Source: a virus. Taken from it: a DNA stretch of 64,000 bases. The position numbers and the translations under genes were made by a program. Under the pieces are notes generated by a model. It was not told the DNA's origin and made no database searches. It saw only the letters and a list, made by a program, of their open reading frames with translations. The DNA lies in the IMG/VR virus record IMGVR_UViG_3300027804_000045, positions 32,001 to 96,000 of that record; one strand, written 5' to 3'. How positions within the stretch are numbered: the stretch's first letter is position 1; every line of letters starts with the position of its first letter. Below, piece after piece: positions 1 to 64,000 of this stretch.

Positions 1-288
1 CTTATTCAATACATTCATAGTTCCATTGACATTGGTGATGTAATAGAGTATGGGCATAGTTTCACTCTTCCCAACATTAACTAGTGCGGCTAAGTGTATG
101 ACAGCATCATATGGATCAGTTTGATCGGGAATAGTGAATAATCTATTGATGTCTACTTTATAGAACTTATCTACAGGTACGATTGGGTCATTGATATCTA
201 ATCCATGAACCTCATAATTACCCTTCAGCATCTTGCATAGATGACTGCCTATATATCCACTACTTCCTGTTACTAATACCTTTTTCAT
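1..288 (-). CDS. galE: NAD-dependent epimerase (UDP-glucose 4-epimerase-like), 5' part; runs off the window
   Basis: Manual translation MKKVLVTGSSGYIGSHL...AVIHLAALVNVGKS...YYITNVNGT: Rossmann TGxxGYIG plus HLAA motif; ATGA overlap with upstream stop. Confidence 0.9.
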   Translation of the reverse strand, partial: MKKVLVTGSSGYIGSHLCKMLKGNYEVHGLDINDPIVPVDKFYKVDINRLFTIPDQTDPYDAVIHLAALVNVGKSETMPILYYITNVNGTMNVLNK

Positions 289-1616
289 AATCCCTCAAAT
301 AAGTTTTCATTTTCTACTGGCACAGTAAATGTTGGATCTTTACTCAACCATGTTTCTTTATCTGTATATATGATTGTATATCTGTGCCTGTTAGATAGTA
401 CGCTTTTGACATCATCGATACAAATCTGTGACCTATTCAAACTTTCAACGTAATCGCTATACTTTATTGTACTATGTGATAATATTCCTGCTGTAGTATT
501 ATTACTGATTTTTGGTTTAAAGTCTTTGAAACATTCGCTATACTTGTGAAATATACCATCTTCTAAAAACTGTTGTGTCTTTAGCACGCCTTCACTATAA
601 TACTTTTCCGGCTTGTCATACTTAGTGTATAGTTCAGACACAATTTTTGCCATGTTCTTTTTATTACAAGTGTAATAATGCTTCTTGTCAAAGTTATGTG
701 TCCAGCGCATGTTTTCTAATGCTACAGTTGGCATGTGTAGTTGCTGTTCAAGAAACGCAATGCCGTAACTTTCTACAGTGCTTGGATTGAATGCTACACG
801 ACAACTTGTGATGAAATCAATCTTTTCTTGCCCGACTACATCATAAGTGATCTTATAATCAGTGATTCCCAGATCACTAAACTTCTTTTCAAACTTCTTA
901 GCACCATTGTTGCTTGTAATAATTCTTGCTGGTAATCCAGTTTGCTTGATCAACTCAAGATATAGTTCTGGGTTCTTACCCTCTTCCCAACGACCAATAA
1001 ACAATACTCCTTCACGGTCATTATTATATTCAGTCAATAAATTTCGTTCAGGTAATGGTATAGGTAAGTGATATGATCCTTCAATCTGTAATCTATTATA
1101 GTTGCTTTGTGTACCTATATAGATGCTCGGCAATTGTAGCTGTAATCGCATCATATCATTGACACTATCTAAGAATGGATTCTTTGTATCTTTAAATAAC
1201 TGACTTTCTAAGTGGGTATAGGCAATGACCTGAATATAGTTTTCTAATCCTAGCGTACTAGCAACTTGTACAGCTTCATATGGATTACAGATGAAAACTT
1301 CATATAGATTTTTTCTTAATGCTTTGATGATACTTTCACGGAAGTTAGCCATGCGCTCATAGTTATAACTATCTCCATACATGAATATGTTTCTATGCTT
1401 GGCATAACTATATGCTTCATCAGGATAAATGACATTTGTATTCAGTAATTCAACGAATTCTTTATTATGCGGAACTGTATCAGTGATGATATCAACTTTA
1501 ATATTGTGGGCGGTCATAATTTCAATAAAACTTTTAGCATACTGACCTACACCGCCAGTCGCTTTCAAGTGTTCGCTACTCATGATGAACCCTATTCTTT
1601 TACTATAATTTCTCAT
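285..1616 (-). CDS. GT-B (GT4-like) glycosyltransferase
   Basis: GGVGQY N-terminal loop, FIGRWEEGKNP, PSTVESYGIAFLE (ExxxxxxxE motif); start set at ATGA overlap. Confidence 0.8.
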   Translation of the reverse strand: MRNYSKRIGFIMSSEHLKATGGVGQYAKSFIEIMTAHNIKVDIITDTVPHNKEFVELLNTNVIYPDEAYSYAKHRNIFMYGDSYNYERMANFRESIIKALRKNLYEVFICNPYEAVQVASTLGLENYIQVIAYTHLESQLFKDTKNPFLDSVNDMMRLQLQLPSIYIGTQSNYNRLQIEGSYHLPIPLPERNLLTEYNNDREGVLFIGRWEEGKNPELYLELIKQTGLPARIITSNNGAKKFEKKFSDLGITDYKITYDVVGQEKIDFITSCRVAFNPSTVESYGIAFLEQQLHMPTVALENMRWTHNFDKKHYYTCNKKNMAKIVSELYTKYDKPEKYYSEGVLKTQQFLEDGIFHKYSECFKDFKPKISNNTTAGILSHSTIKYSDYVESLNRSQICIDDVKSVLSNRHRYTIIYTDKETWLSKDPTFTVPVENENLFEGL

Positions 1617-1963
1617 ATAAAAGTTCTTGCTAATACTAAGCAACTTACTAATACCCATGCTGTATTAAACCACACCATAGTTGGTAATAACTTTTTGTTG
1701 CTTGCCCAAATCAATAAAAGGCTACTGATAAGTGTGATCAAGTAGAACCACCAAACAGTGGTATAGAATAATACTTGCGATACGATGATCGCCATCTTGC
1801 TCAAATAACTAGTTGCTTCGACAAAATTATAATTCGTCCAGTATTTGGGTGATACCCACATTAATAGACATTCTTTTACTTTTTCCCAACCAGTAAGGTA
1901 ATATGTTATACCAGTCAGCACTATACATGCTAAGATTGCTATGCTAATTTGTACTGATGTCAT
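1613..1963 (-). CDS. small multi-pass membrane protein
   Basis: 3-4 hydrophobic segments; ATGA coupling at both ends. Confidence 0.65.
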   Translation of the reverse strand: MTSVQISIAILACIVLTGITYYLTGWEKVKECLLMWVSPKYWTNYNFVEATSYLSKMAIIVSQVLFYTTVWWFYLITLISSLLLIWASNKKLLPTMVWFNTAWVLVSCLVLARTFI

Positions 1964-2187
1964 AATTCTCCCTTCAATTTCTTTATTAGGTATGTGTCTC
2001 TGTCTACCCAAGTATATACTTTATAGATATCTTGATAATCATATTCCTCAGTTTCAACTTTGTATGCCTTTTTCAACCATAACAATTTATCACTACAAGC
2101 ACATCGTCTAGGTAGCCAGCAAATTTTCAATGTCGCTTTCAAAGTGAAAATATGTGGATTTGGAATTTTTTCAACATAGAATGGCAA
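1960..2187 (-). CDS. hypothetical protein
   Basis: ORF tiles the operon; WLPRRC..S.K.LWLKKAY pattern. Confidence 0.65.
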   Translation of the reverse strand: MPFYVEKIPNPHIFTLKATLKICWLPRRCACSDKLLWLKKAYKVETEEYDYQDIYKVYTWVDRDTYLIKKLKGEL

Positions 2188-3051
2188 TCATGTACCCCAA
2201 GCATTCTTGAACAATGGCACTTGAATTCTATCGCTGTATCGTAGTCCATGCTTCATAGCAAGTTCTGCTACTGTGCGATTGTTTAGGCTGTATACACTTT
2301 CAACACCGCCTACTGGCATTAGATAAACATTACCAGTAAAGCCCACGCTACGATATATTTTTATTACCTCTAGTGCCTCTGTACAATCTTCATGTGATGC
2401 AATCACAAACTTTAGATATGTATGGCCTATATCTTGATAACCACATACAACTTCGGGTCGTATTGCTTCTTCTCTCTTCTCTCCGCTCACGCTTAGTTTT
2501 GCGCTTACACTGAATGTCACACTATCATATCCTCGTGTTAGATGCCAGTTCTTATCTTCCTGCCAACTTACAAGATATTCTGCTAGGTCTTTAGATAATT
2601 CTTGTGTACCATTCGTTTCAAAAGTAATCTCTTTGAGATTGTGCATCAATTCATGGTCAAGTAAATCCGGATAACTGCGCTGCCAACCTAGCAATGGCTC
2701 ACCACCTGTGATAACCAAATGTTCATCATTCCACTCTTTATATGGCAATATGTCAACAATATTTTCTGCTAGTTCATCTGTACTATATGTAGGGCTGAGT
2801 TTCTTGAAACGTACATCCCAACTTGCGTAACTATCACAACCAGTACTGACTAATGGCAATTCTTTATAGTCTTTATAATCTTTGGGGTTTACCTTGTGTC
2901 TCTCTTGCGACTTCTCGCCTCGTTTCATTCCAAAGCCATCGCAAGTGAAATTACAACCAAACGTGCGTAAGAACACGCTAGGCACGCCCATGTAACGTCC
3001 TTCACCTTGAATGCTATAGAATAGTTCGCTGACCTTGATTGACTTCTTCAT
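2188..3051 (-). CDS. queE: 7-carboxy-7-deazaguanine synthase (radical SAM)
   Basis: ELFYSIQGEG, FLRTFGC, TGGEPLL, FETNGT, YLMP motifs; Cx3Cx34C cluster variant. Confidence 0.92.
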   Translation of the reverse strand: MKKSIKVSELFYSIQGEGRYMGVPSVFLRTFGCNFTCDGFGMKRGEKSQERHKVNPKDYKDYKELPLVSTGCDSYASWDVRFKKLSPTYSTDELAENIVDILPYKEWNDEHLVITGGEPLLGWQRSYPDLLDHELMHNLKEITFETNGTQELSKDLAEYLVSWQEDKNWHLTRGYDSVTFSVSAKLSVSGEKREEAIRPEVVCGYQDIGHTYLKFVIASHEDCTEALEVIKIYRSVGFTGNVYLMPVGGVESVYSLNNRTVAELAMKHGLRYSDRIQVPLFKNAWGT

Positions 3052-3439
3052 TCAGATACCTTAGTAATTCTTTGTCTGTAGGTTGTACGTTATAGTTTTG
3101 TTTATAAAATATCTCATAACTATCGCTACCATACTTACCAATACCATACAACATATTAGCATCTACTTTGTCCCAAGTCAAGTAATCACGGCTCATACCG
3201 CGCAATCTCTTCTCCCTGATATTATACATACCGAGGGGCTTGATGATATCTATAACTTGTTCTGGTGTACTATTTAGGAGACTTTTTGCGTTTGGAAACT
3301 TTTTTAGGAACTTTGGAAGCACGTACTTTACTGGCTTTCTTCCTGTCTGGTTTAGCATTATCACTCCGACCATGTGTTCCCACTCGTTCTTTACTTGCTG
3401 TTGGACCATCAGATCGTCTCTTAGTGCTTTTACTTTCAA
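3014..3439 (-). CDS. MBD4-like HhH-GPD DNA glycosylase
   Basis: IMLNQT, KFP, IKPLG, LYGIGKYGSDSYEIF, QPTDKEL match the MBD4 glycosylase domain (LHGIGKYGNDSYRIF, HPEDHKL); TTG start with GGAG RBS. Confidence 0.85.
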   Translation of the reverse strand: MKVKALRDDLMVQQQVKNEWEHMVGVIMLNQTGRKPVKYVLPKFLKKFPNAKSLLNSTPEQVIDIIKPLGMYNIREKRLRGMSRDYLTWDKVDANMLYGIGKYGSDSYEIFYKQNYNVQPTDKELLRYLNEEVNQGQRTIL

Positions 3440-3608
3440 TTTGTTTCTCCCTTATTTTTAGTGTACCATCAACTATACCATACTCTGTAGTCTCAGTTAC
3501 CAATTGGTAACCATTGAAAACTACTATTTTTTCAGTGGTTTCACGCGCCAGAAAATCTCTGAACTCACAAAGACTATTCCATTTTAGTTTTTTAGGTGTG
3601 TATATCAT
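3270..3608 (-). CDS. hypothetical protein; basic C-terminal tail overlaps the glycosylase gene
   Basis: ATGA-coupled start; only the first ~55 aa lie outside the overlap. Confidence 0.45.
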   Translation of the reverse strand: MIYTPKKLKWNSLCEFRDFLARETTEKIVVFNGYQLVTETTEYGIVDGTLKIREKQIESKSTKRRSDGPTASKERVGTHGRSDNAKPDRKKASKVRASKVPKKVSKRKKSPK

Positions 3609-3913
3609 AGCCAGCGTAGTTTATACCAGTTTACTTCTTTATCGCTTTTTAGATATAATCTAACACGATAACTGTCAGTAGTCCAAGCCCAAACTTTAGT
3701 TTCATCTATTGCTAAAAAATGTAGCTCACTACTAGGGCCAAATGTTTCCCAACACCAATTACGTATTTGTTTGAATTGTTCTCGTTGAATATAATTAAAG
3801 TCTATACGATATTGAAAAACTTCATTACCGGTAAATCTACCGTCTAAGAGTTTTGGTTCCGGAATAGCAGGATTACTAAAGAAAGTTCTATTAGTAATTG
3901 TTCTTTTTTTCAT
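3605..3913 (-). CDS. hypothetical protein (small xxWYxLxW-ending family)
   Basis: WCWETFGPSSE...EVNWYKLRWL; ATGA coupling. Confidence 0.7.
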   Translation of the reverse strand: MKKRTITNRTFFSNPAIPEPKLLDGRFTGNEVFQYRIDFNYIQREQFKQIRNWCWETFGPSSELHFLAIDETKVWAWTTDSYRVRLYLKSDKEVNWYKLRWL

Positions 3914-4128
3914 ACCCATGTTAACACGAACCACTCATAATCTTTAATATGTCTAAATCTTATAGTAAACAATCTATCGCCGTTTAGCGACCAAATAGTA
4001 TGTTTTCTATGTCCCGGGATGTTTTTTTGTAGCCACATCATCAATTCTTCAAATTGTTCATCTGATTTTACTTTGAAACTTGCTGTATACCAGTTGCGTT
4101 TATAATTATCCCACTTAGATGGATTCAT
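3910..4128 (-). CDS. hypothetical protein (small xxWFxLxW-ending family)
   Basis: Ends IRFRHIKDYEWFVLTWV; tiles the operon. Confidence 0.7.
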   Translation of the reverse strand: MNPSKWDNYKRNWYTASFKVKSDEQFEELMMWLQKNIPGHRKHTIWSLNGDRLFTIRFRHIKDYEWFVLTWV

Positions 4129-4888
4129 TTGGGTAAGGATCTATAACTTCGTTTTTTGTCATGTAATTATAGAATTTTTCGGCTATCTGTTTATGACCTA
4201 ACAACGTAGGATGTGAAGTCATTTCTACTCCCATACTGTTAATACTATAGAAACGCTTGTCATCACCACCAAACCAATTAAACTTTTTAACAAAATCCAT
4301 TTGCATTTTATCAAAATAAATTGTAGGATTAGCCATGCTTGAAAACAAATACCTTATATTATATTTTTCAAAAAACATACCCAATAGATTGATTTGTTGA
4401 AACCACAGCGCAGCCCAAAATTTATTATTAAATGTTTTATAATAACTTTCTAGAAACTGTTTGTCTATCTCGTCGGGACTGTCCCATGAAGGCCAATTAG
4501 GTATATCTCTTTCTCTAATAGTTTGATTTTGATTTACTAAAGTCCAACAGTCGTAATATTCGCTGAAATATTCTATCCTAGCAGGACCTGACCATTGTAT
4601 TACTGCTATCCATTCTGACATATCTTCATTGTTGTGAATTTTCGGTAGGAAAAAATCTAAAGTTTTACGGGCTATTCTATAATTGGAGCCACAACCCATG
4701 CTCTGATTATGAAATTCTGTACATGAAAATAAATCAGATAGATGCTTTGGCCAAGTCACACTTAAGCGCCATTTATTCAATTCTGTATCACAAGTATCAT
4801 TTAATAATTGGCCAGTATATTCATCGTGAAGTGTTTTTATTAGGTCGCCACCCCAGGTGAAACTACAACCATTGGCATATAATTTCAT
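4115..4888 (-). CDS. SGNH/GDSL-like protein (GCS-type)
   Basis: YANGCSFTWG, TWP, GCGSN, IQWS, HPT..GH motifs. Confidence 0.7.
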   Translation of the reverse strand: MKLYANGCSFTWGGDLIKTLHDEYTGQLLNDTCDTELNKWRLSVTWPKHLSDLFSCTEFHNQSMGCGSNYRIARKTLDFFLPKIHNNEDMSEWIAVIQWSGPARIEYFSEYYDCWTLVNQNQTIRERDIPNWPSWDSPDEIDKQFLESYYKTFNNKFWAALWFQQINLLGMFFEKYNIRYLFSSMANPTIYFDKMQMDFVKKFNWFGGDDKRFYSINSMGVEMTSHPTLLGHKQIAEKFYNYMTKNEVIDPYPNESI

Positions 4889-5346
4889 ACTCTATCGTCC
4901 ATTTCTTTCTTTATCCAACTATGCAAATTTTTATTTGCTTCTGCCTCGATGACACGTTCGCGTAATTCTGTAGTGCTGAAACTATGCTTACGTTTATTGA
5001 AATGAAATTTCATACCCATATCAATGCAAACTTCACGACCAGTAAAGTCACGATGTTCATATTCTTCACCTAGTATACGTATATTGATAGGATATGCTAA
5101 TAATATGTCAATCAATTCTTTTTCAGTGGCATAGACAACGATTTCGTCTACATACTTGCAAGCCTGTAATTGTGTGTACCTTTCAAATACGCTTTGCACA
5201 GGGCTATTTTTAGTAGGTCTATCAATAGTAGGATCAGTCTGTAGCCCTACGATGAGATAATCACAGACCTTCTTTGCATCTTTCAACATTAATATATGAC
5301 CTGCGTGAAACAGATCAAATGTTGCGCAAGTGAAGCCTACAGTCAT
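4885..5346 (-). CDS. cytidylyltransferase (glycerol-3-phosphate CT / TagD-like)
   Basis: FDLFHAGH (HIGH), GLQTDP, ER, YVDE, FSTTELR. Confidence 0.88.
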   Translation of the reverse strand: MTVGFTCATFDLFHAGHILMLKDAKKVCDYLIVGLQTDPTIDRPTKNSPVQSVFERYTQLQACKYVDEIVVYATEKELIDILLAYPINIRILGEEYEHRDFTGREVCIDMGMKFHFNKRKHSFSTTELRERVIEAEANKNLHSWIKKEMDDRV

Positions 5347-5816
5347 GTAGTCACCCACCATTCTTCCCAGGGGAATACGCACCATTCTGGATTTTCAAAT
5401 TTGTTAATTGCTAATCCATAGTAATCAACACTCTCATCGCTAGCTTCATTGTGTATACAGGTAGCAAATCTTACATTATGTCCCCAAACATTAGACCATT
5501 TGTCATCGTTAGGTAAGCAACTACTACGCCAGTCTTTTTTAATTTGACCTATGGTAAATCCTGTATCATTGATATCGTCAATCACAAGGATATTCTTACC
5601 ATTAAATGCATCTTCTGACATCCAACAATTAGTCTCGTCTTTACCTAAAGCATTCATAGGGATGTCAAGATAATGACTAAGTTTAACAGCAGGAACTAAT
5701 CCACCTCTCGTCACGCCAACAATATATTCAGGACGAAAATCATCCCTATACATTTGCCTTGCTATATTTAATATATAACTATTGATTTGTGCCGGGGTGT
5801 AATAAACTCTTTTCAT
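5343..5816 (-). CDS. gpt: purine (xanthine/guanine) phosphoribosyltransferase
   Basis: VTRGGLVPA, ILVIDDINDTGFT PRPP loop, WCVFPWE C-terminus. Confidence 0.85.
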   Translation of the reverse strand: MKRVYYTPAQINSYILNIARQMYRDDFRPEYIVGVTRGGLVPAVKLSHYLDIPMNALGKDETNCWMSEDAFNGKNILVIDDINDTGFTIGQIKKDWRSSCLPNDDKWSNVWGHNVRFATCIHNEASDESVDYYGLAINKFENPEWCVFPWEEWWVTT

Positions 5817-5817
5817 A

Positions 5818-6309
5818 TCATCCTTCGTATATGGCACTATTACTGTCATGCTCAAATACCTCTACACTTTTTACACGAACTTGTCCATTCACGATGATGC
5901 CTGGAGTCGCTTTCATTTCTTCAATGATCTCAGCCATCTTTTTGTATGCCATCTCAGCAAATTTTTCACAGCCTACTGCTGGAACGATGCGTAGATCAAG
6001 TATGCCTAGATCCTTGTAGCCACCTTTGATCTCAGCAAGTCTCTTAAATGTTTCAAGTTCTGGATCATCTTCAGCGACAAGCGTAGTATGATCAAACATA
6101 TATTCAGCCCATTGTTTGAACTTCTTTAGCCCGCCAAAGTCCATAACCCAGTTACGACAATCAAGTGTTTCCGCCTCAAAGACTAAACGTATGCCAATGC
6201 TGTATCCATGTATGAGGCTACAGTGGCTATGTGTGCTGCGCCATTGACGGAACGCGCAACTCAAGCCACGATCATTGCCATATGTCTTTGTGCTGTAATA
6301 CTTAGCCAT
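5818..6309 (-). CDS. queD: 6-carboxy-tetrahydropterin synthase (PTPS fold)
   Basis: SHCSLIHGY, WVMDFGGLK, FDH, GCE, VEVFEH...A.Y. Confidence 0.88.
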   Translation of the reverse strand: MAKYYSTKTYGNDRGLSCAFRQWRSTHSHCSLIHGYSIGIRLVFEAETLDCRNWVMDFGGLKKFKQWAEYMFDHTTLVAEDDPELETFKRLAEIKGGYKDLGILDLRIVPAVGCEKFAEMAYKKMAEIIEEMKATPGIIVNGQVRVKSVEVFEHDSNSAIYEG

Positions 6310-6469
6310 TCTTGTTCTCGTATTCTTCAGCAATCTTGTTCTTTAATGTTTCAAATAACGGATCCAATGCTATACTAGGATTTAATTCTAGTTCGGTATC
6401 AGTGATACAATTCTTGTCATAAATCACTACTACCTTATCACCCTTATTATTTTCAAATGTTAACTTCAT
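6302..6469 (-). CDS. hypothetical protein, 55 aa (not in ORF track)
   Basis: MKLTFENNKGDKVVVIYDK...EEYENKNG*; fills the sufE-queD gap with overlaps at both ends. Confidence 0.6.
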   Translation of the reverse strand: MKLTFENNKGDKVVVIYDKNCITDTELELNPSIALDPLFETLKNKIAEEYENKNG

Positions 6470-6891
6470 GTTGGTTCCCCTACAAATATTTTTGCCTGCT
6501 CTTTTACCATATTGAGCATGTTATATGCACCATTACGGCGATTCATGCTTAGTATATTACCTAAATCAAGTTCTGTCATCAGATTACGGTCATTCTCAAC
6601 GATATCTTTTGGACTGCTGCCACTATAGATATCGCTGACTAATGACACTGTGCCCTTCACGATAGCTGCATCACTATCACATAGATACTGAATAGTGCCA
6701 TTTTCATATTTAGGCACAAGCCATACTTGGCTCATGCACCCATGCACCTTGAAATTTTCTAATCTAAACTCTTCTGGAAATGGCTTTGCTTTACGTCCTA
6801 AGTCGATAAGGAACTTATAACGTTCAGTATTATCAACAAACATTGATAATATTGTTTTATACTGATCTATCTTTTGATTTATCAACGCCAT
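6466..6891 (-). CDS. sufE: Fe-S assembly sulfur acceptor
   Basis: RYKFLIDLG, VHGCMSQVWL, DSDAAIVKG, LSMNRRNG. Confidence 0.92.
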   Translation of the reverse strand: MALINQKIDQYKTILSMFVDNTERYKFLIDLGRKAKPFPEEFRLENFKVHGCMSQVWLVPKYENGTIQYLCDSDAAIVKGTVSLVSDIYSGSSPKDIVENDRNLMTELDLGNILSMNRRNGAYNMLNMVKEQAKIFVGEPT

Positions 6892-7094
6892 CCCCTCGCT
6901 ACGATTACTCCATATCTAAACATATGTTTTTCGACATCATGCTTTTCCAATGCTTCTTCAACTAATTTTATCATCTTTTCGCTATTACCACAAATGATTT
7001 CCAATGGAAATTCTTTTTGATTCATATAAACAAAATCTTCAACCATGACTGTTACATCACAGTGGCGAATACCATGTAAATCAAGCTTTCTCAT
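6882..7094 (-). CDS. stand-alone Smr-domain protein
   Basis: KLDLHG start, IICGNS. Confidence 0.75.
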   Translation of the reverse strand: MRKLDLHGIRHCDVTVMVEDFVYMNQKEFPLEIICGNSEKMIKLVEEALEKHDVEKHMFRYGVIVARGWR

Positions 7095-7437
7095 TTGGTA
7101 TAAAGTTTTTGTCTACGCTAGGTAAACAACCTGCAACTATCCACCACCAGAAATTGATGAATGGTACGAACCACAACAATACCCATAATGGATGTATGTC
7201 TGCGTCACGGCATCGCCTTACAGTTGTTGCTAGTGTTAGCCACACACTACCAACTAACCAGGCTAATGTTAGCACGATAATAAGAAAGCCACCGGTCATG
7301 GGACTAGCAAAAGCAACTATACCTGCTAATATAACTGAGACAACATATACCATCCAACCTACAAAAAATGTAAGTAGTGTAGTTGCCCAATATTCTTGGC
7401 GTTTTGCTAAACCTTGAAAACTAAAATATTTTGTCAT
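7081..7437 (-). CDS. DUF805 membrane protein
   Basis: YFSFQG.A.R.EYW, VRRCRD, LLWFVPF. Confidence 0.82.
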   Translation of the reverse strand: MTKYFSFQGLAKRQEYWATTLLTFFVGWMVYVVSVILAGIVAFASPMTGGFLIIVLTLAWLVGSVWLTLATTVRRCRDADIHPLWVLLWFVPFINFWWWIVAGCLPSVDKNFIPNEKA

Positions 7438-7825
7438 CAGTGATCTCTCCTATCCTTTTATAACCTTTAGTAGTTGGATGTACACCGTCGTTTGATAGAT
7501 ATGGAATACGTAAAGTCCAATCTTCAAACATCTCGGCGACATTTTCTACTGTTTGCTGAATCTCTAAATTATTAGCGGGTAGTATCCAATATACTTTATC
7601 TGCTTGAACACGATTACGCAAGTTGATCAATTCATTGATCGTCTTGATATTTTTATAGTCATTAGATCCTAGACTGATCACTACAATTTTGGCAGCAAAA
7701 TCAATCTTATATTTTCTATTGAAATCTCGGCTATTGATTCCAACTTGCGCATAACTGTCACATTCTGGTCTTGTAGAATGTGCCCCTACAGCTATGCTAT
7801 CACCAAGAAATAGACACTCAATCAT
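7421..7825 (-). CDS. SGNH/GDSL hydrolase
   Basis: GDSIA, SLGSND, DGVHP catalytic blocks. Confidence 0.85.
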   Translation of the reverse strand: MIECLFLGDSIAVGAHSTRPECDSYAQVGINSRDFNRKYKIDFAAKIVVISLGSNDYKNIKTINELINLRNRVQADKVYWILPANNLEIQQTVENVAEMFEDWTLRIPYLSNDGVHPTTKGYKRIGEITDDKIF

Positions 7826-8292
7826 TCTGTATACCTCTTTTGATTTTCTGCTTGCCAAACACGCTCACGCAAGTTCGTGCTACTGAAACTATGATCTCTT
7901 CCATTGAACACAAGTTTTATCTTACGCTTCTCGCAAATTGCTCGACCAGTGAACTCACTTTGCATATACTCAACACCTAATATGCGAACGTCAATTGGTA
8001 ATGTGAGCAATATATCTTCTAGGTCCTTTTCGCTATTGTAGACAACAATTTCGTCTACAAAACGCACAGCACTTAGTTGAATCTGACGTTCAACTAAACT
8101 CTGAATAGGTGCGTTCTTTTGTGGTCTATCCCAGCTTGCGTTATTTTGCAATCCGCAAATCAAGTAATCACAATGATTCTTTGCCTCTGCTAACATAGCA
8201 ATATGACCTGCATGTAATAGGTCAAACTGACTAAAGGTAATACCAATAATCAGTCCCTTATCCTTCAAATCTTTTACTTTGTTGAATATCAT
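7822..8292 (-). CDS. second TagD-like cytidylyltransferase
   Basis: FDLLHAGH, ER, FVDE, HSFSSTNLR; paralog of 4885..5346. Confidence 0.88.
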   Translation of the reverse strand: MIFNKVKDLKDKGLIIGITFSQFDLLHAGHIAMLAEAKNHCDYLICGLQNNASWDRPQKNAPIQSLVERQIQLSAVRFVDEIVVYNSEKDLEDILLTLPIDVRILGVEYMQSEFTGRAICEKRKIKLVFNGRDHSFSSTNLRERVWQAENQKRYTE

Positions 8293-8525
8293 CTTTTCAA
8301 CTCACTCCATACACGTTTTTTATCTTGTTCTTCTAACCATTCTTCTTCGCCACTAAATGTTGGCTGACGTTTTATACACTCATCAAGCAACCACTTGATT
8401 TCATATAATTCTTTTTTGATTCCCCATTGAGTGAAACCGTCATTGTAAGTGCTACAGATTTCTCCATGAGCCGTCAACAACTGCATCTTTACAACATGTG
8501 CTTCTAGCGGTTTCCTAAATCCCAT
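8289..8525 (-). CDS. hypothetical protein
   Basis: YNDGFTQWGIKKELY...PTFSGEEEWL; tiles the operon. Confidence 0.7.
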   Translation of the reverse strand: MGFRKPLEAHVVKMQLLTAHGEICSTYNDGFTQWGIKKELYEIKWLLDECIKRQPTFSGEEEWLEEQDKKRVWSELKR

Positions 8526-8676
8526 TTGCCACCTTGTTGGTATCAATAATAATTTCTAATGCCTGCTTAAGCAACTTCTCTAGTTCCCAAAGTTTCTTTT
8601 CGTTGAGTTCTAGTTTGGCTTCTAATGTACAGACCTTAGTGAATAACTCTGTGTCGAAATCACTTCCTTCTTTCAT
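8515..8676 (-). CDS. hypothetical coiled-coil protein, 53 aa (not in ORF track)
   Basis: MKEGSDFDTELFTKVCTLEAKL...VANGI*; ATGA overlap with folE stop. Confidence 0.6.
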   Translation of the reverse strand: MKEGSDFDTELFTKVCTLEAKLELNEKKLWELEKLLKQALEIIIDTNKVANGI

Positions 8677-9353
8677 TTGCAGCCTGCTCTTGCGATATTA
8701 TAGAACTCTTGTCTAGCAGCAGGATCAGTCTTGAATCCGCCACCTAAACGACTAGTGACAGTTGAACTACCAGTATCCTCGACACCGCGACTCTTGACAC
8801 AATAATGCTGCGCGTCAATCATAACAGCAACATCATCTGTTTCAAGAATGAAACACAATGTGTGGAAAATCTGTTCAGTCAATCGTTCTTGAATTTGTGG
8901 GCGCTTTGCAAAATATTCTACAATTCGATTGATCTTACTTAGACCAAGCACTTTCTTCTTGGGAACATATGCTACCGTTGCAAGACCATCGATGACAACA
9001 AAATGATGTTCGCAATTGCTTTGTACATTGACATTTCTCTCAACGACCATCTCATTGTAGTGCATCTTGTTATCAACAGTCGTACACTTAGGGAATGCTT
9101 CATAGTCAAGGCCCCAAAAAATTTCATTTGTATACATTTTGGCAACACGCTTTGGCGTTTCTGCTAGGCTATCATCACTTAGATCAAGACCCAATGTTCG
9201 CATGATTGCTGCGAAATGGCCTTCAATGATGTCAATCTTTTCTTTACGGTCTAGTGTATTTTCTTTTGTAGGCGTTTCAACGCCGACACTTACTAGATAT
9301 TCGTGAACACGCTTGCCCAACTCGGGATCGGTCTTTGTCTTATTATAACTCAT
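8673..9353 (-). CDS. folE: GTP cyclohydrolase I
   Basis: ETPKRVAKMY, CEHH, GLSKINRIV, QIQERLT, HYCVKSRG. Confidence 0.97.
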   Translation of the reverse strand: MSYNKTKTDPELGKRVHEYLVSVGVETPTKENTLDRKEKIDIIEGHFAAIMRTLGLDLSDDSLAETPKRVAKMYTNEIFWGLDYEAFPKCTTVDNKMHYNEMVVERNVNVQSNCEHHFVVIDGLATVAYVPKKKVLGLSKINRIVEYFAKRPQIQERLTEQIFHTLCFILETDDVAVMIDAQHYCVKSRGVEDTGSSTVTSRLGGGFKTDPAARQEFYNIARAGCK

Positions 9354-9360
9354 TGTGTTT

Positions 9361-9416
9361 CTCCTTCCTTACACGGATAAAAATTATATAAACATGCTAC
9401 CGTTGTGTAGCATATG
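9361..9416 (-). promoter_or_regulatory. structured 5' leader of folE (7-bp hairpin plus UCC-GUGUAA-GGA mini-hairpin at the RBS)
   Basis: ATGCTAC-acaacg-GTAGCAT directly after an ATAAATA motif; second stem overlaps AGGAAGGAG. Confidence 0.4.
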
Positions 9417-9423
9417 TATTTAT
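9417..9423 (-). promoter_or_regulatory. T4-late-type promoter ATAAATA upstream of the folE-queD-queE operon
   Basis: Same motif recurs just upstream of >10 genes. Confidence 0.6.
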
Positions 9424-9425
9424 TG

Positions 9426-10187
9426 TCAATCAATATAACCCTTATTTTTAAGATAAGGAATCATGATTTTGTCAACTAAAGCTTTATTTTGTTCTGTAGA
9501 TGGATGCGTTCCTAATTCTTTTATTTCAGGGTACCCGGATTCATTTATAAACCAGTCCCATGCATTGTCAATAGGTAACCATTGGTTCCAGTCTATCATA
9601 TCATGTAAATTTTGTATATCTGGGTGCAATGGTAATTTAAGATCGTTATCATTAAAACTTGTTCTAAAAGTCCATTGGTTAATATTAGTGAAAAAATACT
9701 TGATGTTTAATTTTTCACATAGCCACTGTACCCTTAATATATTTTCTAAAGTTTGGATCGCGCTACCCTTATAGTCATAAAAATTTTTATAATAATTTTT
9801 ACTTAATTCATCGTCCCATAATGGCTGTATTAGGTAATAATTTTTATTTGGATCTTCCATATCTATGCTACAAGGATTACTATAATTATAAATTCCCCAA
9901 TCTATTTTACAATAGTCGTATGGTTTAGTTTCTGAGAAAAATTCTTGTCTCGTATGACTACTCCACATGATGCCAACCAAAATTTCTTCTGGTTTATATG
10001 ATTTTAAAACTTTATTAATGTAGTAAATAGCTCTTTTACTAATAATACCATTACTACCTGCACCCTGACCAAGATATAAGACTTCACAACCTAAAAATTC
10101 TGCTAAAGGTTTTGGCCAGTTTGTTGCTGTGTTCGGTACTTGTGTATAACTACAGCCTAAAGTTATTAGTAATTTAGGATTTGCCAT
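9426..10187 (-). CDS. SGNH-like protein (GCS-type)
   Basis: LGCSYT, NWP, GAGSN, IMWS, HPS. Confidence 0.7.
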
Positions 10188-11214
10188 TTGCGAATACACC
10201 GTTGTATTGCTGCGTCACTCTTACAAAAGTCGTACACTTGCTTAGATTTTTTAAACTATCAGCGCCTACGTATGTGCAGGTACTGCGTATACCACCTAGT
10301 ATATCAAGGACAGTACTACCTACTGGGCCGCGATATGGAACACGTACTGTGCGACCTTCGCTACTACGATACTCAGCAACACCACCATTATGTTTATTCA
10401 TGGCAGTATCGCTGCTCATACCATAAAACATACGATATTGCTTATCCCCTTCTAGGATGATTTCTCCACCGCCCTCATCATGTCCAGCAAACATGCCGCC
10501 TAGCATCACAAAATCAGCCCCGGCGCCAAAGGCTTTAGCGACATCACCAGGGCAAGTGCAGCCACCGTCAGCAATAATATGACCACCAAGACCATGAGCC
10601 GCATCGGCGCACTCAATGATTGCTGAGAGTTGAGGATATCCCACACCAGTTTGTATGCGAGTAGTACACACACTGCCAGGACCAATGCCAACTTTAATGA
10701 TATCTGCTCCACGTAATATCAACTCCTGTGTCATATCTGCTGTAACAACGTTACCAGCAATAATTGTTTTCTTTGGATACTTCTCACGAATCTTACTGAC
10801 AAATATACCAAAGTGTTCACTATAACCATTAGCAACGTCAATACAGATATATTGAATTTCTGGATATACATTAAAAATCTGTTGTAATCTTTCTAAATCT
10901 TTATCACTGGTACCAGTACTGACAGCAAAATAGTCAGTACCAATCTTAAAAATACTATCAGCAATCATATCAAATGTATGACTCTTAGTCAAGCAAGTGA
11001 ATAGTTTGTGACGGCTGATTTCTTCAGCCATACCAAGTGTGCCAACACCGTCCATGTTAGCAGCCATGATGGGGATACCGTTATAGACTTTGCCGCTATG
11101 TTTGAAAGTATACTTACGTTCAAGGTCTACCTCTTTACGGCTACTCAACGTACTACGTTTAGGACGGAATAGTACGTCTTTAAAATCTAACTTGATATCT
11201 TCTTCAATTCTCAT
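10174..11214 (-). CDS. guaC: GMP reductase
   Basis: [47 protein letters not shown]; 346 aa. Confidence 0.96.
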
Positions 11215-11278
11215 TTTCTCTGATGCTCTTCGTAATAGGTAAAGGAACAAATTGCGCTACAAAAATATATTGTAACAT
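11204..11278 (-). CDS. possible 24-aa leader peptide overlapping the guaC start
   Basis: [24 protein letters not shown], preceded by AAGGA RBS. Confidence 0.35.
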
Positions 11279-11307
11279 TTTGTTCCTTTGTTGTATAATA
11301 TTTCGGA

Positions 11308-11337
11308 TGACCCCACTCATCGATAGTAGTGGGGTCA
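11308..11337. promoter_or_regulatory. perfect 10-bp GC-rich hairpin without U-tract
   Basis: TGACCCCACT-catcgatagt-AGTGGGGTCA in the intergenic gap. Confidence 0.55.
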
Positions 11338-11378
11338 AAGTCCTTGTAAGTTCTTTTACAAACTTCGCAAATCAAATA

Positions 11379-11567
11379 TTAGCCCTTTGCTTCCTTACGT
11401 GCGTTCTTAGTAGCTGTGATTTCGTTACGGCGTGCCTTGACAGCCTTAGCGAGTTCACCTAGAGCCTTACGTGCGCGTGTACCGGCAGCGTTATTGCCCT
11501 TCTCAAACTTCTCATGTTCAACTTGATAGTCGGCTAGTCTAGCCAAAATGTCATCATGTGCGCTCAT
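11379..11567 (-). CDS. histone H1-like (Hc1 family) DNA-binding protein
   Basis: KGNNAAGTRARKAL.EL signature. Confidence 0.8.
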   Translation of the reverse strand: MSAHDDILARLADYQVEHEKFEKGNNAAGTRARKALGELAKAVKARRNEITATKNARKEAKG

Positions 11568-11956
11568 TTCTTTTCTCCTACATTGTTAAAAGTTAATTCA
11601 ATCGTACCACCTTGCTCAAACTGATTCCAAGCAAGAATTTCTTTACCACCATTGCTACTCTGTACGAACACAGTACCGTTCGCATTAGCAGTCATAGTAA
11701 TTGTTTGTGCGTTTGGATCCATCCAACCGCGATCTACCCATACACCAGCAGTGGGACCAAAACTCGCACTACCTTGCATGAACCATACGTTCGGCTGTTG
11801 CCAGAACTTCAATGCGTTAGTGTTGTTTACATCACTAGTTGTATTTGTCCAACTAGTACCCGGCTTTATATTACCAATATCCCCTACGGTGTTATGTGTC
11901 ACCGTGATATTATAGTTAGTATTATTGTTAATCGTCAAAGTTGCTTGCCAACTCAT
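11564..11956 (-). CDS. hypothetical all-beta protein
   Basis: Asn/Thr/Trp-rich, alternating beta pattern; GAGG RBS. Confidence 0.7.
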   Translation of the reverse strand: MSWQATLTINNNTNYNITVTHNTVGDIGNIKPGTSWTNTTSDVNNTNALKFWQQPNVWFMQGSASFGPTAGVWVDRGWMDPNAQTITMTANANGTVFVQSSNGGKEILAWNQFEQGGTIELTFNNVGEKK

Positions 11957-11967
11957 ATATTACCCTC

Positions 11968-13137
11968 TTAGTATTTGCTTTCTCTTGTATGCTTACGATA
12001 ATCCGTAGTCATACGTAACCATTGCTCACCCTTGCCTTCAAGGATGTCGCATATTCTATCTATCGTCTTATCAGTCCAGTCGCTAATTTGTCCAATTCGT
12101 GGATGCTCATTGAATACCCAGTGATTGAGTTTATTCAATGCGTCATCTTGCGACCAAGGCACATACAATCGTGTATGATCGTTAGCAAACGTTTCTGGGA
12201 AACTGCGATATGCTGGATATACAACATTACAACCTAATGCGTCCGCTTCGCTGACAGTGTTGCTGACCCAGTCTTGCAAAGCACAGTTGAATAATACACG
12301 GCTGTCATTCAATATTCCATAATATTCGTCTTTACTGAGGTCGCTATAGATGCTTAGTTTGCCTTCATCTTGTAATCTATAAGTTCGTTCCATATATGAA
12401 CTATTATTGCTACGTAGTTTTGCACCACTCAATAATGCGAATTCAACGTCACCGTTGTGCATCTTTGTGTACTTTTCAATGATGTCCATATAAAAGTCGG
12501 GTTGCTTTTCTTGATCCCAACGTGCAGCAAAAACGACTCGTCGCTTTTTCAACTCAAATGGTTTGACAGATTTTACACGACTACGCACTTCATCTTTACC
12601 AAATGCTAGACCACTGATATTGTAGATAGGAGCCTTCCAGCCCGCGACCTTCATATGCATGACCATCTCTTCGTTGCTAGCAAGAATGATACAAAACTCA
12701 TTGATCATTTCTTCATACTTACGCATGAAACCTTCCATGCCCCATACGTGTAAGAAATCATCAGGATCGATAGTTTGTGCCAAGCAACGAACAAAAATCT
12801 TTGGACGATACTGTTCCGGAACTTGTTTGATAATGTATGCTAGGCTCTCAAGACCTGATGTATACATATCTTCAAAATAAATCACATCGTCACTAGTGAC
12901 TTCGCCACTTTTCATCAACTTGATTAGATTAGCCATCTGTGTGAGGCTATAATGTGTGCGACCATGTGCGTCAAGCACCTGACCTACTACGATGTTTTGA
13001 TCGCTAGATAGCGTATCGCCGGGAACGATAACATAATGTATTCCGCGATTCCTAAATACACGCTCATTCCAGTCAGTTAGTTGTAATGTATAGCGAGCCT
13101 TGTATGGCTCAAGTCCCATGTAAAATAATTTTCTCAT
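11968..13137 (-). CDS. phage GT-B glycosyltransferase
   Basis: FAARWDQEKQPDF, ALQDWVSNTVSEA, YPAYRSFPE donor-binding lobe. Confidence 0.8.
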   Translation of the reverse strand: MRKLFYMGLEPYKARYTLQLTDWNERVFRNRGIHYVIVPGDTLSSDQNIVVGQVLDAHGRTHYSLTQMANLIKLMKSGEVTSDDVIYFEDMYTSGLESLAYIIKQVPEQYRPKIFVRCLAQTIDPDDFLHVWGMEGFMRKYEEMINEFCIILASNEEMVMHMKVAGWKAPIYNISGLAFGKDEVRSRVKSVKPFELKKRRVVFAARWDQEKQPDFYMDIIEKYTKMHNGDVEFALLSGAKLRSNNSSYMERTYRLQDEGKLSIYSDLSKDEYYGILNDSRVLFNCALQDWVSNTVSEADALGCNVVYPAYRSFPETFANDHTRLYVPWSQDDALNKLNHWVFNEHPRIGQISDWTDKTIDRICDILEGKGEQWLRMTTDYRKHTRESKY

Positions 13138-13145
13138 AACACCTC

Positions 13146-13174
13146 AAAAGATACGAGGGGTTGCCCCCTCGTAT
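13146..13174 (-). terminator. intrinsic terminator-like hairpin
   Basis: ATACGAGGGG-gcaa-CCCCTCGTAT then CTTTT. Confidence 0.7.
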
Positions 13175-13183
13175 ATATTATTA

Positions 13184-13393
13184 TCAAGCTGACTTACTGT
13201 CAAGCTCCCACATGTCCTTGAAGGGCTTTCCTTGCATGTATTTCGTAAATTGCCTGAAGGCAAAACTACGATTACTATACAGTTCAGCCTCGTCAAACTT
13301 ATAACCATATAAACGACAGAAGTTACGATAACCGTCAAGATCATCAAAAATCTGATTTACCTGGTTGTTTGAACGCTTTTCATTTCTAGACAT
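13184..13393 (-). CDS. hypothetical protein
   Basis: IFDDLD.YR.FCR.YGY.FDEA.LY; AGGAG RBS and own promoter. Confidence 0.75.
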   Translation of the reverse strand: MSRNEKRSNNQVNQIFDDLDGYRNFCRLYGYKFDEAELYSNRSFAFRQFTKYMQGKPFKDMWELDSKSA

Positions 13394-13426
13394 TTTCTAT
13401 CTCCTAATTAAGTTGAACACAAGTTT

Positions 13427-13455
13427 ATAATAACAGAAAGATATTTAAAAATCAA
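13427..13455 (-). promoter_or_regulatory. sigma70-type promoter
   Basis: TTGATT-17-TATTAT with TG extension. Confidence 0.6.
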
Positions 13456-14567
13456 ACATCTTTCCACCCAGCCTGTCGCATCAAATGATGCGCCCAAACC
13501 AAATGACCTAAATATGTTGGGTGATTATTATGGTAAATTTGACCCGGTACAGATTTCATACCTATATAATCATGCAAACGATGTATCGCTTCAACCTCAC
13601 TTTCCATCCATTCTAGTGGTATAATCAAATTTTTGCCTACTTCACGCTTATAGTCATCAAATACATAAGCCATGATCATATATACATTTACGTCACTGTG
13701 ATTAACTAATTTGGCTGTATGTGTGATCCAATTTGTTTCAATAAATTTGAAATTATAATCTCTTTTATTGCTTACAAATTTTGTAAAATTTCTCCACATA
13801 ATACCTTCAATTGGGCATGCCGTGAAACTATTTAGGATTCTATTAAAGTGTTCAAAGAAAATTTCATCATACATTGCTAACCAATCTACGATGTGAATTT
13901 TATTATCTATCGGATAGTTAAACCAATCATTTATTGGATGCGATTTAAAAAGTTTAGTATCAGATATATTAAGTTCCCTGCTAGGATCGGTCAATTGCAT
14001 AGATACATAAACCTTTTTATATCCTAATGTAGCAACGTGTTTTAGTATCCTTTCTAAATCGGTATGCATATACAGATTACAATTACCTGGAATAGCAAAT
14101 TGATAATAGTCCCAGCCTGTAGCCTCGGCAATTCTAGCACCAAAGCAGTATTGTAATTGTATGTCTAAATGGTATTGACCCACGCCGGTCGCGATCTGTC
14201 GCGTCATATCGTATGGATCAAATAAAATTTCTCCATAGGTCCAGCTCTCTCCAATGTTCACAAATAGTGTATCACTACCTCGTATAACATGAAACTCTGT
14301 ATTTTTTACCGGATTTTCAATCATGATTGGTTTCATGTTGTCATCAGTCATCAAGATTTTTGACGCGGTAAGACTGGTTTGGCCAAATCTCCAGTCAGTT
14401 TGACTCCCGGACCTATGTTTAGATGGATCTAGCTCATAATAATTAGATTTTTCAATTATATTTGGTTCAGGATGGCGTCCTGTAAAAGTTGGTGAAAATG
14501 GAACAGCCTGTCTATTAGGCTTGAGTGCATCCAGCCTGTCTTTAAGGATGTTAAAACTTTCAGTCAT
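13452..14567 (-). CDS. SGNH-like protein (GES-type)
   Basis: IGESWTYG, AIPGNCN, LTDPSR, NNHPT..GH. Confidence 0.65.
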   Translation of the reverse strand: MTESFNILKDRLDALKPNRQAVPFSPTFTGRHPEPNIIEKSNYYELDPSKHRSGSQTDWRFGQTSLTASKILMTDDNMKPIMIENPVKNTEFHVIRGSDTLFVNIGESWTYGEILFDPYDMTRQIATGVGQYHLDIQLQYCFGARIAEATGWDYYQFAIPGNCNLYMHTDLERILKHVATLGYKKVYVSMQLTDPSRELNISDTKLFKSHPINDWFNYPIDNKIHIVDWLAMYDEIFFEHFNRILNSFTACPIEGIMWRNFTKFVSNKRDYNFKFIETNWITHTAKLVNHSDVNVYMIMAYVFDDYKREVGKNLIIPLEWMESEVEAIHRLHDYIGMKSVPGQIYHNNHPTYLGHLVWAHHLMRQAGWKDV

Positions 14568-15019
14568 TATATGACTATGTTTAGATTTGGTTTTGTGGTA
14601 TTGTAACGAATCGTGGCACCGTTCTCACCATCTTCACTGACAGTGATTTCAATGTCACGGCCTGGGTAACGACTAGCAATAACTTCATAGAGGTCATCGC
14701 TAATCATCTCACAACTCTTGAAGTTTAGTTCCAGTGTGCCTTGGTAGAGACTTTCTAACCAACGCTTGAACTGGATAAACTCAATATCCCTATCGTTGTG
14801 AAATACTTCAATGCTTACGTTGAAATGAAAAATGTGCCTGTGTTCGTTTGCGAGAAACGCAACATCTGCAAGTTTAGGATCTGTAGCAGCAGCAGGAAAT
14901 TTATGAATACCTTCACGCTGAAGGGTAACCCAAATAAATCGTTTGGCTGCGTTGCTAATGCGAACACGTTTATCAGCCATAGCCTGTTCTGCTTGATAGA
15001 TTACTGGATCTTCACTCAT
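14567..15019 (-). CDS. QueD-like T-fold protein, DpdL-type (putative CDG decarboxylase)
   Basis: LANEHRHIF (LxxxHRHxF), DRDIEF, KSCEMI, VSEDGENGA. Confidence 0.7.
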   Translation of the reverse strand: MSEDPVIYQAEQAMADKRVRISNAAKRFIWVTLQREGIHKFPAAATDPKLADVAFLANEHRHIFHFNVSIEVFHNDRDIEFIQFKRWLESLYQGTLELNFKSCEMISDDLYEVIASRYPGRDIEITVSEDGENGATIRYNTTKPNLNIVI

Positions 15020-15192
15020 CGTTCTTCTTCCATTTTGATACGTTCATGATTTTCTTCCCATTCAAGTCTATGCATCTTTTTGATCTCGGACTGAATCTGC
15101 AACACTTTGTAAATGTTTTCCGAATCGTGCGGCCCAAGTCCAAGTTGTTTCAACTTTTCTTCTAAAATTCTAATTTGTTGTGTATAAGCCAT
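15016..15192 (-). CDS. hypothetical protein
   Basis: Short helical ORF between transglycosylase and DpdL-like genes; GGAG RBS. Confidence 0.65.
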   Translation of the reverse strand: MAYTQQIRILEEKLKQLGLGPHDSENIYKVLQIQSEIKKMHRLEWEENHERIKMEEER

Positions 15193-15193
15193 G

Positions 15194-16744
15194 TTAGTTC
15201 TCCAAAACTTCATTGATAGCCTCATCACTATCTTCTATTGTTTCTTCAACCTCTTCCTCAACTTTTTCAACACTAAACAATTCATCAAACATCGTCATAG
15301 CATTCACAGTACGCTTACCGCTGATGCCCTGACTACCACTCTGCATTTGCATCCAGAACTTGTTATAGTATTCTATCACATTCAAACTATCTTCTCTAGT
15401 TTTCTGGCTGAATACTTCATCTACAACTTTACCGAAATAGATACCAAAATTCTCATTCATGATCATCTTGGGAATCACACCTTGTTCATACTGGCGATTC
15501 GCCTCTTGGACAGCGGTGATATGCTGATATACATTATGGGCTTGAATCAATGTGTATGAAAGTGTATCCCAACTTGTTTTTGTCTCTTTACCTTGATTAT
15601 TTATGAAACCCTGCCCACGATAGCATAGGTCGCGTATCATCATTCGTTCAGTCACAGGACTGTCAGTGAAAACTTCATGTATGCCGTCTGCGATTACAGC
15701 ATCGCTAAACTTGCGATTGTCGTTGGCATAGTCTTTGCTCTCGGCGGTCTTTTCCATGCTATATGACCACTTCTTGTCGTGTTCAATATTAGTGTTGAAA
15801 TATGCTAGACCTTTAGCAGCGCCATAGAATGGGCTAGCACAGTCAAATGTAATCATAAAGTTTGGGTTATGATACTTACGTATTGCCTTTTGGATGTCAC
15901 TAAAAAGTACAGCATATTCCATGATACTAGTACCAAGGCAGTGTAACAAGTCATGCTTGCCAGGAATTAAAAGGCCATCATGGATAATATGTACGAGGCG
16001 CTTCAGCATCAAGTGAATATCAATCTTGTTTTGGCCACCGAACGCCCAGCCATTGAAATGATTATCTGGGTAGATATTTGGGTCGCAATACTTTTTCATT
16101 TCTTGATACCAGTCATCACTTTGCTTGTGATTACGACCCTGCATTACGTTTAAGAATTTACAACGACCATCACGGTTCTTGATAAAGTATTCGTTGTTGA
16201 TATGTGTGGCTGCAATCGCTTCTTCAATTGTGCTGATACCATGCGCACTCTTGCCGGTTTTCTTATCCTTGATATGATACGTGGTCAAACTCTGTGATGG
16301 AATATCAAGACACATACCATAATCCATATATGTATCCATCCACTTCAAAACGGCCTTGCGCTTTTCTAGTGCGCGTGGGCAGTTAGGGTCTTTCCAATCT
16401 GCTGGCCACTGACACTTGAGAATCTGGAATCCGCCACTATCTCCTAACATGAACGTGCCTGGCTCTCTGCGTCTAATGATACTTTCGGCTGGATCGTCCA
16501 CATTAATATCAAGGTTGGCATGACCCGCACTATAGAGACCCCACTTATAAGTGTATAAGCCTTGTGTACTATTCAAAAAATTAAGGCATTCAACATCACC
16601 ATTGAACCCTGCAGGGACACGTTCAGCAGGAAAGTAATTCTCACCTTCGCGCTGCTTTCCTAGCCCACTAATAAAGAATGAACTAACTGCGGGCAAGAAT
16701 AATGCCCAATCTGGATTTTGTTGTTTGGATAAGTCAATAGTCAT
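15194..16744 (-). CDS. dpdA: TGT-fold base-exchange transglycosylase (DpdA-type)
   Basis: GDSGGFQ, CLDIP, VMQG, GWAFGG, HCLG, TFDCASP, AHN motifs; no CxCxxC Zn site; folE/queD/queE context. Confidence 0.75.
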   Translation of the reverse strand: MTIDLSKQQNPDWALFLPAVSSFFISGLGKQREGENYFPAERVPAGFNGDVECLNFLNSTQGLYTYKWGLYSAGHANLDINVDDPAESIIRRREPGTFMLGDSGGFQILKCQWPADWKDPNCPRALEKRKAVLKWMDTYMDYGMCLDIPSQSLTTYHIKDKKTGKSAHGISTIEEAIAATHINNEYFIKNRDGRCKFLNVMQGRNHKQSDDWYQEMKKYCDPNIYPDNHFNGWAFGGQNKIDIHLMLKRLVHIIHDGLLIPGKHDLLHCLGTSIMEYAVLFSDIQKAIRKYHNPNFMITFDCASPFYGAAKGLAYFNTNIEHDKKWSYSMEKTAESKDYANDNRKFSDAVIADGIHEVFTDSPVTERMMIRDLCYRGQGFINNQGKETKTSWDTLSYTLIQAHNVYQHITAVQEANRQYEQGVIPKMIMNENFGIYFGKVVDEVFSQKTREDSLNVIEYYNKFWMQMQSGSQGISGKRTVNAMTMFDELFSVEKVEEEVEETIEDSDEAINEVLEN

Positions 16745-17391
16745 AATATATCAGTATCGTTCCTGTCGTAGAATCGAACACGTTTGATTAAATCATAATC
16801 ATGTTGATAAAAAGATGTTAAGCTTTCAATAAAATTTGTATTTTCTGTAGCATACTGTTTTAATACATTAAAGAATCTTATTTTTTCTGGGCTATAATAC
16901 ATGTAGTTATTACGCAAGTTTTTAGCATTAATTCTTTTGTGGTTTAAATCACGAAATTTACATGAAACAAAATGCTCTAGATTGGGTATCAAATTTTTAT
17001 CCATATAAAAAAAGGTAATTTGATCTGTATCTAATCCCTCTAGGAAATTACGCTGTAGTTCTGTGTGTTCATCAAAAAACTTTCTGTCACAAATAAATTT
17101 TATAACATCGCTATTTTCTTTTTGCATGATATCTTGATGAAATCTAAAAAAATACTCTGTGACACCGCTAAACCATCTGTCTATTGGATCTCTTAAACAA
17201 ACTACATATCTTTTATTTTTAAAATTTTTATAGTTAAAACCTTTTGTAAAATTAAAGTTCTGTGTAAAATAATTTTTAAGCAATGTACTTGCACATTTAG
17301 GTATAGGTATATACCCATATTCAAAATCTTCTACAGTTAAAATATCTCCCCAACCATGAAAAAAATATTGATTGTAACGTTCAAGTCTCAT
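16741..17391 (-). CDS. sulfotransferase (Sulfotransfer_2-like)
   Basis: IPKCAST (5'-PSB) and LRDPIDRWFSG (3'-PB) PAPS motifs; C-terminal FYQHDY. Confidence 0.75.
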   Translation of the reverse strand: MRLERYNQYFFHGWGDILTVEDFEYGYIPIPKCASTLLKNYFTQNFNFTKGFNYKNFKNKRYVVCLRDPIDRWFSGVTEYFFRFHQDIMQKENSDVIKFICDRKFFDEHTELQRNFLEGLDTDQITFFYMDKNLIPNLEHFVSCKFRDLNHKRINAKNLRNNYMYYSPEKIRFFNVLKQYATENTNFIESLTSFYQHDYDLIKRVRFYDRNDTDIL

Positions 17392-17707
17392 TTTGCACTA
17401 ATTTCAATATTATGTCAAGTTTTTCTTTAGCATCTTTCACAGCAGGATATTGACTAGCAAGTTGTTCTACTTTCTTTTCATATGCCATGCGCTTCTTAGC
17501 CCACTCTAATACTTCGCCTATCTGTGGATCACTGCGTAATTCAATAGTATTGTTTATTTTATACCATCTACCGTCATTATTGTTATCACAAACTTCAAAG
17601 CATTTGCTCAAGCCGTTCCAACGAACTTGACCGCTTGCGGCAGGTAGCGTGTAATCACGATCTACCTGCCATACTAACGGATACGTAGTTGATTCTATCT
17701 TTATCAC
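17381..17707 (-). CDS. hypothetical protein
   Basis: GQVRWNG...EWAKKRM..E...LA..YPAVKDA. Confidence 0.75.
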   Translation of the reverse strand: MIKIESTTYPLVWQVDRDYTLPAASGQVRWNGLSKCFEVCDNNNDGRWYKINNTIELRSDPQIGEVLEWAKKRMAYEKKVEQLASQYPAVKDAKEKLDIILKLVQNET

Positions 17708-18426
17708 TTGCTCTGTGCAGGCAATAGATAACGATAAGTTGCTAGACCACTATCAACAGTAATCTCAGCAGCGCCTTGATCACTGATGCGCACAGTCTTA
17801 CTACCTGGCAAGTCCATGATTGCTAGGAATACCTTGACAGGCCACTGCCATGCACGACCTAATGTGCCTTCTACGTCTGGATGAAACACAAAGTTTGCGC
17901 TATGTGTGCTTGCATCACCAAAGTAAATCTTTAGATCGCCCTTGTCAGTCTTTGTAGTGAAGTTGTTTTCTTCGCTGTTAGCACTAGCCTGCTTCTTCAA
18001 GCGCATGATGCCAGCAACAGTAGGCTCAAACTCAACGTTCCATGCTGCGCCCTTGAACTTGACATCCTTGACCTTCTCTTCAACGATAGCCTTAGCCATC
18101 AGTCGATAATCGTTGACGAAATCACCGACCTTAGTCTCAAAGTGAACGCTAGTCGCTACATCGTCTTTGTTGCGTGTGACGCTGATCTTTGCATGTTCAT
18201 CATAGTCATCAAAGCCCAAGATAGTCTTGAGTTTGCCTAGATTTGGCATACCAAACGTGCCGATAAAATCTGCTGATGGATTCTTGAATGTGCCTTCAAC
18301 GACAACGCTCTTATCTTCAGCGATTGCTGAAACAACAGTTGCCTTGTCTGTGCCATTGACCTTGATGAGTTCAATGACGCCTAGTCCATGTATATACTGA
18401 ATCAAGTCTTGTAAATTATCTTTCAT
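17704..18426 (-). CDS. DNA sliding clamp (gp45/PCNA-like)
   Basis: 240 aa alternating beta/alpha, ends YRYLLPA; next to PolB; clamp loader in window. Confidence 0.7.
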   Translation of the reverse strand: MKDNLQDLIQYIHGLGVIELIKVNGTDKATVVSAIAEDKSVVVEGTFKNPSADFIGTFGMPNLGKLKTILGFDDYDEHAKISVTRNKDDVATSVHFETKVGDFVNDYRLMAKAIVEEKVKDVKFKGAAWNVEFEPTVAGIMRLKKQASANSEENNFTTKTDKGDLKIYFGDASTHSANFVFHPDVEGTLGRAWQWPVKVFLAIMDLPGSKTVRISDQGAAEITVDSGLATYRYLLPAQSK

Positions 18427-18441
18427 GTTATCCTCTTGTTG

Positions 18442-18492
18442 TATTTAGGTCGTAACTATATGTAATATATAGGAATTTTTTGCGTGTGTCAA
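18442..18492 (-). promoter_or_regulatory. tandem sigma70 (TTGACA-17-TATATT) and late-type (CTAAATA) promoters
   Basis: Both motifs within the 73-bp gap upstream of the clamp gene. Confidence 0.65.
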
Positions 18493-18499
18493 ACATTTG

Positions 18500-21205
18500 T
18501 TATCCGAAACTAAACAAATCATCAAACGTGCTGTTAGTATCTGTGTTGGCTTTTAGATCCCATTTCAATACGCCAAGCAAGTTCTCAACTTTCTTGTCAA
18601 CCAATGTCGCTTCCATTGCTTGATCATCAAATGGTAACTCTTGAAACCATCTTGGAAGTCTAAGTTCATCGACAGGATATGCCACGCTAGTGAAGTTTAG
18701 TGGATTTGGCTTGAGTTTACAAACGATGACCTTCATGCCATCAAGTATTTTCATACTATAGTTGTCGCTATTGACTCTACGCAAGTAGTTCCAATTCAAT
18801 GCTGCGCGAACGTGACCGGGCATGTTTGCCTTGCCGGTCTTGCTATTACTCTCTAGATCACCATAGAACGTGAGTTTGTTCACACCTTTTGGACTGCCCT
18901 TCGTCCAACTATCTTGCTTGCCAAGTTCTACCTTGAACTCCTTGATACGCTCAATAACATCTTCTCTAGTTTTACCAGCGAGTACCATCTCAAGCACTTC
19001 AAACAAAAAGTCTTGAACATATCGTGGCGTGTCGGCACGTTTCAAGTCAAGACCCATAGCCTTGATCTTTCCTTGCTTGCCATCTTTGTCTAGTCTTTTG
19101 CCTTCTTTGTCAAAGATGTTGATAGCATAACGCTTCTTTGTGATGAACAGACTGCGATCACCAATCAATTCACGACCAGCCTTGATAACACACATCTTTC
19201 GTGGAACATGGAAAGCACGTTCACAGAAACTTGGGAAGGTATCGTTTGCCTGATCAGCGATGTTGTCATAGAGTTGGACACAGAGTTCCTTATTCCACTC
19301 CATATCACCATTCTGTATTTGCGAATTCAGAATGGGCCATGCGCTGAAATAACAACTGTCAGTATCGCCATATACAATCGCATCACCATAATAGTCATAT
19401 TTACCAGTGATAATCTCATTGATCTGCGCACTCATATGCTTGACGATCTGTCGCCCGCTTAGTGTCACGCTCTGACCAATACGCTTGTCATAGAAACGGC
19501 AATGTTCATTCAACAATGCACCATAAGCACTGTTCAACAAAATCTTACGCACTAACTGACGTTTATCCCAATACTCAATATCTTCCTTACTAGTAGATTC
19601 CTTGAGTTTCTTCTGCATAGTTTTACGATCACTATACCATTTAGTCAATAGACCGGGGATCACACCTTCACTATCTGATCTAAAGATCGTGCCGTTTGCC
19701 GATAAGATATATGGCTTGTTGCTGTCAAAGATTAGTTTCCATACTTCAGCGGCGCTCATCTCTACGCTCTCGCCACTCTCAAAGTCAAGTGTGAGCATAG
19801 TGCCACGTTCTTGATTCATCACGGCTTCGTATTCGAGGCTACCGAACTGACCTTCCCAAAGCAACGAACTCATCTCAAGTTCGTCATCTTCGTCGTATCT
19901 TGCCTTCTCGCTAGCAAGTTTACGTGCCTTGTCAGTCAAGTATTGTTCAGTCAATGTTTGACGCAATTGCCCGACGATTGTTTCAGGCGCCATGTTGAGT
20001 GTACGAATTGCTGATGGATATAGACTGTTGATGTCAACAGCACCTACCCATTCATGTATGCCTTTCTTTGGCACAGCAACATAAGCACCTGCTGCTGCCA
20101 TGTCACTATCGCTGCTATTCTTTTTCTTGTCAGGAACCATGAGTCCGCGCTCATGAGCTTCGTTCATCACAGCCATCTCAATCATTGCTACAGAGCCCAT
20201 GACAGTTGGCAACAATACAGTATTCTCATGCGCTAGCGCATTAGCAAGATCAAGGAACTTTAGTTTGTTGTGAATCTTCAAAAGCAACATCGTATCCTGA
20301 CGATTATACTGTATGAACGTCTTGAAGTCTTTGTTATATAGTTGGTCTAGTGTGCCTTCATATTGTGTCTTACGCTCACCAACTTCCATCTCACCGATAC
20401 TGTCGAGCGAATAACTATGACGACTTTCATAGTTGTACTTCTTATACAACTGTAGATAGTCCATGTGTACACGACCAACTAGATCATATGTCGTTTCAGT
20501 CTTACCATAACGCTCATATTCTCTTGGCTTTGGTGTTTGACCAAGCAAACAGAATTTGCGTGTATCATCTTTGCTCATCACTCTAGTCACACGATTTACC
20601 ATGTAGGGTATATCGTAACCTTCAGAGTTCCAGCCAGTGAGAATGTCAGCATCTTTGATTAGTTCAAAGAATGTCTCAAACATCTCTATTTCGCTACGAA
20701 ATAGAATTGTGTTCGGGAAGTCACTGACTAACTCTTGAGCCGTTTCATCACTCATATGCTTGGGGGGTATAGCAAGTGTCACAAGTGTATCTTGCCAGTC
20801 CAAATACACCGAGATAGCTGTCACCGGATTAAAAGGGTCACTAGTGGGGCTAAAACCCTTTTCCGGATCAAAATCTACCTCAATGTCAAAGAAACATGTA
20901 TGGAGTTTTGGAGGCTCACAGCCTAAGTAGTTTTCACTCAAACAGCGGAATATCACATTGATATCCGATTCATACAGTTTCTTATTGCTGTGGATACGTT
21001 TTTCTTTTTCAAACTCACTACGCTTGCGTGTGCTGAACCTCGACAATGGCTCGCCATAGATGCTGCGATACTTGCCTTTATTATCAGTATAATAGAAAGT
21101 ATAGTTGGCAGGAAACTCATTGTATGTGCGCTTGCCGTCAGGCTGGCGCTCTACAACAAATATCCTGTCAGTATCCCTATCGTGGATAGCGTCTACATAA
21201 CTCAT
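18500..21205 (-). CDS. family B DNA polymerase (gp43-like) with 3'-5' exonuclease
   Basis: FFDIE, WNSEGYD, YNRQD; DINSLYPS, KILLNSAYG, YGDTDS, KKRY. Confidence 0.97.
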   Translation of the reverse strand: MSYVDAIHDRDTDRIFVVERQPDGKRTYNEFPANYTFYYTDNKGKYRSIYGEPLSRFSTRKRSEFEKEKRIHSNKKLYESDINVIFRCLSENYLGCEPPKLHTCFFDIEVDFDPEKGFSPTSDPFNPVTAISVYLDWQDTLVTLAIPPKHMSDETAQELVSDFPNTILFRSEIEMFETFFELIKDADILTGWNSEGYDIPYMVNRVTRVMSKDDTRKFCLLGQTPKPREYERYGKTETTYDLVGRVHMDYLQLYKKYNYESRHSYSLDSIGEMEVGERKTQYEGTLDQLYNKDFKTFIQYNRQDTMLLLKIHNKLKFLDLANALAHENTVLLPTVMGSVAMIEMAVMNEAHERGLMVPDKKKNSSDSDMAAAGAYVAVPKKGIHEWVGAVDINSLYPSAIRTLNMAPETIVGQLRQTLTEQYLTDKARKLASEKARYDEDDELEMSSLLWEGQFGSLEYEAVMNQERGTMLTLDFESGESVEMSAAEVWKLIFDSNKPYILSANGTIFRSDSEGVIPGLLTKWYSDRKTMQKKLKESTSKEDIEYWDKRQLVRKILLNSAYGALLNEHCRFYDKRIGQSVTLSGRQIVKHMSAQINEIITGKYDYYGDAIVYGDTDSCYFSAWPILNSQIQNGDMEWNKELCVQLYDNIADQANDTFPSFCERAFHVPRKMCVIKAGRELIGDRSLFITKKRYAINIFDKEGKRLDKDGKQGKIKAMGLDLKRADTPRYVQDFLFEVLEMVLAGKTREDVIERIKEFKVELGKQDSWTKGSPKGVNKLTFYGDLESNSKTGKANMPGHVRAALNWNYLRRVNSDNYSMKILDGMKVIVCKLKPNPLNFTSVAYPVDELRLPRWFQELPFDDQAMEATLVDKKVENLLGVLKWDLKANTDTNSTFDDLFSFG

Positions 21206-21465
21206 TAGAGGGTCTTACCAACTGTCTCCAAGATAGTATTGAGTTCTTCGTTTTCTTTGTTAGTCTCACCTAAGCGGCTCTTGTGTGCGACCTTGATGGC
21301 CTTTTTGAGTACGCTTGGCTTGATTTCAAGTTCTTCTGCGATAGCCTTGATAGTGTCAGTCAAACCGCCGTTGAGTGTTTCGACTTCGTGCATCACAGCA
21401 AGACCTTCGTTGATCAATTGGGTCAACTTGATTTTTGCTTCGTTATTGAAAGTTCTTGTAGACAT
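21205..21465 (-). CDS. dsDNA-binding protein (T4 DsbA/GapR-like)
   Basis: Helical, IKAIAEELEIKPSVLKKAIKVAHK; TAGGAG RBS fixes start at MSTRTF. Confidence 0.6.
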   Translation of the reverse strand: MSTRTFNNEAKIKLTQLINEGLAVMHEVETLNGGLTDTIKAIAEELEIKPSVLKKAIKVAHKSRLGETNKENEELNTILETVGKTL

Positions 21466-21490
21466 ATAATCTCCTATAAAAAGTATATTG

Positions 21491-21519
21491 ATGATATAAT
21501 AAAATAAGTTGTAAGTCAA
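21491..21519 (-). promoter_or_regulatory. sigma70-type promoter for dsbA-polB
   Basis: TTGACT-17-TATCAT. Confidence 0.7.
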
Positions 21520-21522
21520 GTA

Positions 21523-22761
21523 TTATTTTTTTGTAAAGACCCAGAGGTCTTCATAGTTGCCACCGCGTGTCTTTTTTGCTTGTCTTGTGCCCGCGATAGC
21601 TGACCATTGAACTTTATAGTGATTGGTAAAGTCTAAATGCCGTGCTGCGATATCACGCATGTCCTCACTTATGGTCATTTTTACTTTATCTTTGTTTGTA
21701 TAATTACTGATGACGAATCCAAATTTAGCATCAGGCTTCATCACTTTAGCACATAGTTTCACTGTTTCTTCCCAATACATAATCAACCAACTATTATAGT
21801 CGGGAAAACTGTTCGCGCTTTGATTATCGCTAGGATACAATTCTAAATCAAAATAGGGCGGGCTAAACAATACGGCATCTACACTATTTTTATATTTGTT
21901 TATGAAATCATGCTTATCATCTAATTGCTCACTAGGGCAAAGATATAGATCAACGGTCTTTTCACCCTTTGTGAAAAGTTTTTTATCATGTTCCTTTTGT
22001 AATAATCTACCATTGTCAACGACATCAGGTATTACATCTGTAGCGATAAAATGCTTGAAGTCGCTGGCATAAAATGCTAACTGATAACTATTCCAGCCCA
22101 TGACGGGGGCAAATAATGTTTCACCGGTAAATACTTCTTTGAGTATTTCCTTATATGTACATGGATTGAATATGCTAGCACGATTAGCACCTATCATAAA
22201 GTCTAACCAAAACTGACCGCTATCACCATCATACTTACAGATATGATCAAAAAATGCAGGCCCTACTAGACTGTTTCGTAGTTTGAAATCTTCAAACATG
22301 ACACGCATCAAACCGAAAGTATATTCACTATCAGTAGTCCATAATTTCTTTGTGTTATAGAAATTGACAAAATTGATGTTCTTACAAATCTTGCCGTACT
22401 TACTATTTGTGCGACCAGAAAAAGTATCACCGTTCAATATGTTTGAATCGGGTAAATCTAAATAAAACTCTACAGGTTGTGGTAACTTACCATAACGATT
22501 ATACCAAGATAATAGTGTTTGTTTAGCATCTGTTACCAGTATCTTATATAAGTTTTGTTTATATAAGTTTAGCCGTTGCTTTCTATCATCCTTTTTGCTT
22601 ACACGATTTACGAATGTATCGAGGTCGCTACGGACTACAAAAGCGCCACTGCGATCCATTACATCTAATACACAAATTCTGTCACAGAATTCTTGATATC
22701 TGACACTGGGCAAGTTGAATTGTTGTAGGAAATCTTGCTCGGTAAAAAATAGGTTTTTCAT
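21523..22761 (-). CDS. amino-DNA methyltransferase (N4-C/N6-A type), divergent
   Basis: FSPPYFDLELY motif IV; FAPVMGWNS as degenerate motif I. Confidence 0.7.
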   Translation of the reverse strand: MKNLFFTEQDFLQQFNLPSVRYQEFCDRICVLDVMDRSGAFVVRSDLDTFVNRVSKKDDRKQRLNLYKQNLYKILVTDAKQTLLSWYNRYGKLPQPVEFYLDLPDSNILNGDTFSGRTNSKYGKICKNINFVNFYNTKKLWTTDSEYTFGLMRVMFEDFKLRNSLVGPAFFDHICKYDGDSGQFWLDFMIGANRASIFNPCTYKEILKEVFTGETLFAPVMGWNSYQLAFYASDFKHFIATDVIPDVVDNGRLLQKEHDKKLFTKGEKTVDLYLCPSEQLDDKHDFINKYKNSVDAVLFSPPYFDLELYPSDNQSANSFPDYNSWLIMYWEETVKLCAKVMKPDAKFGFVISNYTNKDKVKMTISEDMRDIAARHLDFTNHYKVQWSAIAGTRQAKKTRGGNYEDLWVFTKK

Positions 22762-22781
22762 AGTAACGTATTGAAGTAATT

Positions 22782-22810
22782 ATTATATACTCTGTTGTAA
22801 AAAAAGTCAA
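22782..22810 (-). promoter_or_regulatory. sigma70-type promoter
   Basis: TTGACT-17-TATAAT. Confidence 0.75.
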
Positions 22811-22851
22811 ACACTTTGTGTAAAGAAATTTATAGATTGGGTATTTGCCCA

Positions 22852-22858
22852 ATAAATA
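22852..22858 (+). promoter_or_regulatory. late-type promoter upstream of minimal dnaE
   Basis: ATAAATA 30 nt before the ATG. Confidence 0.45.
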
Positions 22859-22888
22859 TTTTTACTTAAGGCACATATAGGCTCAACA

Positions 22889-24568
22889 ATGGACACACGA
22901 TATAAAGAGTTGGAAACACTCATCAGTAAATTTATTAGGCGTTTACCCGACGGCAGTGAATACGAAAAGCGTTTAGAAGAAGAATTAGAACTTATAGCCA
23001 AATTAGGCTTCGCCAAACACTTCCTCCGTGTAGTAGAAATACTAGATATAACCAAAGACATACCACATATGACTCGCGGTAGTGCGGGCAGTAGTTTGCT
23101 ATGTTGGTTGCTTGGCATCAGTGATGTAGATCCTATCAAGGAAAACATACCACTGTCAAGATTTATGAATCCAAAACGTGATGACTTACCAGACATTGAT
23201 TTAGACTTCCCGCACTTTCAACAAGAAACGGTCATGAATCGTATATTTGATAAATGGAAAGGTCAGAGTGCCCGTGTTAGTAACTATGTAACCTACAAGG
23301 AAAAAAGTGCGTTACGTGAGGCAGCAAAACGTTTCGGTGCTAAAGGCAAACTCAAACGCAATTTCAAACTAGAAGAAGTCGTGCCAGAGTTTGTTGAAGA
23401 TGCTGAAAAACTAGCAAAGAAATTATTAGGTAAGAAACGCTGTATCAGCAAGCATTGCGGCGGCGTATTGATATTTGATAGACCAGTACCTAAAAGCCTC
23501 ATCAATGGCACTAATCAGATATTGCTTGACAAATATGAGATTGAAGATTTAGAACATTTCAAGATAGACATACTTGCCAATCGTGGACTATCGCAACTGT
23601 TTGAGATAGAGCCAAACATGAATTTATTAGACTATCCTGAATACGATGAAAAAACAGCAGAACTATTAGCGACTGGAAATGTGTTAGGTGTCACACAAGC
23701 AGAAAGTCCTGCTATGCGACGATTGCTAAAAGCGATAAAGCCTAAACGTAGAGAAGATTGTGTATTGGCTACGGCACTGATAAGACCAGTAGCGACACAA
23801 GGTCGTCGCAAAGCAAGTTTCTTCCGTGATTGGAGCAAGGACACATTTGATAATACGATAATATTTGAAGATGATGCTATCATACTCATCAGCCAGTTGT
23901 TAGGTTGTAGCCAATATGAGGCAGATATGTGGCGTCGTGCGTTCGCTAAAAAGAATGAAGAAAAGATTTATGAGTTCATGCAAAAGATTGGCGATCACGA
24001 ACACAAGACTGAGATATTCGCGGCACTACGTGAACTAAGCAATTTCGGACTATGCCGCGCACATGCTATCAATCTTGGACGATTGATATGGGCTATCGCT
24101 TATCAGAAAGCACACAACCCAGAGAAATTTTGGCGTGCTACATTGAAGCATTGTCAGGGAAGTTATAGCCGTTGGGTATATCATCATGAGGCTAAACTAG
24201 CCGGTGCATTCCCGGTCACATATCAAGGCAATGAAGTCAATGAATTATTATCACAAGGACACTGGCATAGCGATAAGTTCTTACCAGTATGTACCGAACT
24301 ACGTAGACCGGGTGAAGTAGAGTTTTGTGGACTTGTTGCTAACTATCGTGTATTCAAGAGTGCGCCCAAACAATATATAACGTTCGTGACTATTGGTACG
24401 GGTAATGGTAAGTATTTGGATGTGATATTAGATCGTGCTGTATCGTTTCACGACCAACCTATATTATGGGGCGTGGGTAAGTTAGGATATAAAAATAACA
24501 GCGAGTATGTCACAGTAAATAAGCACAAGAGACTAAAACTAAAGGACTTACTCAATGCTAACCGCTAA
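22889..24568 (+). CDS. dnaE: minimal family C DNA polymerase (DnaE-like, no PHP domain)
   Basis: RGSAGSSL, PDIDLDF, KHCGGV, KIDIL, QAESPAM, FGLCRAHA, C-terminal OB-like region. Confidence 0.88.
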   Translation: MDTRYKELETLISKFIRRLPDGSEYEKRLEEELELIAKLGFAKHFLRVVEILDITKDIPHMTRGSAGSSLLCWLLGISDVDPIKENIPLSRFMNPKRDDLPDIDLDFPHFQQETVMNRIFDKWKGQSARVSNYVTYKEKSALREAAKRFGAKGKLKRNFKLEEVVPEFVEDAEKLAKKLLGKKRCISKHCGGVLIFDRPVPKSLINGTNQILLDKYEIEDLEHFKIDILANRGLSQLFEIEPNMNLLDYPEYDEKTAELLATGNVLGVTQAESPAMRRLLKAIKPKRREDCVLATALIRPVATQGRRKASFFRDWSKDTFDNTIIFEDDAIILISQLLGCSQYEADMWRRAFAKKNEEKIYEFMQKIGDHEHKTEIFAALRELSNFGLCRAHAINLGRLIWAIAYQKAHNPEKFWRATLKHCQGSYSRWVYHHEAKLAGAFPVTYQGNEVNELLSQGHWHSDKFLPVCTELRRPGEVEFCGLVANYRVFKSAPKQYITFVTIGTGNGKYLDVILDRAVSFHDQPILWGVGKLGYKNNSEYVTVNKHKRLKLKDLLNANR

Positions 24569-24872
24569 AGCAAGATTACATATACAGAATCATAACGAAC
24601 CAAATGGTCGTGCTATCATAGTTGGTGAACGAGCCGCATTGAAAGCATTGGGCACAGCACTAACCAAAGCAAGCAATAGTGTGTTAGGCCTTGAGCAAGT
24701 TGAACTATACACAAGCGATGGACATAAGTACGAAATATTAGTGACTTGTGACGCAAGTGAAGAAGAGTGGCAAACATTGCCAGTACCTTATGATAAGAAA
24801 CATGACTTGAATGAATTACAAGTCGTAAAGATGTTGGATGAGATCAAGAATACTTCAACTTCAAAAAAGTAA
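24555..24872 (+). CDS. hypothetical protein coupled to dnaE
   Basis: Overlaps dnaE stop; AIIVGERAALKAL...YTSDGHKYEI. Confidence 0.7.
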   Translation: MLTAKARLHIQNHNEPNGRAIIVGERAALKALGTALTKASNSVLGLEQVELYTSDGHKYEILVTCDASEEEWQTLPVPYDKKHDLNELQVVKMLDEIKNTSTSKK

Positions 24873-25086
24873 AATCTTCATCTTTCATTGAAATAATAAT
24901 ATCGTGTTTGCTAGTTACTTTAATTTTAAATCCTTTACTCTCTAATAATTTAGCGATCTTACCGCGTAATACATTTGGTCTAGGGACATGCGGGTCCATT
25001 TCGATAAGTATGTTATGGATGTCTTTTTGCCAGTTATCCTGTATCCAATCAAACAACCATTTATTTTTGTCAAGGCTGACTAGCAT
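24844..25086 (-). CDS. hypothetical protein
   Basis: TAATG coupling; ends DFTFLKLKYS. Confidence 0.6.
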   Translation of the reverse strand: MLVSLDKNKWLFDWIQDNWQKDIHNILIEMDPHVPRPNVLRGKIAKLLESKGFKIKVTSKHDIIISMKDEDFTFLKLKYS

Positions 25087-25826
25087 TATTGAAATACTTG
25101 ACGATTTGCTTTTCCGTAAATCTTGATATACTTGCCAGCAAGCATATCAGCCATTGCTTCTATGGCACTGCCTGGATAACTGTCACCGTGATCAATCATG
25201 CCTAATTCAGTTTGACGCCAGTGTACGAGTTCGTGGAATACAGTACGTAGTATATCTACTAGATTGCGATTGGCTGCATATACCCAGACACTATCGCTAC
25301 CTTCAATATGGCGTCCGGTATGATGGCCTTGTTGTGCTTCTTCTGTATCGTAACTCAATTCTATCTTAGGTGGATTCTTTATCTTTAGTTTTTGTACGGC
25401 CCAATCTTTGAATTTTTCAACCTCTTTAGCTGTTTCATCCTCATCTTCACGTATAGGACGATTACTTAAATAATTTTTATAAAACCCTGTATCTAAACTT
25501 TTTGGTTTATTTGGTTTAAGTTTTTGCTTGTCTACTGTTCTTTTTATAGCCCATGCTTCTTTATCTTCTTTACCGCGCGGGACAAAGGCTGTATATTCAT
25601 AATCGTCTTTACTAGTTCCGGGGCCTTTTTTTACAGGTTTGGGGTTGAACCCTGCTTTAGGTGGTAGTTTACTACCAATGCCCTCACCACCACCGTCTCC
25701 GCCACCGGCGTCACCTTCACCACCATAGCCTCCATAATAGGCAAATCCTGGGAAGAAATAACGTCCCAACTTGGTTTTCTTTCTACGCTTCTTTTTGCGC
25801 TCTGTGATGAATTCTGTGGCTCGCAT
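25086..25826 (-). CDS. putative capsid-targeted zincin metallopeptidase
   Basis: MRATEFITE N-terminus; LRTVFHELVH..Q and GSAIEAMA third ligand. Confidence 0.75.
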   Translation of the reverse strand: MRATEFITERKKKRRKKTKLGRYFFPGFAYYGGYGGEGDAGGGDGGGEGIGSKLPPKAGFNPKPVKKGPGTSKDDYEYTAFVPRGKEDKEAWAIKRTVDKQKLKPNKPKSLDTGFYKNYLSNRPIREDEDETAKEVEKFKDWAVQKLKIKNPPKIELSYDTEEAQQGHHTGRHIEGSDSVWVYAANRNLVDILRTVFHELVHWRQTELGMIDHGDSYPGSAIEAMADMLAGKYIKIYGKANRQVFQ

Positions 25827-25831
25827 TAGAG

Positions 25832-25838
25832 TATTTAT
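25832..25838 (-). promoter_or_regulatory. late-type promoter 5 nt from ATG (leaderless)
   Basis: ATAAATA-ctcta-ATG, no RBS. Confidence 0.65.
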
Positions 25839-26005
25839 CGGGTTTTGTTGCCCACGCGCACATAAAATTTAGTTGGATTCTCTAGTGAACCTATAGCATT
25901 TGCTAGTTTTTTCGCTATATTATAGTCATAGGTGACTAATATGATACGCTCAGTATTAGTCACCATATACCTAATTGGCTGTAAAGGAAGAGCCAATGTT
26001 TGCAT
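25835..26005 (-). CDS. hypothetical protein
   Basis: TAATG-coupled small ORF MQTLALPL... Confidence 0.5.
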   Translation of the reverse strand: MQTLALPLQPIRYMVTNTERIILVTYDYNIAKKLANAIGSLENPTKFYVRVGNKTR

Positions 26006-26580
26006 TATTTTGCTAGTGGGTTTTCCCATGCTTTCTGTATCTTATCGTCTACTTTTCTTTCAAGTTCTTTTAGTTTCTGATCTGTTTCGCGTTCTATTGT
26101 ACGCAATCTTGCGTTCATGTCACGGTCTGTCACGCCCACAAATCCGCGAACTTCTTTATCAAGTTCACGATTACGTCTTTCAGCAGCATCTATGTCGGCT
26201 TGTAGACTGTCAATGTCGCCCTTTAGGTCTGTACGAACATCACGTATGATATCATTGCTTTCATCTACTAATACTACAGCATTGTCAATCTTCTGCTCTA
26301 GTTTAGTCATACGCTCTTGTATGCCACTCAAGTCTGGGGCAACATATTCTTGTATCTGTGTTTTCATGTCCATGTAGTCTTTATAGAATTCAAATGCTCC
26401 ATAAAGTCCACCTAACACTGTTGATACGATACCACCTGCGATCATCAATTTAGCAGGTGTGAAACTATAGCCACCAATACTGATGACTGTGTTTTCACTC
26501 ATGTACTGTTCTTTGGCGGCTTCTAATTCGTCTACTTTACTATCAATATCTTTATTTTCTGTTTCTTCAATTTTTGGCAT
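26005..26580 (-). CDS. single-TM coiled-coil protein ending ENPLAK
   Basis: TM IAGGIVSTVLGGLYGAF, long heptads; AGGAG RBS. Confidence 0.8.
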   Translation of the reverse strand: MPKIEETENKDIDSKVDELEAAKEQYMSENTVISIGGYSFTPAKLMIAGGIVSTVLGGLYGAFEFYKDYMDMKTQIQEYVAPDLSGIQERMTKLEQKIDNAVVLVDESNDIIRDVRTDLKGDIDSLQADIDAAERRNRELDKEVRGFVGVTDRDMNARLRTIERETDQKLKELERKVDDKIQKAWENPLAK

Positions 26581-26590
26581 TTTATATCTC

Positions 26591-26788
26591 CTAATCCCAA
26601 TAGCCTGTTTTAGTTTCTTCACGCCAGGCTTCTAATCTTGTGCGTATACTACTCGGGCTTGTTGGTACACCTAAATAGTTCATCACAACATAATTTTTAT
26701 ACTTTTTATATTCAGCTTGTTCTTCTTTAGTCATATCTTTAAATTCTTTAGATAATAAATATCCCATTCGTGTGTTTGTAGGTATCAT
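26591..26788 (-). CDS. hypothetical protein
   Basis: ATGA-coupled small ORF. Confidence 0.5.
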   Translation of the reverse strand: MIPTNTRMGYLLSKEFKDMTKEEQAEYKKYKNYVVMNYLGVPTSPSSIRTRLEAWREETKTGYWD

Positions 26789-28857
26789 TTATATTGCTCC
26801 TCAACCATTTGCTTGTAAGTGTCAGTATTGCCTTTCTCTAGGAAATACATACCACGTTTGTTATCGTCATACTTTACATTCTTGTAGATATCTTCTGGCT
26901 TGTACCATATATTGTTGTCATTCAACATAGCACTACGATAACTTGATACATCAGTATCACCACTCATAGCAGCGACGATACCTGATTGATCTGCATCCAT
27001 ATAGTTCTTGTTGATCTCATCTTGTTGTTCTTTGTTGGCAGCAACTACTTCTTCTGCTCTTTTCTCTGCGTCACTCTTTTCGTCTTTGTTATTACCGAGT
27101 ACGCCCAGTATTTCAAGATTAGTAGTGTTTGGTACAACATTGAAAGCGTTTGCGAGATTTGGATCATTTTGTATTGTTACCTTTTCATCTTCTTCAAAAG
27201 CACTAACACTTGTATCTTCTGATTTTTGTTCTGTCTGTGCTAAAACATTTTGTACAAACTCAACATCATCAGTTGAAGTATCAGTTGGCTTGATATCTAT
27301 GTTCATGATATCAGTAAAACTATCAATAGTATCTACTGAACCATCAACACTTTGTTCTATGTTATTTGCTACAACTTCTTCAACAACTGTTTCAACTTTA
27401 TTTTCTTCGGTCATTATCTCAAAATCACTACTATCATTATCAGCAACACTATTATCAATGACATTATCTATAGTGATATTCTCAATAATACTATCATTTG
27501 ATTTAGTTTCACCACTTGCCATAGCTATACTTTCAGCCTGGCTTATGCTATCACTTGCGCTTTGTTCTGTTTGTGATTGTGTCTGAGCCATGCTAACATT
27601 GTTTAGTTGACGACCTGTCTCAAGTAGATCATTGGCACTGTCAATACTATTATCTGCTACAGTTTCATCGTTATCAATTTTATCTTGTTCTTTGGTTTCA
27701 ACTTCGTCATCAACAGTTGATATGTTTGTTCTTGCTGTAGTAGTTGATAATGTTTCTGTAGTTGCTACATTATTACTTGCGGCTGCTTCTGCTACGCTCA
27801 ATGCCAATTCAAGTGTATTTTTACTAATGCTATCGGCAAGTATCTGTGCTTTTTCTTCGTCTGTCAATTCACGATAAGTGACTTCTTTTTCATTAGTTTC
27901 TGCTGGTGTTTCTTCAACAGTAGTTTCTTCGTCTTGTAATAGTTCTTCTAACTCTGTCTCATCAATAGTTTCATCTGCTACAAATACCTCTTCTTCCTCA
28001 TCAGCAATGACTTCTGTGCCATCATCGCTGCCATCATCACTACCTGTGTTATCGTCATCAATAGCAGTTTCATCCGCTAACATCTCTGCTACTTCTTCTG
28101 GATCACTATAGTCTATGATACCATCATCATATAGGTCAAGTGTATTGATAATACAACTTGGGTCATATGGATTCAATGTACAGTCAACACCTATCACTGG
28201 ATCGGGTGCTTCAAGATAACCTATACGAAAATTCACACGGTCTATTGCTGGGCCATAATATCCACCCCAAAAACCTTCATCACGACCATAGAAACTTATG
28301 ATAGCAGATGTGAACAAGAACTCTGATTGTTGTGAACTATACCATCCAACTGCCTTGTAATCGAGTCCGTTCACACCAGGATCACCTGCTTTGAAATAAT
28401 CTGGACCTATAGGTATGAAGTTGAATGAGCCCGCTTCACCCTGTTCTGTGAAAAACTGTACGCTGGCACCAAACAAATCTCTTGGACCATCTGGGTTTTC
28501 GCAATAACCACCTATGCTGTTGTTACAGTTCATTCTATAGAAGAAGTCAAAATAGAATTCAAAACTATTTGTGTTATATTGGCTCAAATCTATATTAGTG
28601 GCTAATGTTGCACCCATATAAGAAAATTGAAAACATTGCCCTTGATTGCTCAATCCACCACATCCGGGTCGTATCGCACCACCACTAAAGTTATCGCCCT
28701 GCAATGTCCAATTGTTTGGTGTAGTACCTATTGGACCATCAAAACTAAAGTCAGGCACAAGATTACCTGTCTGTGTGGCACCAGCATAGGGGCTGACTTC
28801 TTGGGCCATTGCTGGCCCAAATAGTAATAGTGCTAACAATGCCAGTAGTTTTTTCAT
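26785..28857 (-). CDS. secreted protein with lectin-like N-domain and long acidic stalk
   Basis: Signal peptide MKKLLALL..AMA, DEGFWGGYYGPAID, CTLNPYDPSC, D/E-rich region. Confidence 0.75.
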   Translation of the reverse strand: MKKLLALLALLLFGPAMAQEVSPYAGATQTGNLVPDFSFDGPIGTTPNNWTLQGDNFSGGAIRPGCGGLSNQGQCFQFSYMGATLATNIDLSQYNTNSFEFYFDFFYRMNCNNSIGGYCENPDGPRDLFGASVQFFTEQGEAGSFNFIPIGPDYFKAGDPGVNGLDYKAVGWYSSQQSEFLFTSAIISFYGRDEGFWGGYYGPAIDRVNFRIGYLEAPDPVIGVDCTLNPYDPSCIINTLDLYDDGIIDYSDPEEVAEMLADETAIDDDNTGSDDGSDDGTEVIADEEEEVFVADETIDETELEELLQDEETTVEETPAETNEKEVTYRELTDEEKAQILADSISKNTLELALSVAEAAASNNVATTETLSTTTARTNISTVDDEVETKEQDKIDNDETVADNSIDSANDLLETGRQLNNVSMAQTQSQTEQSASDSISQAESIAMASGETKSNDSIIENITIDNVIDNSVADNDSSDFEIMTEENKVETVVEEVVANNIEQSVDGSVDTIDSFTDIMNIDIKPTDTSTDDVEFVQNVLAQTEQKSEDTSVSAFEEDEKVTIQNDPNLANAFNVVPNTTNLEILGVLGNNKDEKSDAEKRAEEVVAANKEQQDEINKNYMDADQSGIVAAMSGDTDVSSYRSAMLNDNNIWYKPEDIYKNVKYDDNKRGMYFLEKGNTDTYKQMVEEQYK

Positions 28858-30248
28858 CCTACTGGATCTGCCTCTGGCATATCTTCAGTCTTTTCAGCCT
28901 TGCTTTCGTCATTGTCACCAAAGATACTACGGAACCAGCCTTTCTTCTGATCTGGGCGTTCTGTCTTATTCTCAGACCATTGATCGGTTGCCTCTTTACC
29001 AATCTTGCCCATATATGGGCAAGGTGTACCTGCCATTTCCATAGCCTTGAATACACGCTCATCTTGGCACATCAATGACACTGCTGCGACTTTCATGCCC
29101 ATATCATATAATGTCTTTGATAACTTCAAGCGTTCGCAGTTCATATCACGCACAGCCTTACCTGCGCTCATACCAATAACTTGTGTCTGTACCGCACCAC
29201 TGATACCACTCACGCAAACATCTTGGCTATAAGTGCTGATCATTGGGGCTATGGCACTTGCCGGTGGAGCCTTGATCTCTTGCTCTACCTTTGTGATGTT
29301 CTCATTGCGATTGATGTTTGTATTAGTATTTTCTGTCTTTACATTGCTTTGGCTAGTGCTTTCGCTCTTGTTTACATTCTCGTTTTTGTTCACAGCAGTG
29401 CTTGTGCTAACATTCACATTGTTATTATTGTTGGTAGCAGTACTCACATTCTCGTTTTTATTCAAGTTTGTGTTAGTGCTGGTACTGACATTATTGTTAT
29501 TGTTAGTATTGACGCTGGTGCTGTTATTCGTGTTGACATTATTTGAGTTGATGTTGGTGTTGTTATTATTGTTATTATTATAAGTAACCTCACCGCTCAT
29601 GTTATTGTTGTTATTATTTGTGTTTGTGCTTGTAGATGTGTTGATATTGTTATTGGTATTGTTGCTTGTGGTCGTGTTCACATTGTTGTTATTATTAGTA
29701 ACCGTACCGCTCTGTATATTCAAGTTTGTATTTGTGTTTGTATTATTGTTTGTGTTTGTGTTACTGCTTGTAGTCGTATTGACATTATTGTTATTGTTAG
29801 TCAATGTACCACTTTGGATATTGTTATTTGTGTTGACATTATTGTTAGTGCTATTCACAGTGCTTGTGTTCACATTTGTATTTGTGTTAGTACTGGTCGT
29901 AGCATTATTATTGTTATAAGTCACAGTACCACTCATGACATTGTTGTTAGTGTTGGTATTTGTGCTTGTAGTCGTATTCGTGTTTATATTCGTGTTGGTG
30001 TTATCACTAGTACTTGTTGAAGTATTAGTGTTTGTATTTTGATTGACATTGGTAGCAGTACCACTTTGAATATTATAGTTTGTATTAGTATTCGTATTAG
30101 TGTTATCTGTGGTACTTGTAGTATTGCTTGTTGTTGTGACATTGCTTGTAGTATCTACAGTTGAAACCGTAGTTGTCTGTGCCATGGCCACGGTGATCAT
30201 GCCAGTACTAAGCACTGCCAATAGCAAAAGCTTATCGGATCTAAACAT
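28854..30248 (-). CDS. secreted Asn/Thr-repeat protein with Cys-rich C-terminal domain
   Basis: Signal peptide, ~300 aa N/T repeats, PPASAIAP...DVC...NCERLKL...MCQD...GTPCP. Confidence 0.8.
   Translation of the reverse strand: MFRSDKLLLLAVLSTGMITVAMAQTTTVSTVDTTSNVTTTSNTTSTTDNTNTNTNTNYNIQSGTATNVNQNTNTNTSTSTSDNTNTNINTNTTTSTNTNTNNNVMSGTVTYNNNNATTSTNTNTNVNTSTVNSTNNNVNTNNNIQSGTLTNNNNNVNTTTSSNTNTNNNTNTNTNLNIQSGTVTNNNNNVNTTTSNNTNNNINTSTSTNTNNNNNNMSGEVTYNNNNNNNTNINSNNVNTNNSTSVNTNNNNNVSTSTNTNLNKNENVSTATNNNNNVNVSTSTAVNKNENVNKSESTSQSNVKTENTNTNINRNENITKVEQEIKAPPASAIAPMISTYSQDVCVSGISGAVQTQVIGMSAGKAVRDMNCERLKLSKTLYDMGMKVAAVSLMCQDERVFKAMEMAGTPCPYMGKIGKEATDQWSENKTERPDQKKGWFRSIFGDNDESKAEKTEDMPEADPVG
29300..30170 (-). 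repeat. Asn/Thr low-complexity repeat punctuated by N(I/M)(Q)SG(T/E)xT motifs
   Basis: NIQSGTATN, VMSGTVTYN, NIQSGTLTN, NIQSGTVTN, NMSGEVTYN. Confidence 0.85.
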
Positions 30249-30350
30249 ATATTTTATTCCATATGCCTTCCCCCAAACGCCCCATGCTTTAGGTTCTGGC
30301 TACTTGCTATCCCTATTATTTTTATTTTAGGATAGACTTTTGTATAGTAT

Positions 30351-30357
30351 TATTTAT
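30351..30357 (-). promoter_or_regulatory. late-type promoter for the three-gene envelope module
   Basis: ATAAATA ~100 nt upstream of ATG. Confidence 0.5.
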
Positions 30358-30378
30358 GAGATATCGGTCAAAAATATA

Positions 30379-30552
30379 TCAGTATTTGTTTAGTTTATGC
30401 TTGAGTGCGCTGAACAATTCTGGATCAAGTGTTTTCAGATCCTGCACCCATTGTTCTAGATCAATCTGATGTAATGCTCTGCGAATATCTGCTGCTTCGC
30501 GGTCATAGATATCTAAATCATCCCATTCATGTTCAGGTTTACTGTACAACAT
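30379..30552 (-). CDS. hypothetical protein, 57 aa (not in ORF track)
   Basis: MLYSKPEHEWDDLDIYDRE...KLNKY*; GGAG RBS. Confidence 0.65.
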   Translation of the reverse strand: MLYSKPEHEWDDLDIYDREAADIRRALHQIDLEQWVQDLKTLDPELFSALKHKLNKY

Positions 30553-30611
30553 ATGCTATTACTCCGAACAAAATTATGAGTGCCATAATTATATATACGA
30601 ATGTTCTAAAT

Positions 30612-30842
30612 CTAACCGTGACTCGGAAAAGTTCCATCAAGTACTAGCCTATGTTGTAGTTGACCTTCATTGAAGATATGTAGCATGCCTGGAAATTGTT
30701 CGAACTCAAAAACATATCTTACATCGCCGCGTGTTGTGACAGCGATACCTACAATGATCCCATCTGCTTCATAAGTGCCGCCGGTCTTGCGAACATAGTC
30801 GCCTTCACGAAATTTCAATTCTGGTAAATCAATAGTTGTCAT
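30612..30842 (-). CDS. small SH3/KOW-like hypothetical protein
   Basis: KFREGDYVRKTGGTY...RYVFE...LHIFNE.QL. Confidence 0.7.
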   Translation of the reverse strand: MTTIDLPELKFREGDYVRKTGGTYEADGIIVGIAVTTRGDVRYVFEFEQFPGMLHIFNEGQLQHRLVLDGTFPSHG

Positions 30843-31057
30843 ACGTAATCCTTTAGTCCAAAATGTGCGCGAATCTTGTCACCATAATCCTTATAAGGAT
30901 AACTGCTGTTACTATCTGCCACAGTAGCGCATTCTTCTACGATTGCTTCAGCAAAACGCTGTAGTGTATCAGGATTTACTTCCGGGTAGAAACTGCCCCC
31001 GGTGTTGAGGGCGATTTCATAAACTTTTTTAGTGAGTTGTTTAGGTTTGTGATTCAT
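30839..31057 (-). CDS. hypothetical protein
   Basis: LQRFAEAIVEECA...IRAHFG; own promoter. Confidence 0.75.
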   Translation of the reverse strand: MNHKPKQLTKKVYEIALNTGGSFYPEVNPDTLQRFAEAIVEECATVADSNSSYPYKDYGDKIRAHFGLKDYV

Positions 31058-31063
31058 ATATTG

Positions 31064-31092
31064 ATTATATAATCACAAAACTCTTATGTCAA
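31064..31092 (-). promoter_or_regulatory. consensus sigma70 promoter, leaderless
   Basis: TTGACA-17-TATAAT-6nt-ATG. Confidence 0.85.
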
Positions 31093-31096
31093 TATT

Positions 31097-31240
31097 TTAT
31101 TTGAAAAAGGGTAAAAAAGCCTTGACCTTATCTAAATGTTTTTGTAAATGTTTTTCTTGAAAGTTTTTTGCGAATTGTGGTTGTGGGAAATTCCAACCAA
31201 TAAATGCACCGACTAGTATCCAAAATAGTGTTTCTAACAT
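31097..31240 (-). CDS. small membrane protein, 47 aa (not in ORF track)
   Basis: MLETLFWILVGAFIGWNFPQP...; AGGAG RBS. Confidence 0.75.
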   Translation of the reverse strand: MLETLFWILVGAFIGWNFPQPQFAKNFQEKHLQKHLDKVKAFLPFFK

Positions 31241-31251
31241 GGTTTTTCTCC

Positions 31252-31722
31252 TTAGTTACACCAACTTTGCTTCTTTTCACCAAAGTAAGCACGGGCGTAA
31301 CCATTTTTGATCAATAGTTCTGATAACTTCTGACCATCTAGGTATACATCGCCCAATACACGACCACCAAACTTATCATGGTCTTTGATTTCAAATTGTA
31401 TGACTTTTGCTTTTGCTACAGCATCTTTAGTGAATGCGCTAGCCTTTTGTGCTAATGCATCTTCGCTAGGACATTGGGCGCGACCGCCCTTCTCTGGTGT
31501 ATCAACACCCAATACACGCAATGATAATACTGGCTTTAGACCTAGATACTGTTGCATGAATGGTGCTTCAAACTGTATAGTATCACCGTCGCTTACTTTG
31601 ACAACTTTATATGAATATAATTGCTGACTGAAGATTTTTGGGCTATAAAATGCTACTGGAAGACCTATTAGTAATCCTACTAAAATATGTTTAGCATAAT
31701 AGTTTATTTTACTTGTCATCAT
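31252..31722 (-). CDS. thermonuclease (SNase-like), membrane-anchored or secreted
   Basis: VSDGDT, RVLGVDTPE, DKFGGRVLG, LIKNGYA; N-terminal hydrophobic stretch. Confidence 0.9.
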   Translation of the reverse strand: MMTSKINYYAKHILVGLLIGLPVAFYSPKIFSQQLYSYKVVKVSDGDTIQFEAPFMQQYLGLKPVLSLRVLGVDTPEKGGRAQCPSEDALAQKASAFTKDAVAKAKVIQFEIKDHDKFGGRVLGDVYLDGQKLSELLIKNGYARAYFGEKKQSWCN

Positions 31723-32095
31723 AATCTCCAGCAAATCCGCTCATATAACGACTGCCCTTGATCTTTCCTAATTCTGGCTTTTTGAATTCTTGCTTTAGTG
31801 AAGCCATGAAGCCCTCTAGGCTGTTGCTTGCTTGATTTTGCAATGATTCTTTATCGGATGGATTTAGACCCATATACTTTTTGACAAAAGCAGCAATCTG
31901 ATCCATTGACAACTTAGCCTTCTTACCATCTTTGAATAGTATAGGATAGTTGCCATCAACATCGATTGCCTTACGCAACTGCATCAGGATATGAGGAACT
32001 TTATCAGCATCTGGATCTTCTGGCTTATCCACAACATCGTCAAGATCATCTGATCTTGCAAGTTTCTTTGCTTCGATAACTTCAAAAATCTTCAT
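31709..32095 (-). CDS. putative capsid-targeted hypothetical protein
   Basis: MKIFEVIEA start; HILMQLRKAID...I.FKDG. Confidence 0.75.
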   Translation of the reverse strand: MKIFEVIEAKKLARSDDLDDVVDKPEDPDADKVPHILMQLRKAIDVDGNYPILFKDGKKAKLSMDQIAAFVKKYMGLNPSDKESLQNQASNSLEGFMASLKQEFKKPELGKIKGSRYMSGFAGDYDDK

Positions 32096-32120
32096 AAAAA
32101 TGTTCCTCAATCTATGTATA

Positions 32121-32127
32121 TATTTAT
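32121..32127 (-). promoter_or_regulatory. late-type promoter
   Basis: ATAAATA then GAGG RBS. Confidence 0.6.
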
Positions 32128-32858
32128 GCCCAAGGATCGGTAATGACTAATGTGCCATCACTACGTCTCATTACGTTTTCAGTATGAGGATCCCAACCAT
32201 ACCCTTTGCTATTTCCTACTTTATGTAATTTACGCAAGGTGTTGTAGAATATCTCATATTCTTTCAACTTGCTAGTATTTTGGGCAACAAACTCTTTCTG
32301 TAGTTTTTTAGCATTTGGGTACATGCCCTCGCCCGAATCTTTACTTATTATGTCTACGACTTTCGCCCAATCTAATTGCTTTGCTGAAAGATCGGCTAAC
32401 ATCCAAACTACGTATTCGTCTAATGAGCCCTTTTCTAATGGGTATAATTGTTCCATACCATACTGAACAAACGGTTGATCATTTATAGTGAAGTTATAAA
32501 CTTCACGACCATCTACTTGTTTGAATTGTGGCAAATTAGGTGCATTTAGTTTTTTGCTCAATTGATAAAACATTCTGAATGTTTCATGGGCAGTATTATC
32601 TTCTTTAGGCATGAGTATCTTGACTACAGTACCTTCATCTTTCATCCATACTTGCGCATCATAGCCGCTGCCTATAAACTTATACCCTGCTGCTTTCAAT
32701 TTGTTTTTTACAAATTTACTTAGATCCTCATCTTCATTTGTTTTCTTCTTACGACCTTGACAATGGGCGCGTTGACTAAAGCCTTTAGGATTATTACAAT
32801 TGATACTGCGCTTATATTTTTGTGACCACTTTTCTGATATGAATTCTTTACTGCGCAT
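32124..32858 (-). CDS. putative capsid-targeted protein-kinase-like enzyme
   Basis: MRSKEFISE; IGSGYDAQVW, VVKI, MEQL, DPHTENVM, ITDP. Confidence 0.75.
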   Translation of the reverse strand: MRSKEFISEKWSQKYKRSINCNNPKGFSQRAHCQGRKKKTNEDEDLSKFVKNKLKAAGYKFIGSGYDAQVWMKDEGTVVKILMPKEDNTAHETFRMFYQLSKKLNAPNLPQFKQVDGREVYNFTINDQPFVQYGMEQLYPLEKGSLDEYVVWMLADLSAKQLDWAKVVDIISKDSGEGMYPNAKKLQKEFVAQNTSKLKEYEIFYNTLRKLHKVGNSKGYGWDPHTENVMRRSDGTLVITDPWA

Positions 32859-33430
32859 TATTTTCTACCGATCTTCATATAGCGAGTATAATCAGTTTCC
32901 GGATCTTGTAATTCTTTTTTACCTAGATAATTTACAACAGTCATAGGAAACATATCGTCAAACTGTTTCATATCAGCAACTTTAGTTTTGCTCCCGCTCA
33001 CGCTATCACGACCCTGTACTACAACAGGCATACCTTCTGGTACAACATCATACCAATCTGTACTCATGTCATTAATGCTTGTGTTGATTACAATGCCTGG
33101 CTTATCGTATATTACATCTTTAGCATCGGTATGTAAAAATATTAATTGACCGTCGTTGAATAATGGTCTTAATAAACGTTCGCTTGTTTTTAATACACTA
33201 TCGTTAATATCTATCAATACGATATGATCAAAGACGATGCCGGCTTTCTGTAGGATATATGCTAGATTGCCATACCAGCTACCTAATACATAGATAGTTC
33301 TCGCGCATTTATTACCTAGACCTTCCTTAACTTTATTTGCCAGCCATTGTTTGCTAGTCACTAGATCGTCAGTTAAACTACCTTCTAGTGTATTTGGGCT
33401 GGCCTCGTTAGTAAGATCACGTATGCGCAT
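32858..33430 (-). CDS. putative capsid-targeted class I SAM-methyltransferase-like protein
   Basis: MRIRDLTNE; SKQWL, VLGSWYG, LIDIN, INTS, RYMKIG. Confidence 0.65.
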   Translation of the reverse strand: MRIRDLTNEASPNTLEGSLTDDLVTSKQWLANKVKEGLGNKCARTIYVLGSWYGNLAYILQKAGIVFDHIVLIDINDSVLKTSERLLRPLFNDGQLIFLHTDAKDVIYDKPGIVINTSINDMSTDWYDVVPEGMPVVVQGRDSVSGSKTKVADMKQFDDMFPMTVVNYLGKKELQDPETDYTRYMKIGRK

Positions 33431-33434
33431 TTCA

Positions 33435-33875
33435 TTATTGTCTATCTTTCTTAAGAACGCTCTTGATCATCCAATTATGTTTTGCATGTGCGTCTAATCT
33501 TTCAGCAAGATAATTCTCAATGCCTCTTTGATTTTCTTTGCCTGCTACAACAAAGCATTCTTGTAATAGACCTAATAATAATTCATTATCGCTCTGTAAT
33601 TCAGCGAACATGAGTTCGGCGCGTGGTACCATAGTTTGATCAGGAAGTATTGATAATTCTTTATAACGCTCAAAACTGCCGGGTGTATAACTATCTAATG
33701 TGCGGATGTACTCTGCTGTCTTATCTAAGCTAGCATATACTTCAGCGTATAGATCGCCGAAAAATTCATGGTATTGGGGAAAGTTTGGTCCTTCAACATT
33801 CCAATGAAAATACTGTGCCTTGATGACGAAGGCATATGAACTTGCTAATAATACTTTTAATTTATCTGCTAACAT
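33435..33875 (-). CDS. dps: DNA protection during starvation ferritin-like protein
   Basis: FHWNVEGPNFPQYH.FF..LY, D..AE.IR, H.K..WM. Confidence 0.93.
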   Translation of the reverse strand: MLADKLKVLLASSYAFVIKAQYFHWNVEGPNFPQYHEFFGDLYAEVYASLDKTAEYIRTLDSYTPGSFERYKELSILPDQTMVPRAELMFAELQSDNELLLGLLQECFVVAGKENQRGIENYLAERLDAHAKHNWMIKSVLKKDRQ

Positions 33876-33876
33876 A

Positions 33877-33996
33877 TTAATTCGCCTGTATGAAATCTTC
33901 TAGCAACTTTCTTGCTTCACGAAAATTCTGTGCTGTGCATTCAAATACTTTGACTTGACCGCTTTTGCATAAAACTTCAAACTTATAATTTTTCAT
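33877..33996 (-). CDS. hypothetical protein, 39 aa
   Basis: MKNYKFEVLCKSGQVK...FIQAN*; GAGG RBS. Confidence 0.55.
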   Translation of the reverse strand: MKNYKFEVLCKSGQVKVFECTAQNFREARKLLEDFIQAN

Positions 33997-34007
33997 TTTT
34001 TATTCCT

Positions 34008-34190
34008 CTACAGACCATTAATTAAATATTTTTTAAAATGATCCTCATCCTTTTTTTTACAAATTTCATCGCTCACTTTTGTTTTCCAAATTTCTGGAAA
34101 TATTCCATGTACTAATAATATCAATGCCCAACGCCATGCTCTAATCAAATGTTTAAAGTAACCTATATTATTGTCACTTAGATGTGTCAA
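34008..34190 (-). CDS. DUF6356-like small protein
   Basis: HL....GYFKHL..A....L.LLVHGIFP. Confidence 0.65.
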   Translation of the reverse strand: MTHLSDNNIGYFKHLIRAWRWALILLVHGIFPEIWKTKVSDEICKKKDEDHFKKYLINGL

Positions 34191-34192
34191 GA

Positions 34193-37100
34193 TTAGCGTC
34201 CTTTAATTCCTTTTAATATTGAACTTTCTTTTGTTTTTTGTGGCTGAAGTTGTTGCATTCTCTTTTGTACTTCCGCATCAAGTTTAGGACGATCACGTTC
34301 TAAATAATGTCCCGGAACTTCTACTGGTTCTTCAGGCTGACTGATATCATAGGGTGCTGATTTAGGCGCCCCCGGCTTTTTATATACAGCATTCGGGTTT
34401 GGTACAGGTTTATCCTGTTTGTTCTTATCAGCATTCCTATCTAAAAATTTTTGTAATATTTCCATCTCATTCACCTGTGCTATTATATTATTTGTAGGAA
34501 CATCCGGGAAGTAATGTTTCATACCTTCTTTACCGTGTTCTTGTCTTACCATCAATCTTTGAATACTATCTAAATCTTTTGCACTGATTTTGCTGTCAGG
34601 ATCTAGTCCTAACTCACCAAAAGTATTTTTAATATATGTGTTTGTATCGTTGTTGTCTACTGGCGGGGCATACTTGTGAATCAACTGTCTGCCTGTCAAT
34701 CCTCTCTTTAATGCATCCAATGCTAACTGTCTGCGCATTGCTTCTTTGCCATCTTCGGGATTAGCAAATATAGCGAAACCATTTTTATCAAAGCCTACTG
34801 CTTTATCTAATACGTATCCTGGTCTACGTAGTGCGTCTGTACCGCGCAAATTGCCAGGATTATTTCTTGGATCTACAAAAGTACTGCCTGAGCTTCTACC
34901 ACTATCTGGATATCTGTTGCTAATTTTAGGTTCTACTTTTGGTATAGAAGCGACTGGTGCAACAGGCGCAATAATTGGTTCAGACTGTGTTGGTCTATTA
35001 TATATTATATCACTTAGCGTATCACCTTTTTGTACAACATAAGTATCGCCGGAAGGTAGTCTGATCTTTTGTCCTATATAAATTAAGTTAGGATCTTTAA
35101 TTTTATTTGCTGCTGCTATTTGTTTTATCAAATTTGCGTCATATTCTTTGACCGGCACTTTAGGTTCTATGGCTTTTACTTTAGCATAGTGATCCATTGC
35201 TGTGCCAGGTTTAGCAACTTTTCCAGCAGCAACTTTCCAACCCGGAGGTGCTGTTTGCTTAGTGATTGGATTTATTTTTGCAGGTTCTGGTCTGCCGCCT
35301 CTTACTGCTGCTGATGCCTTATCTAAAAATGCATTGATAGTTTTAGGACTTAATTCATTAACCTTCTCTGCTTTACCTTTTTTAGCATCCTGTTTAAATT
35401 GCAATCTAGTTGCGCGATTTATTCCGCTAAAACGCTTGTTGCCTTTTTGAAAGTCGCCTTCTTTATCAGCAGCACTTGCTTCTGTACCTGCCTTCTTTTT
35501 ATAACTTGCTAGAGTTTCAGGACTCAATTCATTTATCATCTCATCTTCAGGAGTCATAAGTGTAGTCTTAGATGTTTTTGCAGGTTGAGATGGTCTTTGA
35601 ATCTGATATTGGTTTTTAGGATCCGCGAACCAGGCACGTTGAATACTACTATCGGTTGGATCTTTGGCAGTTTCATCCCCTGCAAAATATTTACGCATAG
35701 TAGCGATACGTTTTGTTCCGCCTTTAATTGCGCTAGAAATACCTTCATCCATCTCATCTGGTTTAAGTTTAATCTTGCGATATGCTTGACCCATGCCACC
35801 TGGTGTATTGATTGTTTCTTCTATTTCAGGGGGCATCCATTTTTGATATTGTCCTGCTTTAGGCATATCGTCAAATGATGGAAGTGTTTGATCCCATGTT
35901 TTGTATTGGCCTGGCTTCATATCAGGACTCGCGGCTTGTCTAGATGTTTGAGCAGCAGGTTTTTTAACACCTATATCTTTATAATCAATATTATATTTGC
36001 GCATCAATGCGTTCATCTGTCTCTGTTGTATATCCATATCAACAGGATCTCCGCCGCGCATAATTGATTTAAACAATTGTGCTACTGTGTTTACCGCGCC
36101 TAGACGGCCGCCTGCTTCATCAAGTTCTTCGCCTAATCCAAAGCCGCCAACTGCACCTGCGCTATAACCTTCTTTGATACCTCGACCTATTGAACTTGTT
36201 GGTTTATAATTTTTAAAGTAATCTTTTACTGCTTGAGGATTGTCATAGGCAGCAAGTGCTGCTTCCGCACCTAATGACGCTGCTTGTGCTCCGAAATGGG
36301 GTACAAGGCCGGTAGTAGTAGCGACACCTCTTAATGCTGCACCAGCGTAATCTTTATTGCCTAAACGTTTTTGAAAATCTTTATAATCATCCTGTACAGT
36401 TAATAAAGTTGCTGCAGGTAAAACTCCCTTACCTATTGTTTTTGCTGCTTTCTTAATTGCGCCTGATGAAGGTTGAGGAACAGCAACAGCATCAGTATTT
36501 TCAAATGGCATTTCAGGTTGTGAATATTCAATCTTTCTTGGTCTTTGAGGTATTGCTACGTCAGTTGATCTGTTTCTATCGATAGGACCATTTGGTTCTG
36601 ACGTATCAGCACCTGGTGCACCTAATATATCAGAATCTTGCTCATCAGGTACAGCGACCGGAGGAGGAGTCATGATTGATGTGTCGCTAGATGGAGGTGC
36701 TGTTGTTATATCTACTGTATCTTTATCAGGCGAAGGCGGCGGAGGATTGTTGCTTGCGCTTGATGTAGGACCGCCACCGGATGGTGGAGGGGGAGGGGGA
36801 GGTGGAGCGGATGATGTCTGTGCGGGAGCAGTTGTTTTATCTCTTGGATCTGTACCTTTGACTAGCCCTGCCGCAGCGCCGCCGACAACACCTAATGCTG
36901 CTAATGCTGCTTTAACCTTTTTCGGTACAAGTGGAGATTTTGCGACATCATCAGCCCATTTACTGTTATCAGGAAGATTTTTCCACCAGCGCATGTCTGG
37001 TTCATAACCCTTTTTACCTATCTGTGCTCCTAAACTTTGTGGAGGTGCTGCAGGTGCCGCAGCAACAGATGGTGTCCTTGTAGTTTTAGGTTTTGTCGTT

Positions 37101-37750
37101 TTAGGTGTATCCGTACGTACAGGTTCCAATGCACCTGTCTGTGGATTTACTCTTGCTCTTGGTTTATCTGTAACAGGTTTATCTGTTGCTTGTGCAGCTT
37201 TTGCTGCTGCTCTTTGTTCGCGCTTACGTATAGCGTCAGGAGTTTGACTTAACTGACGACCTGACGTTTTTTCAGGTTGTGCTGCTTGTTGAGCTGGTTG
37301 ATTAGTGCCTTTTAATTTATCAATACCAAACGCTTGATCAACCTTTTGTCTAAATTCTGGATCATCAATATATTTTTGTATTTGATCACCTAAAATTGCG
37401 CCTAATGGTCCGCCGGCAAGTCCTCCAGCAATTTTACCTTTCCAACGCGCTTCTTCTAATTGTCCTTGCATTGCTAGGAAATCTTCATACATTTTAGTAG
37501 CTAGATTAACAAGATCGCTTGTATCAATTTCGGGATAGTTTGTTTTGATATTATTTTGATTTGCAGCTAACCATTTTGTTGCCTGACCTATCCATTCTTC
37601 AGCAGACAAATCAAAGTCTTGAACCATTGGTGTCATGATATAACGCTTTAATAGCATTTTTTCAGCAGCACTACCTTTTGGATTTTGACGTACAATATTT
37701 TGTATTTGGCGTGACGCTGCTTTATCTAAACCTTCAAAAATTTTACTCAT
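34193..37750 (-). CDS. large modular virion (head/ejection) polyprotein with permuted LysM and muramidase-like domain
   Basis: Repeated (L/V/I)xE junctions, ELSPxT repeats, DPNLIYIGQ/VQKGDTLS, RNNPGNLR...KYAP. Confidence 0.75.
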   Translation of the reverse strand: MSKIFEGLDKAASRQIQNIVRQNPKGSAAEKMLLKRYIMTPMVQDFDLSAEEWIGQATKWLAANQNNIKTNYPEIDTSDLVNLATKMYEDFLAMQGQLEEARWKGKIAGGLAGGPLGAILGDQIQKYIDDPEFRQKVDQAFGIDKLKGTNQPAQQAAQPEKTSGRQLSQTPDAIRKREQRAAAKAAQATDKPVTDKPRARVNPQTGALEPVRTDTPKTTKPKTTRTPSVAAAPAAPPQSLGAQIGKKGYEPDMRWWKNLPDNSKWADDVAKSPLVPKKVKAALAALGVVGGAAAGLVKGTDPRDKTTAPAQTSSAPPPPPPPPSGGGPTSSASNNPPPPSPDKDTVDITTAPPSSDTSIMTPPPVAVPDEQDSDILGAPGADTSEPNGPIDRNRSTDVAIPQRPRKIEYSQPEMPFENTDAVAVPQPSSGAIKKAAKTIGKGVLPAATLLTVQDDYKDFQKRLGNKDYAGAALRGVATTTGLVPHFGAQAASLGAEAALAAYDNPQAVKDYFKNYKPTSSIGRGIKEGYSAGAVGGFGLGEELDEAGGRLGAVNTVAQLFKSIMRGGDPVDMDIQQRQMNALMRKYNIDYKDIGVKKPAAQTSRQAASPDMKPGQYKTWDQTLPSFDDMPKAGQYQKWMPPEIEETINTPGGMGQAYRKIKLKPDEMDEGISSAIKGGTKRIATMRKYFAGDETAKDPTDSSIQRAWFADPKNQYQIQRPSQPAKTSKTTLMTPEDEMINELSPETLASYKKKAGTEASAADKEGDFQKGNKRFSGINRATRLQFKQDAKKGKAEKVNELSPKTINAFLDKASAAVRGGRPEPAKINPITKQTAPPGWKVAAGKVAKPGTAMDHYAKVKAIEPKVPVKEYDANLIKQIAAANKIKDPNLIYIGQKIRLPSGDTYVVQKGDTLSDIIYNRPTQSEPIIAPVAPVASIPKVEPKISNRYPDSGRSSGSTFVDPRNNPGNLRGTDALRRPGYVLDKAVGFDKNGFAIFANPEDGKEAMRRQLALDALKRGLTGRQLIHKYAPPVDNNDTNTYIKNTFGELGLDPDSKISAKDLDSIQRLMVRQEHGKEGMKHYFPDVPTNNIIAQVNEMEILQKFLDRNADKNKQDKPVPNPNAVYKKPGAPKSAPYDISQPEEPVEVPGHYLERDRPKLDAEVQKRMQQLQPQKTKESSILKGIKGR

Positions 37751-38112
37751 TTGCTATCTCTCTTACTTTTTGTAGCAACATTCTTTGCTTTGCCACTACG
37801 TTCTGGATTAGGATCTTCTCTGCGCTTACGTGCTGCTGCGCTGGCGCGACCTTTTTTTCCTAGACTATGTGCTTTGCTCTGTGGTAAGCACTTAGGCTTA
37901 CCCTCGCTATTACTACCTCTAGCACATGCTCCGCGAATCTTTCCATCTGGTCCAAAACGAACCCACTTCTCTTTGAACCACTTGCGTAAATCTTCTTCTA
38001 ATTCTTGTTCAGATACTTTAACACAATTTGGAACCATACGACCACCTTTAGGCTTCATGCCTTTCTGTGTGTATCCTTTCCAACATGCTTCTAGTATCTG
38101 GCGATATCTCAT
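37747..38112 (-). CDS. putative capsid-targeted basic two-module protein
   Basis: MRYRQILEA; CWKGY...VPNCVK and EDLRKWFKEKWV...PKCLP modules. Confidence 0.75.
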   Translation of the reverse strand: MRYRQILEACWKGYTQKGMKPKGGRMVPNCVKVSEQELEEDLRKWFKEKWVRFGPDGKIRGACARGSNSEGKPKCLPQSKAHSLGKKGRASAAARKRREDPNPERSGKAKNVATKSKRDSK

Positions 38113-39515
38113 TTTTTGCTCTTGTTGCCCCAGTTCTTTGCGCCTTTCTTACGGCATTTAACTAACGCACCGCTAGCATATGCTGATGGCCATACTTTGT
38201 AGCGGCTCTTGACTTTATGATAGCAAGCATCTTTGGCTTCAGCGATACTTTCTTCACTGTAAGAAGGTCCGCCGCACTCGACACATCTTTCTTCCTTAAC
38301 ATCTATATTATCAGTTGGACTACGTGAATAACTAAATTCTTTGCCCTTATTCCAATCTTTTTGCCTCATAGTGCTGACAGCTTTTTCTGCTGCTTGTAGA
38401 GTATTAAATGTGTATGGTTCTTTGTTTTTATCTTTTACAATTTTTCCATTTATGCGAACATACCAAGGACCTTGATTATATTTTCTTGCGCGTTCCTCTT
38501 CACCGGCTAATTCTGCATCCATTTCTCTTCTTTTGAAATCTCTTCTTTCTTGATCCATCGCCGATTGTTCACGGCGTTCATAGTCAAGTGGATTATAAGG
38601 TCTTGATTCTTCAAAATTGCTCATGCCACCTGCCAACACTCCAGCACTTTCTTTTTGTATTTTGTCTGATGCCGCTTTACCTGCCGCACCAGCTCCGGCT
38701 GCTGCACCTACTTTTGTTGCTGTCTTGATATTCTTGACGTTTTGATTAGTTTGATTTGCTATAGCGCGTTGTACTTCTACTGTTTTAGGTAAATCTCCTA
38801 TTTGTTTTTTTGCCGCTGCATGTGCTAGTTTACCTACAACATTTGCTAAACCTTCCGCAGCGTAATCATGTTCTAAACTATCGGCTACGCTGTTTAGATA
38901 GTCAGAAGCTAATGTGATGTATGATTGCTGCCAGCCCATCAAGCCTTCATCTTCTGTGCGGTTTTCTATCATCTTATAGATACGCATAGCGTCTTTAGCA
39001 GCAGCATATAAATCACTACGCGCCATCTCTACTTCATGGTCACGGCGATCTGCCTTATGCGGAATGAAACTTGTATCTTTCATACGGCGCATGCCTGGGA
39101 CTACGATTAAATCATCTTCCTTTAATTCATCTTCCTTAATAGGCTCGTCTAATTGTTTAGCAGCATTTTTATCTGTGTACCCAGTATCGTGCCATGCTTT
39201 AGAACCTGTTTTAGTGCTAGGTGCTGGTTTAGGTGCAGATGTTGGTTTGGGCGCAGCCGCTGTATTTGATTTAGTAAAAAATTCTTTAGTTTTATTATAT
39301 ACTTTTTGAAATTCGTCAGCATCCATATGCTTAAGGTTATAGGCAAGTGCCTTCATAGCACCTTCGCTGATTTGATTAGCGAACTTCTTTTTATTCTTTT
39401 TAACAGGCGGACTTTTAGGTGGTTTTTCAACCCTTGTTTCAATTTCACCTAGTGGTTTCGCTACTGTTGCGATAGAACCTGCGACAGTACTTTCAAAAAT
39501 ATCATTAACTTTCAT
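38109..39515 (-). CDS. modular virion polyprotein
   Basis: MKVNDIFES; DHEVEMARSDL module; KDACYHKVKSRYKVWPSAYASG (DUF5872-like) module. Confidence 0.75.
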   Translation of the reverse strand: MKVNDIFESTVAGSIATVAKPLGEIETRVEKPPKSPPVKKNKKKFANQISEGAMKALAYNLKHMDADEFQKVYNKTKEFFTKSNTAAAPKPTSAPKPAPSTKTGSKAWHDTGYTDKNAAKQLDEPIKEDELKEDDLIVVPGMRRMKDTSFIPHKADRRDHEVEMARSDLYAAAKDAMRIYKMIENRTEDEGLMGWQQSYITLASDYLNSVADSLEHDYAAEGLANVVGKLAHAAAKKQIGDLPKTVEVQRAIANQTNQNVKNIKTATKVGAAAGAGAAGKAASDKIQKESAGVLAGGMSNFEESRPYNPLDYERREQSAMDQERRDFKRREMDAELAGEEERARKYNQGPWYVRINGKIVKDKNKEPYTFNTLQAAEKAVSTMRQKDWNKGKEFSYSRSPTDNIDVKEERCVECGGPSYSEESIAEAKDACYHKVKSRYKVWPSAYASGALVKCRKKGAKNWGNKSKK

Positions 39516-39538
39516 ATAGATAATCCGCAATAATATAG

Positions 39539-39545
39539 TATTTAT
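39539..39545 (-). promoter_or_regulatory. late-type promoter
   Basis: GATAAATAC just after the upstream terminator. Confidence 0.65.
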
Positions 39546-39570
39546 CTATAATTCGGATATATGTTGCACA

Positions 39571-39600
39571 AAAGAAAAAGCCCCTTTCGGGGCTCTCTCT
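39571..39600 (-). terminator. intrinsic terminator
   Basis: AGCCCC-gaaa-GGGGCT then TTTTCTTT. Confidence 0.85.
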
Positions 39601-39601
39601 G

Positions 39602-40471
39602 TTACTTGCCCTCTTGGGCTTTCTTTGCTTCTTGATCCTTGACGTACATCGGGCCGATGTTATCAAGTAGATACTGCTGATTCTCCATGCAAAATACATA
39701 AGAACCGCTATGACGCAATAGAACTCGCTTGTCAACCCAGATACGGCCACCAAGATCGCGCCAGTTCTCACAGAAAGTCCAATCTTCAGAATAGTAACGA
39801 TTCTGACGAACGGCTGTGTCGAAATAAGTCTTGAGGTACTTGTCGTACTTAGGATCAAGACCGATATCGTTCTTGTACTGCTTGACAGCAGGGTGATTAT
39901 TCATCTTTTCAAATACATGCTTCTTCATCAATAAGAAGCCTGTGCCTGCCTTGCTAACTTCTTGTAGACCGTCTGGGCCTTCTTCTGCACCATCAAATCC
40001 ATTGACTACCCACTTGATGGGCATAGTCTTCATGGGGTACAGACCACCAATCACATCTACATTTCTATTCAATAAAACTAGCAAGTGCCATGGTTCCCAG
40101 CCAATGTCAGCATCGACAAAGAACAGGTGAGTAGCGTCTGGCATATCAAGGAACTTAGCAGTAAGTGTATTACGTGCGCGGCTAATAAGTGACTCATTAA
40201 CCATAGTTTCTAGCGTCCAGTCGATACCCAACTGACGGGCGGTATTCGCCCACTTGATGAAACTCATAAATGTTGATTCAGTCAACATACCACCATAGCA
40301 GGGCATAGCAATATGTACTCTAGTAGTACGTAGGAAATCTACGTTTACTTGTACTTGATTCTGTCCTGGTACAGTTGGTTCTTGATTTTGAGCAGCTTGC
40401 TGCTCAACAATCTCTTGTACCTTTTCTACAGGTACTGTCTTCTCTTCGTTCTTTTGTTTTTTAGTGGCCAT
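39602..40471 (-). CDS. GT-A-like glycosyltransferase-fold protein
   Basis: AMPCYGG, ESLISRARN, FVDAD, GTGFLL, SEDWTFC, H.G. Confidence 0.75.
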   Translation of the reverse strand: MATKKQKNEEKTVPVEKVQEIVEQQAAQNQEPTVPGQNQVQVNVDFLRTTRVHIAMPCYGGMLTESTFMSFIKWANTARQLGIDWTLETMVNESLISRARNTLTAKFLDMPDATHLFFVDADIGWEPWHLLVLLNRNVDVIGGLYPMKTMPIKWVVNGFDGAEEGPDGLQEVSKAGTGFLLMKKHVFEKMNNHPAVKQYKNDIGLDPKYDKYLKTYFDTAVRQNRYYSEDWTFCENWRDLGGRIWVDKRVLLRHSGSYVFCMENQQYLLDNIGPMYVKDQEAKKAQEGK

Positions 40472-40520
40472 ATATCCTCTCAAAATGTATGAATATTTAC
40501 ATCATGAGAGGGGTGTGAAA

Positions 40521-41216
40521 TTATTTTTCTGGTAGATAATCTAGGCTTTCTGTTTTAGGCTTTTTACCAGCTTTTTTCATATTGATTGCTGTAGCAGCTT
40601 GTTGCGCTGGATTTGCCGCCTCATCAACTGTTTCTGTGCCCATGCCTGCGTCCAGTAATTTTACAACGTTAGTTGCTAATTTAGGATTACTCTGAGTAGC
40701 AGGATACAAACTCATAACCATTGCTGTTTTTTGTCGCATATTTAAAGTAGGCCAGTTGTCTCTAATTTCTGTCGCACTTTTAATTCCTGGACCAAAAGTT
40801 ATGGTTGGTAAATATGTGATATATGCTTGTTTTCCGTAAGGTTTTACATTTTTTCCAGTATAAGGTTGAAAGTAACTAGGTGTGCCATCTTTTTTTGTTC
40901 CACCTGGTTTAGGTTCTTCTAACCTATCTTTTTCGCTGCGCACAAAAATAAGTACATCTTCATTAGGATTGAAATGATCAGTGATTTCTTTTGGTCTAAA
41001 AGGACTTTTTACCTGTATAAAATGACTAGGATCTACACCGGCAACTCTTGCCAGTTTCTCTTTAATATTAAATGGAAACGGTCTTTCTTTTTGATCGTTA
41101 GTCGCAGCTACAAACACTTCAGCATCTGGAAATTGTTCTTTTGCGGCCTGGTAAAGGCTGTAATGCCCTGCATGAAAAGGATGAAAACCACCTGGCATTA
41201 CAACAATCTGTTTCAT
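40521..41216 (-). CDS. HIGH-family nucleotidyltransferase with appended basic peptide
   Basis: PGGFHPFHAGH, SATEIR; tail VDE-AANPAQQAA.AI.MKKAGKKPK. Confidence 0.75.
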   Translation of the reverse strand: MKQIVVMPGGFHPFHAGHYSLYQAAKEQFPDAEVFVAATNDQKERPFPFNIKEKLARVAGVDPSHFIQVKSPFRPKEITDHFNPNEDVLIFVRSEKDRLEEPKPGGTKKDGTPSYFQPYTGKNVKPYGKQAYITYLPTITFGPGIKSATEIRDNWPTLNMRQKTAMVMSLYPATQSNPKLATNVVKLLDAGMGTETVDEAANPAQQAATAINMKKAGKKPKTESLDYLPEK

Positions 41217-41217
41217 A

Positions 41218-41604
41218 TCAATAACTCAATTTCACAAAGCTTACAACGCCGCCGGCAAAATCAACGATCTTGGCGCGTAGATAGACGAAATTACCTTCTA
41301 CATTAGTATAGATGCTTGCATTGCTGCTATCGTATGGTTCAGTACCTGAGCCGGCGTTAGCATTTGCTACCAACTCATATACTTTAAACCATTCAGCATT
41401 TGAACTATTACTATTTAAACTTGCCTCGATAACAATATTACCGGTGCAATTTGCTAATTTGATGTTAACTGTTTGTAAATCCTGATTACCTAGGTAATAT
41501 GCGGCAGCAGGTTGAGCATTACCAGTCACAGTATAGACGTTTGCTGTACCGCCACCATTATAGGTAGTTTGCGGTAATAATTCTAGTATAGTAACCTGAC
41601 TCAT
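41218..41604 (-). CDS. hypothetical beta-sandwich (likely virion) protein
   Basis: AAAYY, IEASL, GNFVYLRAK. Confidence 0.7.
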   Translation of the reverse strand: MSQVTILELLPQTTYNGGGTANVYTVTGNAQPAAAYYLGNQDLQTVNIKLANCTGNIVIEASLNSNSSNAEWFKVYELVANANAGSGTEPYDSSNASIYTNVEGNFVYLRAKIVDFAGGVVSFVKLSY

Positions 41605-41771
41605 TAGGCTTTCATCGCCTCAACGACGATGCCCTCACCCGCAAGTTCTTGAGCGACTTGTTCTAGGGCCGCTAATGTTTCTTGATTTGCTATAGTTGCG
41701 CTTTCTTTTTCGTTGTCTTTTACGATTTTACTGAACTTGATGACAACGACATCCTCTACAATTTTAGCCAT
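41604..41771 (-). CDS. hypothetical protein, 55 aa (not in ORF track)
   Basis: MAKIVEDVVVIKFSKIVKD...LEQVAQEL..; GGAG RBS; ATAAATA at 41794-41800. Confidence 0.75.
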   Translation of the reverse strand: MAKIVEDVVVIKFSKIVKDNEKESATIANQETLAALEQVAQELAGEGIVVEAMKA

Positions 41772-41805
41772 AAATACTCCATAATTACTAGAGTATTTAT
41801 CTGTT

Positions 41806-42495
41806 TTACGGGCGTTTAGCTAAACTATATGTTTTACCGATCATGTTTGGGAAAAGCATATGTAAAATAGTTACCATGCTTTCATCGTTGTAATCTATAT
41901 AATAACTGCTGTGCAAATATATAAATCTTGTGTAATTTTTCCTACGATTATGGGCTAAAGATTGCAATCCGCGACTTACATTTGCTTTGGGATATCTACT
42001 ACAAAACTCAATCACATTAGTAAAAAAATCGTCAGGACAACGTTTTCCCTTAAAAAAAGTCCTAAATTTGTACTTAGGTTCTTTGCTAAAATAGATAGTA
42101 TCCGATGCCAACACTTTAGCCTCAAAAAATCTAACATTGGTATCAATACATTGTAGGGTTTGTAAAAGGTCTAAACTATTACTGAAAAAACTTACTGTAT
42201 CACCCTGTATACGTAACATGCATTTTTCTTTATCGACTGTATTACGCCAAACAAGAAATTGACTGATTTGGTTTACATTGACTTCTTCCCAATATTCTGT
42301 CCAGTCATTATCTAAAACTCTTACTCCATACTTGTTATTTCTTGCATCGCGCAATTTTTCCATACGTGCTATAAAAGTTTCTAAATCAGGTGTATAATAA
42401 GTATAGGCAGCCCCTTGTATAAAGCAAGTAGCTTTATATTGAAATTTATTGAAGTAAAGTCTATTTTTAATCTCTATAGCAGGAATCGTAGTCAT
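41806..42495 (-). CDS. hypothetical protein
   Basis: RLYFNKFQYK start; full-length ORF in operon. Confidence 0.75.
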   Translation of the reverse strand: MTTIPAIEIKNRLYFNKFQYKATCFIQGAAYTYYTPDLETFIARMEKLRDARNNKYGVRVLDNDWTEYWEEVNVNQISQFLVWRNTVDKEKCMLRIQGDTVSFFSNSLDLLQTLQCIDTNVRFFEAKVLASDTIYFSKEPKYKFRTFFKGKRCPDDFFTNVIEFCSRYPKANVSRGLQSLAHNRRKNYTRFIYLHSSYYIDYNDESMVTILHMLFPNMIGKTYSLAKRP

Positions 42496-42503
42496 TTTAT
42501 TTG

Positions 42504-44765
42504 TCAGCCTTCTACTTGTATGATTCCGTCGTCGCCCACTTTGGCTGTAACTTTATTTGAAACCACAAACTCAATCTTATTATCAACAAGATTTGCCATG
42601 ATATTTGCATTTTTGATTTGTTCAAACAATACCTTTTTACTCAATGGTACGCGAATCAATTCATCAATCTTACGTGCTAGAGGACGTGCGCCCATCTTGT
42701 TATCATAACCTTTCTCAGCAAGATATTCAACAACAGGCTCAGCTAAGTTTAGCGTGATGTTATGTTTTTCAAGCAAGAGTTTCTTGACATCTTCTGTAAA
42801 CTTGACAACAATCTTCTTAATCGAAAGCATGTCCAACTTCTTGAACTTGCAAATTTTATCAAGACGATTTCTGAATTCAGGCTTGAAGAAATCCTTCAAT
42901 GCCTTATCATCTTCACCGGTCTTAGCCAACTCACCGAAACCGATATTATTACGTTCACCATCAGCACTACCAAGATTGCTAGTGAGAATAATGATTGAAT
43001 TCTTACAAGACACTTCCTTACCATTGCTACCGGTCACTCGACCTTCATCAAGTATCTGCAAGAAGATGTTGAAGATATCTGGATGTGCCTTTTCGACTTC
43101 ATCGAACAACATCACGCTATGTGGGTTCTTACTCAAATCACTGATCAAGCGACCACCTTGCACTTGGCTGTCGCCGAAACCAACATAACCGGGAGGGGGA
43201 CCGATCAATGAACTTACAGAGTGCTTCTCGCTATATTCACTCATGTCATACTTGAGCAAAGGCATTTCAAGATTTTTACTCAATAACTTTGCTAGTTCGG
43301 TCTTGCCAGTACCCGTTGGACCAAGGAACAAAAAGCTCGCAATGGGTTTTGTTTCATTGTTGATTCCGGCGAAACTGACATAAACTCTATCTAGTACTTC
43401 GCTGACTGCCTCATCTTGTCCATACAATTTATCTTTGACGTTACTTTCAAGATTATTAATCTTGTCGAAATTGTCGCCGTTAAGCTTATCAGCAGGCACT
43501 CCAGTATATTTTTCAACCTGTTCGTAAATTAATTCCTTTGTGATTTCAGCATTTTTGTTTTCTAATACACGTTGCTTGGCACAGGCTGCATCAAGCAGGT
43601 CGATGCTCTTGTCAGGATTTTTACGATCATGTATATAGCGGTCAGCATTTTCTACCGAGGCTTTAATGGCTTCATCAGTAATTTTTACGCTATGGAAATC
43701 ATTGAGTCTATCTCGCAAACCATTAAGGATGCGAATCGTTGTGTCGTGGCTTGGTTCATCAACCGCTACTCTAAAGAATCGTCGCATCAATGCGCGATCC
43801 TTTTCGAAACTCTCATAGAATTCTTCCCAAGTAGTTGAAGCAATTACCTTGAGCGTACCCTTAGTGATTGCGGGTTTTATCATATTTGCAAAATCTATGC
43901 TACCATTGTTGCTGCTACCAGCACCGCTCATAGTATGTGCTTCGTCTATGAAAAGAATTGCCTTCTTCTTTGTGTTGAGTGCTTCGATAACCTGCTTTAC
44001 CTTTTCTTCAAAGTCACCGCGATATCTACTACCCGCTAAGAGGCTTCCAATCTCAAGGCTATATAATGCATGATCCTGTAAAAATTCTGGAACTTCTTCA
44101 TTAACGATGGCTCTTGCTATACCTTCAGCGATAGCAGTCTTACCAACGCCGGGATCACCTACCATCAATACGTTGCTCTTGAAACGCTTGGCAAGCACAT
44201 TGATGATGTCATCAATCTCTTTATGACGACCGATAACAGGTTCTAACTTATCCTGTCTAGCAAGGTCTGTAAGATTAGTAGTAAACTGTTCAAGAATTTC
44301 TTCTGCTTGTGTATCAGTTAAATTACTGAATTCGCCGCCCTTATAATGACGCTGCCAATAAGCCAAAAATTCTTGTTTATTCACACCATACTTTAACAAG
44401 AAATAATGTGCATGTGTATTACCTTCGCTGATAATACTTAAGTAGAGATCGACCGTAGTCACTTGTCTACGACCAGTAAATAATACCTGTGTGACACTAC
44501 GATTCATCACACGTTCAAGGGCGTTAGTTTTTCTAGGAGTCTCATTATCAGAGCGTTCAATACTTGTTAAACTCTGTAGGTAGGCACGAATCTCGTCAAT
44601 CATCAAATCTGTCTCACATCCAAAACCATTCAAGCATTTCTTGAATGGGGCAAATGTGATAAGACCAAGCAATAAATGCTCAATGGTCACATACTCATGC
44701 TTAAATTCCTTAGCATAAGAAATAGATTGTTCGATGATGTTTTCGATTTCGGGTGAATTATTCAT
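42504..44765 (-). CDS. clpA: Clp ATPase (ClpA-type, two AAA+ modules)
   Basis: EHLLL, GDPGVGKT, FIDEAH, GPTGTGKTE, DMSEY, IGF loop, MGARPL. Confidence 0.95.
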   Translation of the reverse strand: MNNSPEIENIIEQSISYAKEFKHEYVTIEHLLLGLITFAPFKKCLNGFGCETDLMIDEIRAYLQSLTSIERSDNETPRKTNALERVMNRSVTQVLFTGRRQVTTVDLYLSIISEGNTHAHYFLLKYGVNKQEFLAYWQRHYKGGEFSNLTDTQAEEILEQFTTNLTDLARQDKLEPVIGRHKEIDDIINVLAKRFKSNVLMVGDPGVGKTAIAEGIARAIVNEEVPEFLQDHALYSLEIGSLLAGSRYRGDFEEKVKQVIEALNTKKKAILFIDEAHTMSGAGSSNNGSIDFANMIKPAITKGTLKVIASTTWEEFYESFEKDRALMRRFFRVAVDEPSHDTTIRILNGLRDRLNDFHSVKITDEAIKASVENADRYIHDRKNPDKSIDLLDAACAKQRVLENKNAEITKELIYEQVEKYTGVPADKLNGDNFDKINNLESNVKDKLYGQDEAVSEVLDRVYVSFAGINNETKPIASFLFLGPTGTGKTELAKLLSKNLEMPLLKYDMSEYSEKHSVSSLIGPPPGYVGFGDSQVQGGRLISDLSKNPHSVMLFDEVEKAHPDIFNIFLQILDEGRVTGSNGKEVSCKNSIIILTSNLGSADGERNNIGFGELAKTGEDDKALKDFFKPEFRNRLDKICKFKKLDMLSIKKIVVKFTEDVKKLLLEKHNITLNLAEPVVEYLAEKGYDNKMGARPLARKIDELIRVPLSKKVLFEQIKNANIMANLVDNKIEFVVSNKVTAKVGDDGIIQVEG

Positions 44766-44782
44766 AAGCCTCTTTAAAATAT

Positions 44783-45565
44783 TTATTGTATGCGATTTCG
44801 CAATATAGTATCAACAATTTCACTATTAATGTTATCAGGAATAAAGGGTTTTAGCAAGATATATTGGTCTCCAAACATATTACTATTAGGTATCGGCATG
44901 CCTTGTCCTGCTAATTTTACTTGCATGTAAGGTTGAGTTTTTGGTTTAATTGTTACAGCTAATTTTTTACCCGATATTGTCGTAAATTCTAAGTTAGTAC
45001 CTACGATCAAATCGAATACGTCTATACTGTGATTACAAAATAAATCCTGGCCCCTTCGCTCAAATCTTAAATCGGGCATGACATTAAATTCAATCATAAG
45101 GGACGCACTATCTAATACATTGTCATAACGCAATTGATCTCCCGAATTTACGCCTTTAGGGACTTTGATATCAATTATCTTTTTTTCACTATTAGTATTC
45201 AATTCTAGAATTTTATTTGTCCCGTTATATGCTTCTAGTAATGAGACAATCACTTGTGTACGGTATACTTGTCTTTGCGGGCGTTGTCCAAAATTTTGAT
45301 TAAACATCTGCCCAAATATATCATTGATATCTAACCCATTGACATTCATCCTGAATCCACCAGGAAAGCCTTGAGGCTGAGGGTTATCATACATTGATCT
45401 TTTTTGTGGGTCGCTCAATGTATCGTATGCAGTTTGGATTTCTTGGAATTTATTGGTATCGCCGCCCTTGTCAGGGTGATGCTGACTGGCTAATTTGCGG
45501 TAGGCTTTCTTTATCTCATCAGATGTAGCGTTTTTTGCAACACCCAACGTTGCGTAATGGTCCAT
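44783..45565 (-). CDS. dnaJ: DnaJ-class co-chaperone (no Zn finger)
   Basis: J domain with HPD, C-terminal GQGMP. Confidence 0.92.
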   Translation of the reverse strand: MDHYATLGVAKNATSDEIKKAYRKLASQHHPDKGGDTNKFQEIQTAYDTLSDPQKRSMYDNPQPQGFPGGFRMNVNGLDINDIFGQMFNQNFGQRPQRQVYRTQVIVSLLEAYNGTNKILELNTNSEKKIIDIKVPKGVNSGDQLRYDNVLDSASLMIEFNVMPDLRFERRGQDLFCNHSIDVFDLIVGTNLEFTTISGKKLAVTIKPKTQPYMQVKLAGQGMPIPNSNMFGDQYILLKPFIPDNINSEIVDTILRNRIQ

Positions 45566-45570
45566 GCTTT

Positions 45571-45599
45571 ATTATAACAGAATTACTTCTTAGGTGCAA
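45571..45599 (-). promoter_or_regulatory. sigma70-type promoter, leaderless
   Basis: TTGCAC-17-TATAAT-5nt-ATG with TG extension. Confidence 0.75.
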
Positions 45600-45819
45600 A
45601 TTTTTCCAAACCAGTAAAGCCCAAACCTGCAACTACGATCCACATCATTGCATCAAATAAATTTGCACTAACATTATAATTGGAAAAAAGATCAACAAAA
45701 AATGCTACTACGCAACAAATGAATGCTAAAAATGCTACGACTCTTTTACTTGATAGACATTCAGCATCATGGCTATCGGCTAGCATACCTTTCAAATTTT
45801 TAACAATAGTTTCAAGCAT
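45583..45819 (-). CDS. small two-TM protein (holin-like)
   Basis: SSKR followed by two TM helices, ends EKF. Confidence 0.6.
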   Translation of the reverse strand: MLETIVKNLKGMLADSHDAECLSSKRVVAFLAFICCVVAFFVDLFSNYNVSANLFDAMMWIVVAGLGFTGLEKFAPKK

Positions 45820-45820
45820 T

Positions 45821-46363
45821 TTATAAACCTGCATTAGTTATAAATTTTCTTATTTCATCATCAATTTCGTGTACTTTTTTGTTATGTAATCCTGCGATCT
45901 GTCTCATTTCATTTAATTCTTCTTCACTACCTTTTTCTATTTTATATTGGCTAGGATTAGTAATAATCACTTGCTTTAAAATATCTAAATTAGCGTCATG
46001 CGTGTGATCGTCTACTTTAACTTCCCAATCTTTCAAATCTAAATCTGTTAATGTTTCTAAATCTTTTAGAATTTCTATGATTTTATTTGGTACATTTGAT
46101 CTGCGCTTCATCTCAACAAATACTAACCACTTGCCCGGTTCTAGTTCGCCTTCACTAACGCTAGCATCTAAAATGAAATCATAACCTAATTCTAACCAAC
46201 TTACTAAATCGTCAGCAGCTAAATGGCTTGATACAATAAAACTTAGTGTGACGACATCACTATCATCACCCATTCTTGCAGCGTACTCGTCTACTGATAT
46301 TAAAGGATCTATCATATTTTTCATATCATGATAATCCAATCCTTCATTTAATTGCTGATTCAT
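45821..46363 (-). CDS. hypothetical jumbo-phage protein
   Basis: SVDEY...MG.D, GYDFILDA.VS.GE, VFVE. Confidence 0.75.
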   Translation of the reverse strand: MNQQLNEGLDYHDMKNMIDPLISVDEYAARMGDDSDVVTLSFIVSSHLAADDLVSWLELGYDFILDASVSEGELEPGKWLVFVEMKRRSNVPNKIIEILKDLETLTDLDLKDWEVKVDDHTHDANLDILKQVIITNPSQYKIEKGSEEELNEMRQIAGLHNKKVHEIDDEIRKFITNAGL

Positions 46364-46373
46364 TTTTATACCT

Positions 46374-46961
46374 TTATTGGACTGGCGCACCCATTGGTTG
46401 TGCGGGTTGCTGATCAAGTTGTTGATTGTCGTCTTTTTCAGTACCTTCTTTATCTAGGTCTTCGTCATAAGCATCATCTAATTCTTCTAAATCTACAGTG
46501 GAACCTGCTAGGTCCACAGAACCTTCTTTGATATCATCCATTACTTCTAATGGAATGGTGATTTGCACCAACCAAACCTTACGTTTTGCGCTTTTAGGAT
46601 AATTTGTACCCTGGATGAAATCGTCAGGATTCGTCACTTTCACAGGTACTTCAATTTCTGTTTTGTCCCATTTTACATCACAACCCATTTTAAGCAAACG
46701 TTTTACTGCTCTAGGGTCAGGCATTAATTTGTATGGCCACATGAAAACACATGAAACATTATAACGTCCGGTGTCGGGGCCTTGAACTAATTCGCCATTA
46801 ATCCAATTTTTAAATGCGTATAGATCACACTGATCTAATACCCTCTCAAAATCAAGTAAAACAGACATAGTGCCGTCACTAGTCATGACACCCTTGATAG
46901 TGTCTACTATACTAACGAAATCTATTCCGTCAAACCATTTATCCGCAATTTTAGTGGTCAT
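46374..46961 (-). CDS. hypothetical jumbo-phage protein, leaderless from late promoter 46966-46972
   Basis: LLDFERVLD..DLYAFKNW..GELV.GP, MPDP. Confidence 0.8.
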   Translation of the reverse strand: MTTKIADKWFDGIDFVSIVDTIKGVMTSDGTMSVLLDFERVLDQCDLYAFKNWINGELVQGPDTGRYNVSCVFMWPYKLMPDPRAVKRLLKMGCDVKWDKTEIEVPVKVTNPDDFIQGTNYPKSAKRKVWLVQITIPLEVMDDIKEGSVDLAGSTVDLEELDDAYDEDLDKEGTEKDDNQQLDQQPAQPMGAPVQ

Positions 46962-47123
46962 AGAGTATTTATCAGAAAACAGGGATATTATAAAGGAAGA
47001 TATTGGACAACAGTGTTATATTTATGCATTAAATCTTGCCAAATACTATGTCATTATTGCGAAGGTTAACTCTTTAAATATTTAAGAGATGACAATTTAT
47101 CTCATTCACAAAGGAGACATCAC

Positions 47124-47891
47124 TTGAGCAAAAGAAAGACGGGCGCTTTAAGAAAAGAACAACAAAATCATCAAATGAAAAATTATCAGAAAAACCCCAT
47201 CTACGTTACAGAAACGATAGACTTTAATCAAGAAAATTATAAACGACAACGAAAACCAATAGAACTGCTACCGCAGTCAGTCAATCAGGAAAAATACATC
47301 CTATCACTCATCGACAGAGACTTAGACATCGTAGTTGTATCCGGTCCAGCTGGCACCGGTAAGACTTACTTAGCGATGCTAGCCGCGATCAAGTCCCTAA
47401 GAAACGGAGACTGCGATAAGATCATATTGACTAGACCTGCGGTAGCGGTCGATGATGAGAAGCATGGATTTTTACCTGGTGATCTGAACAGCAAGATGGA
47501 GCCTTGGGTACGTCCATTGTTAGATGTATTGAAAGAATACTATAGCATGAAAGAATTAGTCCACATGTTAAATGAACAAATCATTGAGATAACTCCGCTA
47601 GCATTCTGCCGCGGTAGAAACTTTAAGAACAGTTGGATAATACTTGACGAGGCACAAAATGCTACGCCAAGTCAAATTAAAATGCTACTGACACGTATTG
47701 CTCAAGGTAGCAAAATCGTTGTGACGGGTGACATCGAACAAACCGACAGACGAACCGCTGACAATGGTCTATTAGATTTAACTAGTAGATTACAAGAGAA
47801 TCCTGTATACGGTATCGGTGTATGTGAATTTGAGACAAGAGATATAAGACGACATAGAATGATCGAACACGTTCTAGACTTATATCGTTAA
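47124..47891 (+). CDS. phoH: PhoH-family ATPase
   Basis: GPAGTGKT, TRPAV, GFLPG, RGR, DEAQN, GD..Q.D. Confidence 0.95.
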   Translation: MSKRKTGALRKEQQNHQMKNYQKNPIYVTETIDFNQENYKRQRKPIELLPQSVNQEKYILSLIDRDLDIVVVSGPAGTGKTYLAMLAAIKSLRNGDCDKIILTRPAVAVDDEKHGFLPGDLNSKMEPWVRPLLDVLKEYYSMKELVHMLNEQIIEITPLAFCRGRNFKNSWIILDEAQNATPSQIKMLLTRIAQGSKIVVTGDIEQTDRRTADNGLLDLTSRLQENPVYGIGVCEFETRDIRRHRMIEHVLDLYR

Positions 47892-47892
47892 T

Positions 47893-47923
47893 AAAAAACG
47901 GGGAATTTATTTCCCCGTTTCTT
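47893..47923. terminator. bidirectional terminator between convergent genes
   Basis: AAACGGGGAA-tttat-TTCCCCGTTT with A and T flanks. Confidence 0.75.
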
Positions 47924-48185
47924 TACGCTTCGCTAATTCAGGTCCTTCTTTTTCAAGTTGATTGACCATTTGCGGATAGATTTTTTTATAATAGTCGTTT
48001 AATTCATCAAAAGACTTGTTTAACTTATTTCCTTCTACTACACATTTTTCAATCTTGCGTAGTCCATAATCCATTATAATATTGCTCATGGATACATCAC
48101 TGTTACGTACACGTTTAACAAAACGTGCTTGTTCATCAATCTGACCGCCCGGTTTTCTATAAAAAGTTATAAGTAAATATCTCAT
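47907..48185 (-). CDS. hypothetical protein
   Basis: MRYLLITFYRKPGGQIDE. Confidence 0.75.
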   Translation of the reverse strand: MRYLLITFYRKPGGQIDEQARFVKRVRNSDVSMSNIIMDYGLRKIEKCVVEGNKLNKSFDELNDYYKKIYPQMVNQLEKEGPELAKRKETGK

Positions 48186-48193
48186 AGGTTTAT

Positions 48194-49117
48194 TTATGAC
48201 GTAAGTTCAATCATAGTTGCTGCGATAGCAATCTCAGGAATACCCACTAATGTTAGATTTGCTAGACCATTTCGTATAGTAATGATAGCATTATCTTTAC
48301 TTTGATTATCCTTACCCCATAAATCTAGATTATCATACATCCAAGTGTATATATCCTCAGCCCTTGTAGGGTATGTTTTGATATATTCTTGTAGTGTTTG
48401 TCTGCCATCAACAATATTACCAGATTTAAAATATTCTGTTGCTTTTACCAATAAAGCATCTTCGCTAAACGTAGCGTTATCCGGAGCAAGTAGTGTTCCT
48501 GTTTGACTGTTAACTTGTAATTGATTTAAGCACTTACGCAAGTCTGGATAAGTAGCACGTACATAAGTATCAAGTACATCTAGATCGAACACTACGTTTT
48601 CACTTACGAGTACTGTGGCGGCTCTTGCTGTGAATTCTGTGATATCAGTATTAGCGATATGCATCTCATGACAGCGACTCTTTAGTGCAGGAATGATCTT
48701 GTACCCATAGTTACAAGTCAGGATATAGCGTACTGTCATGTGATACGCTTCCATATCATTTCTCAAGGCGGCTTGCGCCGGAGGTGTTAAGTAGTCCGCT
48801 TCGTCTAACAGCACTACCTTGAACTTGCCGAACGGCATAGTCTGCACGAAACTGTTTATTTGGTCACGTATTACGTCAATGCCTCTTGTGCGTGATGCGT
48901 TGACTTCGAATACGTCGAAATCTTCAATACCTAATTCTTGAATCAAGACCCTTGCTAACGTTGTCTTGCCTGTGCCGGGATCTCCGCTCAATAACAAATG
49001 AGGGAAACTCTCGTCCTTGATCCAGTTTGTTACCATATCTTTTTGCTTTTGATCAACAAAAACATATTCGGCAACAGTTTTAGGTCTGTATGCTTCTACC
49101 CAGAGATTATTTTTCAT
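48194..49117 (-). CDS. clamp loader AAA+ subunit (gp44/RFC-like)
   Basis: WVEAYRP, GDPGTGKT, NAS, LDEAD, SRC. Confidence 0.93.
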   Translation of the reverse strand: MKNNLWVEAYRPKTVAEYVFVDQKQKDMVTNWIKDESFPHLLLSGDPGTGKTTLARVLIQELGIEDFDVFEVNASRTRGIDVIRDQINSFVQTMPFGKFKVVLLDEADYLTPPAQAALRNDMEAYHMTVRYILTCNYGYKIIPALKSRCHEMHIANTDITEFTARAATVLVSENVVFDLDVLDTYVRATYPDLRKCLNQLQVNSQTGTLLAPDNATFSEDALLVKATEYFKSGNIVDGRQTLQEYIKTYPTRAEDIYTWMYDNLDLWGKDNQSKDNAIITIRNGLANLTLVGIPEIAIAATMIELTS

Positions 49118-49123
49118 GCGAAC

Positions 49124-49152
49124 AGTTTATTATAACGATTGAACAATGTCAA
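49124..49152 (-). promoter_or_regulatory. sigma70-type promoter, leaderless
   Basis: TTGACA-17-TAAACT-6nt-ATG. Confidence 0.7.
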
Positions 49153-49156
49153 CAGT

Positions 49157-49513
49157 TTAGATTTCCTTATCACTAATCGTAGCATCGTTAACGGGCTCAT
49201 CGCTTACGAGTAGAATGTCTTTTGGGTCAACCTTGCGAATGGTCTGTTCTCCATTCTCATCTTCAATTTTGACTCCGCGCGTCCAACGGCCATGACTTAC
49301 GCAAATATATTGTCCAACACTCACACCCTTTGCTTCGGGTCCTACAGCATATACCTTACCCCAACGAGGTCTGATACCTGCGCTCTTAGTGTCATCATTG
49401 CGTAGAATAATACCACCCGCGCTGATTCGTTCACTAAATTCCATTTCAGATACAATGATTGTATCTCCTAATGCTTTAAGTTTCCCTACTTTGTATGGAT
49501 TAATATTTGCCAT
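49157..49513 (-). CDS. groES: GroES-like co-chaperonin
   Basis: LKALGD, SAGGIIL, GKVYAVGP, DIL. Confidence 0.85.
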   Translation of the reverse strand: MANINPYKVGKLKALGDTIIVSEMEFSERISAGGIILRNDDTKSAGIRPRWGKVYAVGPEAKGVSVGQYICVSHGRWTRGVKIEDENGEQTIRKVDPKDILLVSDEPVNDATISDKEI

Positions 49514-49516
49514 AAA

Positions 49517-49834
49517 TTACTTTTTATTCTCCTTAGCCTTTATTTGTTCGATTTCTTTGTTTAACTCATCGAATTCTTCTAACTCAATTTCTTCTTTGGA
49601 CAAGTTAGTTTTAGGTAATTTGGACTTTTTCGCTTGCGCGTTTCTATTCCCGACTGTCGCTTCATATGCAGCGCCCACTTTTTGCGTGACTGGGACTATA
49701 ACTTTGCCCTGGCTATCAATCGTATCGCCTCTAGCATTAACTTTCATGTTGCCAACAGCCCTTACTTTTTCATTTTTTGCTATCAATGCATTCATGTCAA
49801 TTACTTTGCCTTGCGCTGATCTATATTGTGCCAT
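49517..49834 (-). CDS. hypothetical jumbo-phage protein
   Basis: YRSAQGKVIDM...AVGNMKVNARGD. Confidence 0.8.
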   Translation of the reverse strand: MAQYRSAQGKVIDMNALIAKNEKVRAVGNMKVNARGDTIDSQGKVIVPVTQKVGAAYEATVGNRNAQAKKSKLPKTNLSKEEIELEEFDELNKEIEQIKAKENKK

Positions 49835-49844
49835 AAATTTTGCC

Positions 49845-50351
49845 TCACTTTAAAAATTCGTCAATCGACAAATCATAATACAAACTATTTATTTTATGAA
49901 TACCTATAAGATACAAAACAAAACTACTTACACTACTACCTCTACCCACTCCCCAAACTATCTTGTTCTGTCGCATAGTGTCGACCAAATATGTAAGATA
50001 TTTTAGAAGTTCAAACATGTTACGTTCTTGAAATAACAGTAGTTCTTCACCTGCTCTCTGTAACTCGGCTTCACTGTTGCATTTATCTAGCACGAATTGT
50101 GCAACGTCTAAATTTTTATAGAACTCAGGCATATACCAATTGTTTTGGTTAATCTTATCAAACTCTTCAACAGAAAGATTGATATCAAAACTTTTCTTAA
50201 GTATTGGAATATTTTCAAGTTCCAATATAGAAGGAATAGAAATATCGCTATCTGTTATTATAGTTTTGAAATGTCGTGTAGGATCGTTTAGATAAAGATT
50301 GCAAATGTCATCTTCACTTAAGATGATTTGCCCATATTTGTCTGTGTGCAT
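49845..50351 (-). CDS. split DNA polymerase III alpha, fragment N-terminal to the catalytic DxD
   Basis: R..EEL, YLVDTMR, WGVGRGSSVSSFVLYLIG; ends at EFLK before PDID. Confidence 0.85.
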   Translation of the reverse strand: MHTDKYGQIILSEDDICNLYLNDPTRHFKTIITDSDISIPSILELENIPILKKSFDINLSVEEFDKINQNNWYMPEFYKNLDVAQFVLDKCNSEAELQRAGEELLLFQERNMFELLKYLTYLVDTMRQNKIVWGVGRGSSVSSFVLYLIGIHKINSLYYDLSIDEFLK

Positions 50352-50357
50352 TCAAAT

Positions 50358-50386
50358 ATTTTAAATTATTTCTGCTTCCAAGTCAA
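50358..50386 (-). promoter_or_regulatory. sigma70-type promoter, leaderless
   Basis: TTGACT-17-TAAAAT-6nt-ATG. Confidence 0.75.
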
Positions 50387-50902
50387 TTCTAGTTCTGCCC
50401 AATTATTTTTATCAAAAAGGGTCACGATTTTTTCTTTTTTATTTTTATCTGCTAATGCTAGAGTGTTTTTATTATACCAAGAATCTTCCGGGTATTCAAG
50501 TTTAGCGATCTCGCCTTGTATGTTAAATTTTATCAAATTACTCAATTTACTTCCAAAAGTAATATCAGTGATTACTATCCTACCTTCCATGATAGCATTA
50601 CATTTGTTTACAAGTAACATCCCTATTATCTGATCGTAAGGTTCTTCTGGTACTATGCAAACTTTTATACCAGCGTTTGTGTAATTTTGTATAGCTTCTT
50701 TTTCAGTGTTTTGTACAAATATGACATCTTCGATTTGGCCTGTAAGAAAGTAATTCATACGTTCAATGGCGATGTTTTGTTCGCGCACATCTTCAGTACA
50801 AACTTCCATTTTTGCATTCATCTCATATAGATTTACCATATACTTTGATTCAAAGTGAATGGCAGTCATAAATGTAAAATCTTTTTCTATTTGTATGTTC
50901 AT
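50366..50902 (-). CDS. hypothetical protein
   Basis: QNIAIER, PEEPYDQ, K.NAIMEG. Confidence 0.75.
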   Translation of the reverse strand: MNIQIEKDFTFMTAIHFESKYMVNLYEMNAKMEVCTEDVREQNIAIERMNYFLTGQIEDVIFVQNTEKEAIQNYTNAGIKVCIVPEEPYDQIIGMLLVNKCNAIMEGRIVITDITFGSKLSNLIKFNIQGEIAKLEYPEDSWYNKNTLALADKNKKEKIVTLFDKNNWAELELTWKQK

Positions 50903-51135
50903 TTGGATTTCTTGTCGATAACAACTTGAGTAGTGATGTTTTGCTTTTTAATTAAATCATCCATCTTTTTAGTATAAGCATTACGGTAACTTTCTAAAGC
51001 CATTTGTATTTGGTTTATAAGTTGCCTGTGATTCGCTCTATACGCAAAGTTTAGTTTAGCCGACAAATTACTTATGTCAGTTTGTAGTTCTTCTAAACTT
51101 TTATTGGATAAATCGTTTACGAAAGGATGTTCCAT
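50899..51135 (-). CDS. hypothetical helical protein
   Basis: MEHPF..DLS....EEL. Confidence 0.75.
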   Translation of the reverse strand: MEHPFVNDLSNKSLEELQTDISNLSAKLNFAYRANHRQLINQIQMALESYRNAYTKKMDDLIKKQNITTQVVIDKKSK

Positions 51136-51138
51136 AAA

Positions 51139-52431
51139 TTAGAACGGCTGTAGTGGAATCCTGCGAAAGATGTCCGGACCATCATAGACAGTATAATCAA
51201 AGTCTACGTTACCTGACGTTACTGAGGTAATACCTTGGTACTCAGGACCTGCTACACCATTATTTCTAGTTGTGCTGATCGTTATATTAGGACCGCTAAC
51301 GCTCTTAATATAATAAGGATATCCGATCTCAACACCTGCTAAGTTTCCTGTAGGGTCATCCGTCATGAAAATAATCGGATAATTCACAACTAAATTCGCT
51401 GTGCTACCTGATACAGTAATTATATTTGGACCAGTAGTGCTAGTTATGCTTCTATTAATAGCATTAGCACTATAATCATCAACAGCAACGTATATGTAGC
51501 TTATAGGATTTAAATACATGTTACCTGATGAAGTCGATAGAGTTACGTTTGCTGTTAATGTCGTCGTATCTGATACTGTAAATGTTGTACCTGATACTAG
51601 GTTTCTCACATAATATGTGTTTGATGTTGAAATACCACCGAATACCGAACCAGTAAACTGTAAGGGCATACCTGTATATAAGGTTGCTGTATTGGCAGTA
51701 GTGAATATATCAGAACCGGTCGTTGTGTTTGTTACTTTAAGTTGGCTCACGCTATCGGGAACATATATCGTGCCATTAGTATCACCCAATCTGCCTGTGC
51801 TTGGAGGCACACCATATTGTATTGATGTACTCTTAAATGGTCTGTTGCTTGGAGTTATATCGACTGTATTTCCGCAATCTGTTGTTGTGAGCAATAAGTT
51901 AATTTTTGTGCTACCATAAGGGAAAGTCAATGCAGGAGTGTTATTTGCTAGCACATAATTTTCTAACAATTCAATACTTCTAAATGGTGTGTCGCTTGGG
52001 AAAAATATATAAACATCAACATTAGCATTAGCTCTTGCTAAATTTAATTCTACATGTCCTTCTGTATTTGTAGGCGCCCAGCTACCGAAATTTAATGTGA
52101 TATTACCTGCCAATGTACCGTACTGTACGTCTCCTAAAGTACAATCAATCAACACATTACCTACAAGGGCATTGCCTAAATTGTATGTAGTAGCGCGAAA
52201 CTGAAGCGTAGACGCATTGGCAATTAGAGTATTTGCCATGTCATTGTTTATGACTGTGTTGGCTAATGCTGATTTTAACACTGCCTTATTTTGTAAATCG
52301 CTTATTTCACTGCCTGCAATGTCAAGATTTTGTTTGATATTAACAAAATTGTTACGAAATCCCTGTGTACTATTGTTTTGTCCAGGAATCGGGTAATTGA
52401 CATCTAGGCTGTTTGTGTTAATGCTACTCAT
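51139..52431 (-). CDS. virion structural protein (baseplate/tail associated)
   Basis: YPIPGQNNSTQGFRNNF N-terminus; repeated TYY beta modules; TATAAATA at 52450-52457. Confidence 0.7.
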   Translation of the reverse strand: MSSINTNSLDVNYPIPGQNNSTQGFRNNFVNIKQNLDIAGSEISDLQNKAVLKSALANTVINNDMANTLIANASTLQFRATTYNLGNALVGNVLIDCTLGDVQYGTLAGNITLNFGSWAPTNTEGHVELNLARANANVDVYIFFPSDTPFRSIELLENYVLANNTPALTFPYGSTKINLLLTTTDCGNTVDITPSNRPFKSTSIQYGVPPSTGRLGDTNGTIYVPDSVSQLKVTNTTTGSDIFTTANTATLYTGMPLQFTGSVFGGISTSNTYYVRNLVSGTTFTVSDTTTLTANVTLSTSSGNMYLNPISYIYVAVDDYSANAINRSITSTTGPNIITVSGSTANLVVNYPIIFMTDDPTGNLAGVEIGYPYYIKSVSGPNITISTTRNNGVAGPEYQGITSVTSGNVDFDYTVYDGPDIFRRIPLQPF

Positions 52432-52470
52432 GTGTTAAATTCCATAATGTATTTATATATGCTATACCTA

Positions 52471-55392
52471 CTATAAATTATATTGGCTAGATTTTGGTAA
52501 AATAGTCTTGTTCGGGAATATCACATAAAAATCACTTGAATCGGCTGGATCAGGTGGTGGTGTAGCACTAGGATATTCTGACCAAGTTGGTGTAGCAAGC
52601 AATGTATCATAATTATATGTGATTTGCTTATTGACAGAGAATCTATCTATCTCAAAATCAATCTCATTAAGCGTGAATGGCCATTCAGTTTGAATGCGTT
52701 CTTGTATGATCTCAGCATAACTAATTGGATCAAACACTCCAGACATATTCCCGGTCTCTGTGACCAATTTATAAGTAATGCCATTTTTAGAAGTACTTAA
52801 AATAATAGCGTTTGGATATCCCGGAGCTCCTATCTGTTTGATATAATAAGTTGCTCCGCTGACGATATTTCCAAAAGTATTACCTGAGAACACGATTGGT
52901 TTGCCTACGACTAGGTTAGAAACATCATCTACTATAACCGCATATATTTGTAATGTGTCATTTCCTATCGTTTGAACTGATGTCACATTAACTGATTCAG
53001 CAGGTCTAGTATAGGCTATCACCCAAGCAGGAGTAAAGCCTAATGTATTGCCGTCACGCTGTTGACTAGTCATCCATAATGGTAATAATCTAAAATTACT
53101 ATTTGACCCCAACTCTTGCTCTACACGTAAACGCATATTATCTAAACTATTAGGATATAATATTCTAGCATATCCTGGGGTCAAACTAGTATAGAATGTA
53201 GGTATGCCGCCATTTAGTAATAATGGTATGCCGTCTTGAGTCAACAAAGAATACTCACGGAAATTAGTAATTATTTCAGCTTCTTGATTAAATATAAAGC
53301 TTGTGTAGATTTCTGTGCTTGTAGTATACCAAGGTCCTAAATTTAAATCGATGAATCTTGGCCAAAATATTTCTTCTGGTATGCTAGTACTGTATCTATA
53401 ATCAATGCCGAATTCAGGATCATATACAGCTAGATTATCTACGATATTGCTGTATACGACTTCGTAAATAATATTATTGTTTTCATCTCTAGCGACGGCA
53501 GTGCTTAACTGTCCTAATGTCACATCTCTCCAATAATGATTTTTCTTGACTGCTTCTAGATACTCAGCAAGATTGCTAGAGTTGATGCCATATGCATGTG
53601 CATAGGTCACGTTCTTAGCTTTACCAAAATTTGGATCTATTGGTCTATACAAATATTCTTCTGGTATTAGTTCCGGATCAGTTAATAATGAACTTATGAT
53701 GTCTCTATCTTTAGCAGTAGGAGTGCATTTAATATATAAGTTGTCTGTAGGTTCGCTATATTCTTGATATACAGTTATCGTGAATGTTTTTGTGCTAGTT
53801 ATAAAAGATGATAGAGTCGGATCAATTGCTTTTGCCGTGACACTAAAAGTAAACGTTGCTGAATCATTCTGTAGTTGGTAATTGTCACTAGGTTGATATG
53901 CTACTATGCCTATTATTTCACCGTCATCAAGTAAAGTCAAATTAGGCGGCAATGAACCTGATTCTAATACATATTCTAAATCTACATCAGATGTTGCTTT
54001 AACTTTAAAGTAACTTAAAGATGCATTATATATTTGTCCTAAATCACTGTCTGTTATCCATTTGACAGTGCCTGAAATTCCATTACTAACTTTAAAACTA
54101 AAATTAAAGTCAACACTATTATATGTGCTAAGTCCTACAGTTTTAAATGTTCTAGCTAAAAAAGTATATTCTTCAATTGAGTTAGGCGCGGTGATAGGAT
54201 TACCGTATAACCATCCTGTAGTACCATCATAGTTCAACCAAGGAGGCTGTCCGTCAATGATATAATTCAGTTGTTCACCATCAAAATCATAACCTAATAA
54301 ATGAAAACTAAAAAAATTGTCGCTTTGAAATTCGCCTATGTATGCATTTTGAGTAGGATTATAAGTAATGCCGGGGGGATTGACAGAGCCTGCAGGTGGT
54401 AATACATAATAACCATAATCTATTTCATTGGATTCAATATCATAAGTCGATGGTCTTGTATTTAAAATTGTAGGTATTCTTGTGCCTACTGCTTTACCAG
54501 GACCGCCCTGGCTGGGACTCAAATTTTGATTTACAACTGTTATAGCATATGATGCCCTGTCGTTGCCTTTTTCACTCAAAAGATCAAGAGTAAAGTTATA
54601 CTGACGTTTAGTCGGGTTGCCTATTGATGTCGCGGGCAAAGTCACATCCATGAACCCTGCTGCTGTATCTACTATAAAAGTATCAGCTCCTGGCGCTATA
54701 GAAATTGTAATTTGTGTAGCGTTGATAATACTTTTAATATAATATACGTCTCCTGAAACTATCCCGCCAAAAGTTGTTCCTGTAAAAACTATAGGTCTAT
54801 TGATGACAAAATCATTAGTGCTTAACACTGTTATAGAATTATTTGTGTTGTCGGAAGCAAATGCTGATGTATCAACTTCCGGCAAGTTAACTTGAGACGT
54901 AGGCGGAGTCGGATAACCGCGAATAAGTCCAAATTCATTTATTTCTAATCCTGGAGGCAATTGACCTTGCAATACACGTATCAATACTTCGTTCGTAGAT
55001 ATAGGATTAGAGTATTCGATAGGAAACTCAATCCATGTGCTATCTTCCGTAGTAAACAACAGTCCCTCAGGAGTTGTAAATAGTGGAGTTGCCTCTCCTG
55101 TTATTGTTATACTGAATGTTCTATCTTTAAATGCTGTGTTTGTTCCATCACTAGCGGTTACACGAACAACAAATTCGCTACTTATGTCATTAGTAATGAC
55201 TTGAGGAGTTCCAGAAATTTTACCGTCTTTTCGAAAAGAAAGTCCTTCTGGCAAACTACCGCTTATTATTTCAAATTTAGTAATAGTATAGGGTAGTTCT
55301 GCTATCGCAGCAAGACGATAGACCATAGCAACTTCAGCAGGGTATACACCGATGATACCTGATGCTGTAACCCATGTGATTGGATTACTCAT
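52471..55392 (-). CDS. baseplate wedge-like protein with putative Ig repeats
   Basis: Repeated GSLP.GL......G.I.G.P motifs; YEVVY, LPLWM, EIDR. Confidence 0.75.
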   Translation of the reverse strand: MSNPITWVTASGIIGVYPAEVAMVYRLAAIAELPYTITKFEIISGSLPEGLSFRKDGKISGTPQVITNDISSEFVVRVTASDGTNTAFKDRTFSITITGEATPLFTTPEGLLFTTEDSTWIEFPIEYSNPISTNEVLIRVLQGQLPPGLEINEFGLIRGYPTPPTSQVNLPEVDTSAFASDNTNNSITVLSTNDFVINRPIVFTGTTFGGIVSGDVYYIKSIINATQITISIAPGADTFIVDTAAGFMDVTLPATSIGNPTKRQYNFTLDLLSEKGNDRASYAITVVNQNLSPSQGGPGKAVGTRIPTILNTRPSTYDIESNEIDYGYYVLPPAGSVNPPGITYNPTQNAYIGEFQSDNFFSFHLLGYDFDGEQLNYIIDGQPPWLNYDGTTGWLYGNPITAPNSIEEYTFLARTFKTVGLSTYNSVDFNFSFKVSNGISGTVKWITDSDLGQIYNASLSYFKVKATSDVDLEYVLESGSLPPNLTLLDDGEIIGIVAYQPSDNYQLQNDSATFTFSVTAKAIDPTLSSFITSTKTFTITVYQEYSEPTDNLYIKCTPTAKDRDIISSLLTDPELIPEEYLYRPIDPNFGKAKNVTYAHAYGINSSNLAEYLEAVKKNHYWRDVTLGQLSTAVARDENNNIIYEVVYSNIVDNLAVYDPEFGIDYRYSTSIPEEIFWPRFIDLNLGPWYTTSTEIYTSFIFNQEAEIITNFREYSLLTQDGIPLLLNGGIPTFYTSLTPGYARILYPNSLDNMRLRVEQELGSNSNFRLLPLWMTSQQRDGNTLGFTPAWVIAYTRPAESVNVTSVQTIGNDTLQIYAVIVDDVSNLVVGKPIVFSGNTFGNIVSGATYYIKQIGAPGYPNAIILSTSKNGITYKLVTETGNMSGVFDPISYAEIIQERIQTEWPFTLNEIDFEIDRFSVNKQITYNYDTLLATPTWSEYPSATPPPDPADSSDFYVIFPNKTILPKSSQYNL

Positions 55393-55401
55393 TTTTTATC
55401 C

Positions 55402-57453
55402 TCAAGCATAAGTTGCGCCAACTGTATACCATTGCGTAGTAGTTGGGGCAACATACTGAATTGTAGAACCTGCTGGTTGTGTGAATCCAGCATTAGTAGA
55501 CAGTGTATTAATTATACCACCACTAGCAGGATATACTAATAAACTATTAGCACTTGTATTCGTTATAGTAATTACCATACCTGCAACTGCTGTAGGTAGT
55601 ACTACACCTTGACCAGTTGACACTGTTGAGACAACATCTATTTCTTTTGTAAGTGCTGTGGCTGTACCCTGTGTTGATCCTGCGGCACTTATACCGGTAG
55701 CCACGCTGCGTATATGATAAGATGTTACAGTTACATTTGCTCCGCTTATATTACCTGATGTAGTGAGTGAAGTCAACGTACCTACCGAAGTGATGTTTGG
55801 TTGTGCCGCTGTTGTTACCGTACCTGCTGTAGTTGCGCTTCCTACAGTGCCTGTCACATTCGCGCCCGCAATATTTGTAAGGCCTGCACCATTGCCATAA
55901 TATGCGCCTGTATTGACAATTACGTTACCGGTAACAGTTACATTGCTGTTTGTCTTATTAAACGTAAAGTTAGCATTACCGTTGCCAACACCATTGTCAT
56001 TAAATTGAACTTCAGTATTTGCACCGCCTATTGCACCAGCTGGGCCAGTCGCTCCTGTAGGTCCCACGATACCAGTAGAGCCTTGTACACCTGTTGCACC
56101 TGTAGGTCCTAGATCTCCTGTAGCACCTTGAATACCTGTCGCTCCTGTCAGACCTGTAGCACCGACTGGACCTTGAATGTTTCCTACGTCACTCCATACT
56201 CCGCCGGCTTTCACCCACAAGTCTCCAGTATCTTCAGCAATGACACCATTGCCATCAACTGCGCTAGGGAATGCCGCGTTTAGAGTTGCTTGAGGAGTAC
56301 CACCTACTGTAGGAACGCTTCCTATGATTGTTACACTAGTACCTGCTGGGCCAGTAGCGCCTGTAGGGCCTGCGACACCAGTCGCACCTGTCGGGCCAGT
56401 CGCACCTACTCCAGTAGCACCAGTTGGACCCGTTAAACCTGTACTACCTGTTGGGCCTGTTATGCCAGTAGCACCAGTAGAACCTTGCGGTCCTGTAGCA
56501 CCAGTCGCACCTGTTGGGCCACCGCTTGGGCCAGTAGAACCAGTAAGTCCCGTCGCCCCAGTAGCACCAATACCGGTCGCCCCGGTTTGGCCACCTGCTG
56601 ATATAGCGGCATAACCTGTCACTGAACTTGTGAATGTCAATGTAAGCGTATTAGCCGTATTGAATGTGATTGTAGGATAGTCATATCTACCTACAAAACT
56701 ATTACCAGTGCTATCAACTGGTTCAACGTTCACATATAAACTGTTGAGATTGTGAGTTACGTTCCACGTTGTCGATGACGAACTTTGTGTGTGGATGTAT
56801 GCGCCGCCAGCTGCACCTGTAGCGCCTTGTGGACCAGTAGCGCCGGTTGCACCAGTTAAACCAGTAGCACCCATTGGTGTAAATATATTGACTGTCCAAG
56901 GCGTATAAGGACCAGTACCACTACCCTGTCCACCTGTCACATTTACAACTAATGCACCTGTCGCTATATTATATGACTGAACTACACCAGTCATATATTT
57001 GTCTGTCTCACCGTCAGCAATGAAAATAATATTTTGAAAGGCAACGTAGGGTAAACCGGTATCTACTGTGCAAGAAATAGTCGACGGAATCTCTAGATTG
57101 ATTGATGCTGTTGTGCTTGTTTGATAATCAAGCATAGGTCCAGTAGCACCCATGCCACCATAACTTATCGCGGCATATCCTGTTTGCGGTGACGCAAAAG
57201 TAATAGTAAGTGTATTAGAATTTAAAAAGCTTATAGTAGGATAAGTAAGAGGGCTTACATTTTGATTTGCACTATCAATTACTTCAACGTTAAGATATCG
57301 CTCTCCCAAATTATGATTTACAGTCCAAACTGATGCTGCCACTAATTGTTCGTGGGTGTAGGTACCACCTGTTGGGCCAGTAGCGCCTTGAACACCGGCT
57401 ATAGCCGGTAACCATGTTGATGTCAAACTATCGTAATATTTTAATACACCCAT
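55402..57453 (-). CDS. collagen-like tail fibre/whisker protein
   Basis: G-x-T triplets, two H.Q.....W.V.HNL domains, C-terminal tip domain. Confidence 0.8.
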
Positions 57454-57481
57454 AATATTCTACTATTTATTGACCTATATG

Positions 57482-59878
57482 TTATGCGTAACTTGCTCCG
57501 ACTGTATACCACTGTGTCGCGCTTACAGCAAAGTACTGTAAACTTGCACCGGCTACATGAGTATAAGCTGTGTTGGTCGACAACGTATTAATCGTTGCGC
57601 CTGTTGCTGGATATACGTTTAAACTTGTCGCGCTTGTATTATTAACTATGATTACCATACCTGCAATTGCTGTAGGTAATACAATACCTTGCCCTGCACT
57701 TACTGTGCTTACAATGTTTATATCTTTTGTTATTGCTGTCGCTGTGCCTTGTGTTGATCCGGCAGCACTAATACCAGTCGCTACACTTCTTAAGTAATTA
57801 CCACTTAAAGATATATTTTCTGTCGTCAGAGTATTAGTATCTGTGCGATATGTTAGATCAACATCTCCACGCAAAATCTGATTAGTTGTTCTGTTCTCAA
57901 CAAATGTAGGATAATATGTTGTTGTTAACCCATTTGTATTTGTTATATCGATAGTAGTAGCATTAGACAATGCAGGACCAGTAGCACCTGTTGCTCCTTG
58001 CGGACCTGTTGGGCCTCCTGCAGGACCAGCTGGGCCAGTCGCACCTGTCGCACCTATACCCTCAATACCTGGCGTGCTAGTATCATACCATAATACAGTT
58101 GTATCTACGGGTTGAGTAGGTCCTTCAACTAAACCTGCTACACCAGTAGCGCCAGTCGCTCCTGTGCTACCAGGTATACCTGCCGCTCCAGCTAGATTTA
58201 CCTGCCAACTACTGTACACATTACCTAATGTGCCTACTACACTAGATACGCTAACTATCATCACTCCTGTTGCACTGTTATATGCGGCAACAGTAGCAAA
58301 CATACGTTGCGCTAAACTATGCGCAATAGAAATTTCTTGACCGGTAGCGTATGCTAAACCTATACCTACTGTCAATGTTGCTGGTCCGGTAGCGATAGTA
58401 AGTGATGTATTACTTGTTGTGAAATATCTATCGCCAGTAGCACCAGGAACACCTGTCGCTCCAGAAACACCAGTAGCACCAGTAGCACCGAGACCTGTAG
58501 CGCCTTGTGGACCAGTAGCGCCGGTAGCGCCTATACCTGTAGCGCCTTGTGGACCAGTAGCGCCGGTAGCGCCTATGCCACCTATACCCCAAGTTAGATT
58601 TCCGGTGCCGTCTGTGGTTAATACTTGTCCTGATGCGCCACCAAATATTTGAACTTTATTAGCATAACCTAAGTTTGCTATGCCACCAGTCACATGTAAA
58701 TTAGGTGTTGTTAGTTCAACATTTAAATAAATTTCATCTATATATCCAACATGACCATTTGCGAGAATATCTGTATCAAACGTTGTTTGTAATTGTCCAA
58801 ATTGTACTACATTTGGTTGTGCGTTTACTGAAATAGTAACGTTACTATTGGGGTATACGCGAATATTTGATGAACCGTTTTCAATTTCGGTAATATTACC
58901 GATAGATAGATTTGATAATCCGCCACCGTCGCCAACAAAATATGTTGCGTTAACATTACCGATCACATTTAAATTACTATTAGCAGCATTAAAAATTAAA
59001 TTAGGACTTGCTGCAAAATTATTGCTACCATCATTATATTGAATTTGACCTGCGCCGCCAGCTGGATATTGTAAATCCCAAGGTAGGCCATTTGCATATA
59101 ATAAGTTATCAGTGCGTACATTGCCTGCGCTGACTGATGATGCATTGACAAAATTTGCTTGAGCAAGATTGCCTAAATTTGCGTTACCGGATATTATGTT
59201 TCCTGCTGTTAATAATCCAGTGACATTTGCTGTAGCAATATTGGCTGTATTCGTAACAGTTAAATTTGAAGTGCTTACAACATTTGAAGCATTAATATTT
59301 GCCGCGTTAACAGTATTAGAAATATTAGCAATATTAGCTGTGATAACATTACCCACAGCAAGATTAGCGTTGCTAGTTATGTTATTTGCTAATATGTTAC
59401 CTGTAACGTTAAGAGTAGTTAGGTTTCCTACATTACCGAAAAAGTTTGTTGCTGTGATGTTGTTTGTCGCTACAACATTGCCGTTAGCGATTGTGACATT
59501 AGGATTGCCCGGACTTATATTGCCTATAATCAGTGATTCGTTGATAACTGTATTGTCAAGCAAATCAATCCATAGATTTGACAACCCTGAATCGATAATG
59601 ATTTGATCTAATTCAGATCCTGGAGTTAATCCTACGCCTAAACTTTGTGTTTTTACTTTTAGTTGATAAAAGTCGTTACTGATGATAACATTACCAAAAG
59701 TGGGATTTACGGTTAAGCCCTTCTCTTTTTTGGCACGATTGATGGATAAGACGCCGCTAGATGTCTGTAATTGATATAATTCATTAAAGTTTTCTTGTGC
59801 TTTTTGAAACCCAGTGCGTATCGCATCTGCATCTGGATCATCGGGAAAACTACCGAAATCTATATTCTGCTGTGCCAT
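57482..59878 (-). CDS. fibre protein with gp9/gp10-like N-terminus, Asn-rich beta-helix and collagen segments
   Basis: QQNIDFG..PDD..AD.IR.GFQK...NF.ELY; GATG repeats; ATAAATA at 59902-59908. Confidence 0.8.
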   Translation of the reverse strand: MAQQNIDFGSFPDDPDADAIRTGFQKAQENFNELYQLQTSSGVLSINRAKKEKGLTVNPTFGNVIISNDFYQLKVKTQSLGVGLTPGSELDQIIIDSGLSNLWIDLLDNTVINESLIIGNISPGNPNVTIANGNVVATNNITATNFFGNVGNLTTLNVTGNILANNITSNANLAVGNVITANIANISNTVNAANINASNVVSTSNLTVTNTANIATANVTGLLTAGNIISGNANLGNLAQANFVNASSVSAGNVRTDNLLYANGLPWDLQYPAGGAGQIQYNDGSNNFAASPNLIFNAANSNLNVIGNVNATYFVGDGGGLSNLSIGNITEIENGSSNIRVYPNSNVTISVNAQPNVVQFGQLQTTFDTDILANGHVGYIDEIYLNVELTTPNLHVTGGIANLGYANKVQIFGGASGQVLTTDGTGNLTWGIGGIGATGATGPQGATGIGATGATGPQGATGLGATGATGVSGATGVPGATGDRYFTTSNTSLTIATGPATLTVGIGLAYATGQEISIAHSLAQRMFATVAAYNSATGVMIVSVSSVVGTLGNVYSSWQVNLAGAAGIPGSTGATGATGVAGLVEGPTQPVDTTVLWYDTSTPGIEGIGATGATGPAGPAGGPTGPQGATGATGPALSNATTIDITNTNGLTTTYYPTFVENRTTNQILRGDVDLTYRTDTNTLTTENISLSGNYLRSVATGISAAGSTQGTATAITKDINIVSTVSAGQGIVLPTAIAGMVIIVNNTSATSLNVYPATGATINTLSTNTAYTHVAGASLQYFAVSATQWYTVGASYA

Positions 59879-59932
59879 CTATCCAGTATCCTTTAATATA
59901 GTATTTATCGTTTTTATAGCAAAGCAATTGCC

Positions 59933-59965
59933 AAAAAAATACCCGGTGATTAGCCGGGTATTTTT
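59933..59965 (-). terminator. intrinsic terminator
   Basis: AAAAATACCCGG-7nt-CCGGGTATTTTT(TT). Confidence 0.85.
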
Positions 59966-59983
59966 AACTATATTAACGACAAA

Positions 59984-62900
59984 TTACTTTGCTAGACCTG
60001 CTAGTTTCTTCCAGGCTTTAACATCTTCGTCGCCTTCTCTTGCTTCTTGACCAGCAATAACAGGTATTGTAGTTTGACCTGTTGATTTAGGCTTGTTCAA
60101 TCCACCGCTGATAGTCTGAGTCATAAAATCAGTATCGCGTGTGAATGCTGCATCTGTGCCTTTTTGACCTGCATCATTTGCCCATTCATCAAGTTTTGTC
60201 TGTTGCATGACACTCTTTAATAATTCATCACTATCGCCTTCCATTCCAGGCATACCCTTTAACATTGCGTCAAGTTGTGCCTTTAAACTATCCATATCAG
60301 TAGTATTTAGGGCGTCCTTTTCACTTGGTTCACCAACTCTTTTTCCAGTAACTTTTACTGGTTGCAACATATCATCAGTTGGTGGAATAGTTCTTGTAGC
60401 ATCTTTATCCCCTGTTGGGACTCTACGACCAGTGACCTTAACTGGTTGCAAATCATCAATGCTAGGTTTTTTTAATCCTCTACTCTTTAACCATGCTGCT
60501 AATTCATCATATGTATTTGCACCTGATAGATTTAACAAATCACCTAGTTGTCTGTCTCCTGGCAATTCTTGATCTTTAGGTGTTGCTCTCTTTGATGTTA
60601 CATCTACAGGAGGTAGAACATACTTATCAAAGTCTGCCATATTCACTTTTGATCCACCAGGAAGTGTGATGTATTTTTCATCTTCCTGGCCCATGTTACC
60701 TATTCCGTATCTTCGTAATGTTCCGCCTAGATTTTTTGAAATGGCTGCAAACTTGTCCTGCATATTTTTGAATATATCATCAAAATTTGTCTGCATATTT
60801 GACATAGCAGGAGTGTTGCCTGCCATGTTTGGCATTGATGGCATTGTTGGCATCTTGAAATTCTTCATAGCATTATCATATTCTGCTTTTGAAGCTGGTT
60901 TGCCATCTACTTCATATGATGAAGTATTGCTTGATTGATTTTTTACATCAAATTCTGGCATGCCATCAGCACCTTTGCCTAGATTTTCTGCACCAGGTAA
61001 TGAAACTACTTCGGCTTCAGGACTATCAGGCTTGTCAATGTTATCTAATTTTGACATGATGTCTTTCATAGAACTATTGACATCACCCGCATCTTCATTA
61101 GTTGCACCACCTTTTGATGCACCACTCAATGCTAATGCGCTGTCAATCTTGCCTGCATCAGCTTGGCTTTGTTCGTAACCTTCACCATCATCTTCAGCGA
61201 CCATGAATTCGCGCTGATCTAATGTTTCGGTTTCACCTACTTCTTCTTTGTCTTTTTTGAATGCGCTTGCTGCACGTTTTGCTAGCATAGCAGTTTTAAC
61301 AGGATTTGCTAATGCAGCACGACCTGCAAGACCTGCTAATCTACCTAATGCTGCTAATGCTGGTGCAGCTTCATCAAGTTGATCTGACTTTATTTGCGCT
61401 TCAATTGTAGTTTCTAAAACTTCTTCAGTTTTTTTTTCACAACCGCATGAACTTTCCATCATACCGCATTCATTGCAAGTATGCTCTTCTTCATGTCCAT
61501 GATCATGTCCGTGACCATGATCATCGTGCGATTCTAAACCAGTTAATTTTGATAATAAGTCATCCATGCTTGGCATGTCATGACCATTAAATTTAGGTGC
61601 GCCATAATCACTTGCTGTTGCAATAACTGTTGGTTCAGCAGGTGTCAATACTGATTCTTTATCACCGAAACCACCTAAACCTACTTGCTTGATAAATGCT
61701 AATAGTTTTTCACTATCGCCATCTGTAGCTGTAACGCTTACGCTGTTTGGGCTACCTTCTTGACCAGTTGACATTGATACTGAAAGACCTTCATTAACGA
61801 CTTTGCTTTCTGTTAATAGTGCATTAAGTTGATTTTCTAAATCTTCAAATGCGTATGTTTCTGAAACATCTTTATCTTTGAATGTTTGACCAAATGCTTT
61901 AAATGTGTCACCTGGTGTAGTTTTTGCTTTGTGCTTCAACCAATCACCTTTGTCCATTTCATCTAAATCATCTTCTTGCATTTGTTGTGCTGCTTGCTGA
62001 CCGATATTGCTTAAGTTTGCACGGCTTTGCATTACAGCGCCCATGTTTGATGAGCCATCTTGTTTAGTTGCAGCAACGCCACCTACATTCATTTGTGGTT
62101 GTTGCGGCATAGCAGTAGCAACTGGCTTCACAGGTACATTTGCTTGCGGAGCAGGATTAGTTGCTGAAGTATTTACCTGTTGTGCTTGTGGCTTTTGAAC
62201 TGGTACTGCTGCCATTTGATTTGTATTTTCATCGACAGCGCCAAAACTTGCCATGTCGTCTACGACATCTTGTGATGTTTCTTCATCAACATAACCACGA
62301 CCTGGAACAAGTCCATAGCATTCTTCTAGGCCACACTTGTAACCTTCAAAGTAATGCTTTGCTTCTTCCATATCTTCGTAGTGTTTTACGCGGCATGGTT
62401 GCTCACGTAGACCGTGTACATAGCCTTCGCTATATGCTGCTTTTAATAGATTGCTCATAGATTCATTTACCTTCTTTTTCTTTTTGTCAGCTGCTGCCTT
62501 CTTCATTGATTCTTTTTTATTACCGTCATTGTCAAGATCAATGAAATCTGGCTTTGCCTCCAATACGTTATCGCTGCGACCAGCGCCTAGTCCTGCACCA
62601 TAATCTGGGCCTGACTTTGGAATTTCTGCTTCTTTTACTTTCTTGGGCAGTTTACTTACTTTCTGACCATGACTCTTTTTAATAAATTCTTTTGCTACAT
62701 CTTGACTTACGCCTGTTTTCTTGGCAACACTCTTGTCACCTGCTACGGCGTGCATCAATTTTGCTTGTTGTTGACTTGCGAATTTCTCGTCAACCTTTTC
62801 TTCTTTCATTGCTGCACCTTCACCTTTCTTCCAGCCACCTTTCGCTCTTAAAGCAAAATTGATTTGACGCATTTTCTTTGCTTGTGGACTATTTTCATCG

Positions 62901-64000
62901 TGCGGTCCAGACTTCTTTAGTTTAGCAAGCATGGATTTCAATTCTTCAACAGACTTGTCTTTGTACTCGCCTGTCGGTTTTACAACATCAGCAGGTTTAT
63001 CTTTTTTGAAAGCATTATATATGACTCCGCCTCCTCGCTTGTCCATTTGAACCTTTAGTTTTTCAGCTTCATCTAGCATTTCTTCTGCAGGTTCTTTTTC
63101 TGGAGCATTGTCTTTACCGCGTTTTTTACCCATATAGTATCCCTGATCGTCTTTTCCGATGTTGAAAAGTTTTCTAAATAAACTCTTTCCATCACCCTTA
63201 ACGTCAGGTTCTTTTTCTTTTGGTCCTAATTGTGCTCCTAATCTTGTATTAAGATCACCTACTGCGCCTGCATTTTGACTTGCTATTTGTGACCATCTTT
63301 CTGGGTTATCTTTATAAGTTACTGTTTCAATTTCCCCACTAGGATTTCTTACCTTGAATGCATAATCAAGAGGCACATTAGCATCTATTTGATTTCTTCC
63401 AACCATGCTGTCATATTTTTCTTTTGATACAGGTCTAGTTCTACCAGTATTTGGATCTCTGATTTGATAACTTGTTTTTACATCTGCCTTTGCAGGTTCT
63501 TCTGCTGGCTCTGATGGTTGTTCAACATCACCTGCTGCGTCTACTGGCTCTTGATTTACAGTATCAACATCTTTTTGTAATTGATCTAATGTATCGTCTT
63601 TAGGTGCTGCTGGTTGAGCAGGAGCCTGTGTGCTACCGGTTTTTAAATAATTGTTTAATTCATCATATGTATTAGCACCGGCAAGATTTAATAGGCGGCC
63701 TAATTCTGCATCGCCTGGTTTATCTTGATCTTTAGGTTGTGTTCTCTTGCCTGTTACTGTTACTGGTTCTAATTCGTCTGCTGCATCTGATGGTTGTTCT
63801 GGTTTCTCATCAGCTTTAGCATCTGCCGGCTTCTCATCAGCTTTAGCATCTGCTGGCTTCTCATCGGCTTTAGCATCTGCTGGCTTTTGATCATCTGCAG
63901 GTGCGGTGCTATCTCCTGCTTTTTGCGCTCTTAACTTGTTTAATAAATCTATATTACCTTGATAATCTCTTGGTCTATTTTTATAGGCTTCAGGATCTAA
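59984..64000 (-). CDS. very large modular virion polyprotein; 5' end outside window
   Basis: Frame continues upstream of 63406 to 64000 (1339 codons); many LDE/VNE/VKE junctions; KPDFIDLDNDGN and EKFASQQQ modules; ends WKKLAGLAK. Confidence 0.8.
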   Translation of the reverse strand, partial: LDPEAYKNRPRDYQGNIDLLNKLRAQKAGDSTAPADDQKPADAKADEKPADAKADEKPADAKADEKPEQPSDAADELEPVTVTGKRTQPKDQDKPGDAELGRLLNLAGANTYDELNNYLKTGSTQAPAQPAAPKDDTLDQLQKDVDTVNQEPVDAAGDVEQPSEPAEEPAKADVKTSYQIRDPNTGRTRPVSKEKYDSMVGRNQIDANVPLDYAFKVRNPSGEIETVTYKDNPERWSQIASQNAGAVGDLNTRLGAQLGPKEKEPDVKGDGKSLFRKLFNIGKDDQGYYMGKKRGKDNAPEKEPAEEMLDEAEKLKVQMDKRGGGVIYNAFKKDKPADVVKPTGEYKDKSVEELKSMLAKLKKSGPHDENSPQAKKMRQINFALRAKGGWKKGEGAAMKEEKVDEKFASQQQAKLMHAVAGDKSVAKKTGVSQDVAKEFIKKSHGQKVSKLPKKVKEAEIPKSGPDYGAGLGAGRSDNVLEAKPDFIDLDNDGNKKESMKKAAADKKKKKVNESMSNLLKAAYSEGYVHGLREQPCRVKHYEDMEEAKHYFEGYKCGLEECYGLVPGRGYVDEETSQDVVDDMASFGAVDENTNQMAAVPVQKPQAQQVNTSATNPAPQANVPVKPVATAMPQQPQMNVGGVAATKQDGSSNMGAVMQSRANLSNIGQQAAQQMQEDDLDEMDKGDWLKHKAKTTPGDTFKAFGQTFKDKDVSETYAFEDLENQLNALLTESKVVNEGLSVSMSTGQEGSPNSVSVTATDGDSEKLLAFIKQVGLGGFGDKESVLTPAEPTVIATASDYGAPKFNGHDMPSMDDLLSKLTGLESHDDHGHGHDHGHEEEHTCNECGMMESSCGCEKKTEEVLETTIEAQIKSDQLDEAAPALAALGRLAGLAGRAALANPVKTAMLAKRAASAFKKDKEEVGETETLDQREFMVAEDDGEGYEQSQADAGKIDSALALSGASKGGATNEDAGDVNSSMKDIMSKLDNIDKPDSPEAEVVSLPGAENLGKGADGMPEFDVKNQSSNTSSYEVDGKPASKAEYDNAMKNFKMPTMPSMPNMAGNTPAMSNMQTNFDDIFKNMQDKFAAISKNLGGTLRRYGIGNMGQEDEKYITLPGGSKVNMADFDKYVLPPVDVTSKRATPKDQELPGDRQLGDLLNLSGANTYDELAAWLKSRGLKKPSIDDLQPVKVTGRRVPTGDKDATRTIPPTDDMLQPVKVTGKRVGEPSEKDALNTTDMDSLKAQLDAMLKGMPGMEGDSDELLKSVMQQTKLDEWANDAGQKGTDAAFTRDTDFMTQTISGGLNKPKSTGQTTIPVIAGQEAREGDEDVKAWKKLAGLAK
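63803..63888 (-). repeat. three tandem 27-bp units encoding KPADAKADE
   Basis: ttctcatc(a/g)gctttagcatctgc(c/t)ggc repeated. Confidence 0.85.

Follow-up and report, generated by a model that had tools for sequence, protein, structure and literature searches.

A glycosyltransferase gene linked to DpdL and a long DpdA suggests glycosylated 7-deazaguanine in the DNA of a giant freshwater phage

Why would a phage set genes for 7-deazaguanine synthesis among genes for building glycans? The question is raised by a giant freshwater phage (IMG/VR record IMGVR_UViG_3300027804_000045), of which a window of 64,000 nucleotides, positions 32,001 to 96,000 of the record, was analyzed. Bases 1-17391 of this window hold a single co-oriented run of overlapping genes on the minus strand, with overlaps of 1-14 bases being frequent. 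An earlier note had listed there a deazaguanine pathway, two glycosyltransferases (GTs) and a set of sugar-related genes next to clamp and PolB, and had proposed that sugar, polyol-phosphate, acyl or sulfate groups may decorate the deazaguanine in the DNA of this phage. All of the gene classes that it named were found where it placed them, all on the minus strand and many overlapping, and the block does adjoin the two replication genes. The deazaguanine core and these flanking genes are as follows.

8673-9353, minus strand: FolE, GTP cyclohydrolase I (PF01227, 205 bits)
5818-6333, minus strand: QueD/PTPS-family 6-carboxytetrahydropterin synthase (PF01242, 60.8 bits; TIGR03367)
2188-3051, minus strand: QueE-like radical SAM enzyme, 7-carboxy-7-deazaguanine synthase (QueE NCBIfam models)
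14567-15019, minus strand: DpdL, QueD-like T-fold protein, proposed CDG decarboxylase (phrog_17812; motif LxxxHRHxF)
15194-16744, minus strand: long DpdA-like DNA-guanine transglycosylase, TGT fold, 516 aa (LGDSGGFQ motif; predicted fold)
17704-18426, minus strand: sliding-clamp-like protein, flanking replication gene (phrog_12062)
18500-21205, minus strand: family B DNA polymerase, flanking replication gene (PF00136, 138 bits; PF03104, 84 bits)

The QueE-like protein matches five QueE NCBIfam models with E values of 1e-12 to 1e-16, every one below its curated cut-off, and is 48% identical to QueE of phage BUCT-ZZ01. DpdL carries the published motif as L-ANE-HRH-I-F and shares 35% identity with phiST CGPG_00067 and 57% with ACP17 gp125. 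The DpdA-like protein, which ends in a disordered acidic tail, has no HMM match in any library searched, and its assignment comes from structure and conservation: Foldseek matches of its AF2 model (pLDDT 88) are all TGTs at the top, the VIA Z score to solved TGTs is 18.6, residues D102, D147, H268 and D301 are invariant, and hhalign gives 96% to ACP17 gp123. Its nearest cultured relative (34% identity) is that of PA5oct, whose DNA resists restriction enzymes with G in their sites (PMC12191111). The clamp-like protein is 33% identical to the product of a PA5oct gene sited between PolB and DpdA, and 29% identical to a Phosso protein annotated 'sliding clamp'. QueC and QueF, reported absent from the window, also have no match anywhere on the 150.7-kb contig (43% complete by CheckV), nor does Pfam TGT.

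This core, FolE, QueD, QueE, DpdL and a TGT-fold DpdA without QueC, is like the published pathway of phiST, in which the same genes with DpdA3 yield dDG (PMC10516641). The prediction from homology that the block encodes a deazaguanine-in-DNA pathway of the phiST type is well supported, as the earlier note had read it. FolE, QueD and QueE would convert GTP to 7-carboxy-7-deazaguanine (CDG), DpdL would decarboxylate CDG to 7-deazaguanine, and the long, divergent DpdA, encoded beside clamp and PolB, would swap this deazapurine for guanine in replicated DNA. What phiST lacks, and this phage has, is the GT at 11968-13137, hereafter GT2, which appears to be the novel component, tied to DpdL and the long DpdA.

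11968-13137, minus strand: GT2, GT-B/GT4-fold glycosyltransferase, 389 aa (predicted fold; weak Pfam Glycos_transf_1 match, below gathering)
13184-13393, minus strand: conserved 69-aa ORF between DpdL and GT2, present in almost every clade relative and also in lineage L101

When three family members were used as tblastn queries against 50,697 phage records, full-length GT2-family matches were found in only 18, and all 18 lie within the 29 records that have DpdL. The cultured carriers are DpdL phages with a long DpdA (PA5oct-likes, ACP17, X1/BUDD, BCSR5, BUCT-ZZ01 and Phosso), while in five DpdL phages devoid of GT2 the A1-type long DpdA is likewise absent genome-wide. Gene order is shuffled among the six cultured lineages, and GT2 always adjoins dpd genes nonetheless: DpdA-GT2-DpdL in ACP17 and PA5oct, GT2-DpdA-DpdL-QueE in X1, GT2-DpdA in BCSR5, FolE-GT1-DpdA-DpdL-GT2 in BUCT-ZZ01 and clamp-x-DpdL-GT2-FolE in Phosso. 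A GT2-family gene also follows DpdL by 114-1771 bp in every metagenomic locus with enough sequence (42/42), a rule that extends to lineages in which DpdA identity falls to 40-45% and to loci where a 24%-identical family member replaces GT2. Part of the linkage inside the freshwater clade reflects shared ancestry; in all, the family accompanies deazaguanine genes in about nine phage lineages. The neighborhood check proposed in the earlier note thus came out in favor of its reading.

This linkage bears directly on the main alternative, possible though rather unlikely, that the DNA carries plain dDG or dCDG as in phiST and that the glycan genes are a separate kit accumulating in a plastic early-gene region. 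The GTs, epimerase, nucleotidyltransferases, SGNH proteins and sulfotransferase-like protein would then remodel the outer polysaccharide of the host or attach sugars to virion proteins, one possible benefit being a block to superinfection. In its favor, phiST achieves complete dDG replacement without any GT (PMC10516641), and variable clusters of this kind, with NAD-dependent epimerases, cupin isomerases, HIGH-superfamily nucleotidyltransferases and several GT families, were described in jumbo phages and cyanophages by Iyer et al. 2021, who proposed that they diversify surface polysaccharides (PMC7824862). The alternative nonetheless fails to explain why the GT2 family is confined to phage records with DpdL and a long DpdA, and leaves unexplained its adjacency through rearrangements in six cultured lineages and in all of the 42 loci. 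The eight-gene stretch QueD-x-FolE-x-DpdA-GT2-DpdL-QueE of ACP17 has little space for an unrelated passenger, and Pfam scans of the block matched no polyprenyl-phosphate transferase, flippase or polymerase family. A role in host-surface glycans may be conceivable for the glycan genes of the block other than GT2.

The protein itself offers clues about its acceptor. Foldseek with the AF2 model (pLDDT 77) returns PimA, OtsA, GlgM, MshA and BshA at E values of about 1e-10, so that the nearest solved structures are enzymes acting on lipids or small molecules, a point in keeping with the plain-base alternative. The family proteins are acidic (pI 5.4-6.2), and together with these neighbors this gives no indication of DNA as acceptor. 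An N-terminal EP..RYT motif is kept in all lineages, and 22 residues are invariant across them, including R206, E210, K211 and E297, which by their position in the GT4 fold presumably line the NDP-sugar site.

There is also an improbable variant in which GT2 belongs to the pathway and the sugar is absent from the final DNA, serving as a transient precursor handle or as a solubilising or self-protection group, or in which GT2 is a non-catalytic partner of the long DpdA during insertion. GT2 tracks the long DpdA subfamily rather than DpdL as such, and it is acidic and similar to small-molecule GTs. Expression of DpdL and DpdA of phiST or ACP17 in E. coli gave no dDG, and further enzymes may be needed (PMC10516641); the inactivity of the ACP17 pair without further genes would fit a helper role. 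The invariance of the expected NDP-sugar-binding residues, in contrast, argues for catalysis, no glycosidase to remove the sugar was identified, and the lineage-specific tailoring genes and GT swaps described below resemble diversification of an exposed end product rather than of an intermediate.

The explanation that we favor, with moderate confidence and from gene content and linkage, is that a QueC-less guanine replacement of the DpdL/DpdA type has been extended by a dedicated GT, yielding glycosylated 7-deazaguanine in DNA. Its support is that GT2 is confined to and adjoins the DpdL and long DpdA genes, and that sugar genes are nested in the module.

1-288, minus strand: GalE-like SDR epimerase, N-terminal 96 residues (TIGR01179)
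285-1658, minus strand: GT1, GT-B/GT4-like glycosyltransferase, 457 aa (PF00534, 22.6 bits, below gathering; ExxxxxxxE motif)
4885-5385, minus strand: CTa, HIGH-motif nucleotidyltransferase, RfaE-II/TagD-like (PF01467, 57.9 bits; TIGR02199, 73 bits; TIGR01518, 55 bits)
7822-8292, minus strand: CTb, HIGH-motif nucleotidyltransferase (PF01467, 45 bits; TIGR02199, 68 bits)

The GalE-like gene extends upstream of the window (contig 31452-32288); when complete it encodes 278 aa, scores 153 bits with TIGR01179 galE, below the cut-off, and stands at the module end in every clade relative reaching that far. Both nucleotidyltransferases match RfaE domain II (heptose-1-P adenylyltransferase) best and TagD slightly lower; CTb, between FolE and QueD, is present in all clade relatives extending past FolE. 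A GT1 homologue (37% identity) lies between FolE and DpdA inside the module of the cyanophage BUCT-ZZ01, a Synechococcus phage; those of X1 and BUDD lie elsewhere in the genome. GT1, the small nucleotidyltransferases and GalE are each missing from some of the lineages that have GT2, and the sugar-tailoring genes nested in the module vary by lineage. An SDR epimerase follows GT2 immediately in lineages L101 and L104, the former with a radical SAM gene and part of a DegT aminotransferase gene as well; a nucleotidyltransferase-PMI cupin fusion immediately precedes GT2 in 13 loci; and in PA5oct a piece of an SDR gene intervenes between DpdL and the phosphoribosyltransferase (PRTase) gene. The proposal of a sugar on the base has thus gained comparative support, from the GT2 linkage, from GT1 in the BUCT-ZZ01 module and from an SDR gene beside the GT or DpdL in three other lineages.

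As an integral part of the pathway, GT2 would transfer a sugar from an NDP-sugar to the deazaguanine, either as the free base, before exchange of the bulky base, or after its incorporation into DNA. For the donor, the phage could draw on its GalE-like epimerase and HIGH-type nucleotidyltransferases, and GT1 may lengthen the sugar. There are precedents: HuiG, a GT, adds a sugar to a free 7-deazapurine base at its N2 amine (PMC7439116), its cluster family being tagged PF13439 (bioRxiv 10.64898/2026.04.15.718813), and phage NDP-sugar genes and GTs make glycosylated cytosines on DNA (PMC13326640). Against it stands the chemistry of plain 7-deazaguanine, which has no obvious attachment point, C7 bearing neither hydroxyl nor amine. 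That would leave N2, O6, C7 through a C-glycosidic bond, or the carboxylate of CDG as the site for a sugar; retaining GT4 enzymes are not known to act as C-glycosyltransferases.

The remaining accessory genes of the block are these.

4115-4888, minus strand: DUF6071 SGNH-like, paralogue a, variable accessory (PF19547, 32.5 bits, above gathering)
9426-10199, minus strand: DUF6071 SGNH-like, paralogue b, variable accessory (PF19547, 29.6 bits, above gathering)
7421-7858, minus strand: short GDSL/SGNH-like accessory (PF13472 and PF00657 borderline; GDSIAVG and DGVHPT motifs)
13452-14567, minus strand: SGNH-like, 371 aa, rare accessory insert (motifs only, GESWTYG and HNNHPT)
16741-17391, minus strand: sulfotransferase-like, variable accessory (ESM Atlas neighbors only)
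3014-3439, minus strand: small HhH-GPD (EndoIII/MutY-like) accessory protein (PF00730, 35.5 bits)
6466-6891, minus strand: SufE sulfur-acceptor accessory protein (PF02657, 119 bits)
7081-7437: DUF805 (Pfam)

The identities given earlier for the SGNH-like and sulfotransferase genes differ in strength. The two DUF6071 paralogues, which match each other at E 7e-10 (block I of the first being GCSFTWGG), pass gathering, a third SGNH-like protein is borderline, and the fourth, recognized by motifs, has no HMM match and occurs in only 2/80 relatives. The sulfotransferase-like protein likewise has no HMM match; its ESM Atlas neighbors are viral clusters with PF03567 in 15-20% of members (TM 0.78), and in relatives it is 26-40% identical or missing. 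Variable tailoring genes, those for the SGNH and sulfotransferase-like proteins among them, may diversify the sugar. The acyl, sulfate and polyol-phosphate parts of the original proposal remain speculation, because the SGNH and sulfotransferase-like genes, like most nucleotidyltransferase genes, are variable accessories. The sporadic occurrence of the SGNH and sulfotransferase-like genes among close relatives, shared by APS-kinase-like and cupin genes, is in keeping with a separate glycan kit, as is the presence of SufE, DUF805 and GuaC in the same region; since SufE and DUF805 are unrelated accessories, the region is an insertion hot spot. SufE may serve the Fe-S cluster of QueE. The HhH-GPD gene, the 5' part of which overlaps ORF 3270-3608, is found in few relatives only. 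It, SufE and DUF805 were not among the genes listed earlier, nor were two genes of purine metabolism.

5343-5855, minus strand: Gpt-like purine phosphoribosyltransferase, PRTase (PF00156, 37.6 bits; NF006613 XPRT, 35.7 bits, the latter below cut-off)
10174-11250, minus strand: GuaC, GMP reductase (NF003470, 563 bits against a cut-off of 397)

Both recur in the module. PRTase homologues adjoin QueE in BUCT-ZZ01 and PA5oct, both genes lie within the L104 module, and within the clade the PRTase is variable and GuaC present in about half of the relatives. This recurrence, and the combination of FolE, QueD, QueE, a PF00156 PRTase and a PF00478 GMP reductase without QueC, which is the signature of tubercidin clusters (bioRxiv 10.64898/2026.04.15.718813), would suit a nucleotide route in which the PRTase joins CDG or 7-deazaguanine to PRPP and the GMP-reductase homologue deaminates the product, the resulting nucleotides entering DNA through a polymerase or serving as antimetabolites. 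We consider this very improbable. Many close relatives keep the rest of the module without either gene, so neither can be an essential step; the score of GuaC is that of a genuine GMP reductase; the block also encodes a conserved base exchanger with a TGT fold; and Pfam scans of the ORFs of the block found no UbiD decarboxylase, adenylosuccinate enzymes or Nudix phosphatase. Salvage of the guanine set free by base exchange would be the simpler account of both genes, and would fit the glycosylated-deazaguanine reading. If that reading is true, the DNA of this phage holds a purine that carries a sugar, a type of base that has yet to be described.

The module lies on the minus strand at window positions 1-17391 of a linear IMG/VR contig of 150.7 kb, which CheckV rates 43% complete. 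The window has no megablast match among 50,697 phage records. From position 1 to 22761 every plausible gene is on the minus strand, with many overlaps of 1-14 bases. Minus-strand open reading frames (ORFs) of at least about 85 aa, plus one of 70 aa, were scanned against Pfam, and those left unexplained were also compared with NCBIfam, PHROGs and PADLOC. The scan bears out the gene classes that the earlier note had named in this block and adds a phosphoribosyltransferase (PRTase), the GMP reductase GuaC, an HhH-GPD protein and SufE, which it had not.

Assigned genes of the block
2188-3051, minus strand: QueE-type radical SAM enzyme, clear assignment
3014-3439, minus strand: HhH-GPD protein (EndoIII/MutY-like), 141 aa, overlapping the ORF at 3270-3608
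5343-5855, minus strand: Gpt-like phosphoribosyltransferase, clear assignment
5818-6333, minus strand: PTPS/QueD, clear assignment
8673-9353, minus strand: FolE (Pfam, 205 bits)
10174-11250, minus strand: GMP reductase GuaC (563 bits, a true GMP reductase)

Further clear assignments are two PF01467 nucleotidyltransferases, two DUF6071 proteins, SufE, DUF805 and PolB. The two glycosyltransferases, GT1 (285-1658, 457 aa) and GT2 (11968-13137, 389 aa), both fall under the Pfam gathering score, and the sulfotransferase-like assignment has ESM-Atlas neighbours as its sole basis. The GalE-like gene is truncated by the window edge; the whole gene encodes 278 aa, with a galE score of 153 bits. Four SGNH-like proteins (4115-4888, 7421-7858, 9426-10199 and 13452-14567) all carry block I and a C-terminal HP[ST], and tblastn with their genes detects no copy outside the block on the 150-kb contig, all detected copies lying within 10 kb. 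Other SGNH genes occur near PolB in relatives, and the family is expanding locally. A search for queC beyond the window, a check suggested in the earlier note, extends its absence: QueC, QueF and Pfam TGT were not found in the 150.7-kb contig (43% complete). A weak QueF match is the FolE gene itself, attributed to the T-fold common to both.

The deazaguanine core is recognizable from DpdL (14567-15019, 150 aa), which carries the signature LxxxHRHxF, present as FLANEHRHIFHF, in place of the CxxxHGH of QueD. This is the DpdL motif described by Cui et al. (PMC10516641). The protein is 35% identical to CGPG_00067 of phage phiST (pairwise E 2e-18) and 57% identical to DpdL of ACP17, a phage named in the same paper whose DpdA is also related to that of the window. 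DpdL is a proposed decarboxylase of 7-carboxy-7-deazaguanine (CDG). It is co-encoded with FolE, QueD, QueE and a DpdA, without QueC, on this 43% complete contig. This core is composed like that of phiST, which encodes FolE, QueD, QueE, DpdL and DpdA3 but no QueC, and which replaces guanine fully with 2'-deoxy-7-deazaguanosine (PMC10516641). Both systems have FolE, QueD and QueE, with QueC absent in this contig, orthologous DpdL proteins with the same motif, and a TGT-fold transglycosylase encoded beside polymerase genes. Unlike in phiST, however, the DpdA here has 516 rather than 259 aa and is only marginally alignable to DpdA3; the module has PRTase, GMP reductase and sugar-nucleotide genes nested within it; and a GT4-fold glycosyltransferase is an obligate neighbour, whereas phiST has none within 9 kb of DpdL. 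The phiST group appears in none of the GT2 match lists, and the string 'glycosyl' does not occur in PMC10516641.

Several smaller features surround this core. The QueD homologue (5818-6333) reads CSLIHGY where CxxxHGH is quoted by Cui et al., a change of the second zinc-binding His to Tyr. DpdL forms the C-terminal part of a longer ORF in Vibrio phage Bakedbeans (gp176, 383 aa; L094:11212-12363) and in Chryseobacterium phage MA9V-3 (293 aa; L097:11431-12312). The N-terminal parts have no Pfam match, and such a fusion may be a clue to what DpdL acts together with. In two distant metagenomic lineages a conserved ORF of 173-181 aa with the motif GKEVEHTPAY stands between DpdA and DpdL (L101:11668-12189 and L104:11609-12154); it matches nothing in Pfam, and blastp at E <= 1e-4 links it to none of the window ORFs compared.

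The 516-aa long DpdA (15194-16744) is identified by its fold. Its AF2 model has a pLDDT of 88, and the best 50 of 179 Foldseek matches in the PDB (E <= 0.001) are all TGTs, with E of about 4e-7; VIA gives Z 18.6 to 1iq8 (298 aligned, rmsd 4.9) and Z 18.4 to 2ash. Residues 100-107 read LGDSGGFQ, the DSGGFQ-type motif of the catalytic Asp, in which D102, S103 and G105 are invariant among 46 diverse family members, as are D147 (in CLDIP), H268 and D301 (in ITFDCASP). The contexts of D301 and D147 resemble the TGT motifs FDC and DEC, and these residues are candidates for the second catalytic Asp (the nucleophile) and the base-binding Asp. The family is large, with 810 clusters at 50% identity and thousands of metagenomic members. 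The protein has no match in Pfam (PF01702 included), NCBIfam, PHROGs or PADLOC, and phmmer and a 46-sequence profile give only chance matches to PDB sequences. Eight related DpdA proteins yield a single weak Pfam TGT match, that of BCSR5 (E 0.04). Detection of DpdA3 and DpdA4 likewise needed HHpred in Cui et al. (PMC10516641). By hhalign, long DpdA scores 96% to ACP17 gp123, 95% to a 416-aa protein of BUCT-ZZ01 and 64% to phiST DpdA3. The distant representatives P0139, P0141 and P0166 have no loci in IMG/VR. A match covering 44% of the query at 30% identity lies at MG592671.1 330306-330917, in the 349-kb Vibrio phage 2.275.O._10N.286.54.E11, which is in neither the DpdL nor the GT2 match lists and may be an exception to the association described below or a fragment. 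PolB (18500-21205) ends in NSTFDDLFSFG, and long DpdA has TMFDELFS directly before an acidic tail that is disordered (pLDDT < 50 from residue 471). If these similar peptides both dock on the clamp, they would couple base exchange to replication.

Among cultured phages, the PA5oct-like Pseudomonas jumbo phages have the closest relatives of long DpdA (34% identity), and Phosso has the next closest. The PA5oct order of PolB, clamp-like, x, DpdA, X, DpdL, ..., QueE mirrors that of the window. PA5oct DNA resists restriction enzymes with G in their sites and is targeted by nucleases that sense modified G (PMC12191111), and its deazaguanine system was already listed by Iyer et al. It is therefore very likely that a deazaguanine replaces G in the DNA of this phage.

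The feature that sets this module apart is GT2. The earlier note had proposed examining whether this glycosyltransferase keeps company with DpdL and DpdA, and every full-length GT2 record proves to lie among the DpdL phages. A tblastn search of all phage records with GT2 matches six, each a DpdL phage. An HMM of clade sequences adds EST35_0317, which stands between DpdA and DpdL in PA5oct, and a 'glycosyltransferase' adjoining DpdL of Phosso; its iteration adds no further phage. With the X1 and Phosso members as queries, 18 full-length records are found, all within the 29 DpdL records. Five partial matches in PhiXhv-12-type Xanthomonas phages lie in a GlmS/BshB-like context and were treated as another GT4 family. 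The linkage between GT2 and the dpd genes persists in six cultured lineages despite differing gene order.

Gene order around DpdL in cultured phages
ACP17: QueD-x-FolE-x-DpdA-GT2-DpdL-QueE
PA5oct: DpdA-GT2-DpdL-x-SDR-PRTase-QueE
X1: FolE-PAPS_reduct-x-x-GT2-DpdA-DpdL-QueE
BCSR5: GT2-DpdA, 2.7 kb from DpdL
BUCT-ZZ01: QueE-PRTase-x-QueD-FolE-GT1-DpdA-DpdL-GT2
Phosso: PolB-x-clamp-glycosylase-DpdL-GT2-x-FolE

Five other DpdL phages, RHph_I1_18, Bakedbeans, Ahp1, D479 and MA9V-3, have no match to the GT2 profile and, genome-wide, none to the long-DpdA profile; GT2 therefore goes with long DpdA, and the triad of DpdL, long DpdA and GT2 is found in six cultured phage groups. In IMG/VR the clade of the window comprises 80 loci with DpdA 73-97% identical. 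These keep a backbone of PolB, clamp, DpdA, DpdL, o69 (a 69-aa ORF, 13184-13393 in the window), GT2, FolE, nucleotidyltransferase, QueD, QueE, GT1 and GalE, while the SGNH, sulfotransferase-like, GuaC, PRTase, SufE and HhH genes vary. GT2 likewise comes after DpdL in two lineages at greater distance, whose DpdA is 40-45% identical. Among IMG/VR loci with at least 3.5 kb of sequence after DpdL, a cross-lineage HMM places a GT2-family gene 114-1771 bp downstream of DpdL in 42 of 42. These records are not independent and conserved synteny within the clade is partly inherited, so that a fair count is six cultured and about three metagenomic lineages. GT2 is thus probably a component of the pathway. 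In three loci (L027, L028 and L032) whose DpdA is 76-78% identical to that of the window, the slot after DpdL holds a GT2-family gene only ~24% identical to the window's, which suggests glycosyltransferase swapping within a conserved module. Loci of this kind are among the 42.

The GT2 model (pLDDT 77) has a GT-B fold, nearest to the retaining GT4 enzymes PimA, OtsA, GlgM, MshA and BshA; Foldseek gives E 1e-10 and TM 0.6-0.68 for PimA, OtsA, MshA and BshA. Nine sequences from distant lineages share 22 invariant residues. Among these, R206, E210, K211 and E297 are placed as in the NDP-sugar motifs of GT4 enzymes and form a predicted donor site. An N-terminal EP..RYT motif is likewise invariant in the nine, a pattern that suggests a common acceptor. 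GT2 scores 18.1 bits to Pfam Glycos_transf_1, under the gathering cut-off of 26.4, and some homologues at 95% identity carry a precomputed PF00534 match. A BFVD fold search returns only gp124, the GT2 of ACP17, together with generic viral glycosyltransferases and an unnamed viral protein of 370 aa that may be the BCSR5 homologue. The isoelectric point of GT2 is acidic, which does not help to choose between DNA and a small molecule as the acceptor.

A pathway can be proposed from these parts. By homology, FolE, QueD and QueE would convert GTP to CDG, DpdL would act after CDG, and the TGT-fold DpdA would insert the deazaguanine base into DNA. GT2 would be the enzyme that glycosylates the deazaguanine. 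It may act on the free base, before the bulky base is exchanged into DNA; HuiG of the huimycin/dapiramicin pathways likewise glycosylates a free 7-deazapurine base, at its N2 amine (PMC7439116). These pathways, likened here by activity, also join a FolE-QueD-QueE core to a glycosyltransferase acting on a deazaguanine-type base, and the HuiG precedent makes such sugar attachment chemically and enzymatically feasible. They differ in being actinomycete secondary metabolism on preQ0, with QueC present and O-methylation, and in that their product stays a free compound and does not enter nucleic acid. Alternatively, GT2 may glycosylate deazaguanine already in DNA. The sugar might sit on N2, on C7 (as a C-glycoside) or, should DpdL prove not to decarboxylate CDG, on the carboxylate. 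Eukaryotic TGT inserts the bulky base queuine, and long DpdA could similarly insert a base glycosylated beforehand.

Glycosylated pyrimidines in phage DNA include glucosyl-5hmC, made by the alpha- and beta-GT of T4, and the arabinosyl-5-hydroxycytosine of RB69 and DLP3 (PMC13326640). As in these T-even-type systems, GT-B enzymes and NDP-sugar supply genes lie among replication genes, the sugar sets vary between related phages, and the likely purpose is restriction escape. In those phages, however, a thymidylate-synthase homologue makes the acceptor, a hydroxylated pyrimidine; here the acceptor would be a purine analogue. GT1 and GT2 have no tblastn match in RB69, T4 or DLP3. A T4-like hydroxylated pyrimidine (hmC or 5hoC) is an unlikely acceptor, as PF00303, the thymidylate-synthase homologue, is absent from the incomplete contig. 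Three larger relatives, all incomplete genomes, have one ThyA each (347-357 bits) with PFNIASY, whose Asn marks the dUMP type.

The sugar-nucleotide genes nested in the module differ by lineage.

Accessory genes of the module by lineage
Window: GalE-like epimerase and two HIGH nucleotidyltransferases
L104: SDR directly after GT2
L101: SDR, radical SAM/SPASM gene and DegT aminotransferase fragment
13 relatives: nucleotidyltransferase-PMI cupin fusion directly before GT2
8 relatives (L027:9589-10146 and 7 others): 2OG-Fe(II) oxygenase (PF13640) directly after DpdA
6 relatives: APS-kinase-like gene
PA5oct: SDR fragment between DpdL and PRTase

The hydroxylase directly after DpdA could create a hydroxyl handle for the sugar. 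The best GT1 homologue lies inside the BUCT-ZZ01 module, with others in X1 and BUDD and partial matches (52-56%) in Erwinia pEa_SNUABM phages; most PF01467 matches of other GT2 phages fall in long NMNAT-like genes distant from the module. A 208-aa PP-loop ATPase gene (PF01171, 111 bits) lies upstream of PolB and ~5 kb upstream of DpdA in 23 relatives (L062:5187-5813 and 22 others) and is absent from this contig, and in X1 a PAPS_reduct-type gene (PF01507) adjoins FolE. By analogy with QueC, either protein could activate the CDG carboxylate. The HhH-GPD protein (3014-3439) adjoins QueE and recurs in a few relatives, and Phosso has a 177-aa gene annotated 'glycosylase', with no Pfam match, between clamp and DpdL. 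Since it is by an inactive EndoIII domain that host END nucleases recognize hypermodified DNA (PMC12191111), the phage HhH-GPD copy could serve as decoy, repair enzyme or helper.

A serious rival assigns the GalE, nucleotidyltransferase, GT1, SGNH and sulfotransferase-like genes to a host-surface glycan kit. Jumbo phages and cyanophages carry such polysaccharide clusters with NAD-dependent epimerases, cupins, HIGH-superfamily nucleotidyltransferases and several glycosyltransferase families (Iyer et al. 2021, PMC7824862), and the epimerase, HIGH nucleotidyltransferase and glycosyltransferases of the block are, like those clusters, sporadic and polymorphic between relatives. Unlike them, however, the genes here are interleaved with a DNA-modification pathway to which one glycosyltransferase family is exclusive, and the kit leaves this exclusivity of GT2 unexplained. 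Nor do the block ORFs scanned include a lipid-carrier transferase, flippase, polymerase or membrane export parts; apart from DUF805 and one small hydrophobic ORF, none of them looks membrane-bound.

The PRTase and GuaC admit an alternative reading as a tubercidin-like nucleotide route. Tubercidin clusters combine CDG, a phosphoribosyltransferase, a GMP-reductase homologue and a UbiD decarboxylase (bioRxiv 10.64898/2026.04.15.718813), and the signature is real here, with CDG genes, PF00156 and PF00478, and QueC absent. The window block differs in having a DNA base exchanger and DpdL, and no UbiD or Nudix Pfam family occurs among its ORFs scanned. Furthermore, many close relatives that keep DpdA, DpdL, GT2, FolE, QueD and QueE lack PRTase and GuaC, which are thus dispensable. 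We infer instead that the two recycle guanine: the Gpt-type enzyme would return freed guanine to GMP and then GTP, the FolE substrate, while GuaC would rebalance the pool towards IMP. Such recycling is plausible because full G replacement, multiplied by burst size, would free millions of guanines per cell, a rough estimate for a genome of a few hundred kilobases.

The proposal in the earlier note that sugar and other groups decorate deazaguanine thus stands in part. The GT2 linkage favours the sugar, while acyl or sulfate decoration in this phage appears unlikely. Against the sugar count that phiST needs no glycosyltransferase, that GT2 is acidic and that clade synteny is partly inherited. On balance, the evidence leans slightly towards a sugar in the final DNA base of this phage. 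The broader reading, in which this freshwater jumbo-phage clade together with PA5oct, ACP17, X1/BUDD, BCSR5, BUCT-ZZ01 and Phosso carries in its DNA a 7-deazaguanine glycosylated by the GT4 enzyme and diversified by lineage (second hexose, amino-sugar, acyl, sulfate), is evenly poised between right and wrong. The DpdL/DpdA system is known; what appears new, judged from sequence comparison, is that the DpdA is long and has an obligate GT4 partner, and that sugar genes nest in the module. No report of a glycosyltransferase linked to DNA deazaguanines was found in open-access papers and preprints.

To our knowledge, the sugar-decorated DNA bases described so far are all pyrimidines (glucosyl-hmC, base J, and arabosyl-5hoC-type derivatives such as arabinosyl-5hoC), and the known DNA deazaguanines all carry only small groups. 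If the proposed pathway is correct, the glycosylated deazapurine would add a new chemical class to the known genome modifications, and no genome would have been known before to contain a sugar-bearing purine analogue. It would offer new enzymes to label or protect DNA. It could also explain why DpdL and DpdA failed when Cui et al. expressed them alone, the sensing of PA5oct-type DNA by nucleases that recognize hypermodified bases, and the role of the very abundant long-DpdA family.

Follow-up and report, generated by a model that had tools for sequence, protein, structure and literature searches.

A T4-like N-terminal tag on unrelated late genes of an uncultured lake jumbo phage probably marks proteins for packaging into the head

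The window analysed here comprises 64,000 nucleotides (positions 32,001 to 96,000 of IMG/VR record IMGVR_UViG_3300027804_000045) and originates from an uncultured freshwater (lake) jumbo myovirus, distantly T4-like. In comparison with T4, this is a lineage of roughly 350-kb jumbo phages with a split family-C polymerase, placed far from Straboviridae. The contig has a completeness of about 43% and does not include the head module: genes for a prohead protease, scaffold, portal or capsid protein were not found on it. The interval 25086-39515 of the window carries an array of minus-strand genes, several of which start with a similar short peptide, referred to below as the tag. The features of the array are as follows (window coordinates):

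25086-25826, minus strand: candidate cargo gene 1, tagged, 246 aa, start MRATEFITE
25832-25838, minus strand: ATAAATA, late-promoter-like, 5 nt 5' of the zincin (gene 1) ATG, without a Shine-Dalgarno sequence (leaderless-like geometry)
31252-31722, minus strand: untagged staphylococcal-nuclease-like gene with a hydrophobic N-terminus, at the operon end (ORF and profile matches)
31709-32095, minus strand: candidate cargo gene 2, tagged, 128 aa, start MKIFEVIEA (first ATG within a TTG-extended ORF)
32121-32127, minus strand: ATAAATA, 25 nt 5' of gene 2, with an AGGA Shine-Dalgarno sequence after it
32124-32858, minus strand: candidate cargo gene 3, tagged, 244 aa, start MRSKEFISE
32858-33430, minus strand: candidate cargo gene 4, tagged, 190 aa, start MRIRDLTNE
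33435-33875, minus strand: untagged Dps/ferritin-like DNA-binding protein gene, inside the array (profile matches)
34193-37750, minus strand: gene for a 1185-aa protein with a non-canonical N-terminus, MSKIFEG
37747-38112, minus strand: candidate cargo gene 5, tagged, 121 aa, start MRYRQILEA
38109-39515, minus strand: candidate cargo gene 6, tagged, 468 aa, start MKVNDIFES
39539-39545, minus strand: ATAAATA, 23 nt 5' of gene 6

According to the original prediction, seven unrelated proteins of this array share an N-terminus resembling the capsid targeting sequence of T4. All seven N-termini were found as quoted, each on a minus-strand ORF, and a shared tag can be upheld for six of them. Only MRATEFITE, MRSKEFISE and MRIRDLTNE fit the strict consensus M-[KR]-x-x-[DE]-F/I/L-I/L/V-x-E, while MKIFEVIEA, MRYRQILEA and MKVNDIFES represent a form one residue shorter, which is also present in their orthologues. 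MSKIFEG was rejected as a capsid tag, as it belongs to a different N-terminal family, MSKI[LF]xG, in which the Glu (E6) is not conserved. Read from the sequence, the tag of six of the seven genes ends in the gp21 cut motif L/I-x-E (ITE, ISE, LTNE, which is weak, VIE, ILE and IFE), whereas the members of the MSKIFEG family do not conserve it. The same interval contains at least six untagged genes, encoding the Dps-like and staphylococcal-nuclease-like proteins, two signal-peptide proteins, a membrane coiled-coil protein and small ORFs. Further tag-like genes were noticed outside the interval.

The claim that all seven genes lie downstream of ATAAATA promoters is correct at the operon level only, since the element stands directly upstream of just three of them. 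The remaining four are internal to one gap-free minus-strand operon (39515 to 31252), whose promoter is probably the ATAAATA at 39539-39545. When TAAATA within 60 nt upstream of a gene was used as a proxy for late expression, the predicted enrichment was confirmed, the motif preceding 8 of 12 tag-like genes versus 28 of the 189 others (Fisher p 1.5e-4); tail and baseplate genes carry it as well. At the level of the promoter motif, the tagged genes thus seem to be expressed late, like head genes. A similar arrangement is found in the T4 system, where the genes are late and lie behind a TATAAATA-like promoter core.

The proximity of promoter and start codon raises the question of whether the common 5' end is a nucleic-acid feature, namely the context in which translation of late or leaderless mRNAs starts, or a boundary at which gene cassettes are swapped by recombination. 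In some tagged genes, TAAATA indeed stands 10-13 nt from the ATG and a Shine-Dalgarno sequence is lacking, and in T-even internal-protein loci the conserved flanking promoter and CTS-coding sequences have been proposed as recombination sites. However, tags occur both with and without a Shine-Dalgarno sequence, and the codons of the conserved tag residues vary freely (Phe is encoded by TTT 36 times and by TTC 29 times, Arg2 by five different codons, and Glu by GAA and GAG in genome-typical ratios). Because synonymous codons vary at conserved positions, selection of the tag appears to act at the peptide level, and we consider an origin in the nucleic acid very improbable.

Statistics within this genome are modest. 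The pattern [DEQ]-hydrophobic-hydrophobic-x-E occurs in the first 12 residues of 7 out of 201 genes, versus 1.8 expected (Poisson p 0.003), and the strict nine-residue form opens three of the 201, versus 0.04 expected (p 1e-5), while the loose hydrophobic-hydrophobic-x-E motif is not enriched in this genome (13 observed, 10 expected). With only three strict-motif genes, one might suppose that the likeness arose by chance or by paralogy among few genes, and the SCTP-2 genes with a common N-terminus may be paralogues. This supposition is contradicted by the signal from related viral contigs, which is overwhelming: the strict tag stands at the start of 87 of 1848 unique proteins, versus 0.37 expected from internal protein positions, and about 49 of them are left once the two seed families are removed. 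The 87 proteins form 29 unrelated homology groups, with Pfam matches including GNAT, Zeta_toxin/AAA_33, Sigma70_r4, GH19, Phage_lysozyme2 and LysM. Moreover, a DNA-level form of the tag pattern, which is independent of gene calls, gave 25 matches in five related genomes versus 2 for a reversed-pattern control. Chance or paralogy is therefore extremely improbable.

The position weight matrix of the tag gives R2, A3, E5, F6, I7 and E9. Many different architectures contain the kinase, zincin or gene 4-type (p190, methyltransferase-like) domain, and almost all of them begin with the tag, which is in this sense independent of the domain behind it; one zincin subgroup lacks the Glu at position 9 (MRSQEFMNT), and in cultured relatives the tag is weakly enriched.

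As to the proteins behind the tag, the zincin, kinase, methyltransferase-like and wall-hydrolase assignments made earlier hold at the fold or family level. The gene 1 product consists of the tag, a basic, Gly-rich disordered linker and a C-terminal minimal zincin domain (HELVH ... IEAMAD). The family alignment shows a conserved tag and an invariant domain of 112 aa, in which H198, E199, H202 and E223 do not vary; the linker between tag and domain is hypervariable and measures 0-130 aa. The predicted structure (pLDDT 75-95 for residues 130-246) has a topology that fits a zincin, and a structure search returned SPRTN, Wss1 and a YbeY-like protein (Z 8.7), nearly all of the top 50 rows being zinc metallopeptidase-fold (zincin) proteins. 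The match to Tox-MPTase3 (E 0.002) is below the family threshold. The protein is thus predicted to be zincin-like, combining a three-stranded sheet with an HExxH helix and, further downstream, a Glu helix.

In the gene 3 product, the tag is followed by a 35-aa basic two-Cys module (KWSQKYK) and a protein-kinase-like domain, which matches phrog_15752 (T7 gp0.7-type kinase, E 1.2e-9, residues 48-242); a Pfam search gave no match. The sequence contains IGSGYDAQVW, VVKIL, DPHTEN and ITDPW, which would correspond to the Gly-rich loop, VxK lysine, DxxxxN catalytic loop and metal-binding Asp of a kinase fold. Its first 45 aa recur as the N-terminus of proteins of variable length in about 70 viral contigs. 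The gene 4 product carries a Rossmann, class I methyltransferase-like domain behind the tag. It scores 0.98 (Atlas) to viral clusters, one of them auto-named class I SAM-dependent methyltransferase; the match to a NanM-type sugar O-methyltransferase (E 0.006) is below threshold. Orthologues of gene 4 start with MRIRDLTNE, MNIRDLTE or MKFTEFLLE.

The gene 2 product is acidic, the Glu of its tag stands one residue early, and neither Pfam nor PHROG yielded a match; its orthologues start with MKIFEVIEA, MKIQDILLE, MKIQEILFE or MKSEDFLIE, or are fused behind MRYLEFITE. In the gene 5 product small basic Cys modules (CWKGY...PNCV; WVRFGPDGKIRG...KCLPQSKA) follow the tag; it matches phrog_727, 23735 and 9737, and its orthologues begin with MRFREILES, MRHRQLLEA or MRFREITEA. 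Behind the tag of the gene 6 product lies a long stretch of low complexity, and its C-terminus is formed by a basic Cys module (YKVWPSAYASGALVKCRKKG); orthologous starts are MKINQITES, MKIKDIYES and MKINQIISE, and the virion protein PA5oct gp333 (see below) has the comparable start MKINDIITE.

The wall hydrolase is the MSKIFEG protein, which had been counted among the tagged cargo; this has to be withdrawn, since the canonical tag is absent from its N-terminus. The 1185-aa protein is mostly disordered, with LysM at residues 875-899 (E 9e-8) and an Enc34-endolysin-like catalytic domain at about 960-1110, for which Foldseek returned 7q47 (E 2.4e-4, probability 1.0), the next match being far behind. 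An Enc34-type endolysin domain with a cell-wall-binding module is therefore predicted. One homologue of this protein additionally contains Sigma70_r4.

The T4 capsid targeting sequence (CTS) reportedly goes back to Mullaney and Black (1996). In the T4 CTS MKTYQEFIAE, residues 4 and 7 serve targeting, and residues 8 and 10 processing. The tag resembles this peptide as had been proposed: N-termini taken from NC_000866 (MKTYQEFIAE in IPII and IPIII, MKTFKEF... in IPI, MAKINELLRE in gp24 and MLKEQLIAE in gp22) have in common with it the core E-F-I-x-E, the Glu end and the L/I-x-E motif. In both systems one short N-terminal peptide is found on otherwise unrelated proteins. In T4, the CTS of internal proteins IPI, IPII, IPIII and Alt is removed by the gp21 prohead protease (PMC9026906, PMC3012670), which cuts after L/I-x-E (PMC9026906), and the 10-aa CTS alone suffices for packaging (PMC9026906, PMC5694885). 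There are also differences. The tag has nine residues instead of ten, Arg is favoured at position 2, and the residue after the cut position is often basic or aromatic (Arg, Lys or Tyr), while it is small in T4. The tagged set, known from genes alone, is far broader, with at least 29 families in relatives, among them kinases, zincins, GNATs, a sigma region 4 domain and lysozymes.

A protease that may read such a tag was sought in relatives (about 50-60% identical), and the gp21 link is made through them. A gp21-type protease (Peptidase_S77) is encoded in three of three large relatives, two of them near-complete, and in one of five smaller fragments. That of the complete 355-kb relative G001 is 37% identical to T4 gp21, has the same length of 212 aa and keeps the His and Ser motifs; the capsid protein propeptide of this phage contains four L/I-x-E sites. 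The head module of the relatives follows the T4 order: portal, core proteins, protease, scaffold, capsid protein.

The tag could also be read by another phage machine, for instance ClpX/ClpP, and serve as a degron or as an unfoldase handle through which the timing or location of the proteins is controlled. A ClpP gene lies outside the window, at contig position 4325-4924, and a gene for a ClpX-like protein at contig position 9280-10488; ClpP adjoins tagged genes both on this contig and in G001, and it is present in both near-complete relatives, where it accompanies the tag no less consistently than gp21 does. For ClpX of group 2.2 jumbo phages, a role in protein translocation during virion assembly has been speculated (PMC7824862). 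Against this, the tag is nearly identical, position by position, to the head tag of T4, with the gp21 cut motif at its end, and T4, the model for the tag, has no need of ClpXP. To our knowledge, the tag is also unlike known ClpX N-terminal recognition motifs. We consider a ClpX/ClpP signal distinctly unlikely.

If the tag is a head signal, the proteins bearing it might still be assembly factors, like T4 gp22, gp67 and gp68: the tag would be a prohead-core association and cleavage signal, and the tagged proteins would be degraded or expelled at maturation and not delivered to the host. The T4 scaffold/core proteins starting with MLKEQLIAE and MEGLIE fit such a role, and several tagged proteins are acidic, disordered and devoid of a recognisable domain. 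The gp333 protein of PA5oct, which starts with MKINDIITE, is annotated as a virion protein by ESI-MS/MS and is encoded next to the portal gene, is core-like, as are 55-aa and 303-aa proteins beside the portal gene of G001. On the other hand, many tagged enzymes (the kinase, GNAT, zeta-like kinase, sigma region 4 protein and lysozymes) have no obvious role in assembly, fit host take-over or wall breaching, and parallel T4 Alt, the internal proteins and injected polyvalent proteins (PMC5512222). A function restricted to assembly is thus unlikely.

Processed head proteins are known in other jumbo phages: phiKZ, 201phi2-1 and SPN3US have inner-body or ejection proteins processed by gp175/gp245 (PMC5694885). 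These phages likewise carry many head proteins with propeptides cut after Glu by a distant gp21 relative. However, their propeptides are mostly 80-130 residues long with the cut motif S/A-x-E, a short shared tag is not known there, and they represent the nucleus-forming group 1.

The cargo itself recalls the polyvalent proteins of phages and conjugative elements, injected proteins with zincin-like MPTase hubs (Iyer et al. 2017, PMC5512222). Common to both are the minimal zincin (three-stranded sheet, HExxH helix, Glu helix), the kinase, methyltransferase-like, lysozyme, GNAT and nucleotidyltransferase domains, and the proposed role, i.e. delivery together with the DNA in order to counteract the host or seize control of it. 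Here, however, zincin, kinase and methyltransferase-like protein each have a tagged gene of their own (products of 246, 244 and 190 aa, respectively), while relatives fuse the same zincin and kinase into single proteins of 1243-1876 aa. Classification of the present genes as a polyvalent protein was rejected, as the window does not contain a single giant multi-effector polypeptide. Loading would also differ, using the CTS and scaffold and not a MuF-type or portal-linked domain.

Based on these observations, we suggest that the tag is probably a T4-type capsid-targeting propeptide marking head-packaged cargo. As unrelated late genes start with a T4-like peptide, the phage probably carries enzymes in its particle. 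Indirect support comes from the cultured relative PA5oct, whose gp333, with its similar start, is annotated as a virion protein by mass spectrometry. The tag M-R/K-x-x-E/D-F-I/L/V-x-E would bind the scaffolding core of the assembling prohead, so that the protein behind it is enclosed, and a gp21-family prohead protease encoded off the contig would cut after the Glu of I/L-x-E. The mature cargo, putatively the zincin, the gp0.7-like kinase, the methyltransferase-like enzyme, basic two-Cys modules and two functionally unassigned proteins, all encoded in late operons behind TAAATA elements, would then stay in the head with the DNA and probably be ejected into the host. The same domains are encoded in relatives either as separately tagged genes or fused in giant polyvalent proteins.

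A wider reading, to which we give roughly even chances, is that an entire clade of freshwater jumbo phages of ~350 kb loads dozens of interchangeable proteins through one nine-residue tag. The arrays would be polyvalent effectors split into tagged genes, and the internal [ILVM]-x-E sites present before every KWSQKYK module would be further protease cuts releasing modules in the head. Kinases, zincins, GNATs, zeta-like kinases, a sigma region 4 protein, lysozymes and basic two-Cys DNA-binding modules would make up the cargo. If this is true of the clade, sequence alone would suffice to read its injected proteome.

Should the tag function as it does in T4, the proteins that a jumbo phage carries into its host would be predictable from its genome, also for uncultured phages, which form a large share of lake and gut viromes. 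It would provide a short list of candidate take-over or anti-defence effectors, i.e. the kinase, the zincin, the methyltransferase-like enzyme and the small DNA-binding modules, as well as a natural tag for putting foreign proteins into large capsids. It would also connect the capsid targeting sequence of T4 with the polyvalent injected proteins, both of them known concepts.

All seven open reading frames listed in the original prediction were found in the window with the N-termini it gave. Its claim that they share a T4-like N-terminus holds for three of these minus-strand genes (MRATEFITE, MRSKEFISE and MRIRDLTNE), which carry in strict register (p ~1e-5 each) a nine-residue tag of the consensus M-[KR]-x-x-[DE]-F/I/L-I/L/V-x-E, and, in variant form, for three others (MKIFEVIEA, MRYRQILEA and MKVNDIFES), in which the Glu comes one residue early and whose orthologues show either this variant or the canonical form. 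The seventh, MSKIFEG, differs: its family starts with MSKI[LF]xG, with Gln, Lys or Ser in place of Glu. The N-terminus shared by the family of the 1185-aa protein (34193-37750, homologues P0001-P0014) may represent a second type of address or assembly signal, distinct from the tag. Further tag-like starts are as follows:

Contig 97026-97658, just past the window end: MKSLKQYIAE, the closest match to T4 in register
1676-aa gene, 5' end past the window: MEFKKFLQIVNEAE
Upstream of the window: MDIRKILDIVTEAE and MRDLLDTITVLSE

The best-supported reading is that the tag probably serves as a T4-type capsid targeting propeptide. What was observed is the tag itself, which is enriched, modular and similar to that of T4, and a prohead protease in relatives. 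In T4 (N-termini from NC_000866), the internal proteins IPII and IPIII start with MKTYQEFIAE and IPI with MKTFKEF...ITE, while gp24, gp22, gp21 and gp67 start with MAKINELLRE, MLKEQLIAE, MNEPQLLIE and MEGLIE, respectively. The first 10 residues of IPIII are enough for packaging, residues 4 and 7 of this capsid targeting sequence being involved in targeting and residues 8 and 10 in processing, and the prohead protease gp21 cleaves after L/I-x-E (PMC9026906, PMC5694885). The position weight matrix of our tag (M1, R/K2, A3, x4, E/D5, F6, I/L/V7, T/S/N8, E9) has the same E-F-I-x-E core and terminal Glu.

The window spans bases 32001-96000 of its source contig from IMG/VR (150,743 bp), which is 43% complete according to CheckV, with roughly 200 kb of the genome missing. 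The minus strand of the contig carries 177 of 205 genes. The tail sheath (1191 aa) is ~45% identical to the sheaths of three jumbo myoviruses, PA5oct, Atu_ph07 and Phosso, and 94 of the contig's 201 proteins are shared, mostly at ~30-70% identity, with G001, a complete relative of 354,959 bp with terminal repeats. Judged from the sheath identity and these shared proteins, the contig is a piece of a ~350-kb jumbo phage, distantly T4-like. No megablast match to cultured phages was found for 10 kb of source DNA, and tblastn with the zincin protein gave only weak cyanophage matches.

Within the source genome the enrichment is modest: acid-hydrophobic-hydrophobic-x-Glu occurs in the first 12 residues of 7 of the 201 genes (1.8 expected), and the looser hydrophobic-hydrophobic-x-E was discarded as a definition of the tag because it is not enriched there (13 observed, 10 expected). 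With the kinase-like and the zincin-like protein as queries, 117 related loci were retrieved from viral contigs; of their 1848 unique proteins, 87 start with the strict tag M-[KR]-x-x-[DE]-[FILVM]-[FILVMT]-x-E, against 0.37 expected from internal protein positions. The 84 tagged proteins with an ATG start fall into 29 homology groups, a count that disregards similarity confined to the tag or to the 35-aa KWSQKYK module, which is basic and has two Cys. Independently of gene calls, the tag pattern at the DNA level gave 25 matches in five related genomes versus 2 for the reversed control. Codons at the conserved tag residues vary synonymously at genome-typical ratios, which indicates that selection acts on the peptide, and an mRNA-level explanation was rejected on this ground. 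A weak point of the T4-type reading is the weak enrichment in the cultured relatives PA5oct, Atu_ph07, Phosso and SCTP-2 (3-7 pattern matches versus 0-3 in controls); in PA5oct just one of the matches is a virion protein.

The KWSQKYK module, which had drawn many loci into the set, is missing from 67 of the 87 tagged proteins; on this ground the tag was judged not to belong to it. The module itself (KWSQKYK..C..PKGFSQ.AHC.GRKK, window 32726-32830, loci L006-L122) belongs to no Pfam family. In each of its 45 distinct contexts, including 26 in which it is internal or C-terminal, it comes after [ILVM]-x-E, which is either a conserved site where a protease frees the module or an element of the module's fold.

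A Peptidase_S77 gene, the family of gp21, is encoded by all three large tag-bearing relatives (two of these 97-100% complete) and by one of five fragments of 29-52% completeness. The G001 enzyme (236195-236833) matches T4 gp21 in length (212 aa), is 37% identical to it, and keeps the motifs GE-x-(D/N)HP and GVSSRG. It lies in a head module with the T4 gene order (portal, two small core-like proteins, protease, scaffold, capsid protein), in which the capsid protein has four L/I-x-E sites within its first 41 residues and a core-like protein of 303 aa starts with MNKYEKLIE. Against the T4-type reading, neither a Peptidase_S77 gene nor a counterpart of this head module was found on the 43%-complete source contig.

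ClpX/ClpP is another possible partner of the tag, and its position beside tagged genes likewise weakens the T4-type reading. Genes for ClpP and a ClpX-like protein starting with a CSFCG zinc finger lie outside the window (contig positions 4325-4924 and 9280-10488, respectively), and ClpP adjoins tag-bearing genes both there and in G001 (26671-27261). ClpP co-occurs with the tag as consistently as gp21, and the phyletic pattern does not separate them because the two near-complete relatives have both.

The predicted cargo identities were borne out at the level of fold or family. Residues 130-246 of the zincin protein have a confidently predicted fold (helix, three-stranded sheet, HExxH helix, Glu helix), whose best structural matches are the zincins SPRTN, Wss1 and a YbeY-like protein (Z 8.7), with Foldseek adding abylysin and IrrE. 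The kinase-like protein matches the T7 gp0.7 PHROG (E 1.2e-9), and the proposed wall hydrolase, the 1185-aa protein, combines LysM with a domain whose fold resembles the catalytic domain of the Enc34 endolysin (E 2.4e-4); one of its homologues also has Sigma70 region 4. Sequence searches of Pfam, NCBIfam and PDB brought up nothing significant for the zincin, 128-aa, 121-aa, 468-aa or methyltransferase-like proteins, and class I methyltransferase likeness of the 190-aa protein is only a lead.

In the zincin family the conserved tag (M1, R2, E5, F6) is followed by a linker of 0 to ~130 residues, predicted to be disordered, and an almost invariant 112-residue domain; one subgroup has no Glu at tag position 9, a further point against the T4-type reading. 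Relatives have the kinase, zincin, 190-aa and 128-aa domains in many different architectures, single or fused, nearly all starting with the tag, and other tagged proteins there carry GNAT, zeta-toxin-like kinase, Sigma70 region 4, GH19 or phage tail lysozyme domains. In topology the zincin domain corresponds to the MPTases of polyvalent proteins (PMC5512222). As the same zincin and kinase are fused in single proteins of 1243-1876 aa in relatives, the window array looks like a polyvalent protein divided into individually tagged genes.

A denser array is present on a related 76-kb contig (L009:5129-18791), where a 1753-aa polyvalent protein (zincin and kinase) is followed by a run of nine genes, most of them tagged (MRANEFLNE, MRANEFLIE, MRSNEFLIE, MKSHEFITE twice, MRATEFLCE, MRSSEFITE, MKLFEFLSE). 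In Salicola phage SCTP-2 (L152, 208780-213412) genes 213, 216, 217 and 218, annotated as hypothetical and located ~2.5 kb away from the gene for the large terminase, all start with MK[IV]ND[IL]L-x-E. Inside the interval of the predicted array, 26785-30248 encodes two large untagged proteins with signal-peptide-like starts, one very acidic (690 aa), the other made largely of Asn/Thr-rich repeats (464 aa). A cytidylyltransferase-like protein (window 40521-41216) also has no tag; its homologues in relatives start with MLIFEMFE or MYIFEMFE, some being fused to the KWSQKYK module or the 190-aa methyltransferase-like domain.

Placement of all seven genes downstream of ATAAATA was confirmed directly for three; the other four are internal to an operon that extends from 39515 to 31252 without gaps. 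ATAAATA is rarer than chance in the window (18 copies versus 31 expected), with 14 of 18 on the coding strand. Of the 201 genes, 36 have TAAATA <=60 nt upstream, and this set contains tail and baseplate genes as well as 8 of the 12 tag-like genes (Fisher p 1.5e-4).

In ~11 genes TAAATA lies just 10-13 nt before ATG and there is no Shine-Dalgarno sequence (e.g. CTAAATACTNNNN-ATG); should transcription begin there as it does at T4 late promoters, their mRNAs would have no leader or almost none. At other late genes TAAATA is found at -24 to -32, together with a Shine-Dalgarno sequence. Near-ATG sites include:

Window 25827-25838
Contig, outside the window: 6514-6526
Contig, outside the window: 98167-98176
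Contig, outside the window: 109035-109045
Contig, outside the window: 144776-144786
Contig, outside the window: 146346-146356

An unlisted 39-codon minus-strand ORF (MKNYKFEVLCKSG..., window 33884-34003) occupies what looked like a gap upstream of the Dps-like gene and leaves the operon no intergenic space at that point. A plus-strand ORF (37751-38161, 136 aa), favoured by a longest-ORF caller, overlaps the 121-aa minus-strand gene (37747-38112); homologues support the latter.

A literature search found no description of tags of this type in this phage group; the mechanism is already known from T4. By analogy, the tag would bind the scaffold core, cleavage would take place after its Glu, and the cargo would be kept in the head and injected.

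Follow-up and report, generated by a model that had tools for sequence, protein, structure and literature searches.

Three ATGA-coupled genes on the minus strand of the window (the whole 64,000-nucleotide stretch of DNA that was analysed, from a giant T4-related phage) probably encode precursors of capsid-targeted cargo. Their proteins are chains of exchangeable modules behind a short T4-type leader, which would be cut after glutamate by the head protease. The genes lie at 38109-39515 (p473), 37747-38112 (p121) and 34193-37750 (p1185), and all features given below are on the same strand. The motif found at module junctions, [LIVM]xE, equals the L/I-x-E consensus of T4 gp21 (PMC9026906). Since it matches the cutting site of a T4-type head protease, the chains are probably packed in the capsid and cut there. 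The leaders of the three genes (MKVNDIFE/, MRYRQILE/ and MSKIFE/, where a slash marks the predicted cut), together with that of the kinase (MRSKEFISE/), are of an N-terminal type of about 10 aa that ends in the motif and resembles the T4 CTS, MKTYQEFIAE (PMC8442874).

Gene 1 (p473) encodes 468 aa from the ATG at 39515, the same length as its database entry. Its predicted order is the CTS-like leader (39492-39515; pLDDT < 50), a basic segment (residues 9-51), a helical segment (52-128), the tandem sites IKE/DELKE/, a 275-aa DHEVEMAR product, a CxxC peptide and the M3 peptide. The site ISE/G at residue 51 (39363-39371) borders the first folded helical domain, which begins at this residue in the AF2 model. 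The tandem sites (residues 126-133; 39117-39140) are in a disordered stretch and precede the DDLIVVPG...DHEVEMAR module. The DHEVEMAR helical module (38856-39116) is the best-conserved core of the gene, with 70 to 89% identity in 120 or more proteins of 260 to 767 aa. The acidic CxxCGG peptide M5 (ERCVECGGPSYSEESIAE; 38238-38291) terminates in the site preceding M3, a 42-aa Cys-pair peptide (AKDACYHKVKSRYKVWPSAYASGALVKCRKKG...; 38112-38237) with a net charge of +12 that is 95% identical in cyanophages.

Gene 2 (p121; 121 aa) encodes, after its leader, the M1 hairpin (ACWKGY...PNCV), the acidic spacer VSE/QELEE/ and M2 (DLRKWFKEKWVRFG...C...PKC..., +17). When the p121 model was compared with PDB folds, nothing significant came up (best E about 1), and the rows for defensin-like hairpins, at E about 3, were set aside as not meaningful.

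Gene 3 (p1185; 1185 aa) continues after its leader with a mobile N-module (residues 7-100) ending in LEE/, then a 427-aa product that is Gly-zipper and Pro-rich, small modules bounded by IKE/, LDE/, IEE/ and MDE/, two ELSP modules, a LysM plus NNPGN domain and a C-tail. The ELSP modules (INE/LSPETLASY... and VNE/LSPKTINAF...; 35144-35527) end at VKE/Y and are present in the window and in the related locus L011 but missing from L010. The LysM plus NNPGN domain (residues 870-1095; 34466-35143), putatively peptidoglycan-binding or lytic, is bounded by VKE/ and VNE/, both of which are conserved in L010 and L011. Pfam LysM (PF01476) matched residues 875-899 with 32.3 bits, above its gathering cut-off of 20.9 bits but through the C-terminal half of the profile only. 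The LysM plus NNPGN region also matched the N-terminus of Gp29 (PDB 9vvp; E 1e-3). The modules are basic in charge (+5 to +17 for the Cys-pair modules M1-M4); the spacers, like most of the leaders, are either neutral or acidic.

The region upstream of the operon (39537-39600) has a terminator hairpin that follows the gene for the glycosyltransferase and, 22 nt before the ATG, a AGATAAATACT motif. The T4 late promoter TATAAATA was sought and is absent there, with one copy in the whole window against 8.5 expected; instead, the related ATAAATACT is enriched (6 observed, 1.7 expected).

The raw number of [LIVM]xE motifs is no higher than chance: p1185 has 12 (9.8 ± 2.8 expected), p473 has 9 (6.4 expected) and p121 has 3 (1.1 expected). 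With 1.0 per 100 aa, p1185 is poorer in them than the average of the proteome (1.6). It is the placement and conservation of the motif, not its number, that go far beyond chance. Among 164 unique upstream contexts of M1-M4, 155 have the motif within 6 aa (background 13.3%), while [LIVM]xD occurs in 3%. Junction P1 is Glu in 100% of these contexts, never Asp or Gln, and P2 is variable. T4 gp21 likewise requires Glu; with Asp in its place, processing is blocked (PMC9026906). At least eight modules that are unrelated to one another have [LIVM]-x-Glu at their heads across hundreds of contigs of related phages. The preceding motif was [LIV]xE in all unique contexts of the ELSP modules (28/28) and of M4 (22/22), and [LIVM]xE in 43 of the 50 contexts of M3 and six of seven of NPAQQAA; all 12 contexts of the DDLIV module have the motif. 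A depletion of sites within modules (0 against 3.3 expected) was dropped as a test because the segments had been defined by the sites, which made it circular.

The chance-level count is in keeping with proteins that stay full length, in the virion or in the infected cell, [LIVM]xE then being a structural feature (for instance, an N-cap or the terminus of an acidic amphipathic linker helix) that is part of each module or of a generic linker and is read by no protease. The distance from motif to module is fixed for M2 and ELSP, whose motif could thus be a part of the module. The M1-M2 spacer (VSEQELEE) is a helix, of low confidence, in the AF2 model of p121. M5 and M3, the commonest pair of neighbours, are almost always adjacent and might form a single four-Cys unit that spans a 'site'. 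For cleavage itself the support is indirect and comes from the invariant P1 Glu, the disordered context and the lack of the motif in protease-less phages. Against this stand the many unrelated modules that share one motif, the varying distance from it to M1 (1 to 3 aa) and M3 (3 to 6 aa), and a Glu that is never exchanged for Asp or Gln. Stand-alone forms of the modules, moreover, have leaders like the T4 CTS. DSL-LC01 and CRP-7, which are without the protease, carry M1 and M3 with neither motif nor leader (M3 of CRP-7 is a bare 47-aa protein), and these two negative controls, the only ones, also speak for a link between motif and protease.

Conservation and predicted accessibility of the p473 sites bear on the same question. 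In 61 diverse homologues, the P1 Glu shows little or no change at sites 8, 51, 128, 133 and 426, and P2 varies. The leader has [LIVMF]xE in 59 of 60 homologues, with a hypervariable P2, and site 51 has it in 60 of 60 (ISE in 29 and FYE in 23, among others). Both tandem motifs are present in 61/61, with changes at P3 and P2, and site 426, before M3, is kept in 57/61. Sites 24, 124 and 184 are not conserved in this set; the last, MIE/N inside the DHEVEMAR domain, is kept in ten of the 61 only. The AF2 model puts the conserved sites either at the edge of a domain or in predicted disordered linkers (pLDDT < 50); the one that is not conserved falls within a helix. Placement in predicted disorder argues against a purely structural motif, and on the evidence as a whole full-length proteins appear unlikely. 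All 11 sites named by the first-pass annotation (LEE/A, IKE/G and so on to IAE/A) were found in the three genes where it had placed them. Three or four of them are chance matches, and FEE/S is without LIVM at P3.

A gp21-type protease (Peptidase_S77) is encoded by all four near-complete relatives (267 to 352 kb) that carry a p121 homologue, as well as by PA5oct and S-SSM7. The present contig, 43% complete according to CheckV, has no protease gene, and neither protease nor capsid genes were found on it or on the three closest contigs, all of which are fragments. The capsid-protein propeptide of a relative has LLAE/S at a position that, on our reading, lies opposite the T4 gp23 cut. ORF160 of the cyanophage S-CREM2 is an M2-M1-M3 protein with LSE/, LEE/ and ISE/ as heads. 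It was detected by mass spectrometry in CsCl-purified S-CREM2 virions, as were the cytidylyltransferase of that phage and a kinase (PMC10665884, Table 3); the authors caution that non-structural proteins, where abundant, may be carried along in virion preparations. Homologues are annotated as 'structural protein' in S-B68, S-E7 and S-B43.

The modules form a shufflable library, as had been proposed at first reading, with 36 module orders among 207 proteins. p1185 exchanges modules with gene 1, and its N-module has been relocated to another gene with its LEE/ end retained. Two insertions in L010 lie exactly between LGE/...IDE/ and LEE/...VKE/, with no obvious DNA repeat flanking either. In an unbiased search of 1.84 billion proteins, six of the 12 interior start or end peaks of p1185 homology were within 7 aa of a site; the ELSP peaks are at 735.5 and 795.5. 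The other six (715, 815, 922, 961, 1071 and 1082) are away from sites, as are several p473 indel boundaries. The expected coincidence of homology breakpoints with sites in related phages was seen for several insertions and swaps, which fall exactly between sites, but not for these indels and peaks. An alignment-based locus search for further p1185 orthologues gave none besides the same three. The product size of 20 to 150 aa first suggested does not hold: predicted products span 5 to 427 (about 430) aa and are therefore not all micro-peptides.

Alternatively, the internal motifs could be relics of gene fusion, left by former small genes that each had a capsid-targeting leader; only the N-terminal leader of a present protein would then be cut, once, as in the T4 IPs. 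The modules are indeed met both within longer proteins and, equipped with leaders, as genes of their own, and genes have been split or fused between relatives, L011 having proteins of 896 and 678 aa where the window has one of 1185 aa. Unused relics should decay, however, whereas the internal P1 Glu and the hydrophobic P3 are invariant in the 61 diverged p473 sequences in which P2 and the flanks drift. In addition, the internal heads are acidic linkers (for example, EEQLDE/), not copies of M-K/R leaders, and the tandem sites suggest selection for efficient cutting. We regard this origin as distinctly improbable.

The grammar of leaders and sites seen in the three genes appears to hold for two enzymes of the window as well. 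Both module add-ons that had been pointed out on them, ISE/KWSQKYKRSINC...TNE on the kinase and VDE/AANPAQQAA...KTE on the nucleotidyltransferase, are real. The kinase N-terminus (32733-32858) consists of the leader MRSKEFISE/ and the Cys-pair module M4 (KWSQKYKRSINC...AHC..., +9), which ends in KTNE/; the same leader followed by M4 also heads the 678-aa protein of L011, which is not a kinase. At the C-terminus of the nucleotidyltransferase (40524-40619), VDE/AANPAQQAATAINMKKAGKKPKTE/ is followed by a conserved tail, SLDYLPEK. In L010 this add-on is swapped for an unrelated 125-aa module between ISE/ and LTE/, and the tail is kept.

That p1185 is instead a protein of the tail lumen or a tape measure, with a lytic domain and with any processing due to another protease, is very improbable. 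It has glycine-zipper segments, PHROG endolysin and tape-measure (TMP) matches and tblastn matches to tape-measure regions of small phages, but these matches are confined to the NNPGN domain (residues about 940-1095; for the PHROGs, about 900-1095). The gene forms a coupled set with p473 and p121 at a distance of over 30 kb from those for sheath and tube, has the same leader and site grammar and trades modules with gene 1. Tape-measure identity was accordingly rejected, there being matches in one domain only, no full-length similarity and a position outside the tail gene block.

Among known systems, the cargo proposed here is most readily compared with T4 IPI, IPII, IPIII and Alt, which also have a short leader at the N-terminus with L/I-x-E at its end, basic cargo packed together with DNA, a gp21-type protease in the lineage and a gene content that varies among relatives. 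Alt is an enzyme cargo, and the kinase and nucleotidyltransferase may be so too. However, each T4 IP is a single module cut once, whereas here as many as about a dozen modules are chained, with internal sites, and the modules are Cys-pair mini-proteins shared with cyanophages. No sequence similarity to IPI, IPII, IPIII or Alt was found with Pfam, PHROGs or NCBIfam, and Pfam, NCBIfam and PHROG name the modules as families of unknown function only, apart from LysM and NNPGN. Several Glu cuts per chain with redundant neighbouring sites, as predicted here, are found in T4 gp22, gp67 and gp68 and in the inner-body or ejection proteins of phiKZ and SPN3US. Some fragments of these proteins are kept in the head and others are expelled (PMC9026906). 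Those proteins are scaffolds or paralogous families, in contrast to the mosaics of unrelated shuffled modules seen here, and phiKZ-type proteases cut at S/A/G-x-E, whereas P3 is L/I/V/M here. Pfam DUF5872 (PF19197), which has no known function, joins an M3-like part (positions 11-43) and an M2-like part (45-85) in one unit, an order reversed relative to the window; p121 and the M3 region score 15.2 and 17.0 bits, both below its 27.5-bit cut-off. Viral polyproteins, and the adenovirus core precursors pVII and pX/mu, likewise involve one chain that yields several products, a virion protease acting at maturation and small basic peptides associated with DNA. The likeness is an analogy only, as protease, virus realm and sequences are unrelated, and the products here would be accessory cargo rather than replication or capsid machinery. 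No paper on this kind of protein was found in the literature.

In the capsid-cargo explanation that we favour, the leader, M-(K/R)-x(3-6)-[LIV]-x-E, would direct each precursor to the scaffolding core inside the prohead. As the head matures, the gp21-type serine protease of the lineage would then cut after the Glu of [LIVM]-x-E sites exposed in disordered acidic linkers. The products released would include the small, strongly basic Cys-pair peptides M1-M4 and Lys-rich ELSP peptides, and, among larger ones, the Gly-zipper/Pro-rich protein of about 430 aa, the 275-aa DHEVEMAR protein and the LysM plus NNPGN wall-binding domain. As happens in T4, the acidic parts (leaders and spacers) would not be kept; the basic products would remain with the DNA and probably accompany it into the cell. 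A module that brings its own site at its head could be inserted, lost, swapped or split off as a separate gene with no disturbance to its neighbours, which would explain the many module orders.

If the cuts occur, one operon would give about 20 mature products, including many tiny Cys-pair peptides of basic charge, a kind missed by ordinary trypsin-based proteomics and by gene annotation, and the heads of giant phages and cyanophages would be far richer in content than gene lists suggest. A minimal protease site would let a phage quickly reshuffle its injected cargo, which bears on counter-defence, on DNA condensation in very large heads and on passage through the cell wall. The grammar of leaders and sites may also serve to predict head cargo in metagenomic T4-like phages, and cultured cyanophages with these modules, such as S-SSM7, S-CREM2, S-RIM2 and Syn33, lend themselves to a direct test of the idea. 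The chances seem to us evenly balanced that a large and undescribed class of polyproteins delivered in the capsid is common to cyanomyoviruses and giant phages of the T4 superfamily, with the head-protease site acting at the same time as a universal junction. Any small module, whether a basic Cys-pair mini-protein, a wall-binding domain or an enzyme tag, could then be plugged in, packed, released and injected, and the class would evolve by cassette exchange.

The minus-strand operon at 34193-39515 comprises three genes coupled by ATGA overlaps. Gene 1, whose product is p473, was called at 38109-39530; its true start is almost certainly the ATG at 39515, giving a protein of 468 aa that starts MKVNDIFE, and protein databases call the same 468 aa. 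Gene 2 (37747-38112, minus strand) encodes p121 (121 aa) and gene 3 (34193-37750, minus strand) encodes p1185 (1185 aa). The three-gene layout recurs in cyanophage S-SSM7 (gp114 and two neighbours; 494, 121 and 995 aa), with the modules reshuffled. Upstream of gene 1 are a terminator hairpin and a AGATAAATACT motif. The sequence ATAAATACT occurs six times against 1.7 expected, a number reached in 0 of 100 shuffles, with minus-strand copies at 25830-25838, 39537-39545, 41792-41800, 46964-46972 and 59900-59908. Five copies are on the coding strand shortly 5' of gene starts, ~22 nt or 3-4 nt from the ATG. TATAAATA, the T4 late consensus, is depleted (one copy versus 8.5 expected), and ATAAATACT may be the late-promoter core of this lineage.

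The first-pass annotation described the three products as polyproteins of short modules delimited by [LIVM]-x-Glu sites (P1, Glu; P2, the middle residue; P3, hydrophobic; numbered here by the P1 residue, with a slash for the predicted cut), and all the sites it cited are present in the sequence. Their number is that expected from composition (12 versus 9.8 ± 2.8 in p1185, nine versus 6.4 in p473 and three versus 1.1 in p121); therefore, the presence of many sites is no evidence by itself. In contrast, their placement and conservation are far above chance. A locus search with p121 as query gave more than 572 relatives (80 retained), and unique upstream contexts were gathered for four Cys-pair modules: M1 (CWxGY...PNC), M2 (KWFxxKWVRFG...C...PKC), M3 (ACYxKVKxRYxVWPSAYASGALVKC) and M4 (KWSxKYKxSINC...AHC). 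[LIVM]xE ended 0-6 residues ahead of the module in 155 of 164 contexts, compared with 13.3% at random positions of the same proteins and 3% for [LIVM]xD ahead of M1-M4. At these heads P1 is always Glu and P2 is unconstrained; P3 is one of L, I, V and M, except in an M3 subgroup with F. Modules opening small proteins are preceded by M-(K/R)-x-x-(E/D)-(I/F)-(L/I/V)-x-E, and those inside long chains by acidic linkers such as EEQLDE/.

Site-by-site anchoring placed the motif ahead of the DDLIV/DHEVEMAR module (12/12), M4 (22/22), NPAQQAA (6/7), TINTPGG (3/3, as IEE, VKE and LGE), AGGRLG (3/3) and MEILQKF (3/3). For the ELSP modules among p1185 phmmer matches, [LIV]xE was ahead in all 28 unique contexts. 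An alignment of 61 p473 homologues shows P1 Glu invariant or nearly so at sites 8, 51, 128, 133 and 426 while P2 drifts; site 128 appears as LKE, IQE, VSE, IKE, VNE, VAE and so on in 61/61. Sites 24, 124 and 184 are not conserved in that alignment. The junction QGVAE/G occurs in some of the contexts from relatives and is absent from the window. Many basic modules in four further relatives (L049, L086, L089 and L094) and in the window at 32733-32750 have a recurrent KK(T)NE or KKTDE tail directly ahead of the next acidic [LIV]xE head. With Thr at P3 this tail is outside the L/I-x-E rule, and it may be a second junction type.

Modules are exchanged between relatives, in several cases at these sites. 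The close relatives in IMG/VR are one near-identical contig and two diverged syntenic contigs, L010 and L011. In alignments, an 80-aa insertion in L010 is bounded by GLGE/ and EIDE/AGG, and one of 77 aa by PLEE/ and KVKE/TINTPGG. Two ELSP modules ending at PVKE/YDAN are shared by the window and L011 and missing from L010. In L011 the counterpart of p1185 residues ~19-100 (which end QLEE/A) is in the product of the first gene, close to its C-terminus, and ends KLEE/D; the third protein of L011 retains only the leader, MSKISE/G. In L010 an unrelated module of 125 aa, lying between ISE/ and LTE/, takes the place of the nucleotidyltransferase C-terminal module, VDE/AANPAQQAA...KTE/. The tail (S/T)xDYLPEK (40524-40547, minus strand) survives this swap, being shared by the window, L010 and L011, and may act as a C-terminal signal or be left over from processing. 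A 678-aa protein of L011 begins MKAKDFVSE/KWTEKYKKSINC, the leader and M4 that head the window's kinase. In the 121-aa gene of L011 (6387-6962), M1 and M2 are separated by a 70-aa insert that, on reading its sequence, looks like a peptidoglycan-binding (PG_binding_1-like) domain, which suggests that wall-binding domains belong to the same module pool.

The proposed coincidence of homology breakpoints with sites holds for the L010 insertions and the nucleotidyltransferase swap but fails for three p473 indels (37, ~70 and 22 aa), which do not abut [LIVM]xE, although two of them end in x-x-E. With p1185 as query, phmmer returned 2007 matches from 1.84 billion representatives. Match starts peak at 12.6, 639, 735.5 and 870.5, within 7 aa of sites 6, 645, 741 and 869, and match ends at 102 and 795.5, within 7 aa of sites 100 and 799. 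The remaining peaks, at 715, 922, 961, 815, 1071 and 1082, have no site within 7 aa. Thus, 6 of 12 interior peaks are at sites versus ~2 by chance, on our own estimate from 12 sites, 15-aa windows and 1185 residues. The off-site peaks are mostly in the NNPGN domain, which is found also in tape-measure and endolysin contexts outside heads. In the 207 distinct proteins where two or more modules could be recognised, modules occur in 36 orders and form 35 ordered neighbour pairs, which bears out the idea of a shufflable library. The acidic CxxCGG peptide M5 (38238-38291) nearly always directly adjoins M3 (38112-38237); together they have four Cys and, even with a conserved site separating them, could bind metal as a single unit.

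T4 gp21 cleaves after L/I-x-E, Asp at P1 blocks processing, and the T4 capsid-targeting sequence is the ten residues MKTYQEFIAE (PMC9026906, PMC8442874). All three features seen here (motif, leaders and strict P1 Glu) agree with this system. Alternatively, [LIVM]xE may belong to the modules as a structural motif and be no protease site. The two controls, phages in which Pfam Peptidase_S77 (the gp21-type head protease) is lacking, are contrary to this and as a protease site predicts. In the complete 129-kb genome of Actinomycetia phage DSL-LC01, M1 lies within a 347-aa protein after ...SALTSASGP, without the motif, and in Roseobacter phage CRP-7 (58 kb) M3 is a bare 47-aa protein, MATTKTKKDACY..., without a leader. 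The distance from motif to module varies (1-3 aa for M1, 3-6 aa for M3). In the predicted structure of p473, conserved sites have pLDDT <50 or coincide with residue 51, where a confident domain starts, and non-conserved site 184 is inside a helix. In the p121 model the leader is disordered, M1 is a beta-hairpin, the spacer is a low-confidence helix and M2 is a small sheet plus helix.

The source of the window is a 150,743-bp IMG/VR virus contig, 43% complete by CheckV. From its large terminase (50% identity to that of Pseudomonas jumbo phage PA5oct and 43% to that of GAP32) and its T4-type DNA polymerase, clamp loader, tail sheath and tube, it is a piece of a giant T4-superfamily myovirus. The contig encodes no Peptidase_S77 and no gp23-type capsid protein, so the head module is presumably in the missing portion of the genome. 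The prohead protease invoked for cleavage is present in the lineage: Peptidase_S77 lies beside a gp23-type capsid gene in 4/4 large relatives carrying a p121 homologue (267-352 kb, 76-100% complete), and PA5oct and S-SSM7 encode it too. The capsid propeptide of one relative reads MSKILLE/...ALLE/...VILE/...LLAE/SSAG; in our own by-eye comparison with the T4 sequence, LLAE/SSAG would be at the position of the T4 gp23 maturation cut. The window also encodes a 753-aa ClpA/ClpB-like AAA+ chaperone (42504-44765, minus strand), and outside it, at contig positions 4325-4924, is a protein whose N-terminus is ClpP-like (MSLVPIVLEQTSRGERSYDIY...). Both were named from reading the sequence, and they could constitute a phage-borne Clp system.

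Association with virions comes from S-CREM2, whose virion proteome (Table 3) includes ORF160, although its authors caution that abundant proteins might co-purify with virions (PMC10665884). The 297-aa ORF160 reads MSSLSE/..., KLSE/A-M2, NLEE/KKN-M1, EISE/GKKD-M3. The same table includes a cytidylyltransferase (ORF154) and a kinase (ORF14) (PMC10665884); a nucleotidyltransferase and a kinase flank the window operon, a likeness of enzyme type that does not imply orthology. Homologues in S-B68, S-E7 and S-B43 are annotated 'structural protein'. Between the operon and the kinase are genes for a 146-aa Dps/ferritin-like protein (33435-33875, minus strand) and a 190-aa methyltransferase-like protein with leader MRIRDLTNE/A (32858-33430, minus strand), both named by reading the sequence; this gene order is kept in L010 and L011.

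The head-cargo interpretation is partly supported, by shuffling, site grammar, the lineage protease and virion association. With moderate confidence, we regard p473, p121 and p1185 as predicted head cargo, putatively processed by the head protease. Capsid targeting and the gp21-site grammar are long-established features of T4, and both T4 cores and phiKZ-like phages provide examples of head proteins cut several times. A full-text literature search found no paper on such multi-module cargo polyproteins or on Cys-pair modules, and in Pfam only DUF5872 matches the modules, below threshold; the polyproteins are apparently undescribed, the site grammar being already known from T4.

Cutting at conserved sites only, p473 would yield a leader, a 43-aa basic peptide (+5), a 77-aa helical domain, DELKE, a 275-aa DHEVEMAR protein, an 18-aa acidic CxxC peptide and a 42-aa M3 (+12). 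From p121 would come a leader, M1 (+5), QELEE and M2 (+17), and from p1185 a leader, a mobile module of 94 aa, a Gly-zipper/Pro-rich protein of 427 aa (+12), five small pieces, the two ELSP peptides (+6 and +8), a 226-aa LysM+NNPGN domain and a 90-aa tail. The modules are basic, and the spacers and most leaders acidic or neutral, consistent with T4, where propeptides are lost from the head and basic proteins remain with the DNA. Possible roles for the products are DNA charge neutralisation, co-injection, counter-defence or wall passage.
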